A DNA stretch of 64,000 nucleotides from IMG/VR virus record IMGVR_UViG_3300012952_003943, positions 1 through 64,000 of that record. One strand, 5' to 3'. Source of the stretch: a virus (lineage: Duplodnaviria > Caudoviricetes). Numbering within the stretch: position 1 is the first letter of the stretch; each line of letters begins with the position of its first letter. The translations under genes and the position numbers were made by a program. Positions 1-64,000 of the stretch are shown here, piece after piece. The notes beneath the pieces are model-generated. The model was not told where the DNA came from. It was given only the letters and a program-made list of their open reading frames with translations, and searched no databases.

Positions 1-1
1 A

Positions 2-415
2 ATACATGTCCATGCAGCGCAACTCTAAGCGCATTGACTGCGCCGGTTTGTTGGCAGTTGCTGCAGGTATGACAAAATAGTTCTGGCCGATATGCCCAGT
101 GCTTGCAGTACCCTCAACTGCTTCGCCTATTCCCCTAACACCGTTCTCGGTGAACCCGCATCTTAAGCCGTTGGCACCGATGTTCGTGATTTGAATCCAC
201 CTTGTAACAAATGGAAACTGTACCCTATAAGGAGTTACATCCGCAGCTGCCTTGATTTGAGCAGCAGTGGCGTTTGCGGGTTCGACAGCCTCTGGTACTC
301 TACCGGTTGGGACGGTCACACCCTGCGGGTCACATGATGATGTCACATAAGGGATTCCTGACAGCTGGTACTCTGGGACCGATCCTGGTCCACTACTTGG
401 CCAATTCAAAGACAT
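2..415 (-). CDS. Hypothetical virion-associated protein, partial (runs off window start; absent from the ORF track)
   Basis: Manual translation from ATG at 415 is open to position 2: MSLNWPSSGPGSVPEYQLSGIPYVTSS...VQFPFVTRWIQITNIG...LRCGFTENGV...NYFVIP...RLELRCMDMY. It starts 3 nt after the protease stop, with GGAGG upstream. Confidence 0.75.
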   Translation of the reverse strand, partial: MSLNWPSSGPGSVPEYQLSGIPYVTSSCDPQGVTVPTGRVPEAVEPANATAAQIKAAADVTPYRVQFPFVTRWIQITNIGANGLRCGFTENGVRGIGEAVEGTASTGHIGQNYFVIPAATANKPAQSMRLELRCMDMY

Positions 416-418
416 ATC

Positions 419-1024
419 CTATTCCTCCCAGTCCAGAATATCATTGAATATTCTATCGATCTTGTCTGTTTTCGTAAAGTATCTATCGAGATCACCTTCA
501 TTAATCTCGACTCCTTCACTCATCATAAAAGCTCCAGGTGTAGATGGCTCGCTAACGAAGTCCCAACATATAAGTTGAAAATCGTCCTGCACCACTTGAT
601 AGTCTCCGTCTTTCTTGGTGGAACCTACCCCGCGGGATGAAATGCCTAATGTAACACCGGCCTCAACAAGGCTCTGCAAGATTTTTCCAGCCGGTGTATC
701 CAATAGTTCTACAGAACCATAACATATATCACCATCCATGTATGCTTCTCTAACGATGTGAGAAACGTTCTTAAGCTCAACAACAGACGAGTCTGGGTGA
801 TCACATTCGCCTAAGGCGCGGCTTTCCTTGATAAACTTTTGATAGTTCCTAACCTCTCTACCCAATATCGCCTTTGGATAGACACGGCCATTCTGGTTTA
901 GCGTCTCCGCCTTTTGAAGTACACCTTTTAAGACAACCTTTCCGTTGTTCTCTTCTCTAGACTCATTAATCATATCAGGAGTGTACTCAAAGGGAGTCCA
1001 ATCTGTTAACAGCTTCTTACTCAT
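419..1024 (-). CDS. Prohead core protease (T4 gp21-like)
   Basis: Motifs NQNGRVYP, GECDHP, SHIV, GISSRGVGS and WDFVSEPSTPGA are typical of T4-like prohead proteases; two genes downstream of the portal. Confidence 0.93.
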   Translation of the reverse strand: MSKKLLTDWTPFEYTPDMINESREENNGKVVLKGVLQKAETLNQNGRVYPKAILGREVRNYQKFIKESRALGECDHPDSSVVELKNVSHIVREAYMDGDICYGSVELLDTPAGKILQSLVEAGVTLGISSRGVGSTKKDGDYQVVQDDFQLICWDFVSEPSTPGAFMMSEGVEINEGDLDRYFTKTDKIDRIFNDILDWEE

Positions 1025-1027
1025 GCT

Positions 1028-1873
1028 TTAATCTCCCAGCAATTGATCCTTAAGCGCAGACACAGTCAAAAAACGTGCGACGGTATCATCGCTAACTTCG
1101 TCTGTTCTCATATTAAGTATCTTGTCACGTACGCGATCCATTTTTTCATTTAGCACTCTATTATCACAGGAACTTGAATATTGATCAAGCTCTTTGACCG
1201 CAGCCTCTTTTAACTGCTCGATGTATTCTACGAAAGATCCTATATCATCCTGTGCTGCGCTGAATACATACCTGCTAATCACTTCGCGTTGATGCTCATT
1301 TAAAATAGTACCATACTTCTTATTAAACTTCTCTGTCATAATCTTTACTGTAAGATGATTAACAGATTTATCTTGGTTTTCCTCAAGCGTCTCAACCTGC
1401 TTTGGGGTAACCAACATTTTTACAGCAAAGTTCTCATACTCAGCAACTCTGGAGAGATCAGCATCACCCCCCTTTCTCCAGTCATTTAAAAGTGTTTGTA
1501 CTGTCGCATAAGAACGATATTCGTTTACTCTTTGTTTGTAGAAACTAGGATCATCAATTTTATGATTGATATCCCTTATCAGCTTTGATTTTTCCGCGCG
1601 GAGCTTTTGTTCATCATGATCCCTTGCGGCCGCTTTTGCTTCGCCTAATATTCGAATCGCGAGGGACTCAGAGTCTACCGTAGTTTTTACCAGCGCATTG
1701 AACAGCCGAAACTCTTTGTAGAGTTGTGTTCCAGGCTGAAAATTCTCCTTCAAAATGTCTAATACTTCAGAAGAAGACATGTTGTCATTCTCAACCATCT
1801 CACGTGAAGCGCTTTGGAGCAATTGCTCGTAAATTATTCCTACATTTCTTTTTTTATTATGTGACTTAGACAT
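1028..1873 (-). CDS. Hypothetical helical protein between portal and protease (probable head morphogenesis protein)
   Basis: Long ORF beginning SHNKKRNVGIIYEQLL. Likely start is the ATG at 1873, overlapping the portal stop (ATGTCTAA). Function inferred from position only. Confidence 0.6.
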   Translation of the reverse strand: MSKSHNKKRNVGIIYEQLLQSASREMVENDNMSSSEVLDILKENFQPGTQLYKEFRLFNALVKTTVDSESLAIRILGEAKAAARDHDEQKLRAEKSKLIRDINHKIDDPSFYKQRVNEYRSYATVQTLLNDWRKGGDADLSRVAEYENFAVKMLVTPKQVETLEENQDKSVNHLTVKIMTEKFNKKYGTILNEHQREVISRYVFSAAQDDIGSFVEYIEQLKEAAVKELDQYSSSCDNRVLNEKMDRVRDKILNMRTDEVSDDTVARFLTVSALKDQLLGD

Positions 1874-3899
1874 CATCAATTACATTCCCATTGTCATCAA
1901 GTTCGATCTCAAGCTCGATATCCCCACGTTCAGAAGGCTCATGGCCCTGTTGCGACTCAGCAATCAGTCCTTTGCTACTAGATCTATTTATGCTGTTGCC
2001 AAGTTTATTTAACGTGGATTGTATCTCATGAGTCATTTTGGTCTGCTGTCGAATTTTGCTATCCAAAAACTCATCATACGTCACAGGTCCTGGCTCAGCA
2101 CTCTCCTTAAAGGGATTTATGATAAAATCATTATCAAAGGGTTTATTGAGCGTGTCCTGCCCCCTAGTAGTTTTTCCTGCACCTGTCATAGATGCAAGAT
2201 CAGGCATGTGTGTTGACGAAGCCCCTGATGTAACGCGGCGTGACTTCTTTATGGGTTCATTAAATGCATTTCTTATTTGATTTTGGGCCTTTGTTGGTGC
2301 ATCATCATCATCTATCGATAATTTTTCAATTTCATCATCGTCATCGTCGTCGTCGTCAACCTCGTTGACCTTGCCTGATCCTGGTTCTGCAGTTAACAAC
2401 GCTCCCTGTTTATCATCCCCGCTGAATAGACCTCCGCCACCCTCGTCTCCGCCACCACCGCCGCCGCCGGCGTCGTCACCACCTTCATCTTCGGCACCTG
2501 GTAACTTGGTAGCCTCAAGCTCAAGATCTTGAACCTTATCTTCTACTTGTTGCTCCTTGACCTTTGCAATATCTTCTTTTCTCATACCCATAACTGAGGC
2601 TCTAATCCAATCGCGGCTCATCAATCCCTCCGGAGCGGTGCCTGCAATTTCGAATCTGGTCCTAATTAGCTCAAGCTTCTGTTGCTGTGCTATGGAACTA
2701 GGGTTTGAAAGATTAAGCTCAAAATCTATTAGATCTTCACCTTCATACCCATGTGAAAATAAGTGGATCATTGCCAACTTATTTAATTCTGAAAGTACTG
2801 TCTTTTGTATTCTTTGAATTGTCCTGGAAAATCGGATATCCTCTTGTGCCAAGGTCGCTTTTGAGCCGACCTCTTCATCATAACCAAGATATGCCCGAGG
2901 TATCTTAAGGGCTGCAAACAACTTCTTCTGAATATACTCAACGTCTTCGATGGCTGCAGTGTTTTGACCTCCAGCTAGAGTTTCAATTCTTGTACCTGAT
3001 TCCCCGCCTCTTACAGGCAAGAAGTAATCCTCATCAACGCTTAGTGGATTATACCTCAAGTCAACCTTGCCAGACGTTTTATCTACAACGGAGCTACGCT
3101 TCAGTGATGTTTGAGCAGCCTCAAGGTATGTGGAAACGTCCTCAGGAGGGACGTTACCTACGTCAATGTAGAAAACCCTTCGCTCCGGAGCACGAATGAC
3201 CCTATACACTAACATGGCATCCTCGATCAATATAAGTTGCCGCCAGATCCTTCTGGCTGACTCAAGAACAGAGGCGCCGTATGGTAGGAATGCATCATTC
3301 CCCAATAATCTAAAGTGAGTAACCTGCCAGTTTTCTAAAGACTGGTTTCCTTGTGTAATCCACCTAAACCTTACAGCACTGGGATCTTCAGGATCAAACC
3401 CTTCCTCCCTTTCTACTTCAGAGATTGGAATTGGGTATGCGTTTATGACGCCATACTCAGGCGAAACATCATTGAATAGGAAAAAGTCACCATACTTGCA
3501 TAGGTTTCTTACCCACATAACAAGATTAAAATCTACATTGAGTGTATCATAGAATAATGTCTCTAAAAGCTCTTGTACTTTTCTATTTTCAGAATATATG
3601 TGAAGTACATTTCCCTTCTCATCTTGTGACACAGTCTCTTCAGAGTATATGTCAAGAGCAGACGCAATTTCTGGAGTTGATTCCATTTCGCTAAAATCAC
3701 TGTACCTCGACATGCGATCATATTGGCCATACGCACTTAAAGTAGAATTATAGACGTCATTGTGGGCTCTTCTGAATATTTCCAAAGCAGAAGATGCCGA
3801 CTTCGGCCCAGAGAAATCCTTAACCCTACGCTTAATCGTAGGACCAGATCTAAAAAGTTGTGTTAGACGCGAAAATAGACTTCTATCTCTACCTGCCAT
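1866..3899 (-). CDS. Portal vertex protein (T4 gp20-like)
   Basis: Motifs PEIASALDIY, LIEDAMLVYRVIRAPERRVFYIDVGNVP, EDYFLPVRG, IETLAGGQN and KKLFAALKIP; directly downstream of the terminase. Confidence 0.96.
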   Translation of the reverse strand: MAGRDRSLFSRLTQLFRSGPTIKRRVKDFSGPKSASSALEIFRRAHNDVYNSTLSAYGQYDRMSRYSDFSEMESTPEIASALDIYSEETVSQDEKGNVLHIYSENRKVQELLETLFYDTLNVDFNLVMWVRNLCKYGDFFLFNDVSPEYGVINAYPIPISEVEREEGFDPEDPSAVRFRWITQGNQSLENWQVTHFRLLGNDAFLPYGASVLESARRIWRQLILIEDAMLVYRVIRAPERRVFYIDVGNVPPEDVSTYLEAAQTSLKRSSVVDKTSGKVDLRYNPLSVDEDYFLPVRGGESGTRIETLAGGQNTAAIEDVEYIQKKLFAALKIPRAYLGYDEEVGSKATLAQEDIRFSRTIQRIQKTVLSELNKLAMIHLFSHGYEGEDLIDFELNLSNPSSIAQQQKLELIRTRFEIAGTAPEGLMSRDWIRASVMGMRKEDIAKVKEQQVEDKVQDLELEATKLPGAEDEGGDDAGGGGGGGDEGGGGLFSGDDKQGALLTAEPGSGKVNEVDDDDDDDDEIEKLSIDDDDAPTKAQNQIRNAFNEPIKKSRRVTSGASSTHMPDLASMTGAGKTTRGQDTLNKPFDNDFIINPFKESAEPGPVTYDEFLDSKIRQQTKMTHEIQSTLNKLGNSINRSSSKGLIAESQQGHEPSERGDIELEIELDDNGNVIDDV

Positions 3900-3934
3900 C
3901 TCAAATACCTCGCCGGCTTAGCGGTACACGCTTT

Positions 3935-3963
3935 ATTATGTATTGTAATCTCGTGCCCGACAA
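3935..3963 (-). promoter_or_regulatory. Possible sigma70-like promoter upstream of the portal (TTGTCG-N17-CATAAT)
   Basis: Found in the 72-nt terL-portal gap, with a GAGGT RBS downstream. The -10 overlaps ATACATAA, one mismatch from the ATA-N-TTA motif. Confidence 0.35.
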
Positions 3964-3971
3964 ATTAAAAT

Positions 3972-5573
3972 CTATTTCAAAATCCACGACATGTCACCGT
4001 ATGCCTTTCCCATTGAAGATGATGCATCAGGCAACGAACCTAATGCCCTCGGCCTAAACGGATTAGCACCGATATCATCCCATGGATTTAATGCAGACTC
4101 AGAAAATTGATTTGAGTTAACTGCAAACGCTTTAAGCATTGCAGCATTTAGATCTACCGATTGCCTACTATAGTGTGGTGATGTGTCGTACAACCAAACA
4201 CCGATAGCCAAAGCCATGACCAAGTCATCATTTTTCCCCTTCATTGCCTGAGCTTTTGATCCTTTCCACACGAAAGTTTTAAGCTCTTCATACAAGCGAC
4301 TAGAGTATATTTTTATGTGCTTATTTCGCAGCACCTCTTCTAACTTCGTAAGGATTTGCCCTCTAGATTGTGATGTTGTAGCAAACCCTATCTTATGAAC
4401 GCTAGCTTCGCCGGAATACATGTCGGAATATCGGTCTTTCTCATTCTTATAGTACATATTCGGATAATTTAACTCTTTTAGCTTCATGACCACAGCATAT
4501 CCGTATGTGTTGTTTTCAGGACATACAACTGCTTTGTTGTATCTCATCCCCGCTTCATTTAACAGCACAGCAAACTGATCAGGTGGGATTTTTCCCTTGT
4601 ACTCTGCGACAACCTCTGATTCGTTTGTGTCTATCACATGAAATGTAGAATAGTCATTGGCGTCACCACGAGAAACGTCTGCAGAGATCACATACTTGTG
4701 TTCAGAGAGTGCATACTTCCAAACCCACACTCCCATCTCAGGACCCCAACGCTCAAGCGGGCCTCGGACGGTGCTGCGAATATATTCAATGTCATTTACG
4801 TTAAGAAACGTATCACCTGAAGCTGCAAAGTCACACAACAGCTCTTGAGCAATTTGCTTTTTTGACAGGTTCTTTGACTCATTCTCAAACCATTCGTCAC
4901 CATGCTCTGGATGTACGTCCCATGGAAGCTTGATCGGATTAAACTCGTTCTCCCCAGACTCTGCTTTCATGTACAGATCGTAATACTGGCCACCAACACC
5001 ATTTGGGGTTGATAGAACAATTGCTCGACCACCTGTTGACAGGGTAGGATACAAACCCATCCATAGCTCATCAAAGTTTCTTACAAAAGCAGCCTCGTCA
5101 ACGATAAGTAAAGAAAGTGCCTCAGAACGACCAGCATCATCAGAAGTTGGAATTGCTTTGATTGTCGATCCGTTGCTAAACTCAACTGATTGCTTATTGT
5201 TTCCAACAATCTCAGGTAATACTAGCCATCCAGGCAAATGCCTTAGCGCAACCTTTACTTTTTTAATAAAGTTCATCGCAACGGATAGTTTTGTCGCGAT
5301 TACCAAGACGTTCTTGTCTTTATAGAAAATTGCCAACCAAACAGCGTATGCAGCACTAAGAGTAGATATACCGAGCTGCCTTGACTTAAGAATCACATTA
5401 AAGCGATGATCTTTAAAGTCCTGAACACATTCATCCTGAAATGGATATGTGTTAAATGGAAGCAGGCCTCGGGTGGGATGCTGGATCTTGACGTACTTAT
5501 TAAAAAAGTGTACAGGATCTTTGCCGCACCGAACTATCTCTTTTACCTGCCGTTGCTTGTTGACAGGTGCCAT
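3972..5573 (-). CDS. terL: Terminase large subunit (T4 gp17-like)
   Basis: Walker A KSRQLGIST, Walker B LLIVDEAAF, coupling motif STPNG, RNase H-like nuclease motifs ISADVSRG and NDDLVMALAI. Confidence 0.97.
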   Translation of the reverse strand: MAPVNKQRQVKEIVRCGKDPVHFFNKYVKIQHPTRGLLPFNTYPFQDECVQDFKDHRFNVILKSRQLGISTLSAAYAVWLAIFYKDKNVLVIATKLSVAMNFIKKVKVALRHLPGWLVLPEIVGNNKQSVEFSNGSTIKAIPTSDDAGRSEALSLLIVDEAAFVRNFDELWMGLYPTLSTGGRAIVLSTPNGVGGQYYDLYMKAESGENEFNPIKLPWDVHPEHGDEWFENESKNLSKKQIAQELLCDFAASGDTFLNVNDIEYIRSTVRGPLERWGPEMGVWVWKYALSEHKYVISADVSRGDANDYSTFHVIDTNESEVVAEYKGKIPPDQFAVLLNEAGMRYNKAVVCPENNTYGYAVVMKLKELNYPNMYYKNEKDRYSDMYSGEASVHKIGFATTSQSRGQILTKLEEVLRNKHIKIYSSRLYEELKTFVWKGSKAQAMKGKNDDLVMALAIGVWLYDTSPHYSRQSVDLNAAMLKAFAVNSNQFSESALNPWDDIGANPFRPRALGSLPDASSSMGKAYGDMSWILK

Positions 5574-5947
5574 TAATTCTCTACCTTAAACTCAACAAAC
5601 CTTCTATAGTAAGCAATCTTTCGCGGGTTAACTGACGTAGCCGAAACAAGCTCAACAGAATCCTTATTTAATTCTTCCTTAAGCTTAAGTGTATTTCCAG
5701 TAGAGTCCTTAAACTGCTTTTTAAGCTCTGTAACGACCTTTCCTAAAAGCGCAACAGATTCCTCAGCCAGCCTCCTGGTTTGAGAACTTAGCGATCTCTC
5801 ACTTGCAAACGTAACAATACACTGGTATTTAAGAACCAGAAGGTTACCCTGCATAGAGTGAGTCACTGAGCCTAATCCGGAGCCACCTTTTCCCCACGTA
5901 CTGTCTAGAATTTGTCCAATTGCATTCGTTTCTTCAAATGTTAGCAT
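5573..5947 (-). CDS. Hypothetical protein upstream of terL
   Basis: ORF is translationally coupled to terL (TAATG). The ATG at 5947 has GGAG 8 nt upstream, so it is preferred over the track start at 5968. Confidence 0.65.
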   Translation of the reverse strand: MLTFEETNAIGQILDSTWGKGGSGLGSVTHSMQGNLLVLKYQCIVTFASERSLSSQTRRLAEESVALLGKVVTELKKQFKDSTGNTLKLKEELNKDSVELVSATSVNPRKIAYYRRFVEFKVEN

Positions 5948-5971
5948 ATTATAATCTCCGTCTGCCATGAC

Positions 5972-5979
5972 TTAAATAT
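5972..5979 (-). promoter_or_regulatory. Candidate late promoter ATATTTAA, inside a CATGAC/GTCATG inverted repeat
   Basis: Intergenic copy of the recurrent ATA-N-TTA motif, upstream of the terL operon. Confidence 0.5.
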
Positions 5980-5991
5980 TGTCATGAATGC

Positions 5992-6303
5992 TTATCTTAC
6001 TATGTATGTCGGAAGCTTTTTCAAAGAATCTAAAAACATCTCTACATCTGCTTGGGAAGGCCTCCAGCCGTCAGACCACTTTTTCCTATTAGGCTGAGCC
6101 CACTGCAATGAACATGGATCACAGCACCCAAAGTTTTCATACGACACAACATCGGTATGATCTCTTAGCATATTACCACATACAGGACAGTCTAATGGTA
6201 CAATCTTTTCGTGATTGATAGGCCTAACAACAGGCACAGCAAGAGAATGATTTATCTCTCGCTTTTCATCCAGCCTGACCCACCCTTTACTCAAACTTAA
6301 CAT
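5992..6303 (-). CDS. Small zinc-finger hypothetical protein
   Basis: CPVC...CCDPC cysteine pattern; overlaps the stop of the upstream ORF. Confidence 0.6.
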   Translation of the reverse strand: MLSLSKGWVRLDEKREINHSLAVPVVRPINHEKIVPLDCPVCGNMLRDHTDVVSYENFGCCDPCSLQWAQPNRKKWSDGWRPSQADVEMFLDSLKKLPTYIVR

Positions 6304-6469
6304 AGCCCTTTAAGAGATCGTCTACTGTGTTAACAACCGTCTCTAAAATGCCGGCAACTTCCTGCTGTTTGATTACAGCGGCGGGTTCTCCCCTACCATC
6401 CAAAGCATTGTATTGCTGAATAATAAAACTTCTAAGATTAATCAAATTTTGAACTTCACTGTCTTTCAT
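6287..6469 (-). CDS. Small hypothetical protein (60 aa)
   Basis: Strong GAGGAG RBS; tightly packed between neighbouring genes. Confidence 0.6.
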   Translation of the reverse strand: MKDSEVQNLINLRSFIIQQYNALDGRGEPAAVIKQQEVAGILETVVNTVDDLLKGYVKFE

Positions 6470-6478
6470 GTTATCTCC

Positions 6479-9400
6479 TCACTCAAAGACTACCCTTGCG
6501 TTCTTCTCTTTACTTGTGATGTCTAGAACATTATCAACCGAATCTTTCACTGCATCTACATGAGAAATGACCAATATATTCTTAAACCATTTTTTCAAAG
6601 ACTTAAGTAGTCTATTACTGGCCTCAACATTCATTTCATCCAGAGCACCAAATCCCTCATCGATAATCAGCATGTCAGACTTCGGTAATGAAGATATATT
6701 GATAAGTGCGACCCTAATTGCCATTGATGAAACTAACTTCTCCATTCCAGAACCACACTCAATTATCCTACGAGAATCTCCATAGTTAATATAAACGTCC
6801 ATTGCGTTAGAATTTGCATCAGCCTCTAGTTCAACAGTAAACCCAACAACGCCTTGCAAAATCTTTGATATCTCTTGATTAATAAGCGGAAGCTGCGAAG
6901 CTATAATTTGTAGAGGGATGCCCTTTTTTGACACAGCACCCATAAATAGCTCATATATTCTCCACTTTTTAAGAAGTGCACTATACTTCTCTTTTTCATC
7001 TTCAAGATTTTGAATTGCGCTAGTTAGAAGACCAATAGACTCAGAAAGAGCTAGCCGCCCAGCGTCTGATGAATTGATTTCTACGTTAAGATCTGCAATG
7101 CTTCTTTTTAGCGCAGCGATTTCATGGGACCCGCCATTGTCAGAAACACGTACTTTCATGTCCGCTAATTCCCTGGTCATCGACTCCACAGACGCCTCAG
7201 AAGAAAGAATCGACGTTTCATACCCATGAAGCTTTACAGTTGCGTCAGACTTTTCAACCTTAAGATTTGACTCTTGCACAAGAATGCTATCGTACTTTGA
7301 TATTTTTTCAGACAAGCCTTCTGACTGTAGAACTTTAAGTGATTTTTTTGCTGCGCGGACCTGATCTAAAACGTCGGTGCACCTGTCCTTCTGCGCTGTA
7401 ATCAACCTTTTGTTCTTATGGCTATCCTTAATAAACTTACACGTAGGATATGAATCACCACATGGCACCTCTAAAAGCTTTTTGACAGACCTTTCTTGGA
7501 TCTTAAGGGTGCTTTTCTCTTTTTCATGCTCGTGCTTAAGGTTAACTAGCGTCCTCTCAAGATCTTGTTGCGCAGCTAATCTCTCTTTTAGTTCATCGAT
7601 TGGGAATTGCTGCTTAAGCACTGATATTTTGCTAATCTTCTCGTCAATGGAGTCTAGCTCTACATTAACATCACCTTTTTTAGCCCTATATTCCTCAAGC
7701 TCTTCCCTAGCTGCCTCTAGCTTATTTTCAAAAAGCTCAACATCTGCAGACGTAACTGTGTCTTTGTCCTTGTGCGTCGCCAAAGTAATCTTTAAGCTTT
7801 GCATTCGTGATCTAAGGGTCTTTATTTTCTTTTCTAGCTCATCCCTCTTTTGAATTTTTAGAATTTTCATTCTCTTTTTTTCGTCTAAGACGGTATCCCA
7901 CTCTCTATCAGGTGCGGCCTTAAGAAGTGCCTTGATTTCAGCAGAATCTAGTTTTGCTAAGTTGTACATCTGCTCAAATATTCCAAGATCCAAGAAATTG
8001 GTAAGAATTTCCTTTCTTGCAGTAGCGCGGTGCTTAATAAACGTATTCATTTCGCCCTGGCTAGCCAGTGACGTCATTAGAAAATCGTCTGACGTGCCTA
8101 TTAGCTTTCTTAGAATCTTTTCTGTTTCACGTCGCTGCTCACCAGACATGTCCTGTATCTCATTACCCTCTGAATCAATCCTAAAGAGATTGAGGTGAGT
8201 AGTAGCATTAACGATACCTTTCCTGTTCTGATGCTTTACAGACTGGCGCTCGATCCTATACAGCACGCCGTTAATACTAACGTCTACCTTAGATAGGCAG
8301 TGTCCCTTTCTAGAGTTAATTACATGTAAGTTTTTTATTGGACCGCGGTCGGTAGTATTAAAGAGAGTATACATGAGTGTACCAGGAATAGAAGACTTTC
8401 CTATCCTGTTTCTGCCAAAGAGACCGGTGATTCCTGAGAGGTTATCAAAATTGATGACGTTTCCTTTCCCATATGAAAATGTATTGTCAAACTGCATCTT
8501 CTTGATTGACCACTTTGCGTTTCTTAAGACTTCTCCCTCTTTGTTTACTGCACTAACATATCCTTGAGCTAGTGATTCAAGTTCTAACCACTCGTCATCG
8601 GTCAACTCTAGAGACGAGTAGTACTGCTTCATTAGACCAACATGAGTCTTTGGATCACGAAGGTCTTCCGTAAGTATCTCACCTTCCGGTGTCGAAATAA
8701 CACCTGCCTCTGATTCATAATCATGCTTCCACACAATTTCTGATGCTAGTTTAAATTCTTTAAGCGCGGAGTGGAGCTGCTTGATTTCTGCTTGAGGTAC
8801 CGGTGTTTTTGCCCTGATCCTATACCTCGAACCATCCGGCCCGACCTCTGCTTCATCTAAGGTCGACTGTACATTTCCCTTCCACTCTATCGTGATAAAT
8901 GGTCTCGTGTGTTTTACTTCATGAAATGAGCTTGAGTATGTGTCCTTCCCATCAATCTCCCAAAACAAAAACCCTTTACCTGGATCTTCACCATAGTTTT
9001 GCTGAATCGTTGATCCACAATATGCTATTCTCTTATCAGGATCAAGATATTGCATTTTATGAATATCACCTAAGAATGCAAAGTCATACCCTTCAAAAAA
9101 GCTAGCTTCAATCTCTCCATCAATGTTCCAATTAATGTCAGTTAGAGAACCGCAGACTGCTCCGTGATATAACGCAATGTTAACCTCACCGGAAACTGGC
9201 TCTAGGTCATTCCAACTTTCTTCATCAAAGCATGAAAAAACGCACCAGTTATAGCCAGGAATTCCGGTTGGGTATACACCTGACTTTTTATACAGAAACA
9301 CATTCGGATCATCTAGCGCTGTGATGATTGGTGATATTGCGTCTTGCCTATCTTTATTATTAATCAACCCATCATGATTTCCTAGAATGACATGTGTGGG

Positions 9401-9622
9401 TGCAACCTCAGCAAGACTAGTAAACCACCATGAAAGTATATCGATAAGCTCAGGTGATATCCCTTGTGTCTTAGAGTGAACTATGTCACCACCGATGTAT
9501 ATAACATCAGGCTTAAGCTTTTTCGCTTGCTTTATTAAGTCAATAAATGACTCTTTATATTCTTCGTGGCGACTTAGCCCGCGGAAGTGCACATCTGCAA
9601 TGTGTAAACACTTAAAACTCAT
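6479..9622 (-). CDS. Fused SbcD(Mre11/gp47) nuclease - SbcC(Rad50/gp46) ATPase
   Basis: N-terminal metallophosphoesterase motifs HIADVH, GGDIVH, LGNHD, YHG and LGDIH; Walker A GRNRIGKSS; long coiled coil with a central Cys pair; signature-like GSGME; Walker B/D-loop IIDEGFGALD; H-loop ISHVD. Confidence 0.93.
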   Translation of the reverse strand: MSFKCLHIADVHFRGLSRHEEYKESFIDLIKQAKKLKPDVIYIGGDIVHSKTQGISPELIDILSWWFTSLAEVAPTHVILGNHDGLINNKDRQDAISPIITALDDPNVFLYKKSGVYPTGIPGYNWCVFSCFDEESWNDLEPVSGEVNIALYHGAVCGSLTDINWNIDGEIEASFFEGYDFAFLGDIHKMQYLDPDKRIAYCGSTIQQNYGEDPGKGFLFWEIDGKDTYSSSFHEVKHTRPFITIEWKGNVQSTLDEAEVGPDGSRYRIRAKTPVPQAEIKQLHSALKEFKLASEIVWKHDYESEAGVISTPEGEILTEDLRDPKTHVGLMKQYYSSLELTDDEWLELESLAQGYVSAVNKEGEVLRNAKWSIKKMQFDNTFSYGKGNVINFDNLSGITGLFGRNRIGKSSIPGTLMYTLFNTTDRGPIKNLHVINSRKGHCLSKVDVSINGVLYRIERQSVKHQNRKGIVNATTHLNLFRIDSEGNEIQDMSGEQRRETEKILRKLIGTSDDFLMTSLASQGEMNTFIKHRATARKEILTNFLDLGIFEQMYNLAKLDSAEIKALLKAAPDREWDTVLDEKKRMKILKIQKRDELEKKIKTLRSRMQSLKITLATHKDKDTVTSADVELFENKLEAAREELEEYRAKKGDVNVELDSIDEKISKISVLKQQFPIDELKERLAAQQDLERTLVNLKHEHEKEKSTLKIQERSVKKLLEVPCGDSYPTCKFIKDSHKNKRLITAQKDRCTDVLDQVRAAKKSLKVLQSEGLSEKISKYDSILVQESNLKVEKSDATVKLHGYETSILSSEASVESMTRELADMKVRVSDNGGSHEIAALKRSIADLNVEINSSDAGRLALSESIGLLTSAIQNLEDEKEKYSALLKKWRIYELFMGAVSKKGIPLQIIASQLPLINQEISKILQGVVGFTVELEADANSNAMDVYINYGDSRRIIECGSGMEKLVSSMAIRVALINISSLPKSDMLIIDEGFGALDEMNVEASNRLLKSLKKWFKNILVISHVDAVKDSVDNVLDITSKEKNARVVFE

Positions 9623-9639
9623 TAGACGTCCTGTTCAAC

Positions 9640-9647
9640 TTAAGTAT
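9640..9647 (-). promoter_or_regulatory. Candidate late promoter ATACTTAA
   Basis: ATA-N-TTA copy at the primase stop / sbcCD upstream gap. Confidence 0.35.
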
Positions 9648-10618
9648 CATATGATAGAGCCACTCTTTAAAGAGCTTATCATATGGTAGAGCCGGTCATT
9701 CCTGCTCCACTTTTTTGCTTTTTCTCTTGCTTCTATGAAATCTTGTTTTCTCATGTCACCTACATCATCAAAGGGTGCAACATTCAACATCCTGACTTCA
9801 CACCCATAGTATGATAGCCTTCTTGCAATGTTCTGTGCCTTTCCAACAGCATCAGGATCCATGGCCAAAAGTATAGGGGTAGAATTCTTAATAATTTCTC
9901 TAAATAATGCATAGTCTTCAGAAAGCGAAGACCCTAACAGGCACGTAGCATTGTCGTTACATTTCACTAAATCAAGCGGGCCTTCAACAAGCGTTAATTC
10001 AGAAGACCAATCAATATTAATTGCATTAAAAATCACCGTCTTCTTAGGGACTCTTGCATTTACATATTTCATCTTATTGTCTGCATCAATCGAGCGACCA
10101 ACAAAATAGTTTAAGTGACCATCTTCGTCGAATGATGGCATGACTAGCCTTCTACGGAACCTTCCGCTTGAGCAAGTGCCTAACCTAAAATACCACAAGT
10201 CTCGCGTCGTCAGGCCCCTAGAATATGCATAAGAGATTGTGTCTTTTATATCCGGATCGCTTGCAGACAGTGATGTTGATAGTAGCCGAAACCCACGAGG
10301 TATCTGGATGCTGATGTTTTCTTCAACACTATCTTGAGAAACTGCAAACTTCTGACTGGACGTCATATACTTCTTGCAATACTCATCGATATGCGAGGGG
10401 AAATATTTTCTTAATGTAGAAAGAAGATTTTTTCCCTTAAGATCACATACCCAGCAGTGGTGCTGGTCATTGTCTAAGCGAATAACTAGTTTTTTCTTGC
10501 CTGATGATGTATTTCCGCACTTCGGACAGCGTACAGATACATTGATGCCGTCATTCCCAACGACAACTGGCCCAAAGACCTTATAAAGAAAAGATATTTT
10601 TTCATCGACAGAAGGCAT
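9647..10618 (-). CDS. DNA primase (zinc finger + TOPRIM; T4 gp61-like)
   Basis: CPKC...HCWVC zinc finger, YFVGR, TOPRIM motifs LVEGPLD and MDPDAVG. Confidence 0.9.
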   Translation of the reverse strand: MPSVDEKISFLYKVFGPVVVGNDGINVSVRCPKCGNTSSGKKKLVIRLDNDQHHCWVCDLKGKNLLSTLRKYFPSHIDEYCKKYMTSSQKFAVSQDSVEENISIQIPRGFRLLSTSLSASDPDIKDTISYAYSRGLTTRDLWYFRLGTCSSGRFRRRLVMPSFDEDGHLNYFVGRSIDADNKMKYVNARVPKKTVIFNAINIDWSSELTLVEGPLDLVKCNDNATCLLGSSLSEDYALFREIIKNSTPILLAMDPDAVGKAQNIARRLSYYGCEVRMLNVAPFDDVGDMRKQDFIEAREKAKKWSRNDRLYHMISSLKSGSII

Positions 10619-10632
10619 ATATCACCTATCCA

Positions 10633-10662
10633 ATAGTAAACTTTGTGATAGATGATGTACAA
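10633..10662 (-). promoter_or_regulatory. Possible sigma70-like promoter upstream of primase (TTGTAC-N18-TACTAT)
   Basis: Found in the 71-nt intergenic gap, followed by a GGATAGGTG RBS. Confidence 0.35.
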
Positions 10663-10689
10663 TTGTCTGCAAAAGAAAAGTGGTGACTG

Positions 10690-11250
10690 CTACGGACTAC
10701 CTAAAACAAAGCCGGCTCTGGCTATAACGTAAGCGTCAGCCATATCAAAAGCTATGGGATCTAAAATCTCTTGCCCTTTTCTCGGCCCATTTTTTAGAAC
10801 CTTAGTCGGCCAGGTGTGGTCAGGGCCTAGCTCAGAAGAAGCCCACTCAACAATCTGCTCCTTAGTAGGTGCACCACCCTTTTTCTTTGTCACTATCTTT
10901 ATGCCGAGGCACTTTCTTGCAGCATTGACATTGATGTGGATCGGCTCAATATTGAATTGCTGGTACGACAGCAGGGATACAATCCCGTTAAACCTTGCTA
11001 GCGTTGATAGAGTTTGAGCAGACGAAAAGCCCCTACGAAATGACTGTAAGTTCTCTTCTATGTAGACATCTGATATGTCATGACTGATCATAATGTCGCA
11101 CAGTGTGTTTGATACCTCCTGTGCCTTCTTATAAACACTCTTTTGTTTGCTTAATGGAATACTGCCTATGTCAACTAAGGTACCTTCACGATTAACCACA
11201 CACCAACCAGTGCATGAAGTTGAAACATCTAAACCTAAAATTAAACTCAT
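10690..11250 (-). CDS. RuvC-like Holliday junction resolvase
   Basis: RNase H-fold acidic motifs ILGLDVSTSCTGW, VYIEE and DMADAYVIA. Confidence 0.85.
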   Translation of the reverse strand: MSLILGLDVSTSCTGWCVVNREGTLVDIGSIPLSKQKSVYKKAQEVSNTLCDIMISHDISDVYIEENLQSFRRGFSSAQTLSTLARFNGIVSLLSYQQFNIEPIHINVNAARKCLGIKIVTKKKGGAPTKEQIVEWASSELGPDHTWPTKVLKNGPRKGQEILDPIAFDMADAYVIARAGFVLGSP

Positions 11251-13763
11251 TAAAAATCTATCTTGACCCTAAACATATATTTGTCAATATCTCTCTTTAA
11301 GACAGGTTGGGCCAAGTTCGTCCTTGCTATAATATTAAGGTTTTCATCATGAAAGTTTATTGCAGTAATGTATACAAACTCGTCAGATGTTTCTGATGCA
11401 TAGTCTGAGGGTATGAGTTTTTGAAATTGCGGGTTAGATGATGAATTAATCTTTCCTGCAGGGCACGGAACCATAGCCTCCAAAATGTGAATGTTTTGTT
11501 CACCCTGAAAGGTTGTAGTGAACTGTTCTTTTCCGAAGTACGGTACCACGGGCGAAAGCACACATGCAATACCTTCATCATATAGAATATTTCCTACAGA
11601 GCTCCACACAGGATGAGATCCGGAACAGTCTGCCCTGTATAGTGATCCTAAGCCGTTATCTGCAAATTTTAGTTTTACTCGACCCCCTGATCCTGTGATG
11701 CTGTTGTCAGAAATAACGAAATTATTAGGGTATACTCTGTTTCCATAAAATAGGTTTGAGGCATCGAATATCGCGACCTCATTAGATGAAGTGTCACGTG
11801 TTCTTTGCAGTACAGTATATACCACACCTGTTGGTGCGCCTGGATCTTCAGGAGATGCACCGGCCAGTGTTTGAATCAACGAACTTTGAGAGGTGCTTTG
11901 CTCACCCGGCATGCCAGCATCAGGTGCAATCAGGCCTGGAAATATCGATGCAGAGGATATCATGTCTGTCAAGCTAATTATGCTCAAATCAGTGGTACCA
12001 AAATCATTGGTATATTTCCACAGAAGGCTGCCTGTTGTGGGATGGCTAGTGTATGTTCCGGAATTTAGTAAAAGAAAGTTCGGTTTAAATGTGCCGTTGT
12101 CGTTCGGTAAGACTGAAAGGTTCCGTTTCCTTACAGATCCTGTAGCAAATAAAAACTCGTTTGCAGTTGCCCACTCTGTGCTGCTATCGATTGTAGAGGC
12201 AGTTAAAAACAGCATTCTGGGATATTGTTTTCTAACAAATTCCCTAGTAAAATTCTCTAAATTTAGGAGGTGGCCACCAACGCCAAAAGATAGTGCAACG
12301 TTAAACGGATCATCCGTGGTTGTACGGTACGACTGAAATGGTGTTAATAGGACCTCTCTCTTTCTAGATTCAGGTGTAAAGAAAGGAGGAACATAGAACA
12401 TCAACCCCTCTTCAGAAGATATGTCTTCAACACCGGACTTCATAGCATAAGAAATATCATGATCATCCCTGTATGTATTGTAGACCTTTATTTCATGAAG
12501 CTCTGCTTCTAAAGGGTGGCGGAGAGTATATTCTGCGGGATCTTCCGTCCATGACCCGTTTGTGTAATCCGTTACACCTTCTGTGTAGGCAGCATTTGCA
12601 TTAAAGAATTGAGAGATAAAATTAAATTCGCTTAAACCGAAGTCAGCTTTATTTTCCCCTTCATAGAAATTTCCTATGAATAATGCATCCGGATCACCAA
12701 GGGGATCATCAAAATTTTGAGGAATTACAGATGATGAAGGAATAACAAAAGTACCCCTGTCGACGCCGTCGATTGTAAAGCTTCCTGTCCCATCATTTAC
12801 AGTATTTGTTCCCCACCTAATCGCGACGTGGTGCCACTTATTAAACTGTAAGGAATTATCATTTGAAACAAATGCAAGGTTAGCACGAGTATACTTTCCG
12901 TACGGACCGAATGTTTCATTTGAGGTGTATGTTCCGTCTTGAACCTTTGTCAAGTCAAGCTCTGAAGGTGGTACTTCTGCGCTGGATGAAAGCTGTAATA
13001 ATAGCCTATAACCATTAGGCTTGCCGCTAATATCAACAGAGCTGCCGGTTACAATAGATACAGCATATGAAGATGACATATGCATAACAGTGCCAGCGTG
13101 AAATAACCCATCCCTGGATATACTAGTATACCTTGGATTGATATAAAACTCAAATGTAAATGCGTCTGCAGGCCGATATACCGTCTCACCAGTCAGCGAT
13201 GAAGATTGCGCAGGATATATGAGCGATGATGAGGTAGGAACATCATGAGGATATTCGGATCTAAAAAAGTTTAGGGTGTGATAGTTTGAAACAGCCCACT
13301 GTAGTGATGGGTATTTTACCCTGTAATAAGGAAACAACACATCTCTTATTACATTCTTTCGCAGGGTATCTGCAGTTAATTTAAGAGAAGGCTCGAACCT
13401 TGTGACCTCAACAGCCTTTTGCTTTCTGAATGATACGGAAGATGAATTAACTAGATCTAAATACTTCTCTGCAAAAAACTCAACATTGGATGCTGAAACT
13501 GCAAAAATAGATCCAGACTCCACAAACCCTTGTGTAGACTGAACCCACTGGGTCCTATATGCCTCCACAGATCCAGTAGCATTAAACTCCTGCTCATTAA
13601 ATGCAGATAGCTTAAACGCTTCTTTCTCTATCGGACTTGATTGAGCAAAAACCTTTACAGAGCCTACGATTGTTCCGTCAGAAGAAGAGCTAAATGTTCT
13701 CCGGGGATGGGCCGTAAGTGACTGATTCTCAAAAAAGTCCGGCGTTAATGGTATGAGCGCCAC
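11250..13763 (-). CDS. Baseplate/tail structural protein with LamG domain and C-terminal tail-collar-like motif
   Basis: LamG pattern FTFEFYINP...KWHHVAIRW...LFIGN...ELHEIKVYN. The C-terminus YITAINFHDENLNIIARTNLAQPVLK is paralogous to that of 13781..15079. Confidence 0.7.
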   Translation of the reverse strand: MALIPLTPDFFENQSLTAHPRRTFSSSSDGTIVGSVKVFAQSSPIEKEAFKLSAFNEQEFNATGSVEAYRTQWVQSTQGFVESGSIFAVSASNVEFFAEKYLDLVNSSSVSFRKQKAVEVTRFEPSLKLTADTLRKNVIRDVLFPYYRVKYPSLQWAVSNYHTLNFFRSEYPHDVPTSSSLIYPAQSSSLTGETVYRPADAFTFEFYINPRYTSISRDGLFHAGTVMHMSSSYAVSIVTGSSVDISGKPNGYRLLLQLSSSAEVPPSELDLTKVQDGTYTSNETFGPYGKYTRANLAFVSNDNSLQFNKWHHVAIRWGTNTVNDGTGSFTIDGVDRGTFVIPSSSVIPQNFDDPLGDPDALFIGNFYEGENKADFGLSEFNFISQFFNANAAYTEGVTDYTNGSWTEDPAEYTLRHPLEAELHEIKVYNTYRDDHDISYAMKSGVEDISSEEGLMFYVPPFFTPESRKREVLLTPFQSYRTTTDDPFNVALSFGVGGHLLNLENFTREFVRKQYPRMLFLTASTIDSSTEWATANEFLFATGSVRKRNLSVLPNDNGTFKPNFLLLNSGTYTSHPTTGSLLWKYTNDFGTTDLSIISLTDMISSASIFPGLIAPDAGMPGEQSTSQSSLIQTLAGASPEDPGAPTGVVYTVLQRTRDTSSNEVAIFDASNLFYGNRVYPNNFVISDNSITGSGGRVKLKFADNGLGSLYRADCSGSHPVWSSVGNILYDEGIACVLSPVVPYFGKEQFTTTFQGEQNIHILEAMVPCPAGKINSSSNPQFQKLIPSDYASETSDEFVYITAINFHDENLNIIARTNLAQPVLKRDIDKYMFRVKIDF

Positions 13764-13780
13764 AATTCCCTCCGGAGCAC

Positions 13781-15079
13781 CTAGAAATCAAGCCTTATCC
13801 GAACCGTCAAATCCTTTTCGTCATTCTTCTCTACTGGCCTAGACATTTTTGCGACAGCCAACAGGTTGTCATTTGCATCATATAATCCTACAGTCGTTGG
13901 GAACGTAAAAGATCTCTGTGTATCTTCAGATCCTTCATCGATTACTACGATCCTGTTTTCTGCGTCAGTATATGTTGGGTTTGATGAATAATTGAACTCA
14001 TCGGCCGTTGCCCTACAGAATATCAATGTAGAGTTTATATTGGTAACATTCTGAAAGGTTGTTGCAGTAAGTGATCCCGACTGAAAGCGTGATGATGCCA
14101 AGTGATCAACGATGTTATCGATTGAGGCAGACGTAAAAAAGTCAGGAATAAAGAATGCATTTGCATTCGCCTGATTTGCCGGGCCACCGATAACCGTCTT
14201 TCCGGAAGATGCAGCGCCCTGGCTTGAGTCTGACATTGCATCAATGACACCAGATACTGGCTGCTTGCCGGCCATGACCTTTGATGCGTCAAGAACTGCA
14301 ACGCCCTGATCATAGAATATTACACCTACTGAGTGACTGGTGTCGGATGAATCAACAATGTTTCCTACCTCACCCCCGAATGTACTGCGTTTGTTAACTG
14401 CAGATCCTACATCCGTATAGATCTTCATGCTCCCTGTTGATGTATATAACAGGTTTGGGTTTGTCAGGGCCCTTGGACCTGTGCCGGCATCGGTGTAGTC
14501 ATCTCTATTAGAGTATCCACTCACAGCTGCGCTTGGCCACCCAGTTGCTTGCTCCTGGCTTGCTGACTGGTACATCCTGACTGCAAAGGTCTCTCGCTTA
14601 ATCTTATCTCTAGAGAAAAGTCTCTTAAAGTTAACAAAGATCGCTTCATCAATCCGGTTTGTGTTAGTCGTATCTCCGAATGGCGCAGCAAATGATGATA
14701 CCTTGTCACCTAACAGCACCTGGGCGTACTGTTCATATACCTCCACTTTTTCTCTCATCATAATCGACGTAGATGGAAATAATAATTTTCCAGTAGAGTC
14801 TTCGCCTGACTTGCAGTCGGCGACAGTCTGTGACGTAGCAAATAGGCCAACCGTCATATCGAATATCGGATTAGCCGTCTGTAGCGTAAAGTCTTGGTCA
14901 AATACTGTTTGAAACAAAGAAGACGTCACACCGGGACCAATCCCCCCGGTTACAAATACCTGGTATTTCTTTCTTGTTGTAGATCCAGAAACATCTTCCT
15001 GAATAATATCCACCAACTGATTTAGAGACGATCTAGTTGTCTTAATGTCAGCAGCTGAGATTTCCTTAAATGTCGCCAT
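13781..15079 (-). CDS. Tail/baseplate structural protein with C-terminal tail-collar-like motif
   Basis: C-terminus TTVGLYDANDNLLAVAKMSRPVEK resembles the second half of the P2 gpH/DUF3751 tail-collar domain. Confidence 0.65.
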   Translation of the reverse strand: MATFKEISAADIKTTRSSLNQLVDIIQEDVSGSTTRKKYQVFVTGGIGPGVTSSLFQTVFDQDFTLQTANPIFDMTVGLFATSQTVADCKSGEDSTGKLLFPSTSIMMREKVEVYEQYAQVLLGDKVSSFAAPFGDTTNTNRIDEAIFVNFKRLFSRDKIKRETFAVRMYQSASQEQATGWPSAAVSGYSNRDDYTDAGTGPRALTNPNLLYTSTGSMKIYTDVGSAVNKRSTFGGEVGNIVDSSDTSHSVGVIFYDQGVAVLDASKVMAGKQPVSGVIDAMSDSSQGAASSGKTVIGGPANQANANAFFIPDFFTSASIDNIVDHLASSRFQSGSLTATTFQNVTNINSTLIFCRATADEFNYSSNPTYTDAENRIVVIDEGSEDTQRSFTFPTTVGLYDANDNLLAVAKMSRPVEKNDEKDLTVRIRLDF

Positions 15080-15097
15080 CTTTTTTCCTCTGCCCTA

Positions 15098-15808
15098 TTA
15101 CTTTGTTATCGTTACTTCAAATTCTTTTACAGCACCTGACTGGATTCCTGCCATCCTCAGTACTGTAGATATTGTATTTTTATCGCTAGCATTTCCGTAT
15201 ACCAGAAACTGTGCATCAGTAATTGATTTTGTCTCAATCTCAACAGTCAGCCTTGACCCGCCGATTGCGGTTGTGTTAGGATCCCTAGTAACGATGTATG
15301 TAGCAATTGAGTCACTATCAACGTTATCAGGTGTTAAGCCCCTTATTTGCAAGAAGCGGTTTGGCACCTCAACAATAAATGCCTGATCTCTAAGCTCAAC
15401 GTCAATCGTAGTCTCGTTTTGCACATCTTGAGTTAGTGTAAGAGACCTAGCAGATCCAGCACCGGATCTTGTCATTGATAGGCTAGTTGCAGTAGAGTTT
15501 AATCCATCACCTGAAAGTGTAAATGTAGGAAGCCTGATCAGGTTTGGGTTTGAAACGCTAATCATTCTATTCTTCAGGCCGAGAGATGCGTTTGTTTGAG
15601 CTTCAAAAACAGGCGTGTTTTTTTCCACTTTCTCTTTTCCAACTGTGCGTCCAAACTTTTGTATGATAGAATAATCGACTTCATCATCTCCAAAAGCAAA
15701 CTTAACAATAGAAAATGATCCATCGTTTCTAGCTAAAAATGCTCGCCCTGTGTCTGTGAGGACTGCATCAATTATAATATTGTTTGTTGAGTGATCTAAG
15801 AATCCCAT
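15098..15808 (-). CDS. Tail/baseplate structural protein with N-terminal tail-collar-like motif
   Basis: N-terminus DAVLTDTGRAFLA...IVKFAFGDD resembles the first half of DUF3751; C-terminal part is beta-rich. Confidence 0.65.
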   Translation of the reverse strand: MGFLDHSTNNIIIDAVLTDTGRAFLARNDGSFSIVKFAFGDDEVDYSIIQKFGRTVGKEKVEKNTPVFEAQTNASLGLKNRMISVSNPNLIRLPTFTLSGDGLNSTATSLSMTRSGAGSARSLTLTQDVQNETTIDVELRDQAFIVEVPNRFLQIRGLTPDNVDSDSIATYIVTRDPNTTAIGGSRLTVEIETKSITDAQFLVYGNASDKNTISTVLRMAGIQSGAVKEFEVTITK

Positions 15809-15818
15809 GTGTTAAACT

Positions 15819-15832
15819 CCAATGGTAAATAT
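15819..15832 (-). promoter_or_regulatory. Candidate late promoter ATATTTACCATTGG
   Basis: Exact 14-nt match to 43981..43994; both copies are intergenic and upstream of structural genes. Confidence 0.6.
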
Positions 15833-15836
15833 AATT

Positions 15837-17627
15837 TCATTCAGAAGAGCGTAAATCCTCTACGTTAATCGTGACAACTTGTGCCTGTTGTCGATCGACA
15901 TTTAGTATCTGTAGTTTATAAACGCCATCGTTTTTATCCGTTGCTAAGAAATGCATATCCTCATTATTTTTGTCTATGATAGATAAGTATTCCGGATCAA
16001 AAAATACAGTAGCAGTAAAATGATTACTGTCTTTCATTGAATCAACGGTTAACCCTGCCTTAAGGTAAAAATTCGGATACGGCTTTGGTGCGCCGGACGG
16101 GGATATCATCTTTTTGACTAGAGAGTTTTTGTACCTGTCAAAACTGATCTCCATTTGTTCTGAGTAGTTTGATGTAAAGTCGTGGGCGTCCAAGCAACAC
16201 ATAGCATATATGTATTTTGAATCTTTGGTAAACTCATCGTCGATATAAAAAAGAATAGGGTTTGATGTATAAATTACTGACGATGCTCGAGGAGTCTCAG
16301 ATCTAGGTGTCGGAATCACACTATCATCAAAGTCATACTCAATCATTAGTTCAAACGGCTCATTTATAGTTTTTCTTCTAAATAGCTGAAATCTCTTTAT
16401 ATCTCTTTGAGAGTTTGTAGGAAAGTTCCACATCACCATTAGCTTATTAACTTGATAATCCCAAATGTACTTGATGTCTGCGGGGTGGGGAGGAGGTGCT
16501 GTCTCAATGCATTTTACCATCACTGAGTCTGAAGGCCTGGATGAGACTAGCGCGTTGATTGCAAAAACATCACCTGTCACGTCATTAAGCGCTTGCATTT
16601 GAACTAGCGCTATAGCCCTTACTGAATAAGAATAGCATGAGCCGTACTTTATCTTGGAGTCAAACCCGCTTCCTACAGTTGGGCTAGTTAAGACAATAGG
16701 ATCTCTCTCGACCATCATACCGTCTGACATTACTTCATGCTTGTCAATCACATAACCTATGACTTTTGCAGCATTCTTAAATTCACCCTGCTCAACCTTT
16801 TGATACGAAATAGGAACAATTGTACTAGAAAAATCATTCTCGGATAATGCAGCCAGCCTGGATCGTGAACGATACGCTTGCTGAAGGCTAGACAATGAAT
16901 TTGCAAAATCAGACATTCTTCCAGAGTATGGGCTTAAAGAATCTGCAGCAGAATCTCTCAATACTGAGCTAATAAACTTGTTGTTAATTTGTGAATATAC
17001 CTTAATCTTTCTTAGCTGCTGCAACTTGCTGACTTTAACTTCTGCATCTTGAGATGAATCAACATATGATACGCCATCTGCCTCGTTGTCAGTTATTAGC
17101 TCTAAAAGTGTGTCACCCTTCACTAGCTCGCTTGTCATCTCGTTTAAGACTTGCGCCTTATCAGTATCGCTAGCGTCGATGTCAGCCCTCATATTGACAG
17201 ACGCCCTGGTAAGAGAAGCCAACCTCTGTGCAATTGCATCGTCCTGTAATACGACCGCGCTGGTCCCTTTTGTCGCAATATCAAGTTCGCTTTGAATCTT
17301 TGAAAAGTTCTCAAGTATTAGTCGCTCTACGTCTTGTGAGTTGCTAATTTGTGTAACAAACTCATTATCAGAAGATGCGTTTGTCTTTACAGTGACTGCA
17401 CCAAATGAAAACTTCACAAACCTAGGGACTCTTGCCTCGATATTTCTTAGCTGGCTTGGGGTCAACGTGAGGTCGTTAGAGGCTGCAGAGCCAGCTGCCC
17501 TGGGATCTCCGGAGTCATCTAACTTTTCGTCAGGTACAAAAAAGTTGTATGAAAACTGTGCATCAAAACCTTTTGGCTCTGGAACGTCTATAGAGGTTAT
17601 AACCATAGAGGGAAATGACGTTGGCAT
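15837..17627 (-). CDS. Putative virion structural protein (FN3/Ig-like beta-sandwich motifs)
   Basis: 596 aa; contains KYGSCYSYSVRA and KYIYAMCCLD FN3-like strands; lies within the tail module. Confidence 0.55.
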   Translation of the reverse strand: MPTSFPSMVITSIDVPEPKGFDAQFSYNFFVPDEKLDDSGDPRAAGSAASNDLTLTPSQLRNIEARVPRFVKFSFGAVTVKTNASSDNEFVTQISNSQDVERLILENFSKIQSELDIATKGTSAVVLQDDAIAQRLASLTRASVNMRADIDASDTDKAQVLNEMTSELVKGDTLLELITDNEADGVSYVDSSQDAEVKVSKLQQLRKIKVYSQINNKFISSVLRDSAADSLSPYSGRMSDFANSLSSLQQAYRSRSRLAALSENDFSSTIVPISYQKVEQGEFKNAAKVIGYVIDKHEVMSDGMMVERDPIVLTSPTVGSGFDSKIKYGSCYSYSVRAIALVQMQALNDVTGDVFAINALVSSRPSDSVMVKCIETAPPPHPADIKYIWDYQVNKLMVMWNFPTNSQRDIKRFQLFRRKTINEPFELMIEYDFDDSVIPTPRSETPRASSVIYTSNPILFYIDDEFTKDSKYIYAMCCLDAHDFTSNYSEQMEISFDRYKNSLVKKMISPSGAPKPYPNFYLKAGLTVDSMKDSNHFTATVFFDPEYLSIIDKNNEDMHFLATDKNDGVYKLQILNVDRQQAQVVTINVEDLRSSE

Positions 17628-20600
17628 TATTCTCCTCCCTCATGACCTAATGACACAGTAACAAAAAACTCGCTGAATGAACTATAGTTTTCAGATCTGG
17701 CCCTTGGCTTAAGCCTATACGTGGTATTTCCTGCATCATCCATAACCTCTTGTGTTAATTCTGATAATAGCTTACTATTGTACATTTGTTTACCAGCATC
17801 TGTCTCTCTAGTTGCATCTATATCTATATCAAAATCATCAGGTTCTACGGCAAGCATAAATACTCTATCAAATACCTTAGGTGCAATTATCCTTTGTTTC
17901 ATAATCGCTGAAGAGAATAAATTCGACGAACATAACATTCTAAAATTGTCTAAGTCTGCATATGATAGTTCAGGGCGCTCTAGCTCTTCCTGTGTATCAT
18001 CGCCTGTCGTCAAGACTTCATTTATCGACGGAACTAAGTATCTCTTTGCTGAAAACTCATTTGCGACACGTACGGTTGTTGTTCCTCTCGTGGTAACTGT
18101 CCTTAGAAGATTTGAGACTGGAACATCACCAGTAGTAATAAATGGGGCAACAGCCTCACTAGTCTCAGAAAGCATCAGCGTGCTCATTCCGTCGGAATCA
18201 ATAGTAAGATCCAGGACGCTGTCACTCTCTGTAAACGTAGATTCAGTGATATTCATCCCAAACAGGAGTTGATAGTACAACTTTAGAATGTAATCAACGG
18301 CATGGTTAGAAAGCATCTTTCCTACTGATAGGTTATCAATTGAGCTATATACATTGTTCTCTATTATCTCATTACCCAACATGGATGATCGTTCTTCAGA
18401 GTATGTTATTTTGCTAAATTTGACTTTTGAAGAAAGCATGCTTTGTAACGTATCTCTTTTATCATCAATCTCTTCAAAAGCACCGGGCATTAAAAACATG
18501 GATGCATCAAACAAAAATGTCTTAGGCTTAAATACTAGATCTCCAAACTCTAAGTCGCGCTTGTACACATTGACCTTTATGACAGCCTCGTCAGACAGCG
18601 ACTCAGTAGACACTTTTTTTCCTAAAATATATGGTGGGTTTAGTAGCGCACCAATCATTCCTGCAGGAATCCCCACTGATAGAACCCTGACATTTTCAGC
18701 AGTTATTCCAGAAAGGTAAGGATCCTTAAGGATAACACGCATGGCATTTACCTCATTCTCGGTTATCGTTCTTTGAGATGAAATGTAAGAATCATTTGTG
18801 TTTTCTGCAGATAGTTCTTTTGATAATACTCTCATAAGCCTTACCTGACTATCTGAAAGGGAAGACAGGATCCTTCTACCCATAGGGTTTCCTGTCATAA
18901 CTTTTAGTGACTTTTTAATGTCGCTGGTAGAGTTCCTTAAGTCTAAAAAGTCAGATAACCTAACCGCAGACTCATTGACTGAAGTCCCTAACGCATCCAG
19001 TATTGCTAGACCATTTTTAATAAACTCTAAATCAGTAACTAGCGACTCTAACGTCGAGTACATATTGTCAAAAACCGCATCAGAGTCTTCTGAGTCGTCA
19101 TTTTGATTTGCAGCAGCCGTCAAAGACATTGACCCTCTTTCGGCTAGAAGATCTCTAGACATTTGAGAGAATGAAGTAGAGCGCTTTGACCTGGTCTCCC
19201 TAAGCCGATCCACAATCAGCTTGTCTTTTACTTTAGCAATTCCTAAAAGCTCACCGATAGCGTCTTTTGTGTTTTCATTTGAGTCAACCTTAAACGCTGT
19301 ATAGTTTTTGCCCTTAATGTTGACAGCCGTAGATGACACATACCTAGAAGTGAGATTGATGAATATTTCAAAGACTAGCATCAAAATCGCATCTTCATCA
19401 AGCTTGTTCCAGAGTGTTGTGCCCTCATCAGTAAATGTAGAAGATCCGCTATCCCTTCGTGATAAGTCTGCAGCACTAGCCTGTAGGGTTTTTGAAAAGT
19501 CTAATATAGAGGTCAACAAATCTTTTGATCTTCTAGTTGTACTGGAGAGAGAAAGCATCGTAGTATACACAGACTCAGGATCAACACGGTATCTCCTAAA
19601 CCCTCTCGACTCTCTAGTAGATGCTTTTTCTATGTTTTCCTCATAGTGGCCAGCTATTTCTTTGCTAATGTCTGCCAGCGGATTCTTGATCGCGTTTGCT
19701 ATAATCTTTGGATCAATCCTCGGTACCGCCGTTAAGTTTGAGTTAGGAAATGCTTTGGATGTGTTCTTTGACATCTGAGGTGCTGACGTTCCTACAGTAC
19801 TTAGGGTTGACCTTCGTGTGTGCCTTCTTGATCTACTCTTAACCTGCGTTTCTCTCCTAAACGGCTTCAGTTGCCTCGAATCTTTAGATCCCTTAGTGGT
19901 ATCATCCAAAATATCGCGAAGCTGCATTAAATATAGGAACACTGCATGCCTCATCGTCCGATCATCTTTACACTGCCTCAGCAAAGAAGCAATTATGAGC
20001 TGGCGTTTATCGACGTTCGTTTTTGAAGACATACCGCTAATACACTCATGAACAGATCTTAGTGCATCACGATAGATTGATGAAGGAAACAACGTTTCGT
20101 CTTCATCATCAGTGTTAACGAGTAGCGACAAAAACTCAGTCGCATCGCTTGTTACCTTGTTAAATTCATTTGCAAATGCTACATACGGCCCAACGTCTAG
20201 TGGTTTCCTTGTAACTTTAGGATCTAGAGGTCCCCGTAAAGCAACATCAATAAATGCAAAGCTTCCTGGATAGAAAACTTGATTTCTGCTATCACGAAAA
20301 GGCCGAGTCTCAAAAGGAAGTATCTTGTTTCCTGATGAGTCTTCAATTATCATAAAGTCAGCTATGCTTCCCTTTGGCCGAGTTGCAGATAATATTGTTC
20401 TCCCTGTATCACCTAAAGACTGATGCAGTCCGGCTGATCTGCTGTCTGCTACCTTGAACCGTTTCCCTAGAGTTTTATTTTTAAGGTACCCTATTCCAGC
20501 AGACATTGTTAGCTCTCTAGACAATGAAACAATAAGCAGCTTAAGTGTTGATTCTAAGTCTGTGGGTAAAGAGTCGAGAAATGTCATATAATCATTCGAG

Positions 20601-22285
20601 TCAGATGCATCGAACTTTTTATCACCAAGCTTATTAAGCCTGAACTTAAAATTATGAGTCGGGGAAAGCCAGTCATAATTTATGCGAACTGAGCTTTCGT
20701 CGTTTTGCCTTTTGGGATTATTTTCGCTTAACAGGCCATAACTGTGCCTTGATATTGCCCTGTACATGTCTTCCAAAAACTGGCCTAAGACCTTTGTGTT
20801 TGAAAACTTTTCATATCCTTCATCAGAGAAATCTAGAAGGTTTACAAAGACAGACCTAAGATCTAAGCTCTCATTTTGTGGATTTGACTCGCCGCCTGAC
20901 TCTAAAAGCTGCTGCGCAGATGCCGCTATTTTGCTTGAATTATCCTTTATGTCCAGCGAAAGCTTTGCAGCATCAAACTCGCCGATTGTAGATGACAGAA
21001 CTTCAATAAACTTTTTGATCTGAACCATCTCATTAGAATAGTTTTCTGCCAGGGCAGTGTATGAAGACTCTACGTCTTCTGCTTTTATCTGTGAAACTGC
21101 ATCCTCAACATTCTCAATCTTTAATTGCCTGGCCAAGTAGCGTACGTCAAATAGATCACTAATATTGTTCTTTTGCCCAGAGTCTTTATAGATCGGTAAG
21201 AAATCCAAGACACCAATAACCTCAGGCCGGTATGAACTTACGGACGCGTCTCTTAAAACTGCAGGTAATCCCATAGGGGACTCATATATAAATTCATCAG
21301 ATGTTGATGATGCATCAATATCCGGTGGCGGGTTAGGCTTTACAGGGACCGGGGGAATGCTAAATATCTTGATTGTCGGCATGGGATTAATCATCGTTGC
21401 CGCCTGAAGCCCTCTAGATAGTTTAAGGGTTGTTTCAGGAACTATCGCCCTCCACGGTCCTCGCCTTCTTAGGAGTGTTTGCTTTTTTGAATAGTTTAAT
21501 CTAACCCTTTTTGACGCAGCATACTCTTTTTTTGCAGCAGGTGATAGAGCAGATGAGATTCTTCGCTTTCGAATGACCAACTGCCTATTCTGTACAACCG
21601 CTGCATCTCTAGCTCCAAGTGCAGATGACTTAAGTTTTGCTGCAGATAGTGCAATGCGGCTGACTCCAGGGTTCAGGTTTGATGCAATTGCCCTAGTTAC
21701 ACTTCTCCCCTTTGCGACAGTTCTTGCTCTAGTTCCAATCTTAGAACCTGCATATATGGTGTGTGGCTTTTTTCTTGCTCTTGCCATGGCAACATTTTGA
21801 GAACCCTTTTCACGGTTCATGTTCCCAGCCTGCTCAGCCATAGTCCTCGCCTGCTGAGCAATCAGCTCTTTTTTATAGGGCGCGCCCTTTGACGACTTAG
21901 TGATTATCCCAGATGTTGCAGATCCTGGAGTGTCAGCTGCTGCAGTTATAGCAGACTTTGCCCCTTTTGATATTGCGGCTGATTTCTTTGCACCACGTGC
22001 TGACTTTGAAGAGCGCTTGATTATGCTAGCGCCTCTTTTTAGCCGAGAGTTTCTATGTTTTTTTGAAGTAGACTTTCCCTTTGCTGTACCAGAGATGCTG
22101 ATCCCTATTCTCTGGTTGTCATCTATGTCGACGACTTTTGACTCATTGGAAGATGATTTTGCGATTGCAACATTTACGTTCATCTTTTCGCCGACCTGAT
22201 CTTTTAAAGATCTTGTTCCTCCGCGAGCATTTTTAATTGCCTTAATGTTGAGATAATTTCTGCGCCTTTTACTCTTAATTGACAT
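17627..22285 (-). CDS. Very large putative virion protein with a highly basic N-terminal region
   Basis: About 1550 aa. True start is probably the ATG at 22285 (GGAGG RBS, 1 nt after the upstream stop), not 22372. The first ~280 aa are K/R/A/S-rich. Confidence 0.6.
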   Translation of the reverse strand: MSIKSKRRRNYLNIKAIKNARGGTRSLKDQVGEKMNVNVAIAKSSSNESKVVDIDDNQRIGISISGTAKGKSTSKKHRNSRLKRGASIIKRSSKSARGAKKSAAISKGAKSAITAAADTPGSATSGIITKSSKGAPYKKELIAQQARTMAEQAGNMNREKGSQNVAMARARKKPHTIYAGSKIGTRARTVAKGRSVTRAIASNLNPGVSRIALSAAKLKSSALGARDAAVVQNRQLVIRKRRISSALSPAAKKEYAASKRVRLNYSKKQTLLRRRGPWRAIVPETTLKLSRGLQAATMINPMPTIKIFSIPPVPVKPNPPPDIDASSTSDEFIYESPMGLPAVLRDASVSSYRPEVIGVLDFLPIYKDSGQKNNISDLFDVRYLARQLKIENVEDAVSQIKAEDVESSYTALAENYSNEMVQIKKFIEVLSSTIGEFDAAKLSLDIKDNSSKIAASAQQLLESGGESNPQNESLDLRSVFVNLLDFSDEGYEKFSNTKVLGQFLEDMYRAISRHSYGLLSENNPKRQNDESSVRINYDWLSPTHNFKFRLNKLGDKKFDASDSNDYMTFLDSLPTDLESTLKLLIVSLSRELTMSAGIGYLKNKTLGKRFKVADSRSAGLHQSLGDTGRTILSATRPKGSIADFMIIEDSSGNKILPFETRPFRDSRNQVFYPGSFAFIDVALRGPLDPKVTRKPLDVGPYVAFANEFNKVTSDATEFLSLLVNTDDEDETLFPSSIYRDALRSVHECISGMSSKTNVDKRQLIIASLLRQCKDDRTMRHAVFLYLMQLRDILDDTTKGSKDSRQLKPFRRETQVKSRSRRHTRRSTLSTVGTSAPQMSKNTSKAFPNSNLTAVPRIDPKIIANAIKNPLADISKEIAGHYEENIEKASTRESRGFRRYRVDPESVYTTMLSLSSTTRRSKDLLTSILDFSKTLQASAADLSRRDSGSSTFTDEGTTLWNKLDEDAILMLVFEIFINLTSRYVSSTAVNIKGKNYTAFKVDSNENTKDAIGELLGIAKVKDKLIVDRLRETRSKRSTSFSQMSRDLLAERGSMSLTAAANQNDDSEDSDAVFDNMYSTLESLVTDLEFIKNGLAILDALGTSVNESAVRLSDFLDLRNSTSDIKKSLKVMTGNPMGRRILSSLSDSQVRLMRVLSKELSAENTNDSYISSQRTITENEVNAMRVILKDPYLSGITAENVRVLSVGIPAGMIGALLNPPYILGKKVSTESLSDEAVIKVNVYKRDLEFGDLVFKPKTFLFDASMFLMPGAFEEIDDKRDTLQSMLSSKVKFSKITYSEERSSMLGNEIIENNVYSSIDNLSVGKMLSNHAVDYILKLYYQLLFGMNITESTFTESDSVLDLTIDSDGMSTLMLSETSEAVAPFITTGDVPVSNLLRTVTTRGTTTVRVANEFSAKRYLVPSINEVLTTGDDTQEELERPELSYADLDNFRMLCSSNLFSSAIMKQRIIAPKVFDRVFMLAVEPDDFDIDIDATRETDAGKQMYNSKLLSELTQEVMDDAGNTTYRLKPRARSENYSSFSEFFVTVSLGHEGGE

Positions 22286-22286
22286 G

Positions 22287-24923
22287 TTATCCTCCCACCA
22301 CGAAAACAGGGTACTCTTCGCTTTCAGTAACGTTGGCACCCTCTGATTCTTGGCCGTAAGTATAGTCAGCAAATACAGGGACTATAGAGTATGTAGTTGT
22401 CCCTATCTCAGAACCAAGATCATCATCCACATATTCAAATTTACCGGTTGAAGACATGTTGTGTACTGTACCTATAGGACTTTTAACTCCCTCATGCTCA
22501 GCCAAAATGATAAAATGATCAATTTCGTCTAGCGCACCGAGTGCAGTCCATCCTATAATCGTCTCATATTCTCCTGAGGATGCAGCATTCACAGAAGTAA
22601 TTTGTGTCCTTTGACTGGGTATTGAAACGTCTGCGCTTACGTCGATTGATGATCTTCCTTGCAGGAACTGATTTTTTGGTACAAGGCCAGACAAAGATGA
22701 AGCACCAAGACCCCTAGCAGTCGAAGGAATAACGCCTGTTCGCAGAGTAAAGGGATTTAAAAACTTTGAGACCTTTAACTGAAAATCTCTATCTGTGTCT
22801 ATATTAACACTAAGCTCAGTCGTATCTGAAAACAGAGAACCAGGATCTCTCATTAATGCCTTACATGTGTACCTATAGGTCCTTCCGGGCAAGGTATCGG
22901 TCACACCTGCTTTCGCTCTTGTCTCCCTGTTATCAATAAATACACCTATTTTTTGCACACCAAAAGTTTCTGTTTCACCTGATATGTTATCCTGTCTTTC
23001 TACCAACGCTGCTATCATAGATGAGAGGCGGCCTCTATTGTCTGAGATTTCTTTTTGAAAGTCTGCGGAAACACCTGCCTGATCTAGCAACTGTAAGACC
23101 TGATTGTACCCTTCATCCGTGAATGCGGCTGTAACATCGAAACTAACAGTTGCGGTACCGCTGTCATCTATCGTTACTGTTGGTTGCCCCAGAGATAATG
23201 TTATATTATCTTGCTCAAAGTCAACGATATGCTCATGAAGCACATCTACTTTTCCTAAAACTTTTTTTCCAGAAGGGTATATCATCACACATTGATATCG
23301 ATATATCCTGTTTGGTTTTGCGTCAGGATCTACAAATATTAGCTCTGTCGACTCTGATGTTATCGGTATTACCTGATCATCAGGATCCTTTCCGATAATT
23401 TCGCAATGCCCGTGGTGTGGTCGAGTCGCACACTTATTTGTCATGTTTGTCTTTAATATGTACGCAGCAATTGGTCCCTCAGGAATATTGCTCAACCTGA
23501 TCCTCACTCCGCTTAAAGAAGACTCAGCAAAAATTGAAACATGCTCAAAGTCACCGCTTTTAACGCTCCCCTTTGTTGGCAGCGAAAGGGCCCTTGAAAC
23601 AGCATTCCTAAAACCCCTTGACTTTGTCCCCCTAGGGCCCACTGCAACAGCACGATATATACATGTCATCGTGTTGTTTACTTCATCTGTGTAGTTCATC
23701 GAGCCGTCATCATATCCTAGCGATAATACTGTAATTTTTTTATACCCCCTAGAAATACTAGCGTCTTTAGGGTTCAGGTATTTTCTATACAGAATGATCT
23801 TTGTTCCCATGGGATCAAGCTGCTGAAGTTGCAGCCTATTCAACCCCAGCGTAGAACTTGAGATCTGGATTGAGGGCGGAGCTTTTGGAGTAAAGTATTC
23901 GTCTAGCTTTTTCTCGTGATTTACCTCCCTCACAGTTTGGTAAACTATTTGCCCTCTAGAGCCAAGAAGCTCGAACAAGAAATACAGCTTTGAAGAGCCT
24001 TTTCCGGCGCGCCTATTAATATAGACAACCTGGTTCATGCCTTTCCACCGAGCAGGAACGATCTTCCTTATTATATTGGTATTTGTCGTGACTGTTGATA
24101 TACCTCCATGGCGGCGAGTCTTTCTGTCTCTTTGAAAATGTGTCATTAAGTTCTTTGTTGAATTATGAAACCTGCCCCTGCGTAGTGCAAGAGATTTTTT
24201 TCGTGCCGCTTTTACCCTAGCGATCTTTGAAGACACGTCCCTAGCCCTTTGCTGACGTCCATACTTCTGAATTCGGACACGCATCGCTCTTGTACTTCCT
24301 GAACCTTTAATTCCTTGGGTGGCATCCCTAGAAGAAATAAGGGGAAAGTCAATATTACCAACAAAAGAAGGGTCAATGCCATGATTAATAATTGATTTTA
24401 CGGCGCTCGACCTGATAGACTTTCCTAATATCCTGTCTTTTGTTGTTAAAAGAGACAGTGACGTATTTGCGCTTTCTTGATTTTTGGTCTTAGATGCCTC
24501 TGTAGACTTTACGGCACGAAGGATTGTCTTGTTTCCAACTAGTCGGTCGGCCTGATCAGGGGCACGAAGGATCCTTTGAGCTACCTCATTATTAATCGAA
24601 GAAGTAATATCACCGTATGATCTACCGACAAACCTCTCCTTAGACTTTCTTATCTGATCCTTTCTAGACGAAAACCTTGTTTGAACATTTTTGACTACGC
24701 CCCTAGAAGTTTGAACGCCTTGAAAAAAGCTACTTCTGACTAACGGATTTCTTGTATACACTGTCATCCTGACTATTTTTGCATCGCGTAGAATGCTATT
24801 CGGTATATTTGCGAAATAGTTTATCCTATAAACAGGCCTGCCGAACCTATCAATATCCACTAGTCTTGCAAAGTCTTTATCAATCTTTAAAACACTTTTG
24901 ACTTGTTTTAAGTTAATCTTCAT
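22287..24923 (-). CDS. Putative virion structural protein with several FN3-like modules
   Basis: 878 aa; repeated strands TCIYRAVAV, NRIYRYQCV, GRTYRYTCKA and TYSIVPV; internal R/K-rich segment. Confidence 0.55.
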   Translation of the reverse strand: MKINLKQVKSVLKIDKDFARLVDIDRFGRPVYRINYFANIPNSILRDAKIVRMTVYTRNPLVRSSFFQGVQTSRGVVKNVQTRFSSRKDQIRKSKERFVGRSYGDITSSINNEVAQRILRAPDQADRLVGNKTILRAVKSTEASKTKNQESANTSLSLLTTKDRILGKSIRSSAVKSIINHGIDPSFVGNIDFPLISSRDATQGIKGSGSTRAMRVRIQKYGRQQRARDVSSKIARVKAARKKSLALRRGRFHNSTKNLMTHFQRDRKTRRHGGISTVTTNTNIIRKIVPARWKGMNQVVYINRRAGKGSSKLYFLFELLGSRGQIVYQTVREVNHEKKLDEYFTPKAPPSIQISSSTLGLNRLQLQQLDPMGTKIILYRKYLNPKDASISRGYKKITVLSLGYDDGSMNYTDEVNNTMTCIYRAVAVGPRGTKSRGFRNAVSRALSLPTKGSVKSGDFEHVSIFAESSLSGVRIRLSNIPEGPIAAYILKTNMTNKCATRPHHGHCEIIGKDPDDQVIPITSESTELIFVDPDAKPNRIYRYQCVMIYPSGKKVLGKVDVLHEHIVDFEQDNITLSLGQPTVTIDDSGTATVSFDVTAAFTDEGYNQVLQLLDQAGVSADFQKEISDNRGRLSSMIAALVERQDNISGETETFGVQKIGVFIDNRETRAKAGVTDTLPGRTYRYTCKALMRDPGSLFSDTTELSVNIDTDRDFQLKVSKFLNPFTLRTGVIPSTARGLGASSLSGLVPKNQFLQGRSSIDVSADVSIPSQRTQITSVNAASSGEYETIIGWTALGALDEIDHFIILAEHEGVKSPIGTVHNMSSTGKFEYVDDDLGSEIGTTTYSIVPVFADYTYGQESEGANVTESEEYPVFVVGG

Positions 24924-24927
24924 ATCG

Positions 24928-25875
24928 TTAGTCCAAAATTACCGTAAATAGATTCACAAACGTTGCATTACCAAAGTCGTCCTGGTATACCCTTCCCAGA
25001 AAAAATACCCTAACACCAGCAGAGTATGGATCTTCATCAGGAAACTCCCCAAAGTCTATGATCGCCAACTTTTCAATCCCGTCCGGGCGGACGTCTAACA
25101 TTTGACACACTATGTTATTATCTTTTGAGGTTTCTGAAAATCTTATTTCAATTGACTCTTTATTTTCCAACTGCTGCATTAAATCTTGATAAGTTAAGAT
25201 TTGTGCTTGATTTAATTTCTTGTACGTACCAAGAGGCTTTCCAGTAGTCCTGCCTGCCTCCCTCCTGTTAACAGGAGGTAAGTACCTATAGTTAGGAAGG
25301 TGTGATAACCTAACATCCTGGAAAAGGCTCTCAACATCATTAATTGATGACTTTGTAATACTGCCGGCCTGAAATGGCACTGAATCTGTGATCCTAAACT
25401 TCATGTCTTTGGGGTACAAAGAAAATGCATTACTTTCTGAAAATGGATCTGTCGTTCCGATGATATATTGATCCTGAAAGTTTGTCGTTGATGTCTCAAG
25501 CACCCGTTGCGCAGCACTGCGGATGGAACCTGTCAATACCTGCAGCCTCTTTCCAGACGGAGCAGACTCAGAGGGTGCAGAACCTGACAGTAGTTTTCCT
25601 CCTGATATTTCTACATCACCGCCTCGAAACGGCATAAGCCGGCCGGCATCATCTGTCTCAAAAATAATTTGATCTTGCTGGCGATTGCACGCTTCAAAAT
25701 ACAGCCTCGATGACGCATCATCAGCGATACTTCCGGAGTTGCCGGTATAAAACGTTCCCATATCGGTAAAACTAGCAAACTTAATTTGCAGTTCTCCGTC
25801 AGCAACCTGCCGTCGCCCTTCAAGAGTAATGATCGTATCCATTACTCGCTTTTTGTTATTTAGTATGCCTGCCAT
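24928..25875 (-). CDS. Baseplate/tail structural protein, N-terminally paralogous to 15098..15808
   Basis: N-terminus DTIITLEGRRQVADGELQIKFASFTD aligns by eye with DAVLTDTGRAFLARNDGSFSIVKFAFGD. Confidence 0.55.
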   Translation of the reverse strand: MAGILNNKKRVMDTIITLEGRRQVADGELQIKFASFTDMGTFYTGNSGSIADDASSRLYFEACNRQQDQIIFETDDAGRLMPFRGGDVEISGGKLLSGSAPSESAPSGKRLQVLTGSIRSAAQRVLETSTTNFQDQYIIGTTDPFSESNAFSLYPKDMKFRITDSVPFQAGSITKSSINDVESLFQDVRLSHLPNYRYLPPVNRREAGRTTGKPLGTYKKLNQAQILTYQDLMQQLENKESIEIRFSETSKDNNIVCQMLDVRPDGIEKLAIIDFGEFPDEDPYSAGVRVFFLGRVYQDDFGNATFVNLFTVILD

Positions 25876-25880
25876 ATCCT

Positions 25881-25888
25881 ATAACTAT
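25881..25888 (-). promoter_or_regulatory. Candidate late promoter ATAGTTAT
   Basis: ATA-N-TTA copy in an 18-nt intergenic gap. Confidence 0.4.
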
Positions 25889-25893
25889 CCTCA

Positions 25894-28800
25894 TCAAGAA
25901 GTCGTTAGCGAAAGAGTAAAAGAGATTATCTCTAAACACACTCCAGTAAAGCTACTGCAGTCTGAAACGTCGAGGTTTCCATTTAGGTTATTATAGTTCC
26001 CGAATACCCATGAGGTTGAGTTGACTACCTGGTCTGCAAGATCGTCCGCGACTATAAGCGCAGATGAACCGTATATGTCTGACGACACAGACATTACATA
26101 CGGAACTTGCCAAAATGGATTTGATTGAATTCTTCCAGCGGTGCTGTTCGGCATGTTAGTATTAACTCCAGAAGAGTACTGCTCAGGAGCGCAAAATACT
26201 AATGCTAGCCTACCCCCGGCAGCGACTTGCTTATCATTCGTAAATGGGATTGTGACTACACAGTCAACGAGCTGGTTCACTCGCGTTGCTTTTGTTACTG
26301 AGTACTCTACCTGGAGACGCGCAGGAAACTTTCCGCTCCCATCACCCCAGCCTTCACTTCGATAATTTGCCGACGGAATTGCCAGTTCGCTACCCCCAGA
26401 TATCCATGCCATTGACTGGCGATTATTCACATAAGGTATTTTGCTAATTGGTCGGATGATTGTTGATCCAGCCTCAAAGTCTCCTGCGCTGCTTAAAGCA
26501 AAGTTTGTACTGTCAGCATAGTCAGCTGATGCATCAGTTCCGAGATTTATGAGATAACAATCAATAAAACTTCTTGCAGTTCCAGTAAATATGCTAGCCT
26601 GCCTTTCATATGAGCTAGATGAGCCTCGGGTGAAATTTTGATCCCTGACCCTGACCTTTGCAGTAATCGTCATAGAGTCTACGCTTATCGTTGATGCCGT
26701 ATTATTTTGAAATACTGTCATATCTTCGACAAAGTCTTCAATGATAAATGGGGTGTGGGAAGCTGCGCCTTCCAGATAAAGCTGGGCTGGATTCCTACAT
26801 GTCTCTGCGTTGCCGCTAGAGTTATTTTTTGCAACAGCCCAACCATTCCACTTCACAGATCCCCCAGGGCCTGGTGTTGCCATGGGGTGATATCCTGATC
26901 CTGTACCGGAGAATCCTTGGCTTCCAGCGCCCTCTGTTCCTATCTTAACAGAGTCGCCGGAAAGATAAGAGAACCACTGTGGATACGCGGATGTGACCCG
27001 AGTATATTCCCAATGCCTAAGGTCCGATTGTGATGCTGAATCTCCCGTAAAGTCATTTGAATATAATCCAAACCCCAACCGATCTACTAAGTTACTGCCG
27101 AAGTTTTGCTGATCATTCTTTAGATCGCTAGTCATATCTGTGTAGTACGCCGAGTAGGTTCGGCTACCGACCGTCGACCACTCTGTGCTCGAAACTATTA
27201 GTGCCTTGCCATTAATGGCTTGGCTTGCGGACGTTCCATCGATTCCTGCCTTTGACTTTGTTAGGTTTTGATTTAACACATACGATGTTGAGTTCCCTAA
27301 TGAATCCTTGATAGTCATTGTATACTCAATTGAAGCAACATCATGAGAGTTAGAGAATGAGGTTGGGTTATTTGTTGTAACCGTTGTGCTTGAATGAGTA
27401 AGTGTTGTAGGGGCAGTGATTCTATTCGCCGCTGTCGCAACAACCTTGAATGTAGAATTACTAGATAAACTAGCATCTGCAGTCAGCGCTGTTGATCCCT
27501 CGTAAGCCTTGAATGTTGCAGCTGCCGGTGCATAGTCTGATACTACTCCTGCGCTTGATGCAGGAAGTGTAACTGCGTTTGGTGTCCAGTCAAATGTAAT
27601 TCCTGACTGGCCAACTTGTCCCTGGGCACGTTTTTGGATAGACAGGACCATCGCTCCTGTGTGTGTTGTGCCCCCTAAGTTTCCGGATGTTGGAAAGCTT
27701 ACCTGAATCCCTGTCCACTTTACACTTGCGGCAGGTGACGTCTGCGTTGCATTTTCGACTAGAGCCTTGCATTGATTTGATACAGCAGATAGCTGCAACC
27801 GAAGAAGTTCGTTATTTCCACCGTCGTATATTTCAACTTCATGATTAGAAGAGTCATAAGTTACTGAAATACTTGGGATTGTTGCGCCGTTTTCATCAAT
27901 TGCAATTGCCGACCAGGATGAGCTAGTTTGATCAAATGAATATTGGTTTGTGCTAGGTGATGTTCCACCGGTCAAATTAAACTGTAATGTCGTCGTTAGG
28001 CTAACCACAGCTGCTGTTGAAAATGATCCTGCACCGTACGTCGGGGTCCAGTCGCTAGTACTATCAAGCGCTATCACCTGAGGCTTCCAAGCAGCAGATA
28101 GGCCGTCTCTTCCGTCATCACCCTTTCTGGCCTTTGATATTGACTGTACAACACTAGCGCCTGAAATCGTGGTACCATTTGCCTTCTTTATTTCTAATGT
28201 CCATACAATCGTAGTACTATCACTGCTCATTGAGCTTATTGCAGCATACTGAAGACTGCTGGTACCGGCACCACTCTCATTTGATGTTGATTGATTGGTA
28301 GTACCTGCACTGATTGCTGTTACCTTAAACTGCCCAGCGGACAGTGATCCCCCATACGCAACTGATGTCAGGGCCGTTCCACCCTCCAAAACCTTGATTG
28401 TTGCAGCAGTTGGAGCAAAGCTGGCCACATTGCCTGATGCATCTGAAGCTAGGGTAACTGCGGCCGGTGTAACTGACATTGATACCCCTAATCCATCTTG
28501 GCCTGCAGTTGCCTTAGATATACTCTGGATTACCGCCGATGTTTGTGATGATCCGTCTGATAGCTTTGCTTCTATGTCCCACTTTATTTCTGTGGAAGGG
28601 GTTGACATCGATGATATCGCACCATACGGTAGGCTACCCCCTGAGGGTGTGCCCTCATTGGATGTTGCTTGGTTGGTTGATCCTGCTACAATTGATGTAA
28701 CCCTAAACTGGCCGTTGGACAACGAGCCACCATGGGCAACAGCGGTAAGTGATGAAGCACCTTCAGTGACGACTATGGTACATGCTGTGCCGCTATAATC

Positions 28801-29505
28801 GCTGACAGCACCTTGGCTGTCGGCCGGTAACGTAACTGAGTTTGGCTTTACACTATAGCTGGTACCCCCAATACCCTCGACTGTAACTGTGTAAACGTGG
28901 GGAAATGTAGCGCTAACAGCAACCCCATCAGCGGTGTATGCGTATATCGTCACGCTAAGAGTATTGACTGCGGTTGTAGATCCTGTCCAGTTGCTAGGGG
29001 TGATATGTGCTTGATTATTGACTTTAGTAATAGCAGCAGACAGGCTGGACATCGAGTTTAAAGAGATGTAATATGTACCTTGCTTTTGATAGCTGGCACT
29101 ATTTGAGTCTTCATATGTGTATGTTGTTGCACCTGAATTAACATACACATCAAATTCACCAACTGAGTAGTTTGTAACGCCTGTCTGGGTATCATACGGA
29201 AACTGTGTATTGTCTTTTGTGATTCCCCATGTAAGTCCAGTGGTAGGCTGTCCCCCTACATCAAGCTCATCGCATGTGATCTTGCCATAAACACGTAGGT
29301 TTGCGCCGAAACTTGATCTACCGATTAAGACATCATGAATCGTGGAAATGTATATGATGTCTTTTGAGATACCATCATTTCTAGAAAACCAAAATACACT
29401 TTTCCGGAGCTTGTCTATGGGAATTTGCGGGTCATGTACAGCAGTATGGGGAGCTTTTGGTTTTGCCTTTTGAGGCCGGCCCCTTACTTTCCATTTCTTA
29501 GCCAC
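25894..29505 (-). CDS. Putative tail fibre / receptor-binding protein with tandem Ig-like repeats
   Basis: 1203 aa, very Ser/Thr/Gly/Ala-rich, with 3-4 ~125-aa repeats mostly ending SKxxxGxDG; GTG start with a GGGGGA RBS. Confidence 0.7.
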   Translation of the reverse strand: MAKKWKVRGRPQKAKPKAPHTAVHDPQIPIDKLRKSVFWFSRNDGISKDIIYISTIHDVLIGRSSFGANLRVYGKITCDELDVGGQPTTGLTWGITKDNTQFPYDTQTGVTNYSVGEFDVYVNSGATTYTYEDSNSASYQKQGTYYISLNSMSSLSAAITKVNNQAHITPSNWTGSTTAVNTLSVTIYAYTADGVAVSATFPHVYTVTVEGIGGTSYSVKPNSVTLPADSQGAVSDYSGTACTIVVTEGASSLTAVAHGGSLSNGQFRVTSIVAGSTNQATSNEGTPSGGSLPYGAISSMSTPSTEIKWDIEAKLSDGSSQTSAVIQSISKATAGQDGLGVSMSVTPAAVTLASDASGNVASFAPTAATIKVLEGGTALTSVAYGGSLSAGQFKVTAISAGTTNQSTSNESGAGTSSLQYAAISSMSSDSTTIVWTLEIKKANGTTISGASVVQSISKARKGDDGRDGLSAAWKPQVIALDSTSDWTPTYGAGSFSTAAVVSLTTTLQFNLTGGTSPSTNQYSFDQTSSSWSAIAIDENGATIPSISVTYDSSNHEVEIYDGGNNELLRLQLSAVSNQCKALVENATQTSPAASVKWTGIQVSFPTSGNLGGTTHTGAMVLSIQKRAQGQVGQSGITFDWTPNAVTLPASSAGVVSDYAPAAATFKAYEGSTALTADASLSSNSTFKVVATAANRITAPTTLTHSSTTVTTNNPTSFSNSHDVASIEYTMTIKDSLGNSTSYVLNQNLTKSKAGIDGTSASQAINGKALIVSSTEWSTVGSRTYSAYYTDMTSDLKNDQQNFGSNLVDRLGFGLYSNDFTGDSASQSDLRHWEYTRVTSAYPQWFSYLSGDSVKIGTEGAGSQGFSGTGSGYHPMATPGPGGSVKWNGWAVAKNNSSGNAETCRNPAQLYLEGAASHTPFIIEDFVEDMTVFQNNTASTISVDSMTITAKVRVRDQNFTRGSSSSYERQASIFTGTARSFIDCYLINLGTDASADYADSTNFALSSAGDFEAGSTIIRPISKIPYVNNRQSMAWISGGSELAIPSANYRSEGWGDGSGKFPARLQVEYSVTKATRVNQLVDCVVTIPFTNDKQVAAGGRLALVFCAPEQYSSGVNTNMPNSTAGRIQSNPFWQVPYVMSVSSDIYGSSALIVADDLADQVVNSTSWVFGNYNNLNGNLDVSDCSSFTGVCLEIISFTLSLTTS
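27235..28875 (-). repeat. Protein-level tandem repeats in the fibre gene (units 28492-28875, 28102-28491, 27601-28101 diverged, 27235-27600)
   Basis: Units 1, 2 and 4 share the PxxVTLxxxxxGxVxxY/F...T...EG..L.......F.V pattern and end in SISKATAGQDG / SISKARKGDDG / LTKSKAGIDG; unit 3 is diverged. Confidence 0.8.
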
Positions 29506-29518
29506 TTAGTCCCCCGCA

Positions 29519-32500
29519 CTATATAGTAATCGTAAAGTCAGCATTGACGTCAGGGTTGTCTTCCCTGTCCCTTACGTCTCCATCAAAATATGGTACTGAT
29601 GACGTTGCGTGTGAGCTTAGGTTTTGAGATCTTGTGTTGATGGGTGAAGTAGTATCACCTGTCTCTGAATCTATGAATAGCACTGAAACTGCTGGTACAG
29701 TTACAAATGATCTGTCATTTTCTGACTCACCACCCTCATTAAAGAACCGCGTGTTCTTTCTTTGCTCTAGCATATCCCTAAACTGCCCGTACGTTTCTCT
29801 TCTGTACACCGCAGACGCATTCACTGGAAGCGCGCTTTTTAGGCCATATTTCCAACCCCTGATCTTTGGTGTTGATCTTCTAGTGCCAATATTTGTGGGG
29901 ACTAAATCAACAGAGCCACTCATACCATTCCCAGAGCCAAACCAGAATTTAAGGATAGCGTCTCTTGCAGCAGGAAGCTCAGTCTCACCAGCAGGGCTAG
30001 AAATAATAATATCGTTTCCGCCACCGGGAAGTGCCAAAAAAACGCTTTTAGGAATTGCTTTTCCTATAACACTATTAGATGAATTGACAATATTGATTTC
30101 ATCATCAAACCCATCTAAAAGAGATAACCGGTCGACATCAGCATATACACCCTCAAACGGAAATGCACCCATCCAACGAGCGTTAATCGCGTCAGATCCA
30201 AAAGTAATAGAGAAGCTATTGTCTGCTAACCCATATGGTGCAACAGGAATTGCATCGTCTGCGCCGCCTGATCCTGCTCCCCCGTTTAAAGATTCTGCCA
30301 AGCCCGGGTTTGTTATGGCATGGTATATAGAAGGATCACCAACCAGGCTATCATAGTACCGTTCACCAGAGTCAGGGTGCCTGACAAATCTCCTAAATGT
30401 TCCGGAGTCTTGTAGGGTCATTGATCGATTGAGATTCTGCCAGGGTGTCCCAATTGCTGCAGCATTGGGTGTACCGTTTGCTGTCGCAGAAATTCCCCTT
30501 GCTTTGGGCGTAGGCCATGGGGCTGGTGTCGAAGCACCACCAATTGATTCTTCATCCAGCATACTGCCGGTAACATGCTCCTCGAACATGCTGCCAGCAA
30601 AGCTCTCAATATATTCAACATCAAACTGATCAACAACAGGGTTGTCTCCAATTACTTGATGAATTTGGTTTGACACCAGTGATTGTTCTGACGATGGTAG
30701 GAGTTCCTTGTCCTGCTTGATAAACGAGCCAAACAGAATCAGTTTTCCCGCACCAGGCTCAAGGGTCATATTTGGCCCTGAGCCTCGTCGTCCATGGAAA
30801 TTGTACCCATATGGATCCTTTGTTGATGGACCACAGTCGGTCACTCGGCCTAGCTTTCCTGGCATGGTTGTCTGCCACCCAAAAACCAGTTGATCTTCTG
30901 GCATTATGATATAAGGGCTTGTATCATCAAATTCAAATGTATTGACATTTCGTGGCCTTACCGACATCCGAAGGTAGTTTTGTTCGCTGGTGTAATCAAG
31001 ATCTGGAGCGACCCCCCGGGGTTGCATACCGTCTACACCTTTCACTAATGCGCGTGGGTCAGTTGAACGTATACCCCTTCCGGATCTTCCGCCTCTCCAA
31101 GATGTGCGGAAGTTAAACTCATCATTCCCATCATGACCGGTCTGGAATGAAAATGATCCTGACATTGTTACCGGACGCTTTGAGACTCCTCTCATGATGT
31201 AACTTCCAGTGGGTGAAGGCTGAACCTTATGGGTACCACCCCTACTGATGTTCAACGTTCCACCATTTTGTACTTCAAACTCAGCCAGGCCATCACCTGA
31301 GTCGATCCTGATTCGATCACCTGGCTTATAGCCATACCCACGTACGGCCCCATCTACAAGAATTGTGGTGACCGCACCGCCGGCTCCGATGGCTGTCACA
31401 TATACCTTTGCACCTACCCCGGTGCTGCTACCTTGAGCAGTCGTACCCAGCAGGGCTGCGGGATCGGCTGTATATCCAGAACCCCCAGCGGTCTTGATTA
31501 GATCGCCTGGATAGCCGGTGAGAGGGCCGTATAGAGTGGGTGGTTCAAAATCAGCTGTCGGCTGAAATGATGTTGCATTAAAGTCACCGAAATTTTGTGT
31601 GGCAGCCTCAAAAGGAGTAAAATAACCATAATCTAGCGTGTTGACTTCTCTTGCTAGCCCTTCGTCGAGCACTCCACTCATATCATTAATCATAATAGCA
31701 TAAGGTATGCCTGAAGGGCTCTGTGATCCTGAGGGTGCTGGTGCATAGGTTGTCCACTGCCCGTAGGTCACCAGATCACGTGTCGTATCAACAACAGCTG
31801 TAGTTGCATTGCTGCCACTAGTAAGCTGAGTTTTTCTTGGTACAGACCCAGTGATCTCAAATATGCCTAGAGCACCATTATCATCAACATTTGCTGAGAG
31901 TGAGTTATATGAATAAGGGAACGATGCCTTTGATTGCCTAAGCATAAAAAATGAATTGATCGCTGCCCTGTGACACTGGTCAACATATGTCGGCATCCAC
32001 ATCGGGTCGCCTCCTGACAATCCAGATCTCCCCATACAATCTGTCCACCCCGAATTTTCTCCGTTGTCGATCTGTGCGTTTGACTGGCTCGTTATCTGGT
32101 TCCAGCCGTTTGAATCAGCCAGGCTCGGTACTGAGCCTGATCTGTATGAATCGTAAAATGATAGATTTGTCAAAAAATCATATGATGAACCCGGGCTCCA
32201 TGATCCAGAATATGCATATACATATTTTTCTAGAACAAACGGAGCCGTGATGTACCTAGACATATCAAGGGCTTGAGAGCCCGTAGCATGGAACTTGGGG
32301 TGAAATGGAAATCCGAATTCTGAGATGGGCCGGCATTGTGAGTTTGTTCCTGATGCAATAAGCTCAACCCCTCTAGAAAAGCCTATACATGCAGTGTCTA
32401 GAAATGACTTGACCTGCCCCTCTGAGTATACACGTTGGGTTTGGCCAGGACCAATAGTCTCCCACATCCTTCTGTCAAAATTGTAATACACCATCAAGTT

Positions 32501-35335
32501 ATTAGGACCACCATTTCGGCGGCCTCCGGTGGTCCCAGGTTCATCTACTAAATAACCGAAATGTGTACGATCGGCCGGCTCAAGGTCAATCACGATCATC
32601 GCCTTATCCCTAAGGGGCGATGAGAAAAACTCTTTTATCTCTCCTGAAATTCCCTCTTCATAAAATTCAAGTTCCGGAAGTGCAACTAGAGAATCATCAT
32701 ATGCAGTAAACAGTCGGACTCTCTCATCTGATGATATGTCAAGGGTGGGGTTCCCGTCAGAGACACCCCTGCGAATCGGTGCCTGCGCCACAATAGGTTT
32801 AGGCCCGAGAACACTGGGCGTAGCTATGTTCGTCAAGCCTAATGGGGGCCCTGACAATAGTATCGATGATGTTGTGTGAAGGCGTGTTCCTTGGGCTATC
32901 CGCGTAAGATATTTTGTATCATATGGAAGTACAACGGGATAAATTGCCGACTGGGGTTGTCCTCCCTCAAAAGACTCAGCAACTACAACATTCTTAAAGT
33001 CCCTAGCACCCACCTCAATAGGTGTATTACCACCTCGGCCGGGACACATTTGGTTTAATCTAACAACATTATTTTCGACAATAGCGCGGATTCTTAATGT
33101 CGGGGTATGCTGATTTACTGTCTCCGCAAATTTTGCTGCGGCTTGCATACCTAGAACCTTGCGTAGGATCTGCCTGTTTGACTTCGGTGTGGTTGATTTA
33201 TCAATTTTAGCCCTGTACTGCTCCTGCTGTTGCCATCTCGTTCTCTGCTCTTTTGAAAGATTCGTTAGATCGACGACTGTTGAGTCTGCCTCGGATATTA
33301 TGCCTCTTTGAAACTCGAACTTTCTAGATCCTGCTGTGCGATACATGCGCAGATCCTTGAGGCCCCAGTTATCTCCAGTGGTGGAGGTCGCGTATAGCTG
33401 AGCAATGCGTACGTAATAAGGAGATCCGGGATAAGAAATATTAACTTTGATGCGGTGCAGTCCTGATGTTGCTCCGCCTGGAATCGAGGTAGTGTTCCTG
33501 TTATCAGCTAAAGTACCTCCCCCCTGACTTTCAGCAACAGGAATGAGCTCCAATGTCTGTACAGGTTCATTTCCTACAGCAATCCCATGGACCGTATACC
33601 ACGTAGTGCCGTTTGTTGAATATTGTACAACAAGACCCTCGAACCCGGCGGCAAGGACACCCGAGGAATCCGGAGGTTCCATGCGAAGCCGCCCCCACGC
33701 GTCGTAGGCGGGGTACGTCAAGTAGTCCCACCCTCCCCGAGCAACTAAAAAGCTCAGTAGGGTATCACCATTTGTACCTTCGCTAGGAGAAATTAGCTGA
33801 TTTGAAAATAATGATCTGCTTCCACCAACTGTGGCACCGGTTGCCGGATCAACAGAGGTTGCCACCTGAGGGCCGGCAAACACAAGAAGCTGACCTATGA
33901 GAATTGACTCCCCGGCGATGGGGGCCAATTGACTTCTTAGCACAGGCGTTGGTGAGGCGCCGGCGGGGGCAACGTCGGGGAATGTTCTCCAGTCTGGAAA
34001 TGCGGCGCGGAAAGCTGAGGAACCATTTGTGTCTCCTCCTCCCGTACCGTCAGGTAATGAAGTGGTTGCCTTAGCGCCGGCCCCATGGCCCGTTTTTCCT
34101 GTCAAGAATTCCGTAAGTGGAGGCCCAGGCCAAGAACCATGTAAAGTAATAGTTCTAGCGTCTAGAGGCATGCCAGTAAATTCAATCTCTGCAGTTGCAT
34201 ATGGCGACATAAAATCGATTGTAGACGAGTCGACATAGGGCTCAAGTATCGCATCATTGCTCATATGCCTGAACTGGGGTTCGCGAGGCATGCCCCCTAG
34301 CGTCTTTGTCCTCGGATATGTGTTTGCAATTTGATCTTCTTCAAGCAGCCTCACACGAGCCGGATTGCTTAGGTATCCTGAGCCAGGCTCCATCATCGAT
34401 AATTTTGTTGCGTTGTAGACCGCTGCGACTTCACCGGCCGACAATGCTCTGTCCCACAAAGCAAGCTCTGCAACGTCTCCAGATGCGTGCCAACCCTGGT
34501 GGACGGTTCCGTGACCAACCGATAAGGGTTCATCATGCTTTGGCAACATTCCGTTGTAGGTTCCAGCGCCGGTGTGCGTTGTCTGGTTGATAGCTCGTTC
34601 ACCATTAATATAGATCGTCAGCAAGTCTTGCTTGTCATTTCCGGTGATGTTCGGATCTGCATTATATGTGCAGACTATGTGTGTCCAACTGCCTACGGCT
34701 AGCGCTGGTGGTCCTACTGTGCTGGTCCGGGCGTAGATGCGCTTGTTGGTCGCGACACCAGATGAATCGAGCAGGTGGAATGCGACTAAGCCACCCTGGG
34801 CCCGGATCATATATGCTTCCCTACTAGAGACAGATCCATCACCACCCTTTTTGCCTACAATTTGCCTGTATGAAGAAATGCCTGACGGAAGAAATGATGG
34901 GCGGAACCACAAAGATATCGAGAACGGCTTATCGCTTGAATTGCTAGAAGTTGTCGCCCCGTTTGCTAGCGTCGTAAAATCAAATGTCCCTGCTGGGTTT
35001 GTAGGCAAGTATTCAACATAGCGAACGCCGCTGGTTAAATCGCCGTTGTTATTAATATTAAATGTTGGGTATGTTCGCTCGCCTATTGCTATTGCTTCCG
35101 GAAGGTAATTAGTGACCGGGGCTGTCGCCATATGATCATCTTTGTATGTTGCAGTTACTGATCCGCCCACCCTGGGGTTTAAGCACTCAGGTGATGGGTT
35201 AACTGCACCCTCAAGATAATACGCGTTGAGCCGTGACCAGTATAGCAGGTTATCCTGTGCTGCGTATATATTGTTCTGGGCATCTCTAAACCTAACATTC
35301 AAGTCGTAGTTCTTATTTGCAATACTTTTCGGCAT
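29519..35335 (-). CDS. Giant mosaic baseplate/fibre protein (LamG domain, Asp-box beta-sandwich, GSGY module)
   Basis: 1938 aa; LamG FSISLWFRP...WTHIVCTYN...VAELALWDRALS; QYSTNGTTW Asp-box; GGSGY...GYGYKPGDRIRI module. Confidence 0.65.
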   Translation of the reverse strand: MPKSIANKNYDLNVRFRDAQNNIYAAQDNLLYWSRLNAYYLEGAVNPSPECLNPRVGGSVTATYKDDHMATAPVTNYLPEAIAIGERTYPTFNINNNGDLTSGVRYVEYLPTNPAGTFDFTTLANGATTSSNSSDKPFSISLWFRPSFLPSGISSYRQIVGKKGGDGSVSSREAYMIRAQGGLVAFHLLDSSGVATNKRIYARTSTVGPPALAVGSWTHIVCTYNADPNITGNDKQDLLTIYINGERAINQTTHTGAGTYNGMLPKHDEPLSVGHGTVHQGWHASGDVAELALWDRALSAGEVAAVYNATKLSMMEPGSGYLSNPARVRLLEEDQIANTYPRTKTLGGMPREPQFRHMSNDAILEPYVDSSTIDFMSPYATAEIEFTGMPLDARTITLHGSWPGPPLTEFLTGKTGHGAGAKATTSLPDGTGGGDTNGSSAFRAAFPDWRTFPDVAPAGASPTPVLRSQLAPIAGESILIGQLLVFAGPQVATSVDPATGATVGGSRSLFSNQLISPSEGTNGDTLLSFLVARGGWDYLTYPAYDAWGRLRMEPPDSSGVLAAGFEGLVVQYSTNGTTWYTVHGIAVGNEPVQTLELIPVAESQGGGTLADNRNTTSIPGGATSGLHRIKVNISYPGSPYYVRIAQLYATSTTGDNWGLKDLRMYRTAGSRKFEFQRGIISEADSTVVDLTNLSKEQRTRWQQQEQYRAKIDKSTTPKSNRQILRKVLGMQAAAKFAETVNQHTPTLRIRAIVENNVVRLNQMCPGRGGNTPIEVGARDFKNVVVAESFEGGQPQSAIYPVVLPYDTKYLTRIAQGTRLHTTSSILLSGPPLGLTNIATPSVLGPKPIVAQAPIRRGVSDGNPTLDISSDERVRLFTAYDDSLVALPELEFYEEGISGEIKEFFSSPLRDKAMIVIDLEPADRTHFGYLVDEPGTTGGRRNGGPNNLMVYYNFDRRMWETIGPGQTQRVYSEGQVKSFLDTACIGFSRGVELIASGTNSQCRPISEFGFPFHPKFHATGSQALDMSRYITAPFVLEKYVYAYSGSWSPGSSYDFLTNLSFYDSYRSGSVPSLADSNGWNQITSQSNAQIDNGENSGWTDCMGRSGLSGGDPMWMPTYVDQCHRAAINSFFMLRQSKASFPYSYNSLSANVDDNGALGIFEITGSVPRKTQLTSGSNATTAVVDTTRDLVTYGQWTTYAPAPSGSQSPSGIPYAIMINDMSGVLDEGLAREVNTLDYGYFTPFEAATQNFGDFNATSFQPTADFEPPTLYGPLTGYPGDLIKTAGGSGYTADPAALLGTTAQGSSTGVGAKVYVTAIGAGGAVTTILVDGAVRGYGYKPGDRIRIDSGDGLAEFEVQNGGTLNISRGGTHKVQPSPTGSYIMRGVSKRPVTMSGSFSFQTGHDGNDEFNFRTSWRGGRSGRGIRSTDPRALVKGVDGMQPRGVAPDLDYTSEQNYLRMSVRPRNVNTFEFDDTSPYIIMPEDQLVFGWQTTMPGKLGRVTDCGPSTKDPYGYNFHGRRGSGPNMTLEPGAGKLILFGSFIKQDKELLPSSEQSLVSNQIHQVIGDNPVVDQFDVEYIESFAGSMFEEHVTGSMLDEESIGGASTPAPWPTPKARGISATANGTPNAAAIGTPWQNLNRSMTLQDSGTFRRFVRHPDSGERYYDSLVGDPSIYHAITNPGLAESLNGGAGSGGADDAIPVAPYGLADNSFSITFGSDAINARWMGAFPFEGVYADVDRLSLLDGFDDEINIVNSSNSVIGKAIPKSVFLALPGGGNDIIISSPAGETELPAARDAILKFWFGSGNGMSGSVDLVPTNIGTRRSTPKIRGWKYGLKSALPVNASAVYRRETYGQFRDMLEQRKNTRFFNEGGESENDRSFVTVPAVSVLFIDSETGDTTSPINTRSQNLSSHATSSVPYFDGDVRDREDNPDVNADFTITI

Positions 35336-36309
35336 TATTTTTTCAAGCCCCCATATGCTATAGAGTCAGTGCCCTGCAGGGATCCGATGTATTGAAACCC
35401 AGCAGTCGAAGACTTATAGTCCCTATCATTCATGCCGTCTATTGATCCAGACATGTGGCCAAAAGCTAATTCAAAAAGGTTTTTTTCATGGGATACGGAG
35501 TTTCGAACATCTGCGAGATCTTCATACGCCTCGACATAATCAGATGAATCTACCCATGGGAGCAACGTTTCATGATCATCATGCAAGTGCCCCTCGATAT
35601 ATACGGAACCTGACATAGTCTGTCCCATAAACTCATATCCACCATCCTCATATGGCTCAAATGAAGTGTGCCTTAAGTTGATCTGTTGTACTATTGGGCA
35701 AGACCACCCACGGGAATCTTCGGCACCTCCCATAAAAAACCCACTCACCCTGTGTGCTTCAAAAGGCCAGTCAATTGAGTTTCTACTAGCCCTAGATCTT
35801 ATTGTTAACGGCTCTATTACCCCGTCCATCTGATCCGGATCTTTCATTGAGACGTTAAATAGGATGTAAGGGTAAATCATACTACACCCGCCATCCTCTA
35901 AAAAAGCAACAGGGTTAAACCCAGGCATATCCTCAAACGGCTCATCATCTTTAAATAGTTTTGGTTGCCCGTAATCTCTTCTGTCAACTTCATGATTCGG
36001 GGCAAAGGTAATCATCCCCTCCGTCGGGGTGATAGGAGCGTCGACTGTAGAGACAGATCCGGAAGTTGCGGTCGTCGCCGGTGCAAACTGGATTGAGTCA
36101 TCGTATATCTTGCCTGCACGATTCCATGGCCGACCACCAACAAGCATAATAGGGGAAGAACCGGCTGCTAGCTTTGGTGACATACCAGCAAAACGTTGCT
36201 CCATGGAAAGAACACTAACACCCTGCCGAAACGGCATAACAGATCCGGATAATGTTGCCGTTGATCCCCTTGTCAATGATCCGCTAAGTACTCTTTGTGT
36301 TGTTGGCAT
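35335..36309 (-). CDS. Putative baseplate-associated structural protein
   Basis: 324 aa; coupled by TAATG overlaps on both sides within the baseplate operon. Confidence 0.55.
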   Translation of the reverse strand: MPTTQRVLSGSLTRGSTATLSGSVMPFRQGVSVLSMEQRFAGMSPKLAAGSSPIMLVGGRPWNRAGKIYDDSIQFAPATTATSGSVSTVDAPITPTEGMITFAPNHEVDRRDYGQPKLFKDDEPFEDMPGFNPVAFLEDGGCSMIYPYILFNVSMKDPDQMDGVIEPLTIRSRASRNSIDWPFEAHRVSGFFMGGAEDSRGWSCPIVQQINLRHTSFEPYEDGGYEFMGQTMSGSVYIEGHLHDDHETLLPWVDSSDYVEAYEDLADVRNSVSHEKNLFELAFGHMSGSIDGMNDRDYKSSTAGFQYIGSLQGTDSIAYGGLKK

Positions 36310-39300
36310 TAGAACCTCTTCATCGTACCGACTAGCTGTCGAAGTAGTATCGTACCCTTAAGACCATGACGATTGTTTTCGCCTATGTACATATCAGAAT
36401 ATCCGTAGTTGAATTTTGCACGCTCTAACATATGGGACTCGACAATAAAGTTAACGCCTAAGAATTTTGTCCTTCTGGGCACTAATCGATCAATTAGAAT
36501 CCCCAAAGATGAATCAAACCACTTGAAAAACTCAAAGAATGACCTAAGGTTAATTTTTTCATCTAAGCGGTTAAAGTAAACCTCTCTTAGAACCGCTAGC
36601 TCTGGATACTCAGTAGAGAATAACAGTTCAGGATTGCCTAGTGCGTTATCCAGCGCGTCGAATGTAGAGAATATGTTGACAATATCTTCATTAAGCGCCT
36701 GGACTGAAGATACTTCAATTGCGAACCTAGTATCGTCTACAGGCTGTTCGCTTCGCCTAATCTCATAGACCGGTGCAACCTCGCCTCCATATTTTGACAC
36801 GTTGTCCCAGTTTTGCCAAGAGCGCACCCGGACTTTATTGTCTTGTGAGAATTCATCAAACTTAGGATCGAGCATACTATAGTCAAACCTTTCCGGCTTG
36901 ATAATCCTTTTTGATATCTCAAACGAGCTTCCGCTTATGTGCATGTTATTTTGTGAATAGTCGAACACATCAATTTTTCCCTGCTCATTTGAACTAGTGG
37001 TATATTGATCTACTGATGCGTCGATCCGAACTTTCTGGAATGAACCGCTTCTAGTCTTTACAAAGTTAAAGTTTTTGGAAGGATCCTGCACGCCTAATGA
37101 CTTAAAGTTTCTTGCATGCTCCCTTGTCTCTTCTTGTGCTAGCGCTTTAGACCAAAACCTGATCCTGCCTACACGCCCAGTAAACATAGTGTACCTACAC
37201 AGGTCAGGACGATCAGAAGCATATGAATTTAGGAAGTGTGTTGAATAGTCTGAACCATTCATTCGGATGCTCTGTGATCCGATCAGGAAAAACGATCCAG
37301 AAACGTTATACCATGGTTGTCCCGGCCTGCTGTCATAATCTTGCCATATTCCACCTGGCCGACGAACATTTAGGTGTGAGCTACCCCATGGCTCTGTACC
37401 AAAAAGAGGGTCTTCCTCAAACAAAACGCTGGAAGACTTGTATTCAGCCAAGTCTCCAAATGACTGGCGGCCGGCCCTTAAGAAGTATGACGATGAGACG
37501 ATTGAATTAAACTGATCATTTCTTTCTCGGCCAAACGTAATATGCCACTTATTTCCGTCAAATATATTAACACCAGGCAAGTTAAATTCTAACGTAGGAC
37601 TATGCTGGCTCGTTCCAGCCCTAACATATGCTTTTAGAGAAGCAGTTGTCGAGTGTGATGACGATTGAAACGCTAGTACATTTACTAGTAACCCTGGTGC
37701 AGGCCCAAAATCACCTACAGTTGAGGATCCTGTAGTATACATTCTCATCAAGCTCTGTGTTAAGGGGTGTGATACCTTACTTCTCCACACACCACCGAAC
37801 CCCGTCCGGACGTCTATAGGTTCGTATTTGTATATTGCCTCATATGTCCAAGAGCCTGATGTCAAGAGACCGTCTTTGTCCCTAGTCGTTCCTATGACTG
37901 TACCTTCTGGGTTTCTTACAAATGCACTTCCATGTGATATTGTTGGATATCCAGGCTCAACACGTGTGCCTGACAGGAAAGGAGAAACTAAGTGGGGCTT
38001 TCGATCACTAAGGCCTTGGGGAGATATTGTTTCAATTTCCGTATATTGCTTAAGGCTACCTGACATGTCTAACAGGGAAGACACAGTCGTAGATTTTTTA
38101 CGAACTTCAGTCAAGTCTCTTTTTGGTGCACCGCCGAACTCTCTAAACCTGAATATTTTATCAGGACTGATTCCTGACGATCTCATAAGTGCCTTGATGC
38201 TGTGAATGGTTCCCTTTGACTGAATTATTTCATTTAAGTTAACAAGAATTCTCCGCCAAATTTGATTTTGTACAGTCTGCAATCCATTTGAAGACAAGCC
38301 TGGCTCTGCGCCCAGGTTTTCTCCATCAACTAGCTGAGAGAGTGAAGAGTTTGAAAACATGTTTGGGAGAGTAAATCCGTAATACTCTCCTAAAAAGGGA
38401 AGAAATTGATCTGCAACGGTGCCATCATCATCATAATCAACATGAAGCAAGTTTGAAAAATGATCTAAAAAGATCTTCATTTCATCAAAATACTGCGCCC
38501 ATGTAAAAAGAAGTGCAGCGACAATTTGAGGTGATCCCATCTTTCCGCCGCCTGGAATTCCGCTATTTTCATCATATGAATATGGATCTGCAATGTCTCC
38601 ATCTTCATTTTCAAATCCCTCAAATGAAGCTTGCTCTAGAAGGTAGTGCTTGGGAACTAGCTTTGTTATTAGGTTCGGGTTATTCGCGTCATAAAAACTA
38701 GCGGAAAGCAAAAGAGACGTGTTTAGTTGTATTACGTCAGGCGAGTCAGGAAATAGCACTGGGTTGCTATATACTCTTTCCAAAATCATAGGAGATTGTA
38801 TCGATGAAGATGAAAAGCCTGTTGTTAGCCTACATGCCTCAGTATAGTTTTTGATCCTAGAGTGAAGGGATTTGCCAGAGCTGTCTAAGACAACGTTGTT
38901 ATTGGTATAACTGCCAGAAGCCTCGTTAAACTTAAAGTACAATACCAGCTTATCATCTTCGGTAGGAAAAATATTTTTGTACCTGTATGTTCGCTGTTGC
39001 GCTATATCTCTCGTTGAATGAAACATTCTGAGCTCGTCAATAGAGCCAGAGAAAGTCTGCCGTGGCACATATGCATTATCTGTTGAGCCGGTAATGTGAA
39101 GACTTCCAGATCCGATTGTCAGTGGTGATAAAGCAAAACCCCAGTCACCGAAGCTTGAGCGATCAGAGATAGACTTAAGCCTCTCATTAACGTAAATTTC
39201 TAAACGACTTTTTCCAGGTGATCTATTATATGTTGCACAAACATGGTGCCATCGATCTTTTTGAAGATCTGCGCTGCATGAAAGAACTGCTGAGCCAGAC

Positions 39301-39995
39301 GTTGCAATAAAGAATAGGGGTGATGATCCCTCGTGCGACTTTGATCCTGATAGGCCTAATGTAAAGCCATGGGTTGATCCGCTTATTTTTTGTAAGATTA
39401 CCTGGTTAGTGGAATCAATGCTTTGCGAAGGTATGAACAGCTCCATTTCACATGCAAAGGATCCTTTCTTTGGATCTATTACAGAGCGTCCGGTTTGATC
39501 TCTTGATAGGTCAGGAAACAGGCTTCCGGCAAAATCTGCAACTCTAATGCTTGTTCCCAAGTCGGCGTCGTGTCCGTTTGCAGGATTTTCATCAACAGAA
39601 GTACCAGAAAAGACAAGGTAACCTAAGTGCTTTGGGAATTGATCATACACATGTTTTTCAAAACCAGTTAGGCTATCAAGAAATTGCTGCAACTCAAAAG
39701 ATGAGCCGTCAAAAGGAAAGTGGTTAATAATTCTCTCAAATGCAACATTGACATTTGCTTCTGCAGAGTTAAAGAATGTGTGGTTAGAAAAGTCAGACCA
39801 GTCTAAAGGTATTTGTTGCGTGGACTTAAGCCCTGTTCCAGGCGCGTCATAATTAAACGATGAGGTTGAAATATTTGTGCCTGATAGCATACTAGCATTT
39901 TTGTTAGACACAAATCCTGCATCGTTACGCACGTGCCTAACAACGTCTGCCGCGAAGATTCCTGTCTTGTTAAATGCTACTTTTCCTTTCGACAT
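36309..39995 (-). CDS. Baseplate wedge protein (P2 gpI / T4 gp7-like core) with two LamG domains
   Basis: FLPFLGEYYGF...RRILVNLNEIIQSKGTIHSIKALM resembles Tail_P2_I; LamG patterns DRWHHVCATYN...FSGSIDELRMF and GNKWHITF...GRVGRIRFWSKAL. Confidence 0.7.
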   Translation of the reverse strand: MSKGKVAFNKTGIFAADVVRHVRNDAGFVSNKNASMLSGTNISTSSFNYDAPGTGLKSTQQIPLDWSDFSNHTFFNSAEANVNVAFERIINHFPFDGSSFELQQFLDSLTGFEKHVYDQFPKHLGYLVFSGTSVDENPANGHDADLGTSIRVADFAGSLFPDLSRDQTGRSVIDPKKGSFACEMELFIPSQSIDSTNQVILQKISGSTHGFTLGLSGSKSHEGSSPLFFIATSGSAVLSCSADLQKDRWHHVCATYNRSPGKSRLEIYVNERLKSISDRSSFGDWGFALSPLTIGSGSLHITGSTDNAYVPRQTFSGSIDELRMFHSTRDIAQQRTYRYKNIFPTEDDKLVLYFKFNEASGSYTNNNVVLDSSGKSLHSRIKNYTEACRLTTGFSSSSIQSPMILERVYSNPVLFPDSPDVIQLNTSLLLSASFYDANNPNLITKLVPKHYLLEQASFEGFENEDGDIADPYSYDENSGIPGGGKMGSPQIVAALLFTWAQYFDEMKIFLDHFSNLLHVDYDDDGTVADQFLPFLGEYYGFTLPNMFSNSSLSQLVDGENLGAEPGLSSNGLQTVQNQIWRRILVNLNEIIQSKGTIHSIKALMRSSGISPDKIFRFREFGGAPKRDLTEVRKKSTTVSSLLDMSGSLKQYTEIETISPQGLSDRKPHLVSPFLSGTRVEPGYPTISHGSAFVRNPEGTVIGTTRDKDGLLTSGSWTYEAIYKYEPIDVRTGFGGVWRSKVSHPLTQSLMRMYTTGSSTVGDFGPAPGLLVNVLAFQSSSHSTTASLKAYVRAGTSQHSPTLEFNLPGVNIFDGNKWHITFGRERNDQFNSIVSSSYFLRAGRQSFGDLAEYKSSSVLFEEDPLFGTEPWGSSHLNVRRPGGIWQDYDSRPGQPWYNVSGSFFLIGSQSIRMNGSDYSTHFLNSYASDRPDLCRYTMFTGRVGRIRFWSKALAQEETREHARNFKSLGVQDPSKNFNFVKTRSGSFQKVRIDASVDQYTTSSNEQGKIDVFDYSQNNMHISGSSFEISKRIIKPERFDYSMLDPKFDEFSQDNKVRVRSWQNWDNVSKYGGEVAPVYEIRRSEQPVDDTRFAIEVSSVQALNEDIVNIFSTFDALDNALGNPELLFSTEYPELAVLREVYFNRLDEKINLRSFFEFFKWFDSSLGILIDRLVPRRTKFLGVNFIVESHMLERAKFNYGYSDMYIGENNRHGLKGTILLRQLVGTMKRF

Positions 39996-41599
39996 TATGG
40001 ATCAACCCTAAATCTTACGTTCTTAGCCTGTTCAATATACTCTATTCCCTTATCGTCAACCAGCAACTCAACGGTATAGTTTTTTCCTATAGGAAGATCT
40101 TCCATGAACATTTCAAAGTACATTCCGTCCGAATCTGTTGACACTCGAGTTCCATTGTTGTCTTTTTGGAAAGGTATCACAATCTTTCCACCATCAAGCT
40201 GCTTAATCCTGTAATACACTTCTTCTAAGACGACACTCTTAAGTGAATACGGAAGTTTTGCCGCTTGCCTCTCTGCAGTCAGATCGTTAACGAATATTCT
40301 AAACTTTACCCTATCTGCTCTCTTATATGCTGTTCGTGAATTTGTAACAGTGAACATTAACCTTTGTTGTGTTACGTTAAACGCACTCCTAGATATCGTT
40401 TTGACCTCCAGGCTGCCAGTGTGAAATGTTACGGTACCGTCCAAAGACTGCCAGTAGGTATCAAACGTTATAGAACCGCTCTTTATTGCAAACGTGTTAA
40501 TAGAGTTTGTGACATATGGATCACTATATACTAGACCACCAGAACTAAAGGGAATGCAGAATGACGCAGAGTAAAGACCTTGAATGCCGTCCCCAACACC
40601 AGTGGTGATGCCCCCGACTCCTGACGTATTTGTACTAGCGGTATGTTGATTAACGATCGATGACGTTACAAACGAGCCGCTCCTGACTTCAAGTCTCATA
40701 CAATCTAGGCCTGTCAGCCTATCAAGAGAGCTACCGGAAAGTATGTCTGCCTGTTGCCCTCGATGATAATTTTGCAAGAATAATGAACCAGTAAGATCAA
40801 AATAAAAGTTTTGATGATGATCTAAAATAGAATCATCAAATGAAACCTCTATTCTCGGCCTTAAAAACGGGTTTGAATTATGTCTTGTACCAAACCTCTT
40901 TACAAAATATGACTTATGATCATATTCCTCAGAGCTTGTTAATGATAGTCGGAAGCCATGATTTGACAAATCACCAGACATTGTCGCAGAGACAATATTT
41001 GTAATATCCATCATCAAGTCTTCGCCACCGTTTAGGAAATTTTGTTGTTTAAACAGCGTTTGTTCGCCTGTGTCTAAATCAAGCGTACCTCTCTCTAATA
41101 TGTCGATGCCGGTATCACCCATAGAACCTGAGGCATTTGCACCGCTGTGAAACCACAAACTGGGTGAACCTGAAGAATATGATGCTGTTACAAAATTACA
41201 AGAATCTAAATCACTGAATGATACGACATCCCTGCCCAGGCCTTCATCAAATGATCTAGACATAGGGAACAGGACTAGGTTAAAGTTTGTAGGCGTTGCT
41301 TGTCCACCCATAACATCATACATTCTTAAGTAGCATCTAAAAGAAGGGTCAGAAATGTCTAATATAGAACTAGTCAGCTCTCTCAACCTATCATACTCAA
41401 ACTTTACAAAGCCTCGAGACAGCTCTTGAACAGAGCTAGATATTCTTGTTGATCCGCTTATAAACGTCGACTCTTGCCACAGCTTAAAAATATCAACCGT
41501 TGCTGCCTTACCAGTGTTTGCATCAGTTGCCTTAAAGTCATTATTAATGATCTTGTTTGTAATGTATGCGTCGCTAGATGCAGTCAATATTAAAAACAT
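39995..41599 (-). CDS. Putative baseplate structural protein (DNRLRE-like N-terminus)
   Basis: N-terminus ASSDAYI...SRGFVKF resembles DNRLRE-type beta-sandwich starts; directly downstream of the gp6-like gene. Confidence 0.55.
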   Translation of the reverse strand: MFLILTASSDAYITNKIINNDFKATDANTGKAATVDIFKLWQESTFISGSTRISSSVQELSRGFVKFEYDRLRELTSSILDISDPSFRCYLRMYDVMGGQATPTNFNLVLFPMSRSFDEGLGRDVVSFSDLDSCNFVTASYSSGSPSLWFHSGANASGSMGDTGIDILERGTLDLDTGEQTLFKQQNFLNGGEDLMMDITNIVSATMSGDLSNHGFRLSLTSSEEYDHKSYFVKRFGTRHNSNPFLRPRIEVSFDDSILDHHQNFYFDLTGSLFLQNYHRGQQADILSGSSLDRLTGLDCMRLEVRSGSFVTSSIVNQHTASTNTSGVGGITTGVGDGIQGLYSASFCIPFSSGGLVYSDPYVTNSINTFAIKSGSITFDTYWQSLDGTVTFHTGSLEVKTISRSAFNVTQQRLMFTVTNSRTAYKRADRVKFRIFVNDLTAERQAAKLPYSLKSVVLEEVYYRIKQLDGGKIVIPFQKDNNGTRVSTDSDGMYFEMFMEDLPIGKNYTVELLVDDKGIEYIEQAKNVRFRVDP

Positions 41600-41612
41600 A
41601 TCTTAAATCTCC

Positions 41613-43457
41613 TTACGATGCGCTACCAACAATGTCAAAATCAGAATATCTAAGCTCAAATATCCCGCCGTCCGGGGGAACTATCATCCCCTTCATCATG
41701 TTAGCCTCTACATTAAAACTAATGTCGCTATATGTTCTATCATCCACAGTCCCTCTAACGTTATTTATAGCAAGGTTCGTGAGGCCTAAGACGTCATCTG
41801 TATTGATTATGATGTTAACGATATCAGATATCATAATTGGCTGATCAACTTGAAAGTTTTCTACCGTCATAACTTTTTTCAATCTAGAAATACATTTTTG
41901 AACGACTGCGTTCTTATTTGCTTTTGGATCTGTTACGACTGCAAACTTTATAGAGAAGTTGATTACCTGTGCATCCAAAATATCAAACGCATCGGATATT
42001 AGCCTGAATTCATTTAGATATAGTCTAAGGTTTTTCTTTAAAGCATCCGGAGCAATAACAAGCTGCCTATTAGCATCCCTGCATATTACGAATAGTTGAG
42101 ATGCTAGCGGATTGTTTGGGTTTGATCTTATACCGGCCCTAAACACCCTTCCAAAATTGGGCGGCATTGTATAAATTCTAGAAAGCATATCCTGCTTTGT
42201 AACAACGCGACTTTGTAGCTGGCGTGTCGCAGGAATTTGTGCTTTCAAATCATTAAGGGTAGGAGCTGGGGAGCCACCGGATGCAGCAGATTTATTATTG
42301 ACGTCAACGGATGCTCTTACTTCGTCCGCAACTGCACTATCAACCCTAGATCTGAATATCATATTCAGTTTGTCTATTGTCCTAATTCCTCCGGCAGCGA
42401 CGTTGTGGGATATGCCCCCGCCAAAGCGATACGTGATACTAATCGTCGTATTTAGTGGTGCTATTCCTAATGTTTGTGTTTTTAATAGTGAATTAGGATC
42501 TATCGAGAATCGACTCATAGTCTTTTTCCCGTATAGCGGTAATGCTAGCTCGCTAGGATCAGGAATTATATCATCGTCCAAAGTTTCTGCATCACCGCCG
42601 CCAAACCGAAGGGTTGTTAGTCTTGTTTGGGCGCTGAACTTTTTTGTAAAGCGGTATGGTGCAGGAAACAGTTCCATGTTTTCTTGTACCAGCTCCGACT
42701 CCTCATTTGCAGTGGGTATCGCCCTAAAAACAACGTCTTGAGCTAAAGAGTCAACCTCGTAATACTCATTTCCTGAAGAGTCTCTGACAGATATTACGTC
42801 TGATACGTTCTCTTTTAATAATGTTATCTTTCTAAATGCCTTATGAAAATTAGGTATTTTAAAAGACTGAGTAATCTCTTCGCCTGAAATACAAACGCCT
42901 TGCTTTTCTAAGTAGTATGACGCAGGGCTACCGTCTGCATTTGTGGTAGCAATTTTAACTTTGGCAACTAGCGTTCCCGCCTGTGTTAGTTCTGCAAAGT
43001 CAATATCCTCAACAAGGTTAAACTTTATTCCGCCCTTTGCGGCGAAAACGCTTCCTGCAAGAATAACAGGTAGTGAAGCATATGATGGTCGATAGTCTAG
43101 TCCTGATAGCTCTGAAGGTACTTCGAGGTATACGGATATGTTGGCTACGGCTGGAGCAGCGCCGGTTATCTTTACCCCTGCGCTGCGAAGGTGCCTCATG
43201 ATATTTTGAGACTCAACCGCAGTACCGGGATTTAGCTCATTAAACTGGTGGTCCAGATAAAATGACATCGTATCTCCGACCATTGCCGCCATATCCAACA
43301 GCAGGCCTCCAAACGATGCTTCTGAGAAGTCTTGGATCTTGTCAGGAAAATAAGTCCTGGCATAACCTAATAGATCAGATCTAAATGAATCAAAATCTCT
43401 TGCAAGGTAAGACCTTCTTCTTTCTTTCTTAAGCTTTTTCTTTATATTAATAGACAA
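41613..43457 (-). CDS. Baseplate wedge subunit (T4 gp6 / baseplate J-like)
   Basis: Motifs YLARDFDSFRSDLL...FPDKIQDFSEAS.GGLLLDMAAMVGDTMSFYLD, LRFGGG, ITYRFGGG and RVVTKQDM; follows the gp25-like gene. Confidence 0.9.
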   Translation of the reverse strand: MSINIKKKLKKERRRSYLARDFDSFRSDLLGYARTYFPDKIQDFSEASFGGLLLDMAAMVGDTMSFYLDHQFNELNPGTAVESQNIMRHLRSAGVKITGAAPAVANISVYLEVPSELSGLDYRPSYASLPVILAGSVFAAKGGIKFNLVEDIDFAELTQAGTLVAKVKIATTNADGSPASYYLEKQGVCISGEEITQSFKIPNFHKAFRKITLLKENVSDVISVRDSSGNEYYEVDSLAQDVVFRAIPTANEESELVQENMELFPAPYRFTKKFSAQTRLTTLRFGGGDAETLDDDIIPDPSELALPLYGKKTMSRFSIDPNSLLKTQTLGIAPLNTTISITYRFGGGISHNVAAGGIRTIDKLNMIFRSRVDSAVADEVRASVDVNNKSAASGGSPAPTLNDLKAQIPATRQLQSRVVTKQDMLSRIYTMPPNFGRVFRAGIRSNPNNPLASQLFVICRDANRQLVIAPDALKKNLRLYLNEFRLISDAFDILDAQVINFSIKFAVVTDPKANKNAVVQKCISRLKKVMTVENFQVDQPIMISDIVNIIINTDDVLGLTNLAINNVRGTVDDRTYSDISFNVEANMMKGMIVPPDGGIFELRYSDFDIVGSAS

Positions 43458-43461
43458 AATC

Positions 43462-43953
43462 TTACCCCGCTACATACAGCACAACCTGTAAGCCCCTGTT
43501 TTTTACCTGCAACTTTGGTACGTTGTACATAATGTTGATCAGCACCTTTGCGACGTGCTCGTTGTTATTGTGTTCGGCCTTTGTTTCGAACGTAGATAGC
43601 TCAACAAAAGGCATATACTTTCCGACAGTGCGCCCTATTCTGCGGATTGCCTCTGTATCAGCACCCTCTGCTCCTAACTCAAAAGCTAGCTCTGCTAAAT
43701 TACCCCCAAAGTCATATAGGCCGACTCTTTCTCCGTGATTTGTCAGCACAATATTTTTTAAGTTATCATGAACTTGATCTGCTAAAGATTTGTGCATCCT
43801 TAACAAACCTGAATTGTCTGCTCCAAGCTGCAGTGGCGTCTTAATGCCTATAGGTTTTTCATTTTCACCTGGGCGAGACTTATTGAAGGACTCAATACCT
43901 ACGCCCACGCTCTTAAAGCTATAAACTCGCCTGTTGCCTGAATCTACTGCCAT
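43462..43953 (-). CDS. Baseplate wedge subunit gp25-like (GPW/gp25 family)
   Basis: DQVHDNLKNIVLTNHGERV...DFGGNL..LAFE...KYMPFV pattern, immediately upstream of the gp6-like gene. Confidence 0.88.
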   Translation of the reverse strand: MAVDSGNRRVYSFKSVGVGIESFNKSRPGENEKPIGIKTPLQLGADNSGLLRMHKSLADQVHDNLKNIVLTNHGERVGLYDFGGNLAELAFELGAEGADTEAIRRIGRTVGKYMPFVELSTFETKAEHNNNEHVAKVLINIMYNVPKLQVKNRGLQVVLYVAG

Positions 43954-43980
43954 GTCTTACTCCAAAAGAATACATTGCTA

Positions 43981-43994
43981 CCAATGGTAAATAT
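43981..43994 (-). promoter_or_regulatory. Candidate late promoter ATATTTACCATTGG
   Basis: Exact 14-nt duplicate of 15819..15832; upstream of the gp25/gp6 operon. Confidence 0.6.
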
Positions 43995-44022
43995 TTAGAA
44001 GCCAAACTTCTAGGCAGACAAT

Positions 44023-44436
44023 TCATTCAGCCTTCTTATTGCCGAACTTATCTATTTCACCTTGTGTCGGATCTTCCGTGAACTCGTCATCAATCACGAA
44101 TTCGGTTGACTTTGTCTCAGGGTTCTCTACCGCACCGGAACCCTCACCTGCCTGTGCGGCTGCGGAGCCCTTTGTTTCCACCAGCGTAGCAACTGTTGGA
44201 TCTACTATTTCGCCTGTCATTTCAAGGTGCTCTTCAATAAATGACTTTACAAACTTATAGACTGCTAATGCCGTAAAGTGTGCATATGAATCCATCGCTA
44301 GGTCAGTGTCATCCGGATCAACGGCAGCGGCGCCTTTTGCAACATCCATGGCATCAAGCAACCCCTGCTTGAGATCATGCGTTAGTTCACCTAAACCGGC
44401 CGGCCCATCAAATGAATTATCATCGTAAGTTGCCAT
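44023..44436 (-). CDS. Acidic hypothetical protein following the hub/spike gene
   Basis: 137-aa ORF between the gp5-like and gp25-like genes. Confidence 0.6.
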   Translation of the reverse strand: MATYDDNSFDGPAGLGELTHDLKQGLLDAMDVAKGAAAVDPDDTDLAMDSYAHFTALAVYKFVKSFIEEHLEMTGEIVDPTVATLVETKGSAAAQAGEGSGAVENPETKSTEFVIDDEFTEDPTQGEIDKFGNKKAE

Positions 44437-44439
44437 AAA

Positions 44440-46221
44440 TTATTCTCCAAATATATTGTCAGACTTCACAGAAGGAATCATTGCCCTTGCTGCCTCTGCC
44501 GTTGAATCGCCTGTTATCCCATTCATCATGCCTTCAATGCCACCCATAAGCACTGACATTCCTATAGAGTTTTGTGCTGGAATACTAATAAATCCCCAGC
44601 CTGCAGCTCCTGCAGATGCCGGGCCTTGCTTTTGAAGTGCATCTCCATTTGCCTGAACGCCTGCTGCGTTGGCAACAATTGCATCACAGATCGTCTCCAT
44701 AAGCGCCTCAAATTCAGGGTACCTGATATATGGGCAGCTACTGTTTTCATTTCCAGTCGCGTCGGACCCACATGCTGTCGGGCCTAAAGAAATTGTCTTT
44801 GCGTTGACCTTTAGATCATCCTCCTCGGTATGAACAGACAGACTAGCCTTCGCTCCAGTCCTGCCTAGCCTTATCCTTTCTGCATCAATTTGGACCGTAC
44901 CGTCTGGAAGTATCAGGATTGTTGCTAAATCTTCACCGAGAGTACCCTCTTTCACTATTCGGATTGAGCCGTTAATTTCTTTATCTTCATTTTTTCTAGC
45001 TAAGACCCGTATTTCGTCAGACTTTACGACGATGTAGGGAGACTCGTCTACATCTGCTAAGTCTTCGCCCATTGACTCAATTTCTAGATTTTCCTCTAGA
45101 GATACAGAGAAATTTTTGTCAGCGTCGGTATTCATCGATATGTAAATTCTACCAGAGTCATTTACAAAATCAGGGTCTCCCTCAACTGGATTTGCCAGCC
45201 TATTTGCCTCCGGAGGAGTAGCTTCAGCCTGGGTTACGATCGGGTTCTTGTCTGTCTCGTCATTTTCTCGTGCATTAACAGCAAATCTAGGAGCAGTCAA
45301 TTCAGGTTCTTCACCGTCGGCTTCCGGCAAAAATCTACCTCTACCTACAACAATATCAATCGTGCCGGCATATACTCTTCCTGCCTCCTCCTCTGTCTTA
45401 ACTGCATTGCTTGTATCTGCACCCTCAGCTGTCTCTTCTGACGTCCAGCCTCTATCTTCTCCCAAGCATATTAGCGTGTTGTTTGATCCTTGTATTACCA
45501 GATCTGCGGAGCGCTTGGTAAATCTAGGAACAACCTCTGGTGTGAATGAGCCATATGATATCGATTCTTCTACGATCGTCTCGTAAGCTTCTTCTTCAGA
45601 TAATGAGAATGAATCAGGGTTTCCGGCACCATTAATAAATGAAGGCGTAGGATCAACTTCTTCTTCTCCAGCCTCTTCTTCACTCTCTGCCGCCGGGGCT
45701 TCTTCTTCTTCCTCACCTTCAGCAGCCTCAGCCTTTTCCCCTGTCGATAACTGGCTAGCGGTATCAAACTTCCTATCACCATGTGTATAGTTTAGATCGT
45801 CTATAAAATCAGGCTCAGGTATTCTACACATCCAATACCCAACGCCCCCTGGGGTGTCTGGGTTTTCTGTAATGAGCCACACTTGCTCTCCAGCCTTAAC
45901 TGGAAAGCATAGGTGAGGAGGGAAAAAGGGATAACAGAGCGTCATTTTTTCGTCGCGCTTATCCTGTCCTGCAGTTACGATTCTCGCAAAAATAGAGTTT
46001 CGTGGACAACTGTCTAAGAAATCCGGATTGTTTAACTGCTCCTTAAATAGCTCCCAATCTTCGGGAGGGTAAAAGCTTATGTCATTAATAACGTCAACAA
46101 CTACAGCACGCTGCAGAATATTTGTACTCTGCTGATCCTGTACTGACTTGAGCTCACCACCAATGTCGGCCTTGCCGGTCGACATTTTTGATACTGCATC
46201 TACTCCTGCACCTTCAGCCAC
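44440..46221 (-). CDS. Baseplate hub/spike protein (gp5/gpV-like OB-fold N-terminus)
   Basis: CYPFFPPHLCFPVKAGEQVWLI...GYWMCRI OB-fold-like motif, DLVIQGSNNTLICLG and beta-helix-like repeats; located just upstream of gp25 (one gene between). Confidence 0.65.
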   Translation of the reverse strand: MAEGAGVDAVSKMSTGKADIGGELKSVQDQQSTNILQRAVVVDVINDISFYPPEDWELFKEQLNNPDFLDSCPRNSIFARIVTAGQDKRDEKMTLCYPFFPPHLCFPVKAGEQVWLITENPDTPGGVGYWMCRIPEPDFIDDLNYTHGDRKFDTASQLSTGEKAEAAEGEEEEEAPAAESEEEAGEEEVDPTPSFINGAGNPDSFSLSEEEAYETIVEESISYGSFTPEVVPRFTKRSADLVIQGSNNTLICLGEDRGWTSEETAEGADTSNAVKTEEEAGRVYAGTIDIVVGRGRFLPEADGEEPELTAPRFAVNARENDETDKNPIVTQAEATPPEANRLANPVEGDPDFVNDSGRIYISMNTDADKNFSVSLEENLEIESMGEDLADVDESPYIVVKSDEIRVLARKNEDKEINGSIRIVKEGTLGEDLATILILPDGTVQIDAERIRLGRTGAKASLSVHTEEDDLKVNAKTISLGPTACGSDATGNENSSCPYIRYPEFEALMETICDAIVANAAGVQANGDALQKQGPASAGAAGWGFISIPAQNSIGMSVLMGGIEGMMNGITGDSTAEAARAMIPSVKSDNIFGE

Positions 46222-46589
46222 TATGACCCTCCATCAATTTGAGAGAACAGATCATCAGGATCAATTCTTGCAGCTTTTTCTGCTTCCCTAGATATTAACT
46301 CTGCTAACTTTAGTATTTGATCGTTAGACTTATTCATTCTCTCTAAATACTTTGACATGGTGGATCCCAAGCTAATATGCTCAGAAGTACCAGACTGCAT
46401 TTGCGTGTATGCATCGGTAAATAGCATGCTAGCATTTTCTCGATCTGTCACCGCATTTTCATAAATTTCTTTCCACAACATTTTCTTCTTGTCTTCTGCA
46501 GACTCGATTGTTGACAAAAGATCGGCAAACTGCTCTACTTTTTTTTCTGCAGCTTTTCTACGATCCATTAGCTTATCTAACGATGACAT
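46221..46589 (-). CDS. Helical hypothetical protein, possible terminase small subunit
   Basis: 122 aa, all-alpha pattern (YLERMNKSNDQILKLAELI) reminiscent of T4 gp16-like proteins; weak similarity. Confidence 0.35.
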   Translation of the reverse strand: MSSLDKLMDRRKAAEKKVEQFADLLSTIESAEDKKKMLWKEIYENAVTDRENASMLFTDAYTQMQSGTSEHISLGSTMSKYLERMNKSNDQILKLAELISREAEKAARIDPDDLFSQIDGGS

Positions 46590-46601
46590 ACCATTACCCC
46601 T

Positions 46602-47339
46602 TTAAAAAATATCGTACTCTCCGCCTGTGTGAACTAGTTCCCTATAGTGTTTTCTAATTATTGACATTGCAACTGAGAGCTGCTTAGGCGTAAGCCCTGA
46701 TATATCTCTAACATATACAAACACAGCGCGCTTATTTAGAAAGTCTAAATCATCGATTGACTCGAACACAGTGATGACAGCATTGATGCATTTTATCTCG
46801 TTATCACCATGAACTCGCCGCTGTATCTCTTTCAATAAAACCATAATGTCATTACGGAATGTGGCTGATATCATGATATCGTCAGGTGCCGGCATTACGT
46901 CAAAGTGTTCTAACGATACCTTGTCACGTCGAGACATCATCTCCGGGGCATCGATACTAACATGCCTTCGATTTCTTTTCTGGTTTCTTCTAGAGTTTAT
47001 TATCAGCCAGTTCTTTGCAACAACATTAAAATACGAGAATGCCTTTGTGCCTCTATCTTCATTCCACTTGTGGATTGTCTCATATAGAAAAGAGACGCAG
47101 TCACTGCGCAGGTCCTCATATTTCTCACCAGGCTTTGCAAAGCCATAAATAAAAATCAAGTTTTCAGCTAGCTTGGTAAATGCCGGCATGATTTTATCTA
47201 CGTACAGCTTTTCTTTTTCGCCCTGTGATTCTGATGCCTGGTATTCTACAATCGCCGCCTGTGTATCTTTGTTAAAATACATGTTTGACGGCCCGCTACC
47301 ACGCTTACGACGAATTCTTCTTTTAACTTTCTTTGCCAA
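46602..47339 (-). CDS. Phage late-transcription sigma factor (T4 gp55-like)
   Basis: Sigma region-2-like segment EDLRSDCVSFLYETIHKWNEDRGTKAFSYFNVVAKNWLI parallels the gp55 NPFAYFT motif; no clear sigma70 region 4 seen. Confidence 0.75.
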   Translation of the reverse strand: MAKKVKRRIRRKRGSGPSNMYFNKDTQAAIVEYQASESQGEKEKLYVDKIMPAFTKLAENLIFIYGFAKPGEKYEDLRSDCVSFLYETIHKWNEDRGTKAFSYFNVVAKNWLIINSRRNQKRNRRHVSIDAPEMMSRRDKVSLEHFDVMPAPDDIMISATFRNDIMVLLKEIQRRVHGDNEIKCINAVITVFESIDDLDFLNKRAVFVYVRDISGLTPKQLSVAMSIIRKHYRELVHTGGEYDIF

Positions 47340-47652
47340 CTACGTCTCCTGCATTGGGATCATCAATAGTAAATTCTGCCTCGTCAATTGTTGTAAGTGA
47401 TCTAGCAATATCTAAAATAGACTCCCTAGTATCCTTTACATCATCCAACACAGAACGTATTTCAGCACTATCATAAAATAAAGGAATTTCTAAAACCTTG
47501 GATATACTAGCGTATCGCTCATCCAAAATATCTAAAGAATCCTCAATTGAGTCCTGAACTTTCAGCACTATCTTTCCCATTTTGATGTTCAAATATATAG
47601 ATATTGCCAACAAAACTACCAGGGCTGCAATTATGGTCCAAAAAATCCACAT
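47323..47652 (-). CDS. Small protein with N-terminal transmembrane helix and coiled coil
   Basis: MWIFWTIIAALVVLLAISIYLNI hydrophobic helix followed by a heptad-like acidic tail. Confidence 0.65.
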   Translation of the reverse strand: MWIFWTIIAALVVLLAISIYLNIKMGKIVLKVQDSIEDSLDILDERYASISKVLEIPLFYDSAEIRSVLDDVKDTRESILDIARSLTTIDEAEFTIDDPNAGDVVGKES

Positions 47653-47657
47653 CTACG

Positions 47658-48821
47658 TTAACCCTCGAAATATTTACCCAGCTTTTTTTCATACAATACG
47701 TTGATTGCATCCTGTGAATACTCTGCTGTTAGTGTTTTGCTTAAATCTTTTGCCCACTTTTGAGGGAGCTCTGGAGACTTTCGGAACTTTCTTAACCTAA
47801 ACTTCGCATGATTTTCATCAACTGCTGCCCACCTAGCACCCTTCATAAAAATTTGTCCATCTATACGGGACTCATGAACGTTCTCCATCCTATACTTTAC
47901 ACCTAAAAATCTACCTCTATTTAAGAAATCTAGGTGGCCTGACCACTCTGTAGCTATGACAGGCACACCGGCGACTGCAGCCTCCAGCAAGGGTAAACCA
48001 TATCCCTCGCCACGTGTAAACGACAGTAACGCTTTAATTTGTGGGTGAGAATACAGAGATGATATCTCAGCCTCTGTCATTGTACCGTGCAAAAAATGAA
48101 CCTTTGGATAGGGACCTGATCGCGTCTCTGATATTAGTTGCTTAAGCATTTTTTGAGTTACGTTGTGATCTATTGTAGTATTTCTACCTGAATTTGTCTT
48201 TAATACTATTCCGACATCCGGATCATCTTTAAACTCTTCACAGAGCCACTTGATGGTGTAGTACAGGTTTTTTCTATCATTTTCAGGATTATTTCCTGTG
48301 ATTTGACCAAAGACGAGAAAGTTAAATGGCGTTGAAAACTCTACATCAAAATCTTCTTTTTTAGGAGAAACGATGGAGTCATAGTATGACTCAGGAATAA
48401 CATGGATGCGGGTTTTTGTTTGTCCAGTATTCTCTATAGTCCTCTTGACAAATGTAGATGGAACGACAACTTCATCCATCTTATCACAACACTCTAGCCA
48501 CGCAGGATTACAAATGTCTGTCTCTACAAATGCCGAAATCCCAATATTCTTTTTGCCTACCGAAGGATCCCACTCGTTAGGTAATTGAACCTGTATCGAT
48601 ATGTCGCCACGTGCCTCCAGCGGACCTGATCGTTGCATGATTTCGCCTATCAGGCCGCCCTCCATTTCTGGATTAATCATCCAGCTTGTGATTCCCCACG
48701 GGACGATTTGTGTAATAACCTCTATATCATTATGGGTCATTAGCCACTTGAATACTTGGCGAGAATGGTTTCCGTAACCTGAATACGACAGCAGTGGGGC
48801 TCTTAGTATGACTTTTTTCAT
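47658..48821 (-). CDS. Glycosyltransferase, GT-B fold (GT4-like)
   Basis: N-terminal SGYG loop, RKN motif and signature TRGEGYGLPLLEAAVAGVPVIATEWSG. Confidence 0.9.
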   Translation of the reverse strand: MKKVILRAPLLSYSGYGNHSRQVFKWLMTHNDIEVITQIVPWGITSWMINPEMEGGLIGEIMQRSGPLEARGDISIQVQLPNEWDPSVGKKNIGISAFVETDICNPAWLECCDKMDEVVVPSTFVKRTIENTGQTKTRIHVIPESYYDSIVSPKKEDFDVEFSTPFNFLVFGQITGNNPENDRKNLYYTIKWLCEEFKDDPDVGIVLKTNSGRNTTIDHNVTQKMLKQLISETRSGPYPKVHFLHGTMTEAEISSLYSHPQIKALLSFTRGEGYGLPLLEAAVAGVPVIATEWSGHLDFLNRGRFLGVKYRMENVHESRIDGQIFMKGARWAAVDENHAKFRLRKFRKSPELPQKWAKDLSKTLTAEYSQDAINVLYEKKLGKYFEG

Positions 48822-48828
48822 TTTATTC

Positions 48829-50079
48829 CTACAGCGTTTTTAAAGACCAGCGGGCCCTCTTCTCTTGAAACTTATTGTACGTCGAAGTAAGTGTATCATG
48901 CCACATATCAATGACGTTATCGTAGTTAAACTCATAGTCAGCATATGCCTTTGCCTTCTGGCCTAACTCTCTCCTACCATCCGGTCCGGCTTCATACATT
49001 TTCATCCATGCACCTGCAATTGTCTCTACGCTGGTATAGTCCTCGTATATGTAAGGAACATTTTGAGAACCGACCAGTGTCCTTAGCTCGACAGGGAGCG
49101 CGACACCATTTTCTGTCCCATCTCTATGATCTACGACCTGGCGAGTTTGACCCCCTGTCTTTACGGCTACAATTGGCGTGCCGGTCATCATAGCCTCAAG
49201 CGTCGATAAACCGAAACCCTCTGCATAGCTTATGTTTGTCACAACATCTGCGATATTGTGCAAAATATTCATTTGCTCAAACTCTATGCGGTCTGTTGAA
49301 AAGACAACGTTAGGCACTATGTTGAGGTACTCTGCACATGCTAACAGGTTAGGGCCCTCTGTATCCTTGGGATCAGTATGCAATAAAAGTGTAGCATTCT
49401 TATGGCCATGGGTTTGTTCTAAATTGTCTAAAAACATCTTCCATGCCCACAGCACATCATTAGGACGCTTGCGCTTTGCGTTTCTGTTTACCCAAAAGAC
49501 AACAAAGTGATCTTTGCGATCCGGGCCAAGAACTTGAGGCTTCCAATTCTTTATTTCTTCTTGGGAAAGCTCATGATATATTCCTTTTGGAAATGCATGA
49601 GGAACAAAGTTGGATTTTTCCGGATGCTCTTCAGCACAGATTTCATAAGTCACATATGAATGACAATTTATAAGATCTGTAGCCTCATAAAGAACATCGT
49701 TAAAAGAAGGCCGAGGATTATTATCCCAAACATGCCACCATGCAATTGGGCACACCTGATGGATTTCATCTTCCATCTCAAAGAGCCAGATGAAAAACCT
49801 TGGATCTGTAAAAATTAGCAAGACATCAGGCTTTTCTGTCGCTAGTGTTAATCGTAAAAGATCTCTATTTCCAAACCCATCAATTGGCTTGATAATGAAG
49901 TCTTCGTTAACGATCTGTGTCTCATAACTAAGATGCTTAACAGCCGCACCGAACTGTCTAAAAGTCCACTCGCCAGGATACTTCTTTAAAAGTCCCTCGA
50001 TTAAAAACCTAGTTTGCACGCCGACGCCTGAAGTACTCAATGCGTGGTCTGATAGTACTAAAACTTTTTTCTTTTTCAT
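48829..50079 (-). CDS. Glycosyltransferase, GT-B fold (GT4-like)
   Basis: SGVGVQT loop, VNRNAKRKRP and signature AEGFGLSTLEAMMTGTPIV; ATG at 50079 preferred over the TTG at 50088. Confidence 0.9.
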   Translation of the reverse strand: MKKKKVLVLSDHALSTSGVGVQTRFLIEGLLKKYPGEWTFRQFGAAVKHLSYETQIVNEDFIIKPIDGFGNRDLLRLTLATEKPDVLLIFTDPRFFIWLFEMEDEIHQVCPIAWWHVWDNNPRPSFNDVLYEATDLINCHSYVTYEICAEEHPEKSNFVPHAFPKGIYHELSQEEIKNWKPQVLGPDRKDHFVVFWVNRNAKRKRPNDVLWAWKMFLDNLEQTHGHKNATLLLHTDPKDTEGPNLLACAEYLNIVPNVVFSTDRIEFEQMNILHNIADVVTNISYAEGFGLSTLEAMMTGTPIVAVKTGGQTRQVVDHRDGTENGVALPVELRTLVGSQNVPYIYEDYTSVETIAGAWMKMYEAGPDGRRELGQKAKAYADYEFNYDNVIDMWHDTLTSTYNKFQEKRARWSLKTL

Positions 50080-50103
50080 ATTCTGCAATTACCTTAGAAT
50101 CGA

Positions 50104-50133
50104 ACCTTAATAAACTAATACGATAAAGTGCAA
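50104..50133 (-). promoter_or_regulatory. Possible sigma70-like promoter upstream of the GT4 pair (TTGCAC-N18-TAAGGT)
   Basis: Lies in the largest intergenic gap (about 110 nt, AT-rich). Confidence 0.3.
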
Positions 50134-50195
50134 AAGTTAATTCTTGTGCACAATAGAACTATGCGTATTTAATTGTATCTAAGGGGTGTGCAGAG

Positions 50196-51062
50196 TTAAT
50201 CAGAGCTTACTGCGCGGCCCAGCATTTTTTCCCAGTCGCGATCTTCAGGCGCTCTAACTTCCATATTTTTTTGCCAGACGCCTGACAAAACCGGTGTGGG
50301 AATATTGCTAAGTGATGCTAAAACCATCATTGCATTTAGATCTTTTGGAAAACAATGCCCTCCAAACCCTAGGCTTCCGTCAGGCCCAGGAACTGAAAGG
50401 TGTGAGTTCCCGATTCGCTCATCATACAACGCATACTCAACTACCTTGTCAAAGTCTACGTCAATACTGTCGCATATTTGCTTCATTTCATTTGCAAAGC
50501 TAACCTTTGTGGCTAAAAAGCAGTTAATAAAATACTTGACAGTCTCTGCAACACTAGCCCCCGTCTTAACAATCGGTACCTTGGGGAATGCCTTACGATA
50601 CATCGTCTTTACCTTTGTCGATGCAGGTCGCGGGCCACCAATAATAATCCTGTTTTGATTCTTAAAGTCTTCAAAAGAGTTTGCTTCTGTCAAAAACTCA
50701 GGATTAAATACGACTGTAACGTTTGAATATCTATAATTCAACCGATCTGTTGTACCGGGCTCGATTGTTGACTTAACCACGGCAATAATCTTTCTATTGA
50801 CCCTTATGCACTCATCATTAATATCACTAACGGCTGTCTCAACAAGCCTTGTATCACACCTTCCCTCGCTATTCATCGGCGTAGGAAGGCATACGAATAA
50901 AATCTCTTCGGTCTTAGCGATAAGTTCAGGCAAGGAATTACATGATGAGCCCTTTGTTTTGTCGATGTCATAAGTCTCGACATTAAAATAGGGACTCATT
51001 CCCTCTCTAATTGCAGAGCCAACAAAGCCCTGACCAACAATCCCAATTGACTTTCCCATCAT
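50196..51062 (-). CDS. ugd: UDP-glucose/GDP-mannose dehydrogenase family protein, short form lacking the C-terminal domain
   Basis: GIVGQGFVG Rossmann motif, VCLPTP, VKSTIEPG, NPEFLTE, catalytic GFGGHCFPKD; only 288 aa. Confidence 0.85.
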   Translation of the reverse strand: MMGKSIGIVGQGFVGSAIREGMSPYFNVETYDIDKTKGSSCNSLPELIAKTEEILFVCLPTPMNSEGRCDTRLVETAVSDINDECIRVNRKIIAVVKSTIEPGTTDRLNYRYSNVTVVFNPEFLTEANSFEDFKNQNRIIIGGPRPASTKVKTMYRKAFPKVPIVKTGASVAETVKYFINCFLATKVSFANEMKQICDSIDVDFDKVVEYALYDERIGNSHLSVPGPDGSLGFGGHCFPKDLNAMMVLASLSNIPTPVLSGVWQKNMEVRAPEDRDWEKMLGRAVSSD

Positions 51063-51068
51063 ATCTCC

Positions 51069-51893
51069 TTATGTGCAGTGGGGTGTATCATAATAATCAC
51101 AAAATCTACATGCGTCTCTATTTTTCATAAACATTCCCCTCTTAACGGAAGAGATCATGTTTCCTACCATCTTATTTGCTTTTTCTAAAGCCTTAGGACC
51201 AGCTGATATCTTAATAAGATCACACATATTTCCTGGCTTTCCACCTCTTTTAAGCAAAATAAATCCACAACCTACATCCTTGAGAGGGATGTCATGCTTG
51301 TTTGCCCAGTACGATTTATACAGAATGATTTGCGCTTGAGTTAAAAAGTCTTGCTTTTTTCTCCTATCCCACCCGTATTGCTTTGCAGTTTTCCAGTCTA
51401 AAATCCAGTACTTGTACGTGCCATTTTTTCTAGGGACTTTAATGATAACATCGATAAATCCCTTAAACAACATATCTTTTCCGGGGACTTTCTCATACAG
51501 CTCTTCTTCCGCCTGTACAGGCTCCCACCCGGGAAACGTTTCATCCAAAAATTTTGGCACATCATTCCACATATTTGATGCCCACGTGCACCACTCTTCA
51601 ACAGGATAATACTTGTACCATCCGGGCTGTTGCTTTACCCACTCTGGGTCGTCAAACCCATGCTTTTCCCATGCCTCGCGAATATTATCCAATAGCCTAT
51701 CACGTGGAACGCTACCAGTGTTTAGAAAGCTTTCACATCCTTCATGCACATTTGTTCCAAAATCGAGATATGGAGATGGCTTAAACATATCGATCTTGTC
51801 TATGTGTTGTAGCTTATGCCTATATGGGCATTCTCTCCAGCACCTTACTTCCGAATATGAAACGTGCTTTTTGCCTGTTGGAAACTCACTCAT
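51069..51893 (-). CDS. PD-(D/E)XK exonuclease, Cas4/RecB-like with Fe-S cysteines
   Basis: SYSE...ECPYR N-terminus, GFIDVII...ILDWKT catalytic motif, Q...Y, C-terminal CRFC...C; ATG at 51893 overlaps the gmd stop. Confidence 0.88.
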
Positions 51894-52872
51894 TATTCCT
51901 TGCCTCGAGCTTGGCATCTTCTAGATCAGCATCATACATCATTTCAGCCAACTCCTTGAATGATACCTTTGGGCTCCACCCTAACTCTTTTTTTGCTTTA
52001 GATGAATCACCTAACAAGACTGGGACTTCATGAGGTCGCAGAAACCTCTTATCAAAACCAACATGCTCGTCGATGCTTAATCCTGCATAATCAAATACGT
52101 GCTGCAAAAACTCACGCACAGTGTGTGTTTCTCCAGTTGCAATAACATAATCATCTGGTTTATCTTGTTGCAGCATTAACCACATCGCTTCTACATAATC
52201 TCCAGCAAATCCCCAATCTCTCTTTGCATCTAAGTTCCCTAAGTAGAGCTTATCTTGTAGCCCCAACTTAATTCTGGCTGCAGCGCGAGTAATTTTTCTA
52301 GTAACAAAAGTCTCACCTCTACGAGGAGATTCGTGATTAAAAAGAATGCCACTTGAAGCATGAAGGCCGTATGATTTTCTATAGTTCCTAATAAGGTTGT
52401 GTGCAAACAGCTTTGCACATGCATAAGGTGAGGCAGGAGTCATCCTGGTTGACTCAGATTGGGGAACATTGGGGTTATCACCAAACATCTCTGAAGATGA
52501 TGCCTGATAAAACCTGGCATTCGGTACAATTTCTCTACATGCCTCAAGCATTCGCAGTGTACCCATTGCAACGACATCAGCTGTTTCTTCAGGTACATCA
52601 AATGATACCCTTACATGTGACTGTGCGGCAATGTTATATACTTCATCAGGCTTGTATTTTTGGAGCAATCTATACATGTTTCCTGAATCATGCATGCTGC
52701 CATACGCTAATTCAAAATTAGGGTTCGAGTATATATGGTCAATCCTGTCAGTACAAAGCAATGATGTCCGGCGCTTCACGCCTACGACATAATACCCCTT
52801 GGACAACAGTAGCTCTGCAAGGTAAGAGCCGTCCTGGCCTGTGATCCCTGTGATTAGCGCAACTCTAGACAT
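51886..52872 (-). CDS. gmd: GDP-mannose 4,6-dehydratase
   Basis: [73 protein letters not shown]. Confidence 0.97.
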
Positions 52873-53868
52873 TTAATCCTTCTTCCAGAAACTGTACAGC
52901 CCTTTCTCAATCTCATAGTCCATAGTGAGCACTTCACGATTTGGCTGTTCCATCGCCCAAGAAAACATATCTCTCATTGTATCTCGTAGATCGGTACCAT
53001 CTTCAAAACCTAAAAGCTCTTTTGCCTTTGTGTGATCACAGTACGCAGTATGAACTTCATTTCGTGCCTCAAGGTACTCAATCTCTGGCTCAAACCCAAA
53101 CTCTTTTGCAACATCAGCCAAAAGGTTTGCTGCTTCATTAATAGTAAAGTCCTTGTCGGCACCCAAATTAAACGTCTCTTGTGAGTGGCCATGCATTAGC
53201 TTTTCAAACGGCTCCATGTAGAACTTAATATCTGAAAATGCCCTGACTTGTGTGCCGTCACCAAAGATTGTCATTGGCTCATTATTGAGAATTTTTCTAA
53301 TCCAGATACCAATTACATTCCTGTATCGATCCCAAATATTTTGATAAATACCGACAACGTTGTGCGGGCGTACAATCGAATAGTCAAGCCCAAATTGATC
53401 ATGTGCCAACGCCAAGTCCATTTCAACTGCATACTTTGCAATGCCGTAAGGATCTTCTGGGCAAGGGGTTTGATCTTCTGTAAAGGGAGGATTTCCTTCG
53501 CCGTATACAGCCATCGATGAAGTAAAGATTACTTTCTTTACGTTAGAGTTAACGCATGCATTTACTACATTTGCTGAACACAGAACATTGTTCGTATAGT
53601 TGTAATTCCTGATAAACGGTGACAAGCCTTCGGCAGCATATGCAGCAAAGTGATAGACGTACTCAGGGCGATGGGACGAAAATATTTGCTCAACCGCTGA
53701 AGCATCAAGCAAGTTGACAGGATAAAATGTAACTCTTTTATCAACACTGTCTTGGAACCCACCTGAAAGATCGTCAATTCCTACAACATCATATCCATTA
53801 TCTACGAGGTATCTCGAAAAGTTTGCGCCAAGAAGGCCGGCGGCACCAGTAACTAAAACGGTTGGCAT
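52873..53868 (-). CDS. NAD-dependent nucleotide-sugar epimerase/dehydratase (extended SDR)
   Basis: VLVTGAAGLLG, TSSMAVYG, YGIAK (YxxxK), GDGTQVRAF. Confidence 0.9.
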   Translation of the reverse strand: MPTVLVTGAAGLLGANFSRYLVDNGYDVVGIDDLSGGFQDSVDKRVTFYPVNLLDASAVEQIFSSHRPEYVYHFAAYAAEGLSPFIRNYNYTNNVLCSANVVNACVNSNVKKVIFTSSMAVYGEGNPPFTEDQTPCPEDPYGIAKYAVEMDLALAHDQFGLDYSIVRPHNVVGIYQNIWDRYRNVIGIWIRKILNNEPMTIFGDGTQVRAFSDIKFYMEPFEKLMHGHSQETFNLGADKDFTINEAANLLADVAKEFGFEPEIEYLEARNEVHTAYCDHTKAKELLGFEDGTDLRDTMRDMFSWAMEQPNREVLTMDYEIEKGLYSFWKKD

Positions 53869-53880
53869 ATCATCTCCTAT

Positions 53881-54651
53881 CTATGAACCCTTATTGTTGA
53901 TCATATCAATCATTTGCTCAGAGTACAAATCATTTTTAGGCATAAAATCTAATATCCATGACCTGTCTTTTTCGTACTCAAGCTCAATTAAAAAATCACC
54001 CAAGTGTTTATCTACGCACACTGCAACACCCCAGTTAAAGTCATCTCTCCAAGTGCTACCACCGTTTGTAATGTGGTTACCATGAATTTGTGTCTCATTG
54101 TCCCACTCGTCAAAAGAATCAAAGGCGGATGCCCTTTTTGCATTTTTGTCCTTAGAGTATTTTTTGGCAATCATATTGAATAGGTTGGCATCCATCTTTA
54201 CCTCCTGAAACTGAGATACAAAATGAGATATACCTCCGACTAGCGTTGCTTCATTACCGTTAAAGTAATCCTCATACTTGATAAAACATATGGGAGCCCC
54301 CTGGTTTGCCTCCCACACATAGCAGCGATAATCAAGCTGCCTAGCATTTGGCCGATAGAATAGCCTATATGCAGCGACCCTGAGTAGCTCTCCAGACATC
54401 CCGGTAATGCTATTTATATCAGATAACTCACCCCTCTTCACCTCAGGTGCTAGAACAGTCCTTGCATATGAACATATGACATCTCGAGGATCACGATACG
54501 TATAAAGCTTAACACTGAGTGCATCTTGCGCATCATAGCTGTGGCTCTTTACAACATCACACCCTAGCTCTCTTAACACCTGCCAAACAAAGGTTGAACC
54601 TGATCTTTCCATTCCGCAGACCCGAAACTTTCCGTTCCAATCAAAACTCAT
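53881..54651 (-). CDS. PAPS-dependent sulfotransferase
   Basis: 5'-PSB motif GMERSGST and 3'-PB motif YRDPRDVICS, plus IKYEDY. Confidence 0.82.
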   Translation of the reverse strand: MSFDWNGKFRVCGMERSGSTFVWQVLRELGCDVVKSHSYDAQDALSVKLYTYRDPRDVICSYARTVLAPEVKRGELSDINSITGMSGELLRVAAYRLFYRPNARQLDYRCYVWEANQGAPICFIKYEDYFNGNEATLVGGISHFVSQFQEVKMDANLFNMIAKKYSKDKNAKRASAFDSFDEWDNETQIHGNHITNGGSTWRDDFNWGVAVCVDKHLGDFLIELEYEKDRSWILDFMPKNDLYSEQMIDMINNKGS

Positions 54652-55574
54652 TTAACACCTCTTAAGTTAGGATAATTTTTAACCGCCCAAGCGCATGTCT
54701 TTTTCAATGCAATATCCATTTCGGTATACTGTCCTTTCCAGCCTAAGTCAACTAATCGTTGATTACTTGAGGGTTTTCTATATTGCCCACTTGGCATACT
54801 CGAATCCCAATCAATTATACCATTAAACCCTACAAAATTACACACTTTTTTTGCTATATTTTTTATTGTAATTTCGCCAGTATTTCCAATGTTAATAGGA
54901 TGAATCCCGTCATATTCCCTCAAAAGAAACATGAGTATATCAGCTACGTCTTCCGCATATGTAAATTCCCTAAGAGGACTTCCATCGCCCCACAACTTTA
55001 TTGATGGGGCACCTGACCTCTTTGCCTCTATTGCTTTCCTTATTATTGCAGGAACAACATGACCGTTCTCTAAATCAAAGTTGTCATTTTCACCAAAAAG
55101 ATTATTGGGAACTGCTGTTACAAAATTACACCCGTACTGTTCCCTGTATGCACGGGACTGAACGTCTAACATTCTTTTTGCATATGCATATCCAAAATTA
55201 GACCGGTGCGGCTCACCATTATGAATCTGATCCTCAGTTAATGGATATGTCACGCTATCAGGGTATACACATGTACTCAACATAGAAACAACTTTTTCTA
55301 CCTTGTACATAAGGGCAGCGTCTAAAACGTTCGTGTTGATCTGTAGGTTTGTTCTGTAAAAGTCTCCGACATAATCGGTATTTCCTTTCACACCACCCAC
55401 CTTTGCTGCCAAGTGAATTATATGGGTTGGTTTATGATCTTGAAGCATCCGGATGCAATCAGAAAAGTCAGTTAGGTCGTAGCCACATGATCCTACCCTA
55501 ACAAGATTATCAGGCTCATACTTTCGAAATGCGCTGCCCACCATTCCGGTACCTCCTGTTACTAATATTTTCAT
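54648..55574 (-). CDS. fcl: GDP-L-fucose synthase
   Basis: VTGGTGMVG, HLAAKVGG, STCVYP, NFGYAYAKR, PNNLFG..DNF, GHVVPAII, WGDGSPLREF. Confidence 0.95.
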   Translation of the reverse strand: MKILVTGGTGMVGSAFRKYEPDNLVRVGSCGYDLTDFSDCIRMLQDHKPTHIIHLAAKVGGVKGNTDYVGDFYRTNLQINTNVLDAALMYKVEKVVSMLSTCVYPDSVTYPLTEDQIHNGEPHRSNFGYAYAKRMLDVQSRAYREQYGCNFVTAVPNNLFGENDNFDLENGHVVPAIIRKAIEAKRSGAPSIKLWGDGSPLREFTYAEDVADILMFLLREYDGIHPINIGNTGEITIKNIAKKVCNFVGFNGIIDWDSSMPSGQYRKPSSNQRLVDLGWKGQYTEMDIALKKTCAWAVKNYPNLRGVK

Positions 55575-55575
55575 T

Positions 55576-56109
55576 CTAACTCCCTACATACTGCTCAAAA
55601 GACTGTGCTGATGAATCTTTTTCAGACATTATTATGCGTATATCTTTCCACTCAATCGCTAAGCTCTTATCACATGCATGAATCGAGTGCTGATCAGCTG
55701 GATCATATTTCTCAGTCACCCTATACAAAAATACTGTTGGGCTTTCTAGCGCTTGGAAGCCATGGGCATAGCCAGGTGGCACCCATAGCATACTTCTTTT
55801 TTTGTCATTGAGATCAAAATAGTACTTCTTGCCAAACGTTGGGCTTTTCTCCCTGATATCAACTACAACATCAAGTGCGCTGCCGGCAACAACTGTCATT
55901 AATTTTCCCTGAGGTGCATTTTTTTGAAAGTGCATACCCCTAATTGTCCCTTTTTTAGAGACAGACATATTTTCTTGAACGAAAGTAATCCCTCTTTCAC
56001 AAAACCATTCAGATAGCTCGCTGTTATAAAGCTCTAAAAACTGCCCCCTGTTATCAGTGTATACTCGAGGAAAAAACTCGAACAAATTATCATGCCGTAC
56101 TATTTTCAT
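55576..56109 (-). CDS. rmlC: dTDP-4-dehydrorhamnose 3,5-epimerase
   Basis: DNRGQFLE, QENMSVSKKGTIRGMHFQ, QGKL, DVVVDIR, WVPPGYAHGF. Confidence 0.95.
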   Translation of the reverse strand: MKIVRHDNLFEFFPRVYTDNRGQFLELYNSELSEWFCERGITFVQENMSVSKKGTIRGMHFQKNAPQGKLMTVVAGSALDVVVDIREKSPTFGKKYYFDLNDKKRSMLWVPPGYAHGFQALESPTVFLYRVTEKYDPADQHSIHACDKSLAIEWKDIRIIMSEKDSSAQSFEQYVGS

Positions 56110-56741
56110 TACCCTATCGTCTTACAATTCTTGAAAAGTGTAAACTCAGTAAGGTCACGATATCCAAGCGGTTCACCCATGTCTTCTTGGTGCTCTGGGT
56201 AGTTTTGCATTAATGCTAAACCGTGGCTAGCCTGCTGCGGGGTCATGTACATATTCCACCCTAACATGTCAATGTCATCATCCTTATAGTACTTTTCGCT
56301 TCTTCCCTCGTACCGGGCGCGCTTAAACCATTCAACTGCCTCTATACTATCCGTTAATATCATACCACCCTTGCTTATCGACAAGGGCTTCTTGATGTGA
56401 AATGATAGGCACATAAATGACCCGGGTATGTACATGCCTGATGTTAACCTCTTGGCTGAATCATAAATGGGATAGGGCTTTAATTGATAAATTCCGGACC
56501 AGTTGTTTGTCCTATAAGATTTGTCAAAGATCACCTCACCACCTGCATGCATAATAGACTGGGGTACGGACAGGTACGTCATCGATGGGATTGTCACCTC
56601 TCTGACTTTTAGGTATGTGCAACATAAAAATAGAGCATTTGTGCAACTATCAACAGAGACTGCATACGGAGCTCCAGCATAATCTGCAACTGACTCCTCG
56701 AACATTTTTACAACCTCAAAAGGATTATGTAGTGACTTCAT
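56109..56741 (-). CDS. DegT/DnrJ/EryC1/StrS-family PLP aminotransferase, short form
   Basis: FEESVADYAGAPYAVSVDSCTNAL, IYDSA (PLP Asp), SFHIKKPL (PLP Lys), KGGMILTD, GWNMYM; 210 aa. Confidence 0.85.
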   Translation of the reverse strand: MKSLHNPFEVVKMFEESVADYAGAPYAVSVDSCTNALFLCCTYLKVREVTIPSMTYLSVPQSIMHAGGEVIFDKSYRTNNWSGIYQLKPYPIYDSAKRLTSGMYIPGSFMCLSFHIKKPLSISKGGMILTDSIEAVEWFKRARYEGRSEKYYKDDDIDMLGWNMYMTPQQASHGLALMQNYPEHQEDMGEPLGYRDLTEFTLFKNCKTIG

Positions 56742-57393
56742 CTAACACCTCATATCTCAAAATAACTTTTTTATTGCCTAACAAAAAGAATGCAGGGTAC
56801 TCATCATTATCGCATATCCTGATTTCATCCCATAAATCTATTAAGGGTGTTGTAGGATCTAGCTCACAACTGCTTAGACTTCTACGCTTATGGTATGAGC
56901 CGGCACCAGTTTGATCTCTTAAGACTATGTACCCTTGCTCTAACTCGTCTAAGAATAACTGAAAGCTTTGTGATATACCGTTTTCTCTCTTTTTATTTAG
57001 GGTGTCCAAAGTATCATGCTTCAGTATTGGAACATTGACTTGGTTTATGATCTCCCCAGAATCCACTCCGCCATCTAACTTATACAGCGTTATTGTCAGG
57101 TTTTTTCTGTTATTGAGAACTGACCACTGAATCGGTGCCCAACCTTTACCTTCCGGAAGAGGTGTTTCATGAGTGCCGATTACTCCATACAGCGGCTTTG
57201 CTAGCACGCTTTCAGGAATAATATGGTATACCCCGCTTTCAAAAACTAGATCATACGTCTCATCAATATCATCTGAAGTAATATGCTGAAACTTAATACC
57301 ACGGGCTTTTAGAATTTTTGCAAAGCATGCAGAACGTGATCCCACCAGCCCTATCTTAAGATCACTTACATTTTTATCAAGCTTTACTATCAT
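56725..57393 (-). CDS. N10-formyl-THF-dependent formyltransferase (sugar N-formyltransferase-like)
   Basis: GTHETPLPEGKGWAPIQW and TLYKLDGGVDSGEII match the Formyl_trans_N H-xx-xLP-xxRG and DxG motifs. Confidence 0.82.
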   Translation of the reverse strand: MIVKLDKNVSDLKIGLVGSRSACFAKILKARGIKFQHITSDDIDETYDLVFESGVYHIIPESVLAKPLYGVIGTHETPLPEGKGWAPIQWSVLNNRKNLTITLYKLDGGVDSGEIINQVNVPILKHDTLDTLNKKRENGISQSFQLFLDELEQGYIVLRDQTGAGSYHKRRSLSSCELDPTTPLIDLWDEIRICDNDEYPAFFLLGNKKVILRYEVLDEVTT

Positions 57394-57394
57394 A

Positions 57395-58207
57395 TTAATC
57401 CTCCCAAACGTCTATCAAATCAATTAGGTCATCATGATGATCATCAAACCAATAAGACTTTAGGCATCCTCTATTAACTTTCCACCCATCTAATCCTGGA
57501 ATAAATGGGTTGAGGGAAGAGCCGACATCCATGTATGTATTTTCAGGCTCATTCTCAAAACATCGATGTATAGCACACTCAGATAATGAGCCGGCCGTAA
57601 ATAAAAACAGGTGATCTTTGATTTTGTTTTCGCGTATCCATGCAGGAATTTCTTCAACTAGATTAAAGTCATTACGAATGCAGTCAGGCCCAACACGAAA
57701 GTCTTTTACTACATCAAATGGAAGTTTGGATATATCACCGTTTCTAGGGCCTACGTACACAACACGTTTGCCAGAAAATAGGGGCACAATTTCTTCAATG
57801 AACTTAGAATAGTTTCCGTTAATTAACAGGTTCGCAAATGTTAGGTGCTCAGGATCATTTCCGTAAAGTGACATTTGATTTTCAAAAGTGCATGCATCGT
57901 TTCTAGCCTTAAGGCTTTCTTTGTTCGATAGGCCTTTAAAATAATTTTTTGCCTTATATTGAAACGAGCCTATGACGGCTTCTCTTTGGTGCTGGTGCAT
58001 ATCTGGAATAAAATATTTTTCTTCCTCAATCCCATGCTTTTGGAACTGAATTCCATGATCACCTATTTCATAATAGTCAGGTGCTATTACAATCTTGACA
58101 CCAAACATCACCATAAGCTCCCCATCAGAAAATCTAGTATAAGCAAAGTTCTCATTGTTCTCTAGCAAAGATTTAATCTTTTCTAAGTCTTTTACCATTG
58201 TTTTCAT
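57395..58207 (-). CDS. GT-D fold glycosyltransferase (DUF1792-like)
   Basis: N-terminal FAYTRFSDGE (family RF/YGDGE motif) and C-terminal MDVGSSL (DxG motif). Confidence 0.7.
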   Translation of the reverse strand: MKTMVKDLEKIKSLLENNENFAYTRFSDGELMVMFGVKIVIAPDYYEIGDHGIQFQKHGIEEEKYFIPDMHQHQREAVIGSFQYKAKNYFKGLSNKESLKARNDACTFENQMSLYGNDPEHLTFANLLINGNYSKFIEEIVPLFSGKRVVYVGPRNGDISKLPFDVVKDFRVGPDCIRNDFNLVEEIPAWIRENKIKDHLFLFTAGSLSECAIHRCFENEPENTYMDVGSSLNPFIPGLDGWKVNRGCLKSYWFDDHHDDLIDLIDVWED

Positions 58208-58470
58208 GATAACTTCCTAGCATTTTCAGAGACTATTTGGAGCTCATATAATAGCTCAGAAGATTTAAGCTCTGTCTCTATCTCATTGTCAGGAACATTT
58301 TTAAGCAATGTTACCCTTGCAACATGCATATTCATTCTGACACACAGGCCGTCATAATCTGATAGCTTATATGTTTTAAACTCGTGTGACATTTGTAAGA
58401 GCCTGGTGAAATAAGGAATATTGGAGATTTTTTCCTGGATTTGATTAACAAGGACATCAAGTGGCATCAT
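58204..58470 (-). CDS. Hypothetical protein (88 aa)
   Basis: Fills the gap between wecB and the GT-D gene, overlapping the GT-D start (ATGA); no recognisable motif. Confidence 0.5.
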   Translation of the reverse strand: MMPLDVLVNQIQEKISNIPYFTRLLQMSHEFKTYKLSDYDGLCVRMNMHVARVTLLKNVPDNEIETELKSSELLYELQIVSENARKLS

Positions 58471-58473
58471 TTT

Positions 58474-59460
58474 TTAAAGCTCCTTTAAGTATTTGACGAT
58501 ATGATCTGCAGCGCGGCCATCACCATACGGACAATTTGAACCAACAATAAAGTCATCGCGGACTGAGTTGAATATATCTTTTAGCATTTCTGGTTGAGGA
58601 CACAAAAAGCTAGATGTGCCTATGGACTCTGTCCTCTCTGTTACAGAGCGGCATACTATTACCTTCTTTTTTAGAAAAGAGCATTCCTCTTGAAGGCCGC
58701 CGCTATCAGAAATTACAACCCTACAATTTGCCAGCATATCCAAAAACTCAGAGTGCTGAAGCGGGCTAATAACATTAACACCCTTAAGTAGTGCCCTGTG
58801 CTTTTTCACATTAGGATTAGGGTGGATTGGTAATATGAACTGAAGGTCAGGATTTTCAAGAGCTAGCTGAGATATGCACTTGAACCAGCGATCCATCATA
58901 TGATGATTTTCTCTTCTATGCAAGGTTATTATGACATCATTATTATATGACGTCGTGATGTCAGTTAAGTTATCCAAGACAGTATTTCCGACAACCACTG
59001 TTTTGCCTAACGCTCCCTCATCCTTTAATACTTGCTGATTCTCTTGGGTTGCACATAAATGAATATCTGCAATTCGAGATATGCACTGCCTATACACCTC
59101 TTCTGGGTATGGGTTATCTTTATCCCAGGTTCTTAGCCCTGCCTCGAGATGAATGACCTTAATCCTGCGATGGAAAGAGGCTAGTGCTAGAGAAAATGCA
59201 GATGCCGTATCACCTTGTACTAGGGTATGTGTAACCCCATCAAATACTTCATCTGGCAAGTTAAGTTGAGATGCTACAATGCTGTCAAGGCGGTGGCTTC
59301 CATTCTGGATCGGAACTTTAAAATCGTGCGGAAACTTGCATAAGTCTTCATGTTGGCCGGTAAACAATACTCGGTACTCGATTTCACCCTTAATCTTTTC
59401 AATAACAGGGCTGATCTTGATATACTCTGGACGTGTACCATATGATAGCAATATTTTCAT
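58474..59460 (-). CDS. wecB: UDP-N-acetylglucosamine 2-epimerase (non-hydrolysing)
   Basis: GTRPEYIK, TGQH, VQGDT, HLEAGLRT...PYPEE (non-hydrolysing type), TLHRREN, SDSGGLQEE. Confidence 0.95.
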   Translation of the reverse strand: MKILLSYGTRPEYIKISPVIEKIKGEIEYRVLFTGQHEDLCKFPHDFKVPIQNGSHRLDSIVASQLNLPDEVFDGVTHTLVQGDTASAFSLALASFHRRIKVIHLEAGLRTWDKDNPYPEEVYRQCISRIADIHLCATQENQQVLKDEGALGKTVVVGNTVLDNLTDITTSYNNDVIITLHRRENHHMMDRWFKCISQLALENPDLQFILPIHPNPNVKKHRALLKGVNVISPLQHSEFLDMLANCRVVISDSGGLQEECSFLKKKVIVCRSVTERTESIGTSSFLCPQPEMLKDIFNSVRDDFIVGSNCPYGDGRAADHIVKYLKEL

Positions 59461-60260
59461 TAAATCTCCTCGGTGGTTGCATGCTTATGGTACCACTTTG
59501 GATACGGCAAGTTATTTGCTACCTTAAAACTTTGGGAAAACTCAGGGGCCCAGCTTGGACATAGCTGCCCGTCAGCATGGCGGCGGGGTGGCATATAAAC
59601 AGGGGTGCTGCTTTCAAGGCATAGCTTTAAAATACTTACACCGACTTGGCTATCGATATGCTTTGCAACACGAGTCTTCCAACGCGTATTTTTTCTCAAG
59701 CTAAAATCCCCATTCATGCAAGACATAAGCGCGCAGACTGTAACATCATCAGCTGTCTCAGTAAAGTGCTTCATATCCGAAGCTACATCGTATCGAAAAT
59801 ACTTGACACACATTATATCACCTGAGTCTATTTTTTCATCAAGGCAAAAAATTGAAACGCCCCACTCTCCATTCCCTAGCATTCTACCCCACACTAACGA
59901 TGCCCCACCTTGTACACCGGGCAGAGGTGCACCATGGTTTCCTACCACTTCATACCTTTGAACTATATTAGCAGGAACTATTCTAGAATCGCCTAATGTT
60001 AGTACTAAATCTATGTCTCTATCTTCACATTCCTCTTTGAACAAAGACCACTCATTACTACAATCCAGGAATATGTTATATTTTGAGCATACATGCTCCA
60101 AAGAAACTGCATTAACCTTATTTTCAAAGAGATCTGTGGGCAGGCCAAAGACATACCTAACGTCAAAACCACCTTCTATCAAAGCAACAATAGACTTAAG
60201 CGTAAGCCTTGTGTTCCCGATAACCGCTATTCTCCTATTTCTAAAATCTTTCTTGCCCAT
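59460..60260 (-). CDS. Second formyltransferase-family protein
   Basis: VVGNHGAPLPGVQGGASLVW and SIFCLDEKIDSGDI motifs. Confidence 0.78.
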   Translation of the reverse strand: MGKKDFRNRRIAVIGNTRLTLKSIVALIEGGFDVRYVFGLPTDLFENKVNAVSLEHVCSKYNIFLDCSNEWSLFKEECEDRDIDLVLTLGDSRIVPANIVQRYEVVGNHGAPLPGVQGGASLVWGRMLGNGEWGVSIFCLDEKIDSGDIMCVKYFRYDVASDMKHFTETADDVTVCALMSCMNGDFSLRKNTRWKTRVAKHIDSQVGVSILKLCLESSTPVYMPPRRHADGQLCPSWAPEFSQSFKVANNLPYPKWYHKHATTEEI

Positions 60261-60784
60261 CTTTTCGCAATCTCTTTATATCCCTCATGTGTAAAGTGCA
60301 CTCCATCTATGAGGTGTTCTTCCATATCATCCATTGAACAAATGCCAAACTGTAGCTCTTTTGACAACTTTTTAATAACCTTGTTGTACTGGAAAATGTA
60401 ATCGTGGTTGTGCAAGTAAAAGGGGGAAAACCCTAATGTCGGGAGTGTCGCTACAATGACTGTCATACCAAAAACTTTTGCAGACTGAATTATTTGCCGC
60501 AAGTTATCTTCATATATACCAAGAGGCGTAGGCTTCTTTGTGTCATTAGTACCAATCATGAGGAGCATTATCTTGCAGTCTGAATTCGACTTTATTATCC
60601 CCCAACTTCTACGCAATAAGTCTGAGCTGGTTTCACCGTTAATTCCATAGTTGTGACATATATAAAACTCACCTAACTTTGAAGACAGGATCTTACCTAA
60701 CTCAGCAGGATATGATCTTCCATACTCATCCCTTGCTCCGTAAGTTAATGAGTCACCTAAACATAATACTTGATTCCAAATCAT
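60227..60784 (-). CDS. SGNH/GDSL hydrolase
   Basis: All four blocks present: GDSLTYG, GINGETS, GTND, DGVH. Confidence 0.92.
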   Translation of the reverse strand: MIWNQVLCLGDSLTYGARDEYGRSYPAELGKILSSKLGEFYICHNYGINGETSSDLLRRSWGIIKSNSDCKIMLLMIGTNDTKKPTPLGIYEDNLRQIIQSAKVFGMTVIVATLPTLGFSPFYLHNHDYIFQYNKVIKKLSKELQFGICSMDDMEEHLIDGVHFTHEGYKEIAKRWARKILEIGE

Positions 60785-61591
60785 TTATTTCCACTCCGTT
60801 TGAATGGGAAGCTTTTCTCCCGCTTTGTATGCGTCATGATTGACTATCTTATATCCGTTTGCAACACACTGACGTAAGTACTCTGCCATACGTGGAATTG
60901 CAAAGTTTGCAGTTGCCTGTGCGTCTCCACCGTACTCTGCTGCGGTGTCCGGAAGGCTTCCCCATATTTGCTGATTGTCTTTTGGGTGAGGTGCAACGTA
61001 TGTATTAATTCCTGCATACTTTTGTAACGTATACGTAAAATGAATATCTTCACCGGCGCATTTGAACTTATCTAAATCAGGGGATTCTCTCCAAAAATAG
61101 TTTAAAAGCTCTTTTTCAAAAAACCAAGAATGCCCCACTAGATCAACCTTCACAGGGTAGTCATTTGGTATATCCCATCCGGCCCTTTGATCACAATTAC
61201 CATACACACTATCATCTGCGCCATAACCCTTTTCACTACCGAACAGTACCCCGATTGCTCCGTATAGCGCTCGCTCGTTATCGTTACACTGAATACAGTT
61301 CTCAAACCACTGAGGGCCTGGGATTGTATCATCATCAAAGATACAAACGTACTTTGTTTTTGCCATTAGCGCAGCGGCAAAGCGATACCACACACCAAAG
61401 TTGTGATTGCTGATAACACTAATGCAATTATTTGCCACTCCAATATCAAGCCATGGGTGCGGATCATAACAGTTTTGTATTAACCAGACCTCTTCCGGCT
61501 TGATGCTTTGATTCATAACAGCCTCATACTGCTGCCGAAGTGTGTGGGGCCGACCATATGCCTGCAATATTGCAGTTACTCCATCTTTCAT
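60785..61591 (-). CDS. Glycosyltransferase, GT-A fold (GT2-like)
   Basis: TAILQAYGRP start, YVCIFDDDTIPG DxD motif, GEDIHF. Confidence 0.85.
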   Translation of the reverse strand: MKDGVTAILQAYGRPHTLRQQYEAVMNQSIKPEEVWLIQNCYDPHPWLDIGVANNCISVISNHNFGVWYRFAAALMAKTKYVCIFDDDTIPGPQWFENCIQCNDNERALYGAIGVLFGSEKGYGADDSVYGNCDQRAGWDIPNDYPVKVDLVGHSWFFEKELLNYFWRESPDLDKFKCAGEDIHFTYTLQKYAGINTYVAPHPKDNQQIWGSLPDTAAEYGGDAQATANFAIPRMAEYLRQCVANGYKIVNHDAYKAGEKLPIQTEWK

Positions 61592-62538
61592 TATGTTGTC
61601 TCCATTAAACTTTCAACTGTTTGCTGCAGTGCCTCGTCAAAATTTGTAGGCTCTGATATTCCTATCCTTGAAACTTTTTCATTAGATATCGAATATCTAA
61701 AGTCATGACCTGGCCTATCATCAACAAACGTAATTGCATCAGTAGGATCAACACCCATGATTTTGCATATTTTTGTAATGACCTCCAGGTTTTCCATTTC
61801 ATTACAATGAGTTAAATTGTAAGTTTGATTTTCTTTGCCATTGAGCAACACATCATAGACCATCTTTACACAATCCTTGACATAAAACCAGTCCCTAACA
61901 TTTTTTCCGTCTCCGTATACAGGAATGCCTGTTGAGTTTTGTATGCATCTTACAACGGTAGGGATTAACTTCTCTGTGTGCTGACGAGGCCCGAAGTTAT
62001 TGCTCATGCGCACCATCTTATATGTGGTGCCGTATGTGTTGTGATAGGATGTCACAAAGTGTTCTGCAGCTGCCTTGCTAGCAGAGTAAGGATTTTTAGG
62101 ATTTAAGGAATCAGTTTCACTGAATGAGCCTTTTGTAGTCGAGCCGTATACCTCGTCAGTAGAGATATGCAGTAACTTTGTTCCTGTATTTTTACATGCT
62201 TCGAGAAGTGAAACGACACCTTGGATATTTGACTGAATAAAGGGCTTAGCATTCTTGATCGAATTGTCAACATGCGACTCCGCGGCAAAGTTTATTATCC
62301 ACTCGACACTTCTCATTTCGCATATCTCTGATATAAACTGTGTGTCACATATATCTCTATGCCACAACCTAAAATTTGGAAGATTGTATGCGTGCTTTAT
62401 ATTTGTAGACTTACCAGCATAGGTAAAGCTGTCTATTCCACAAACGTCATGACCATTTTCAATCAGCAAATCCGACATATGGCTTCCGATAAAGCCGGCG
62501 CAGCCTGTAACTAATACATTCATTTTCTCTTTACTCAT
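61591..62538 (-). CDS. rmlB: dTDP-glucose 4,6-dehydratase
   Basis: VTGCAGFIGS, TYAG, NFAAESHVDNSI, HISTDEVYGS, NPYSASKA, NNFGPRQHTEKLIP, DRPGHDFRYSI. Confidence 0.96.
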   Translation of the reverse strand: MSKEKMNVLVTGCAGFIGSHMSDLLIENGHDVCGIDSFTYAGKSTNIKHAYNLPNFRLWHRDICDTQFISEICEMRSVEWIINFAAESHVDNSIKNAKPFIQSNIQGVVSLLEACKNTGTKLLHISTDEVYGSTTKGSFSETDSLNPKNPYSASKAAAEHFVTSYHNTYGTTYKMVRMSNNFGPRQHTEKLIPTVVRCIQNSTGIPVYGDGKNVRDWFYVKDCVKMVYDVLLNGKENQTYNLTHCNEMENLEVITKICKIMGVDPTDAITFVDDRPGHDFRYSISNEKVSRIGISEPTNFDEALQQTVESLMETT

Positions 62539-63346
62539 AATTTTCCAAGCACCACGTTAAAGCATCGCTAGCCGATCTAGGGCTAAAGCCTGTGGATTTA
62601 AGTTTCTCTACTGACAAAACGGCATTCACCCTTTTTTCAGGTATCATGTCTAGCATTTCGTCATATGTAATTTGCACTACATTCATCCTTGGCCGAAGGT
62701 GTTTTTTTACCATTTGTGCGATTTCAAATGGAGACACTACGCCGGCGTTAACACAATTATAAACACCTCTAGCATCAATTTTCAACAAATGTTCTATCAT
62801 TAATGAAAAATCCTCAGTGCACGTTATGGAGTTTGATTCTTTGTGGCAATATAAAGTCTCATGAGAAAGAAACTTTGTTATCATGTTTGTAGAGTGTTCT
62901 TTAGAGCTTATCATTTGCCGCGGCCGCAAAATTAGATAATTTTCATATCCATAAGACTGAATATAGCTATCTGCCCAGTCCTTTGTCTTCGTATACCACA
63001 CTGCAGGTGATGTGTGATCCGACTCAAGTACAGGCGCCTCGCTTCCGTCAAATACACACCCGGTGCTAATATGAACAAGCTTACACCCGTATGCCTGGCA
63101 TGCTCTTAATATGTTGATCGGCCCAACAGTGTTGACAAGGTATGACTCATCGCGGTTTTTACTACACCACTCTAAATTTGTCTTTGCTGCACAGTTAATA
63201 ACCGTACCGGTGAACCCCTTAAGCGTATCCATGACATCTGCTAACACCGTTATATCACATTTCTTGTGTGGGACAACAATGTCCCCCGGCTTTCTTATCG
63301 TCTTTGAAACCTTGCCATCACCAATAATGATCCTACTTTCACTCAT
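62531..63346 (-). CDS. rmlD: dTDP-4-dehydrorhamnose reductase-like
   Basis: VINCAAKTNLEWC, VNTVGP, HISTGCVFDG, YTKTK (YxxxK); degenerate Rossmann start IIIGDGKV. Confidence 0.8.
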   Translation of the reverse strand: MSESRIIIGDGKVSKTIRKPGDIVVPHKKCDITVLADVMDTLKGFTGTVINCAAKTNLEWCSKNRDESYLVNTVGPINILRACQAYGCKLVHISTGCVFDGSEAPVLESDHTSPAVWYTKTKDWADSYIQSYGYENYLILRPRQMISSKEHSTNMITKFLSHETLYCHKESNSITCTEDFSLMIEHLLKIDARGVYNCVNAGVVSPFEIAQMVKKHLRPRMNVVQITYDEMLDMIPEKRVNAVLSVEKLKSTGFSPRSASDALTWCLENYE

Positions 63347-64000
63347 CCGCTTCCATACCGACTAACATATTGGCGGCCCTATATGATTTATGGGTACCTG
63401 CGTCTGTCCACCATCCTGATAGGACATCAAACCCGACTGCACCCTCTTTAACATAAGAGTTATTTAGCTCAGTTATCTCATACTCTCCTCTAGATGAAGG
63501 CTTAAGCTTTTCAATTCTAGAAAATGCCGATCCGTCGTAAATGTATATGCCGGTCACACACATGCTTGATACGTACTCTTTAGGTTTTTCGATGATCTCA
63601 GATATGCTGTCACCATCAATAACAGCAACACCATATCTCTCAGGATCAGATACTTCTTTTAAAAGTAGAAAGCACTTCTTTCCGGAAGCATTATATTTTT
63701 TAACGACACCTGATAAATCATCCTGGAATATATTGTCACCTAAAAGCACCATAAAATTTTCGTTGCCTACAAAGTTACTAGCCAGCCTTAGAGCATCTGC
63801 AATTCCTGCTGCTGACTCCTGAACCTTAAATGTAAATGAACAACCGTACTTTTCACCGCTTCCTAATAAACTGATCATATCACCCATGTGCTCAGTTCCA
63901 GTTATAACTAAAATTTCAGTTATCCCTACGTCTACCAGTTTTGTGACAAGGTGTAATATCATGGGCTTCTTGCCTACCGGCAACAAATGCTTATTAGTGA
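63339..64000 (-). CDS. rmlA: Glucose-1-phosphate thymidylyltransferase, short form, partial (start lies beyond the window)
   Basis: Frame stays open to the window end (..TNKHLLPVGKKPMI); QESAAGIADAL, LLGDNIF, ERYGVA, EKPK, RGEYEIT, WTDAGT. Confidence 0.93.
   Translation of the reverse strand, partial: TNKHLLPVGKKPMILHLVTKLVDVGITEILVITGTEHMGDMISLLGSGEKYGCSFTFKVQESAAGIADALRLASNFVGNENFMVLLGDNIFQDDLSGVVKKYNASGKKCFLLLKEVSDPERYGVAVIDGDSISEIIEKPKEYVSSMCVTGIYIYDGSAFSRIEKLKPSSRGEYEITELNNSYVKEGAVGFDVLSGWWTDAGTHKSYRAANMLVGMEADE

Follow-up and report, generated by a model that had tools for sequence, protein, structure and literature searches.

Gene content of the island

What would a bacteriophage glycosylate with a large sugar-metabolism locus of its own, and does the acceptor belong to the phage or to its host? 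The window analysed here comprises 64,000 nucleotides (bases 1-64000) of a 77-kb contig from an uncultured very large marine phage (CheckV completeness approximately 16 %). A 28-kb sugar block of 34 genes spans contig positions 47658-75897, with all 34 on the minus strand, intact and densely packed with overlapping starts and stops. Assignment of enzyme families using Pfam and NCBIfam profile searches identified RmlABCD, Gmd/Fcl, WecB and a heptose-type isomerase/kinase/phosphatase set, in addition to short Ugd-like and DegT-like forms, two formyltransferases, an FkbM methyltransferase, a putative sulfotransferase and an SGNH protein. Recognisable glycosyltransferases number nine (two GT4, four GT2, one GT6, one GT11 and a GT-D-like candidate). 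Several island ORFs match no recognisable family. Every gene listed in a preliminary description of the window was found in place and on the minus strand, and one of the 20 ORFs concerned, 51069-51917, encodes a PD-(D/E)XK nuclease with no sugar role. Extending past position 64000, as it had proposed, carries the island on to 75897 of the same contig, with no membrane partner found there. Its term "self-contained" is too strong, as the host must supply GDP-mannose, UDP-GlcNAc, PAPS and formyl-THF.

Host central metabolites would be converted to dTDP-L-rhamnose by RmlABCD, comprising RmlC (55576..56109; dTDP-4-dehydrorhamnose 3,5-epimerase, Pfam dTDP_sugar_isom 1.9e-54), RmlB (61591..62538; dTDP-glucose 4,6-dehydratase, TIGR01181 9e-103, 343.7 bits against a cut-off of 365), an RmlD-like dTDP-4-dehydrorhamnose reductase (62531..63346; Pfam RmlD_sub_bind 8.6e-30, TIGR01214 106.7 bits, under cut-off) and an RmlA-like sugar-1-phosphate nucleotidyltransferase of 240 aa (63339..64061; Pfam NTP_transferase 4.5e-55 over the full ORF, rmlA_long 230 bits, under cut-off), which is cut by the window end at 64000 and has its true start at contig base 64061. 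GDP-L-fucose could be made via the GDP-mannose 4,6-dehydratase Gmd (51886..52872; TIGR01472 470.7 bits, cut-off 415; 71-73 % identical in relatives L004, L005, L008 and L014) and an Fcl-like GDP-L-fucose synthase (54648..55574; NF047922 4.9e-75, 252.8 bits, under the cut-off of 500; 49-58 % identical in relatives), and UDP-ManNAc via the non-hydrolysing UDP-GlcNAc 2-epimerase WecB (58474..59460; TIGR00236 213.7 bits, cut-off 210.15). A formamido-dideoxy sugar may arise through RmlB, a short DegT-family aminotransferase (56109..56741; 210 aa, Pfam DegT 2.5e-21 in two stretches) and the formyltransferases, the first of which (56725..57393; Pfam Formyl_trans_N 2.1e-12) is of the sugar N-formyltransferase type, matching ArnA and dTDP-4-amino-4,6-dideoxyglucose formyltransferase, while the second lies at 59460..60260 (Formyl_trans_N 5.2e-7). 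NDP-heptose would be supplied by a small HAD phosphatase (66354-66671), a GmhA-like SIS isomerase (66668-67186) and an HddA-like GHMP kinase (67206-68150). The SIS and kinase genes match heptose-type genes only (cyanophage SynMITS9220M01, Caulobacter phage Cr30), the phosphatase family is common to 390 phage records and the branch lacks its own nucleotidyltransferase. Two SDR genes are also present, a GalE-like nucleotide-sugar epimerase/dehydratase (52873..53868; Pfam Epimerase 1.4e-49, under all equivalog cut-offs) and a second SDR (71234-72295).

The families previously assigned to the Ugd-like dehydrogenase and the DegT aminotransferase were recovered, both as short forms with catalytic motifs kept. 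The 288-aa Ugd-like protein (50196..51062; Pfam UDPG_MGDP_dh_N and central domain) lacks the C-terminal nucleotide-sugar-binding domain, scoring 189.5 bits against TIGR03026 (cut-off 189.8) over profile positions 75-295 of 413, and carries GxGxxG and GGHCFPKD with its catalytic Cys; short forms of 277-288 aa occur in five of eight relatives. The DegT-like protein retains an SFHIKK PLP-lysine motif, shares 41 % identity with immuto gp172, which is just as short, and keeps its short length in relatives. The putative sulfotransferase (53881..54651; 256 aa) is called from weak Pfam matches (Sulfotransfer_1 0.016, Sulfotransfer_3 0.033) and an ERSGST PAPS-loop motif, and Sulfotransfer_2 is found in four cassette ORFs of relatives. 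An FkbM methyltransferase (64919-65557) and an SGNH/GDSL hydrolase-fold protein (60227..60784; Pfam Lipase_GDSL_2 8.9e-23), a candidate glycan O-acyl esterase or transferase, are also present. The N-terminus of the latter was considered as a signal peptide and rejected, being the catalytic GDSL strand.

Four GT2 genes are distributed along the island, one of them (60785..61591; GT-A, Pfam Glycos_transf_2 2.3e-6) in the window and others at 65557-66387, at 69669-70397 and at the operon head (73969-75897), where a GT2 domain forms part of a 642-aa protein whose family is virus-specific in the Atlas. GT6 (68147-68857) is found in 72 phage records, for the most part cyanomyoviruses, and the island also has a GT11 fucosyltransferase (70390-71262). 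The earlier count of four glycosyltransferases of three folds in the window is reached with a candidate (57395..58207; 270 aa) as the fourth, which is GT-D-like only through its homologues. The candidate itself had no Pfam match, and a sequence search of solved structures gave none either; PF22882 is matched by 13 of 23 homologues (best 2.3e-7), ESM Atlas structures gave feature scores of 0.94-0.95 and TM values of 0.74-0.77 to GT-D/GT-D-like clusters, and RFSDGE (D-x-E) is invariant. The remaining ORFs comprise a weakly GT4-like ORF of 286 aa (64058-64918), an 88-aa ORF with no family match (58204..58470) and three with no assigned family (68854-69672, 72295-73101 and 73098-73979).

A conserved glycosyltransferase pair at the 3′ end

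Two GT4 (GT-B) glycosyltransferases occupy the 3′ end of the island. The downstream member, GT#1 (47658..48821; 387 aa, Pfam Glycos_transf_1 3.9e-8), retains an E-x7-E motif and has homologues in 13 IMG/VR relatives (33-52 % identity) as well as in immuto and Mel-JY01. GT#2 (48829..50088; 419 aa, Pfam 2.8e-12) is more conserved than any other gene in the neighbourhood, with E290...E298 invariant, relatives 47-65 % identical and a mean column identity of 71 %; most relatives share 61-65 % identity at GT#2 compared with 41-54 % at a neighbouring sigma-factor-like gene and 36-51 % at the baseplate wedge gene. Metagenomic GT#2 homologues form 3813 clusters, on contigs of up to 322 kb. The best solved-structure neighbour of both models (pLDDT 91 and 87) is chlorovirus B736L, at 2.7e-16 for GT#1 (SdgB and GtfA at approximately 1e-11) and for GT#2 almost level with the generic GT4 enzymes MshA, SPS and BshA. 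The pair is kept by phages infecting Flavobacterium and by others infecting Microcystis, and its retention across these differing host envelopes argues for a phage-intrinsic acceptor. The sequence comparisons indicate that it is a core gene pair conserved across the lineage, accompanied by a cassette that differs between relatives, with fucose genes in some and NeuB/CMP-sugar, Ugd-like, DegT or sulfotransferase genes in others. Such variation is as expected of an exposed antigen, and the comparison with giant viruses made in the preliminary description is supported as regards this similarly clade-specific variability.

A 107-bp gap lies 5′ of the pair (50089..50195, minus strand), where relatives carry a conserved GTTTACTTTT box, approximately 50 nt ahead of the start of GT#2, that may serve as a promoter; a generic sigma-70 scan found nothing above chance. 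The PD-(D/E)XK exonuclease (51069..51917; Pfam PDDEXK_1 3.3e-21, PHROG exonuclease families) adjoins the pair in all relatives (15 loci). On the other side a 109-aa protein (47323..47652, minus strand) carrying a single transmembrane helix at its N-terminus (KD maximum of 2.66 at residue 1), the sole membrane-anchored protein near the island, directly follows GT#1 in all marine relatives (13 relatives, 33-58 % identity). The sigma-factor-like gene (46602..47339, minus strand; weak region-2 match, Pfam Sigma70_r2 E 0.0094; 13 relatives) is next in a conserved block running into the baseplate genes, including the wedge gene (41613-43457). Only the marine jumbo lineage shows the previously described baseplate adjacency; the immuto and Mel-JY01 copies of the pair adjoin replication and nucleotide-metabolism genes, away from structural genes.

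Membrane and carrier machinery

A hydropathy scan detected no transmembrane helix in the 34 island proteins, and no polytopic protein was found among more than 100 cassette ORFs from 14 relatives. Bac_transf, WecA-type and Wzx families gave no match in the contig, in four partial relatives or in three complete ones (immuto, 160 kb; Mel-JY01, 190 kb; LR756508, 484 kb), and Wzy_C was absent from the five records tested; control genomes scored positive in these searches. The island thus merits the description "membrane-free" given to it earlier, and the flippase or polymerase genes that had been named as evidence against virion glycosylation are missing from the 77-kb contig, Wzx also from the three complete relatives.

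Candidate acceptor sites in tail and baseplate proteins

Seven structural (tail/baseplate) proteins contain 50 [S/T]GS motifs where approximately 9 are expected, an approximately fivefold enrichment, while only three island ORFs contain the motif, with one copy each, which is not above chance. The sites keep their position in homologues 39-44 % identical. Genome-wide, the observed/expected ratio is 2.6 in two cultured phages with the GT pair (7 and 9 enriched ORFs, those of immuto within its annotated tail-fibre/tail-spike cluster) and 1.3-1.5 in three T4-like phages without it (0, 0 and 2 enriched ORFs). Tail/baseplate enrichment accompanies the pair in three phages and is not seen in three lacking it, an association confounded by ancestry as the pair-bearing phages are each other's closest relatives. 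The hydrophobic context of the motif at -1 and +3 is equally compatible with a structural turn in a repeated beta fold.

Proposed virion glycosylation and alternative readings

As the best, though still tentative, reading we propose that the phage assembles glycans in the cytoplasm for its own tail proteins. The gene content supports a phage-encoded, predicted all-soluble pathway with several rare sugar donors and many transferases, in which the GT4 pair would place the first sugar(s) on a phage-made acceptor and the strain-variable upstream cassette would extend and decorate this primer, nine soluble glycosyltransferases building a hetero-oligosaccharide from the island-made sugars that methyl, sulfate and acyl groups could trim. 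The likeliest acceptor would be Ser/Thr at [S/T]-G-S motifs in proteins of the distal tail and baseplate, in which case the host-recognition apparatus would gain a variable glycan coat. The GT-D fold has been characterised biochemically for protein O-glycan extension, and for this reason we count the GT-D-like candidate in favour. The proposed pair and cassette resemble the GtfA/B and accessory transferases of streptococcal serine-rich-repeat adhesins and the clade-specific glycan clusters of giant viruses (PMC10117803, PMC9614988); virion glycosylation in mycobacteriophages is a further precedent (Freeman 2023, as cited in PMC12619734). From the earlier proposal of phage-made rare donors and virion O-glycans we retain the soluble pathway, the many transferases and the absence of export or lipid-carrier genes, both here and throughout the complete relatives, while the sugars actually made, the order of action and the acceptor are what we infer. 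The novelty then claimed for phages was overstated, as sugar clusters of marine myoviruses have long been described, including comparable cyanomyovirus "LPS clusters" known since 2005 (PMC3037559, PMC7029224, PMC12801897).

Remodelling of the host surface is the standard reading of such cyanophage/pelagimyophage "LPS" genes (PMC7029224, PMC12801897, PMC3037559) and we consider it rather unlikely here. Phage donors and peripheral transferases would act on host undecaprenyl-linked intermediates, with a host initiating transferase, flippase or ABC exporter, and ligase performing the membrane steps; altered LPS or capsule could then block superinfection or keep progeny off debris. The island families are those of O-antigen clusters, the nearest phage homologues of GT6, GT11, Gmd and the heptose genes lie in the clusters of P-SSM2, S-SSM7, S-SM2 and SynMITS9220M01, and the small membrane protein adjoins the GT pair. 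Soluble or peripheral GT2/GT4 O-antigen transferases normally act on the host undecaprenyl carrier, so the missing membrane genes would be compatible with such targeting. As a rule, however, a new repeat unit requires a flippase, a polymerase and a ligase that match it, and none was found in the contig or three complete relatives. The GT pair is also strongly conserved across phages whose hosts have unrelated envelopes, and RmlB is 65-97 % identical to metagenome proteins, of which at least one (65 %) shares a 288-kb jumbo contig with a GT#2 homologue, compared with approximately 56 % to the first named bacterium, and is no recent capture of host serotype genes. The host-surface reading has never been demonstrated for such phage clusters, whose function is called unknown in PMC3037559.

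It is improbable that the targets are hydroxylated pyrimidines of the phage DNA, glycosylated for restriction evasion by the GT4 pair and perhaps by some of the cassette enzymes, following the models of T-even glucosyl-hmC, RB69/DLP3 poly-arabinosyl-5-hydroxycytosine and methyltransferase/dioxygenase/GT operons. In T4-like phages GT4-type pairs and self-made sugar donors do act on DNA, RB69/DLP3 employing two to three GT4-like GT-B enzymes together with a SIS isomerase, small HAD phosphatase, kinase and nucleotidyltransferase (PMC13326640), and known layouts consist of tandem GTs or a GT with an epimerase (bioRxiv 10.1101/2023.12.21.572611). Their enzymes share the structural neighbours BshA, MshA and sucrose-phosphate synthase with the island pair, and the island HAD phosphatase is 42-47 % identical to its counterparts in many T4-like coliphages and further enterobacterial phages, in which SIS and HAD genes are paired in the same way. 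The GT pair always follows the nuclease, adjoins replication/nucleotide genes in cultured relatives and in LR756508 a ThyA-family gene lies 2 kb upstream of the GT#2 homologue. That copy, however, retains the Asn that specifies uracil, its score is that of a true thymidylate synthase, and no ThyA-family gene was found in complete Mel-JY01 or three partial relatives. A Tet/JBP search gave no match, but its control was silent too. The SIS isomerase and kinase of the island belong to the heptose type, not to that of RB69, and 9-10 transferases of five families with methyl-, sulfo- and formyl-transferases far exceed the known mono- to trisaccharide DNA glycans.

Less probable again is another acceptor or no dedicated one (a non-virion phage or host protein, a small molecule, a free cytoplasmic polymer that would be released at lysis, or a drifting "stuffer" cassette as raised by Sullivan et al. 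for cyanophage clusters, PMC3037559), for although several ORFs lack a recognisable family and the shortened Ugd-like and DegT-like proteins might lack activity, none of the 34 ORFs is disrupted, their packing is tight with overlapping starts and stops, catalytic motifs are retained even in these short forms and island homologues are conserved in divergent phages.

The phage and its contig

The contig of 77,002 bp was estimated by CheckV to be ~16 % complete, and its minus strand carries every sizeable ORF. PHROGs matches identified the large terminase (TerL; 3972-5573), the portal (1866-3899) and a baseplate wedge protein (41613-43457), all on the minus strand, so that T4-like packaging and baseplate genes are both represented. 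TerL is 42-43 % identical to its homologs in Mel-JY01 (a Microcystis phage) and vB_FspM_immuto (a Flavobacterium phage, hereafter immuto), 40 % identical to that of the uncultured 484 kb phage LR756508 and ~30 % identical to those of cyanomyoviruses, with T4-like phages among the matches. The kinship of TerL and the structural genes assigned with PHROGs together indicate that the sequence is part of the genome of a very large aquatic phage related to T4. At 16 % completeness, 77 kb corresponds to a full genome of ~480 kb; the CheckV estimates for related contigs of 108-134 kb are 15-46 %, and homologs of GT#2, a glycosyltransferase discussed below, occur on contigs of 250-322 kb. Megablast of positions 40000-64000 against deposited phages returned no match.

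Gene content of the sugar island

Searches with Pfam and NCBIfam bore out, gene by gene, the list of sugar genes in the preliminary description. These include two adjacent GT4 glycosyltransferases, GT#1 (47658-48821) and GT#2 (48829-50088), a Ugd-like dehydrogenase, Gmd, an SDR epimerase, an Fcl-like protein, RmlC, a DegT-family protein, two formyltransferases, WecB, an SGNH protein, a GT2 glycosyltransferase, RmlB, RmlD and RmlA. Gmd and WecB passed the NCBI equivalog cut-offs and the remaining listed genes are clear family members below them. The Ugd-like protein (288 amino acids) lacks the C-terminal nucleotide-sugar domain and keeps GxGxxG and the catalytic GGHCFPKD, while the DegT-like protein (210 amino acids) is a short form keeping the SFHIKK lysine motif; both short lengths are seen again in relatives. 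The ORF at 51069-51917 encodes a PD-(D/E)XK exonuclease and no sugar enzyme. The sulfotransferase has a PAPS-loop motif but its Pfam matches are weak. The fourth transferase of the original list, credited with a third fold, is probably the product of 57395-58207, which has no Pfam match of its own, no PDB match by sequence and no tblastn match among phage records. It grouped with GT-D and GT-D-like clusters in the ESM Atlas (TM 0.74-0.77), and 13 of 23 homologs match the GT-D-like family PF22882, with an invariant D-x-E.

The block does not end at 64000, and reading past the window end it runs on to 75897 of the same contig. The genes beyond 64000 are, in order, a 286 amino acid ORF, an FkbM methyltransferase, a GT2, a small HAD phosphatase, a GmhA-like SIS isomerase, an HddA-like GHMP kinase, a GT6, an ORF without assignment, a further GT2, a GT11, an SDR, two more ORFs without assignment and a 642 amino acid GT2-containing protein whose family is virus-specific. 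PHROGs, PDB sequence searches and GT-D-like profile comparison gave no identity for the ORFs at 64058-64918, 68854-69672, 72295-73101, 73098-73979 and 76110-76937, nor for the N- and C-terminal parts of the 642 amino acid protein. In total the island holds 34 genes in 28.2 kb, with nine to ten glycosyltransferases of five families in addition to methyl-, sulfo- and formyl-transferases. The 32 genes from 75897 down to 50196 abut or overlap, and there are gaps ahead of this block (212 bp) and between it and the GT pair formed by GT#1 and GT#2 (107 bp).

Absence of membrane steps

The description of the island as membrane-free holds over its full length, as a Kyte-Doolittle scan found no transmembrane segment in any island protein; the lone segment nearby is the N-terminus of a 109 amino acid ORF (47323-47652). 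Bac_transf, WecA/MraY-type and Wzx families were not found in the contig, in four partial IMG/VR relatives, or in complete immuto, Mel-JY01 and LR756508, in searches for which control genomes were positive, and Wzy_C was not found in the five records searched for it. Hydropathy analysis, the only scan covering ABC2-type permeases, detected no polytopic ORF in the upstream 10 kb of 14 relatives or in 49 kb of LR756508. An O-antigen or capsule locus dependent on Wzx/Wzy or an ABC transporter is defined by an initiating phosphoglycosyl transferase and by a flippase, polymerase or polytopic protein, none of which was detected in these searches.

A conserved glycosyltransferase pair beside a variable cassette

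GT#2 retrieved 14 IMG/VR loci at 47-65 % identity. All loci of sufficient reach contain the same block, consisting of the PD-(D/E)XK nuclease, GT#2, GT#1, a ~105 amino acid N-terminally anchored protein, a sigma-like protein, proteins of 121, ~550 and 160 amino acids and the baseplate wedge. Genes upstream of the nuclease vary from phage to phage, and the content of this sugar cassette differs among eight relatives. Counted by Pfam family, 88 ORFs at eight loci include 14 SDR, 6 CMP-sugar synthetase-type, 2 NeuB, 5 Ugd-like, 4 DegT, 4 GT2, 4 sulfotransferase and 3 dehydroquinate-synthase-like proteins. One locus, L004, is a compact version of the island (642 amino acid protein, GT2, GT6, Fcl and Gmd). 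Within the 10 kb upstream of the nuclease, some of the loci L004-L015 have NeuB and CMP-sugar synthetase (nonulosonic acid synthesis) and dehydroquinate-synthase-like genes in place of the fucose or rhamnose sets, and SET-domain proteins are present in two.

The nuclease also adjoins the GT pair in immuto and Mel-JY01, where smaller sugar cassettes follow downstream and the surrounding genes serve replication, nucleotide metabolism or lysis rather than virion structure. The gene order in LR756508.1 (302642-306749) is ThyA (Asn-type), a Cas4-like PD-(D/E)XK protein with a C-terminal Cys cluster, a 152 amino acid ORF and GT#2; a 261 amino acid protein with a sulfotransferase PAPS loop takes the place of GT#1, and Fcl and Gmd lie 14 kb further. 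RmlB has 65-97 % identity to metagenome proteins, its first named bacterial match being at ~56 %, and the 65 % match shares a 288 kb contig with a GT#2 homolog, indicating that the island genes are long-term phage residents. The stretch from the sigma-like gene to the baseplate genes also encodes two small, very acidic proteins of low hydrophobicity (44023-44436 and 46221-46589). The one of 122 amino acids is 50-70 % identical in all relatives, above most of its neighbors, and the one of 137 amino acids has a homolog in no locus.

GT#2 is conserved above its structural neighbors, with a mean column identity of 71 % and 82 % identity in the nearest relative (P0002). Its family comprises >3800 metagenome clusters, including Tara Oceans samples, on contigs of up to 322 kb. 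Both members of the pair keep the E-x7-E motif of GT4 and were modeled as confident GT-B folds, and by sequence profile and Foldseek the best solved-structure match of each is B736L of chlorovirus NY-2A. With GT#2, MshA, sucrose-phosphate synthase and BshA score almost as well as B736L, whereas with GT#1 B736L leads by three orders of magnitude and SdgB and GtfA, which transfer O-GlcNAc to protein serines, follow at ~1e-11. Since the acceptor of B736L is not known, these matches do not assign a function. The GT#2 homolog of Mel-JY01 (PP395634.1, 83441-84932) is divided between two ORFs, an N-domain in a frame of 198 amino acids and a C-domain in a frame of 313 amino acids, both annotated as glycosyltransferase; this could represent a split GT-B enzyme, a frameshift or a sequencing error.

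Ser/Thr-Gly-Ser motifs in tail and baseplate proteins

An independent recount of the Ser/Thr-Gly-Ser motif ([S/T]GS) gave 50 copies in seven structural proteins against ~9 expected from composition. Island enzymes are not enriched, a single copy being present in each of three island ORFs. Residues -1 and +3 of the motif are hydrophobic, and several sites in the 534 amino acid baseplate protein (39995-41599) occupy conserved positions in homologs of 39-44 % identity; a 1228 amino acid motif-rich protein had no tblastn match among phage records. The GT-pair phages immuto and Mel-JY01 have a genome-wide observed/expected ratio of 2.6, and enrichment is significant in 7 and 9 of their ORFs, respectively. 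Five of the seven in immuto fall in the tail-fibre/tail-spike cluster gp101-gp106 (two annotated tail spikes and three hypothetical proteins) and another, gp056, adjoins a structural gene. Sf-CH8, S-WAM1 and P-SSM2, in which no match to the GT#2 family was found, have ratios of 1.3-1.5 and 0, 0 and 2 enriched ORFs, an association with the pair that compares three phages with three and is confounded by relatedness. The two P-SSM2 (NC_006883.2) ORFs are a 597 amino acid ORF at 18953-20746 (15 copies, 3.8 expected) and one at 223225-226509 (9 copies, 3.1 expected); as P-SSM2 has no GT pair, the motif is not exclusive to GT-pair phages.

Possible acceptors of the glycans

The observations of the preliminary description were thus confirmed and extended, and its interpretation, glycosylation of virion proteins with sugars made by the phage, is partly supported. 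Cytoplasmic glycosylation of tail and baseplate proteins is the best explanation of the island, although we advance it tentatively. The island has features typical of virion glycosylation, namely virus-encoded soluble glycosyltransferases and a cluster content specific to clade or strain. Attachment of glycans to virion proteins is suggested indirectly, by the frequency of [S/T]GS in tail and baseplate proteins and by its association with the GT pair. A narrower version, which we regard as possible but doubtful in its details, is that the conserved GT4 pair of this lineage would prime Ser/Thr-Gly-Ser sites on tail and baseplate proteins, and that strain-specific glycans (fucose-, rhamnose- and heptose-rich; formylated, methylated and sulfated) would then be built on the primed sites from phage-made donors.

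Remodeling of the host surface is the textbook view of such clusters (PMC7029224, PMC12801897), and as O-antigen transferases are soluble the island enzymes could act on host carriers. However, a matching flippase and initiator are missing from the three complete genomes of relatives and a polymerase from the five records searched for it, the GT pair is conserved among phages of unrelated hosts and the island genes are distant from bacterial homologs. We consider this role unlikely, slightly more so than priming of the motif by the pair.

Hypermodification of DNA appears improbable, though recent work speaks in its favor. RB69 and DLP3, which carry arabinose chains on 5-hydroxycytosine, use GT4-like enzymes with the same structural neighbors together with an isomerase/kinase/phosphatase/nucleotidyltransferase set (PMC13326640), and tandem glycosyltransferases or glycosyltransferase-epimerase pairs act on 5hmC (bioRxiv 10.1101/2023.12.21.572611). 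The 105 amino acid HAD phosphatase of the island (66354-66671) is moreover homologous to that of T4-like phages with the same SIS-HAD pairing. Its family occurs in 390 phage records, largely T4-like phages of enterobacteria and Acinetobacter, and is paired with an SIS isomerase in many T4-like coliphages and other enterobacterial phages. The cyanophages S-SM2, S-SSM7 and Bellamy have it as well; the family seems to be common to DNA-arabinosylation and "LPS" clusters. The SIS isomerase and kinase of the island, however, match only heptose-type genes of a cyanophage and of Caulobacter phage Cr30. We therefore rejected the SIS/kinase/HAD set as an RB69-type arabinose pathway, the HAD family alone being in common.

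The ThyA genes of relatives also speak against a DNA acceptor. The family is absent from complete Mel-JY01, as it is from three partial relatives (G001-G003), and is present, as the dUMP type, in LR756508 and once in immuto. The LR756508 homolog near GT#2 keeps the uracil-type Asn, on which motif it was rejected as a cytosine-modifying enzyme. A Tet_JBP search of relatives was negative but its control was silent, and no enzyme for a hydroxylated base is annotated among the ORFs of the 77 kb contig, a result from ORF annotation of the ~16 % of the genome covered. DNA glycosylation is characterized by one to three transferases and one sugar type, and the island, with its many and varied transferases and modifying enzymes, goes well beyond known DNA glycans. 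Some other acceptor, or none, is marginally less probable still.

Comparison with known systems

By gene content the island is one of the sugar clusters found in marine T4-like phages (PMC3037559). Like the "LPS" clusters of P-SSM2, S-SSM7, S-SM2, S-SCSM2R and the pelagimyophages, it is carried by a large myovirus of aquatic origin whose structural core is T4-like; such blocks hold 15-24 or more genes for glycosyltransferases and nucleotide-sugar epimerases/dehydratases. Shared genes include GT6 (35 % identity to P-SSM2; in 72 phage records, mostly cyanomyoviruses), GT11, Gmd (58-59 % identity to cyanophages; in 263 phage records) and the heptose kinase, SIS isomerase and HAD phosphatase (44-51 % identity to SynMITS9220M01). 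The 15-gene P-SSM2 cluster likewise has no annotated membrane gene, and in pelagimyophages sugar genes lie among tail-fibre genes (PMC7029224). In contrast to these clusters the island is larger (34 genes, 28 kb), has more complete donor pathways, adds candidate formyl, sulfate and GT-D-like enzymes and combines a conserved GT4 pair with a variable cassette, P-SSM2, Sf-CH8 and S-WAM1 being without the pair. Cyanomyoviruses are also of another lineage, as judged by TerL.

The RB69/DLP3 cluster is similar in its T4-like phage, GT4-like GT-B enzyme, isomerase/kinase/phosphatase/nucleotidyltransferase donor logic and homologous small HAD phosphatase (PMC13326640). It differs in that its ThyA-homolog hydroxylase, dCTPase and nucleotide kinase have no counterparts nearby in the island, whose SIS isomerase and kinase are of another type and whose transferases and modifying enzymes are far more numerous.

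Mycobacteriophage virion proteins are reported to be glycosylated by phage glycosyltransferases (Freeman et al. 2023, PMC10527164, as cited in PMC12619734). As proposed for the island, soluble phage transferases linked to structural genes assemble virion-protein glycans in the cytoplasm, with a glycan shield on the particle as the proposed logic. Those mycobacteriophages have one or two transferases and are not known to carry a donor-synthesis island, so that they would use host sugar donors. The island instead has at least five donor pathways and at least nine transferases, GT#1 matches actinophage glycosyltransferases marginally (26-27 % identity over 60 % of its length) and glycosylation is here a prediction.

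Giant viruses provide chlorovirus capsid N-glycans and Megavirinae fibril glycans with clade-specific clusters (PMC4691112, PMC9614988, PMC10117803). Common features are virus-encoded Gmd/Fcl-type and rare-sugar pathways, soluble transferases without a membrane pathway, a content varying by clade and B736L as the best solved-structure neighbor of both pair members. However, the island phage has a bacterial host and a tailed virion, and the likeness to B736L is limited to the generic GT4 fold (16-17 % identity) with no sign of common descent beyond it.

Serine-rich-repeat adhesins are O-glycosylated in the cytoplasm by a priming pair, GtfA/GtfB, in which GtfB is a non-catalytic partner, and by accessory transferases including the GT-D enzyme dGT1. 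The island similarly has two adjacent GT4-type genes, after whose products variable accessory transferases would act, and a candidate GT-D-like enzyme. The presumed acceptor contains short motifs rich in Ser, and GtfA and SdgB are among the structural neighbors of GT#1. GT#1 and GT#2 however both keep the catalytic E-x7-E, unlike a catalytic and non-catalytic pair, TM-scores to GtfA/SdgB are only ~0.5 and the accessory Sec system is missing. The resemblance of the island to giant-virus autonomous glycosylation and streptococcal adhesin glycosylation is one of working principle.

Large sugar clusters of marine phages have been known since 2005 and occupy tens of kilobases in some of the most abundant viruses of the ocean; to our knowledge function has been tested in none. 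Four features are new here, namely the block's size and its breadth of chemistry, the layout of conserved pair plus variable cassette in an abundant jumbo lineage, the lack of membrane steps in whole genomes of relatives and the link to a tail-protein motif. The GT pair behaves like a core gene and tracks Ser/Thr-Gly-Ser on tail proteins. The old question is now directly testable, because cultured immuto and Mel-JY01 carry the same pair with small cassettes. If virion proteins are the acceptor, the receptor-binding organelles would carry glycan coats, with consequences for host range, the stability of particles, grazing and the carbon chemistry of the sea. If the pair primes [S/T]GS, the island would be the equivalent, in a bacterial virus, of the autonomous glycosylation of giant viruses, and the twenty-year-old "LPS clusters" of ocean phages would be virion-coat factories, not host-surface modifiers.

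Promoter-like elements

Neither around the GT pair nor at the operon head did generic scans for sigma-70 promoters and terminators give anything above chance. On the coding strand of the contig a late-type ATATTTA[AC] box is present five times, in three cases within an intergenic gap that precedes structural genes. Both intergenic gaps of the island are without it, an absence of little weight given so few sites. A different box, (G/A)TTTACTTT(T), is conserved ~45-60 nt upstream of the GT#2 start in the window (50089-50195) and in seven related loci (L006, L007, L009-L012 and L015), where it is followed by an A/T-rich -10-like element; it is unlike ATATTTA[AC], and the GT pair may have a promoter class of its own. 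The 212 bp gap at contig positions 75898-76109 contains an AT-rich hairpin (ATCATGTA...TACATGAT) with a run of nine T behind it, and also short repeats of TTAGAAT/ATTAGA type. Although not called by the generic scan, this region looks like the terminator of the upstream 275 amino acid gene together with the start region.
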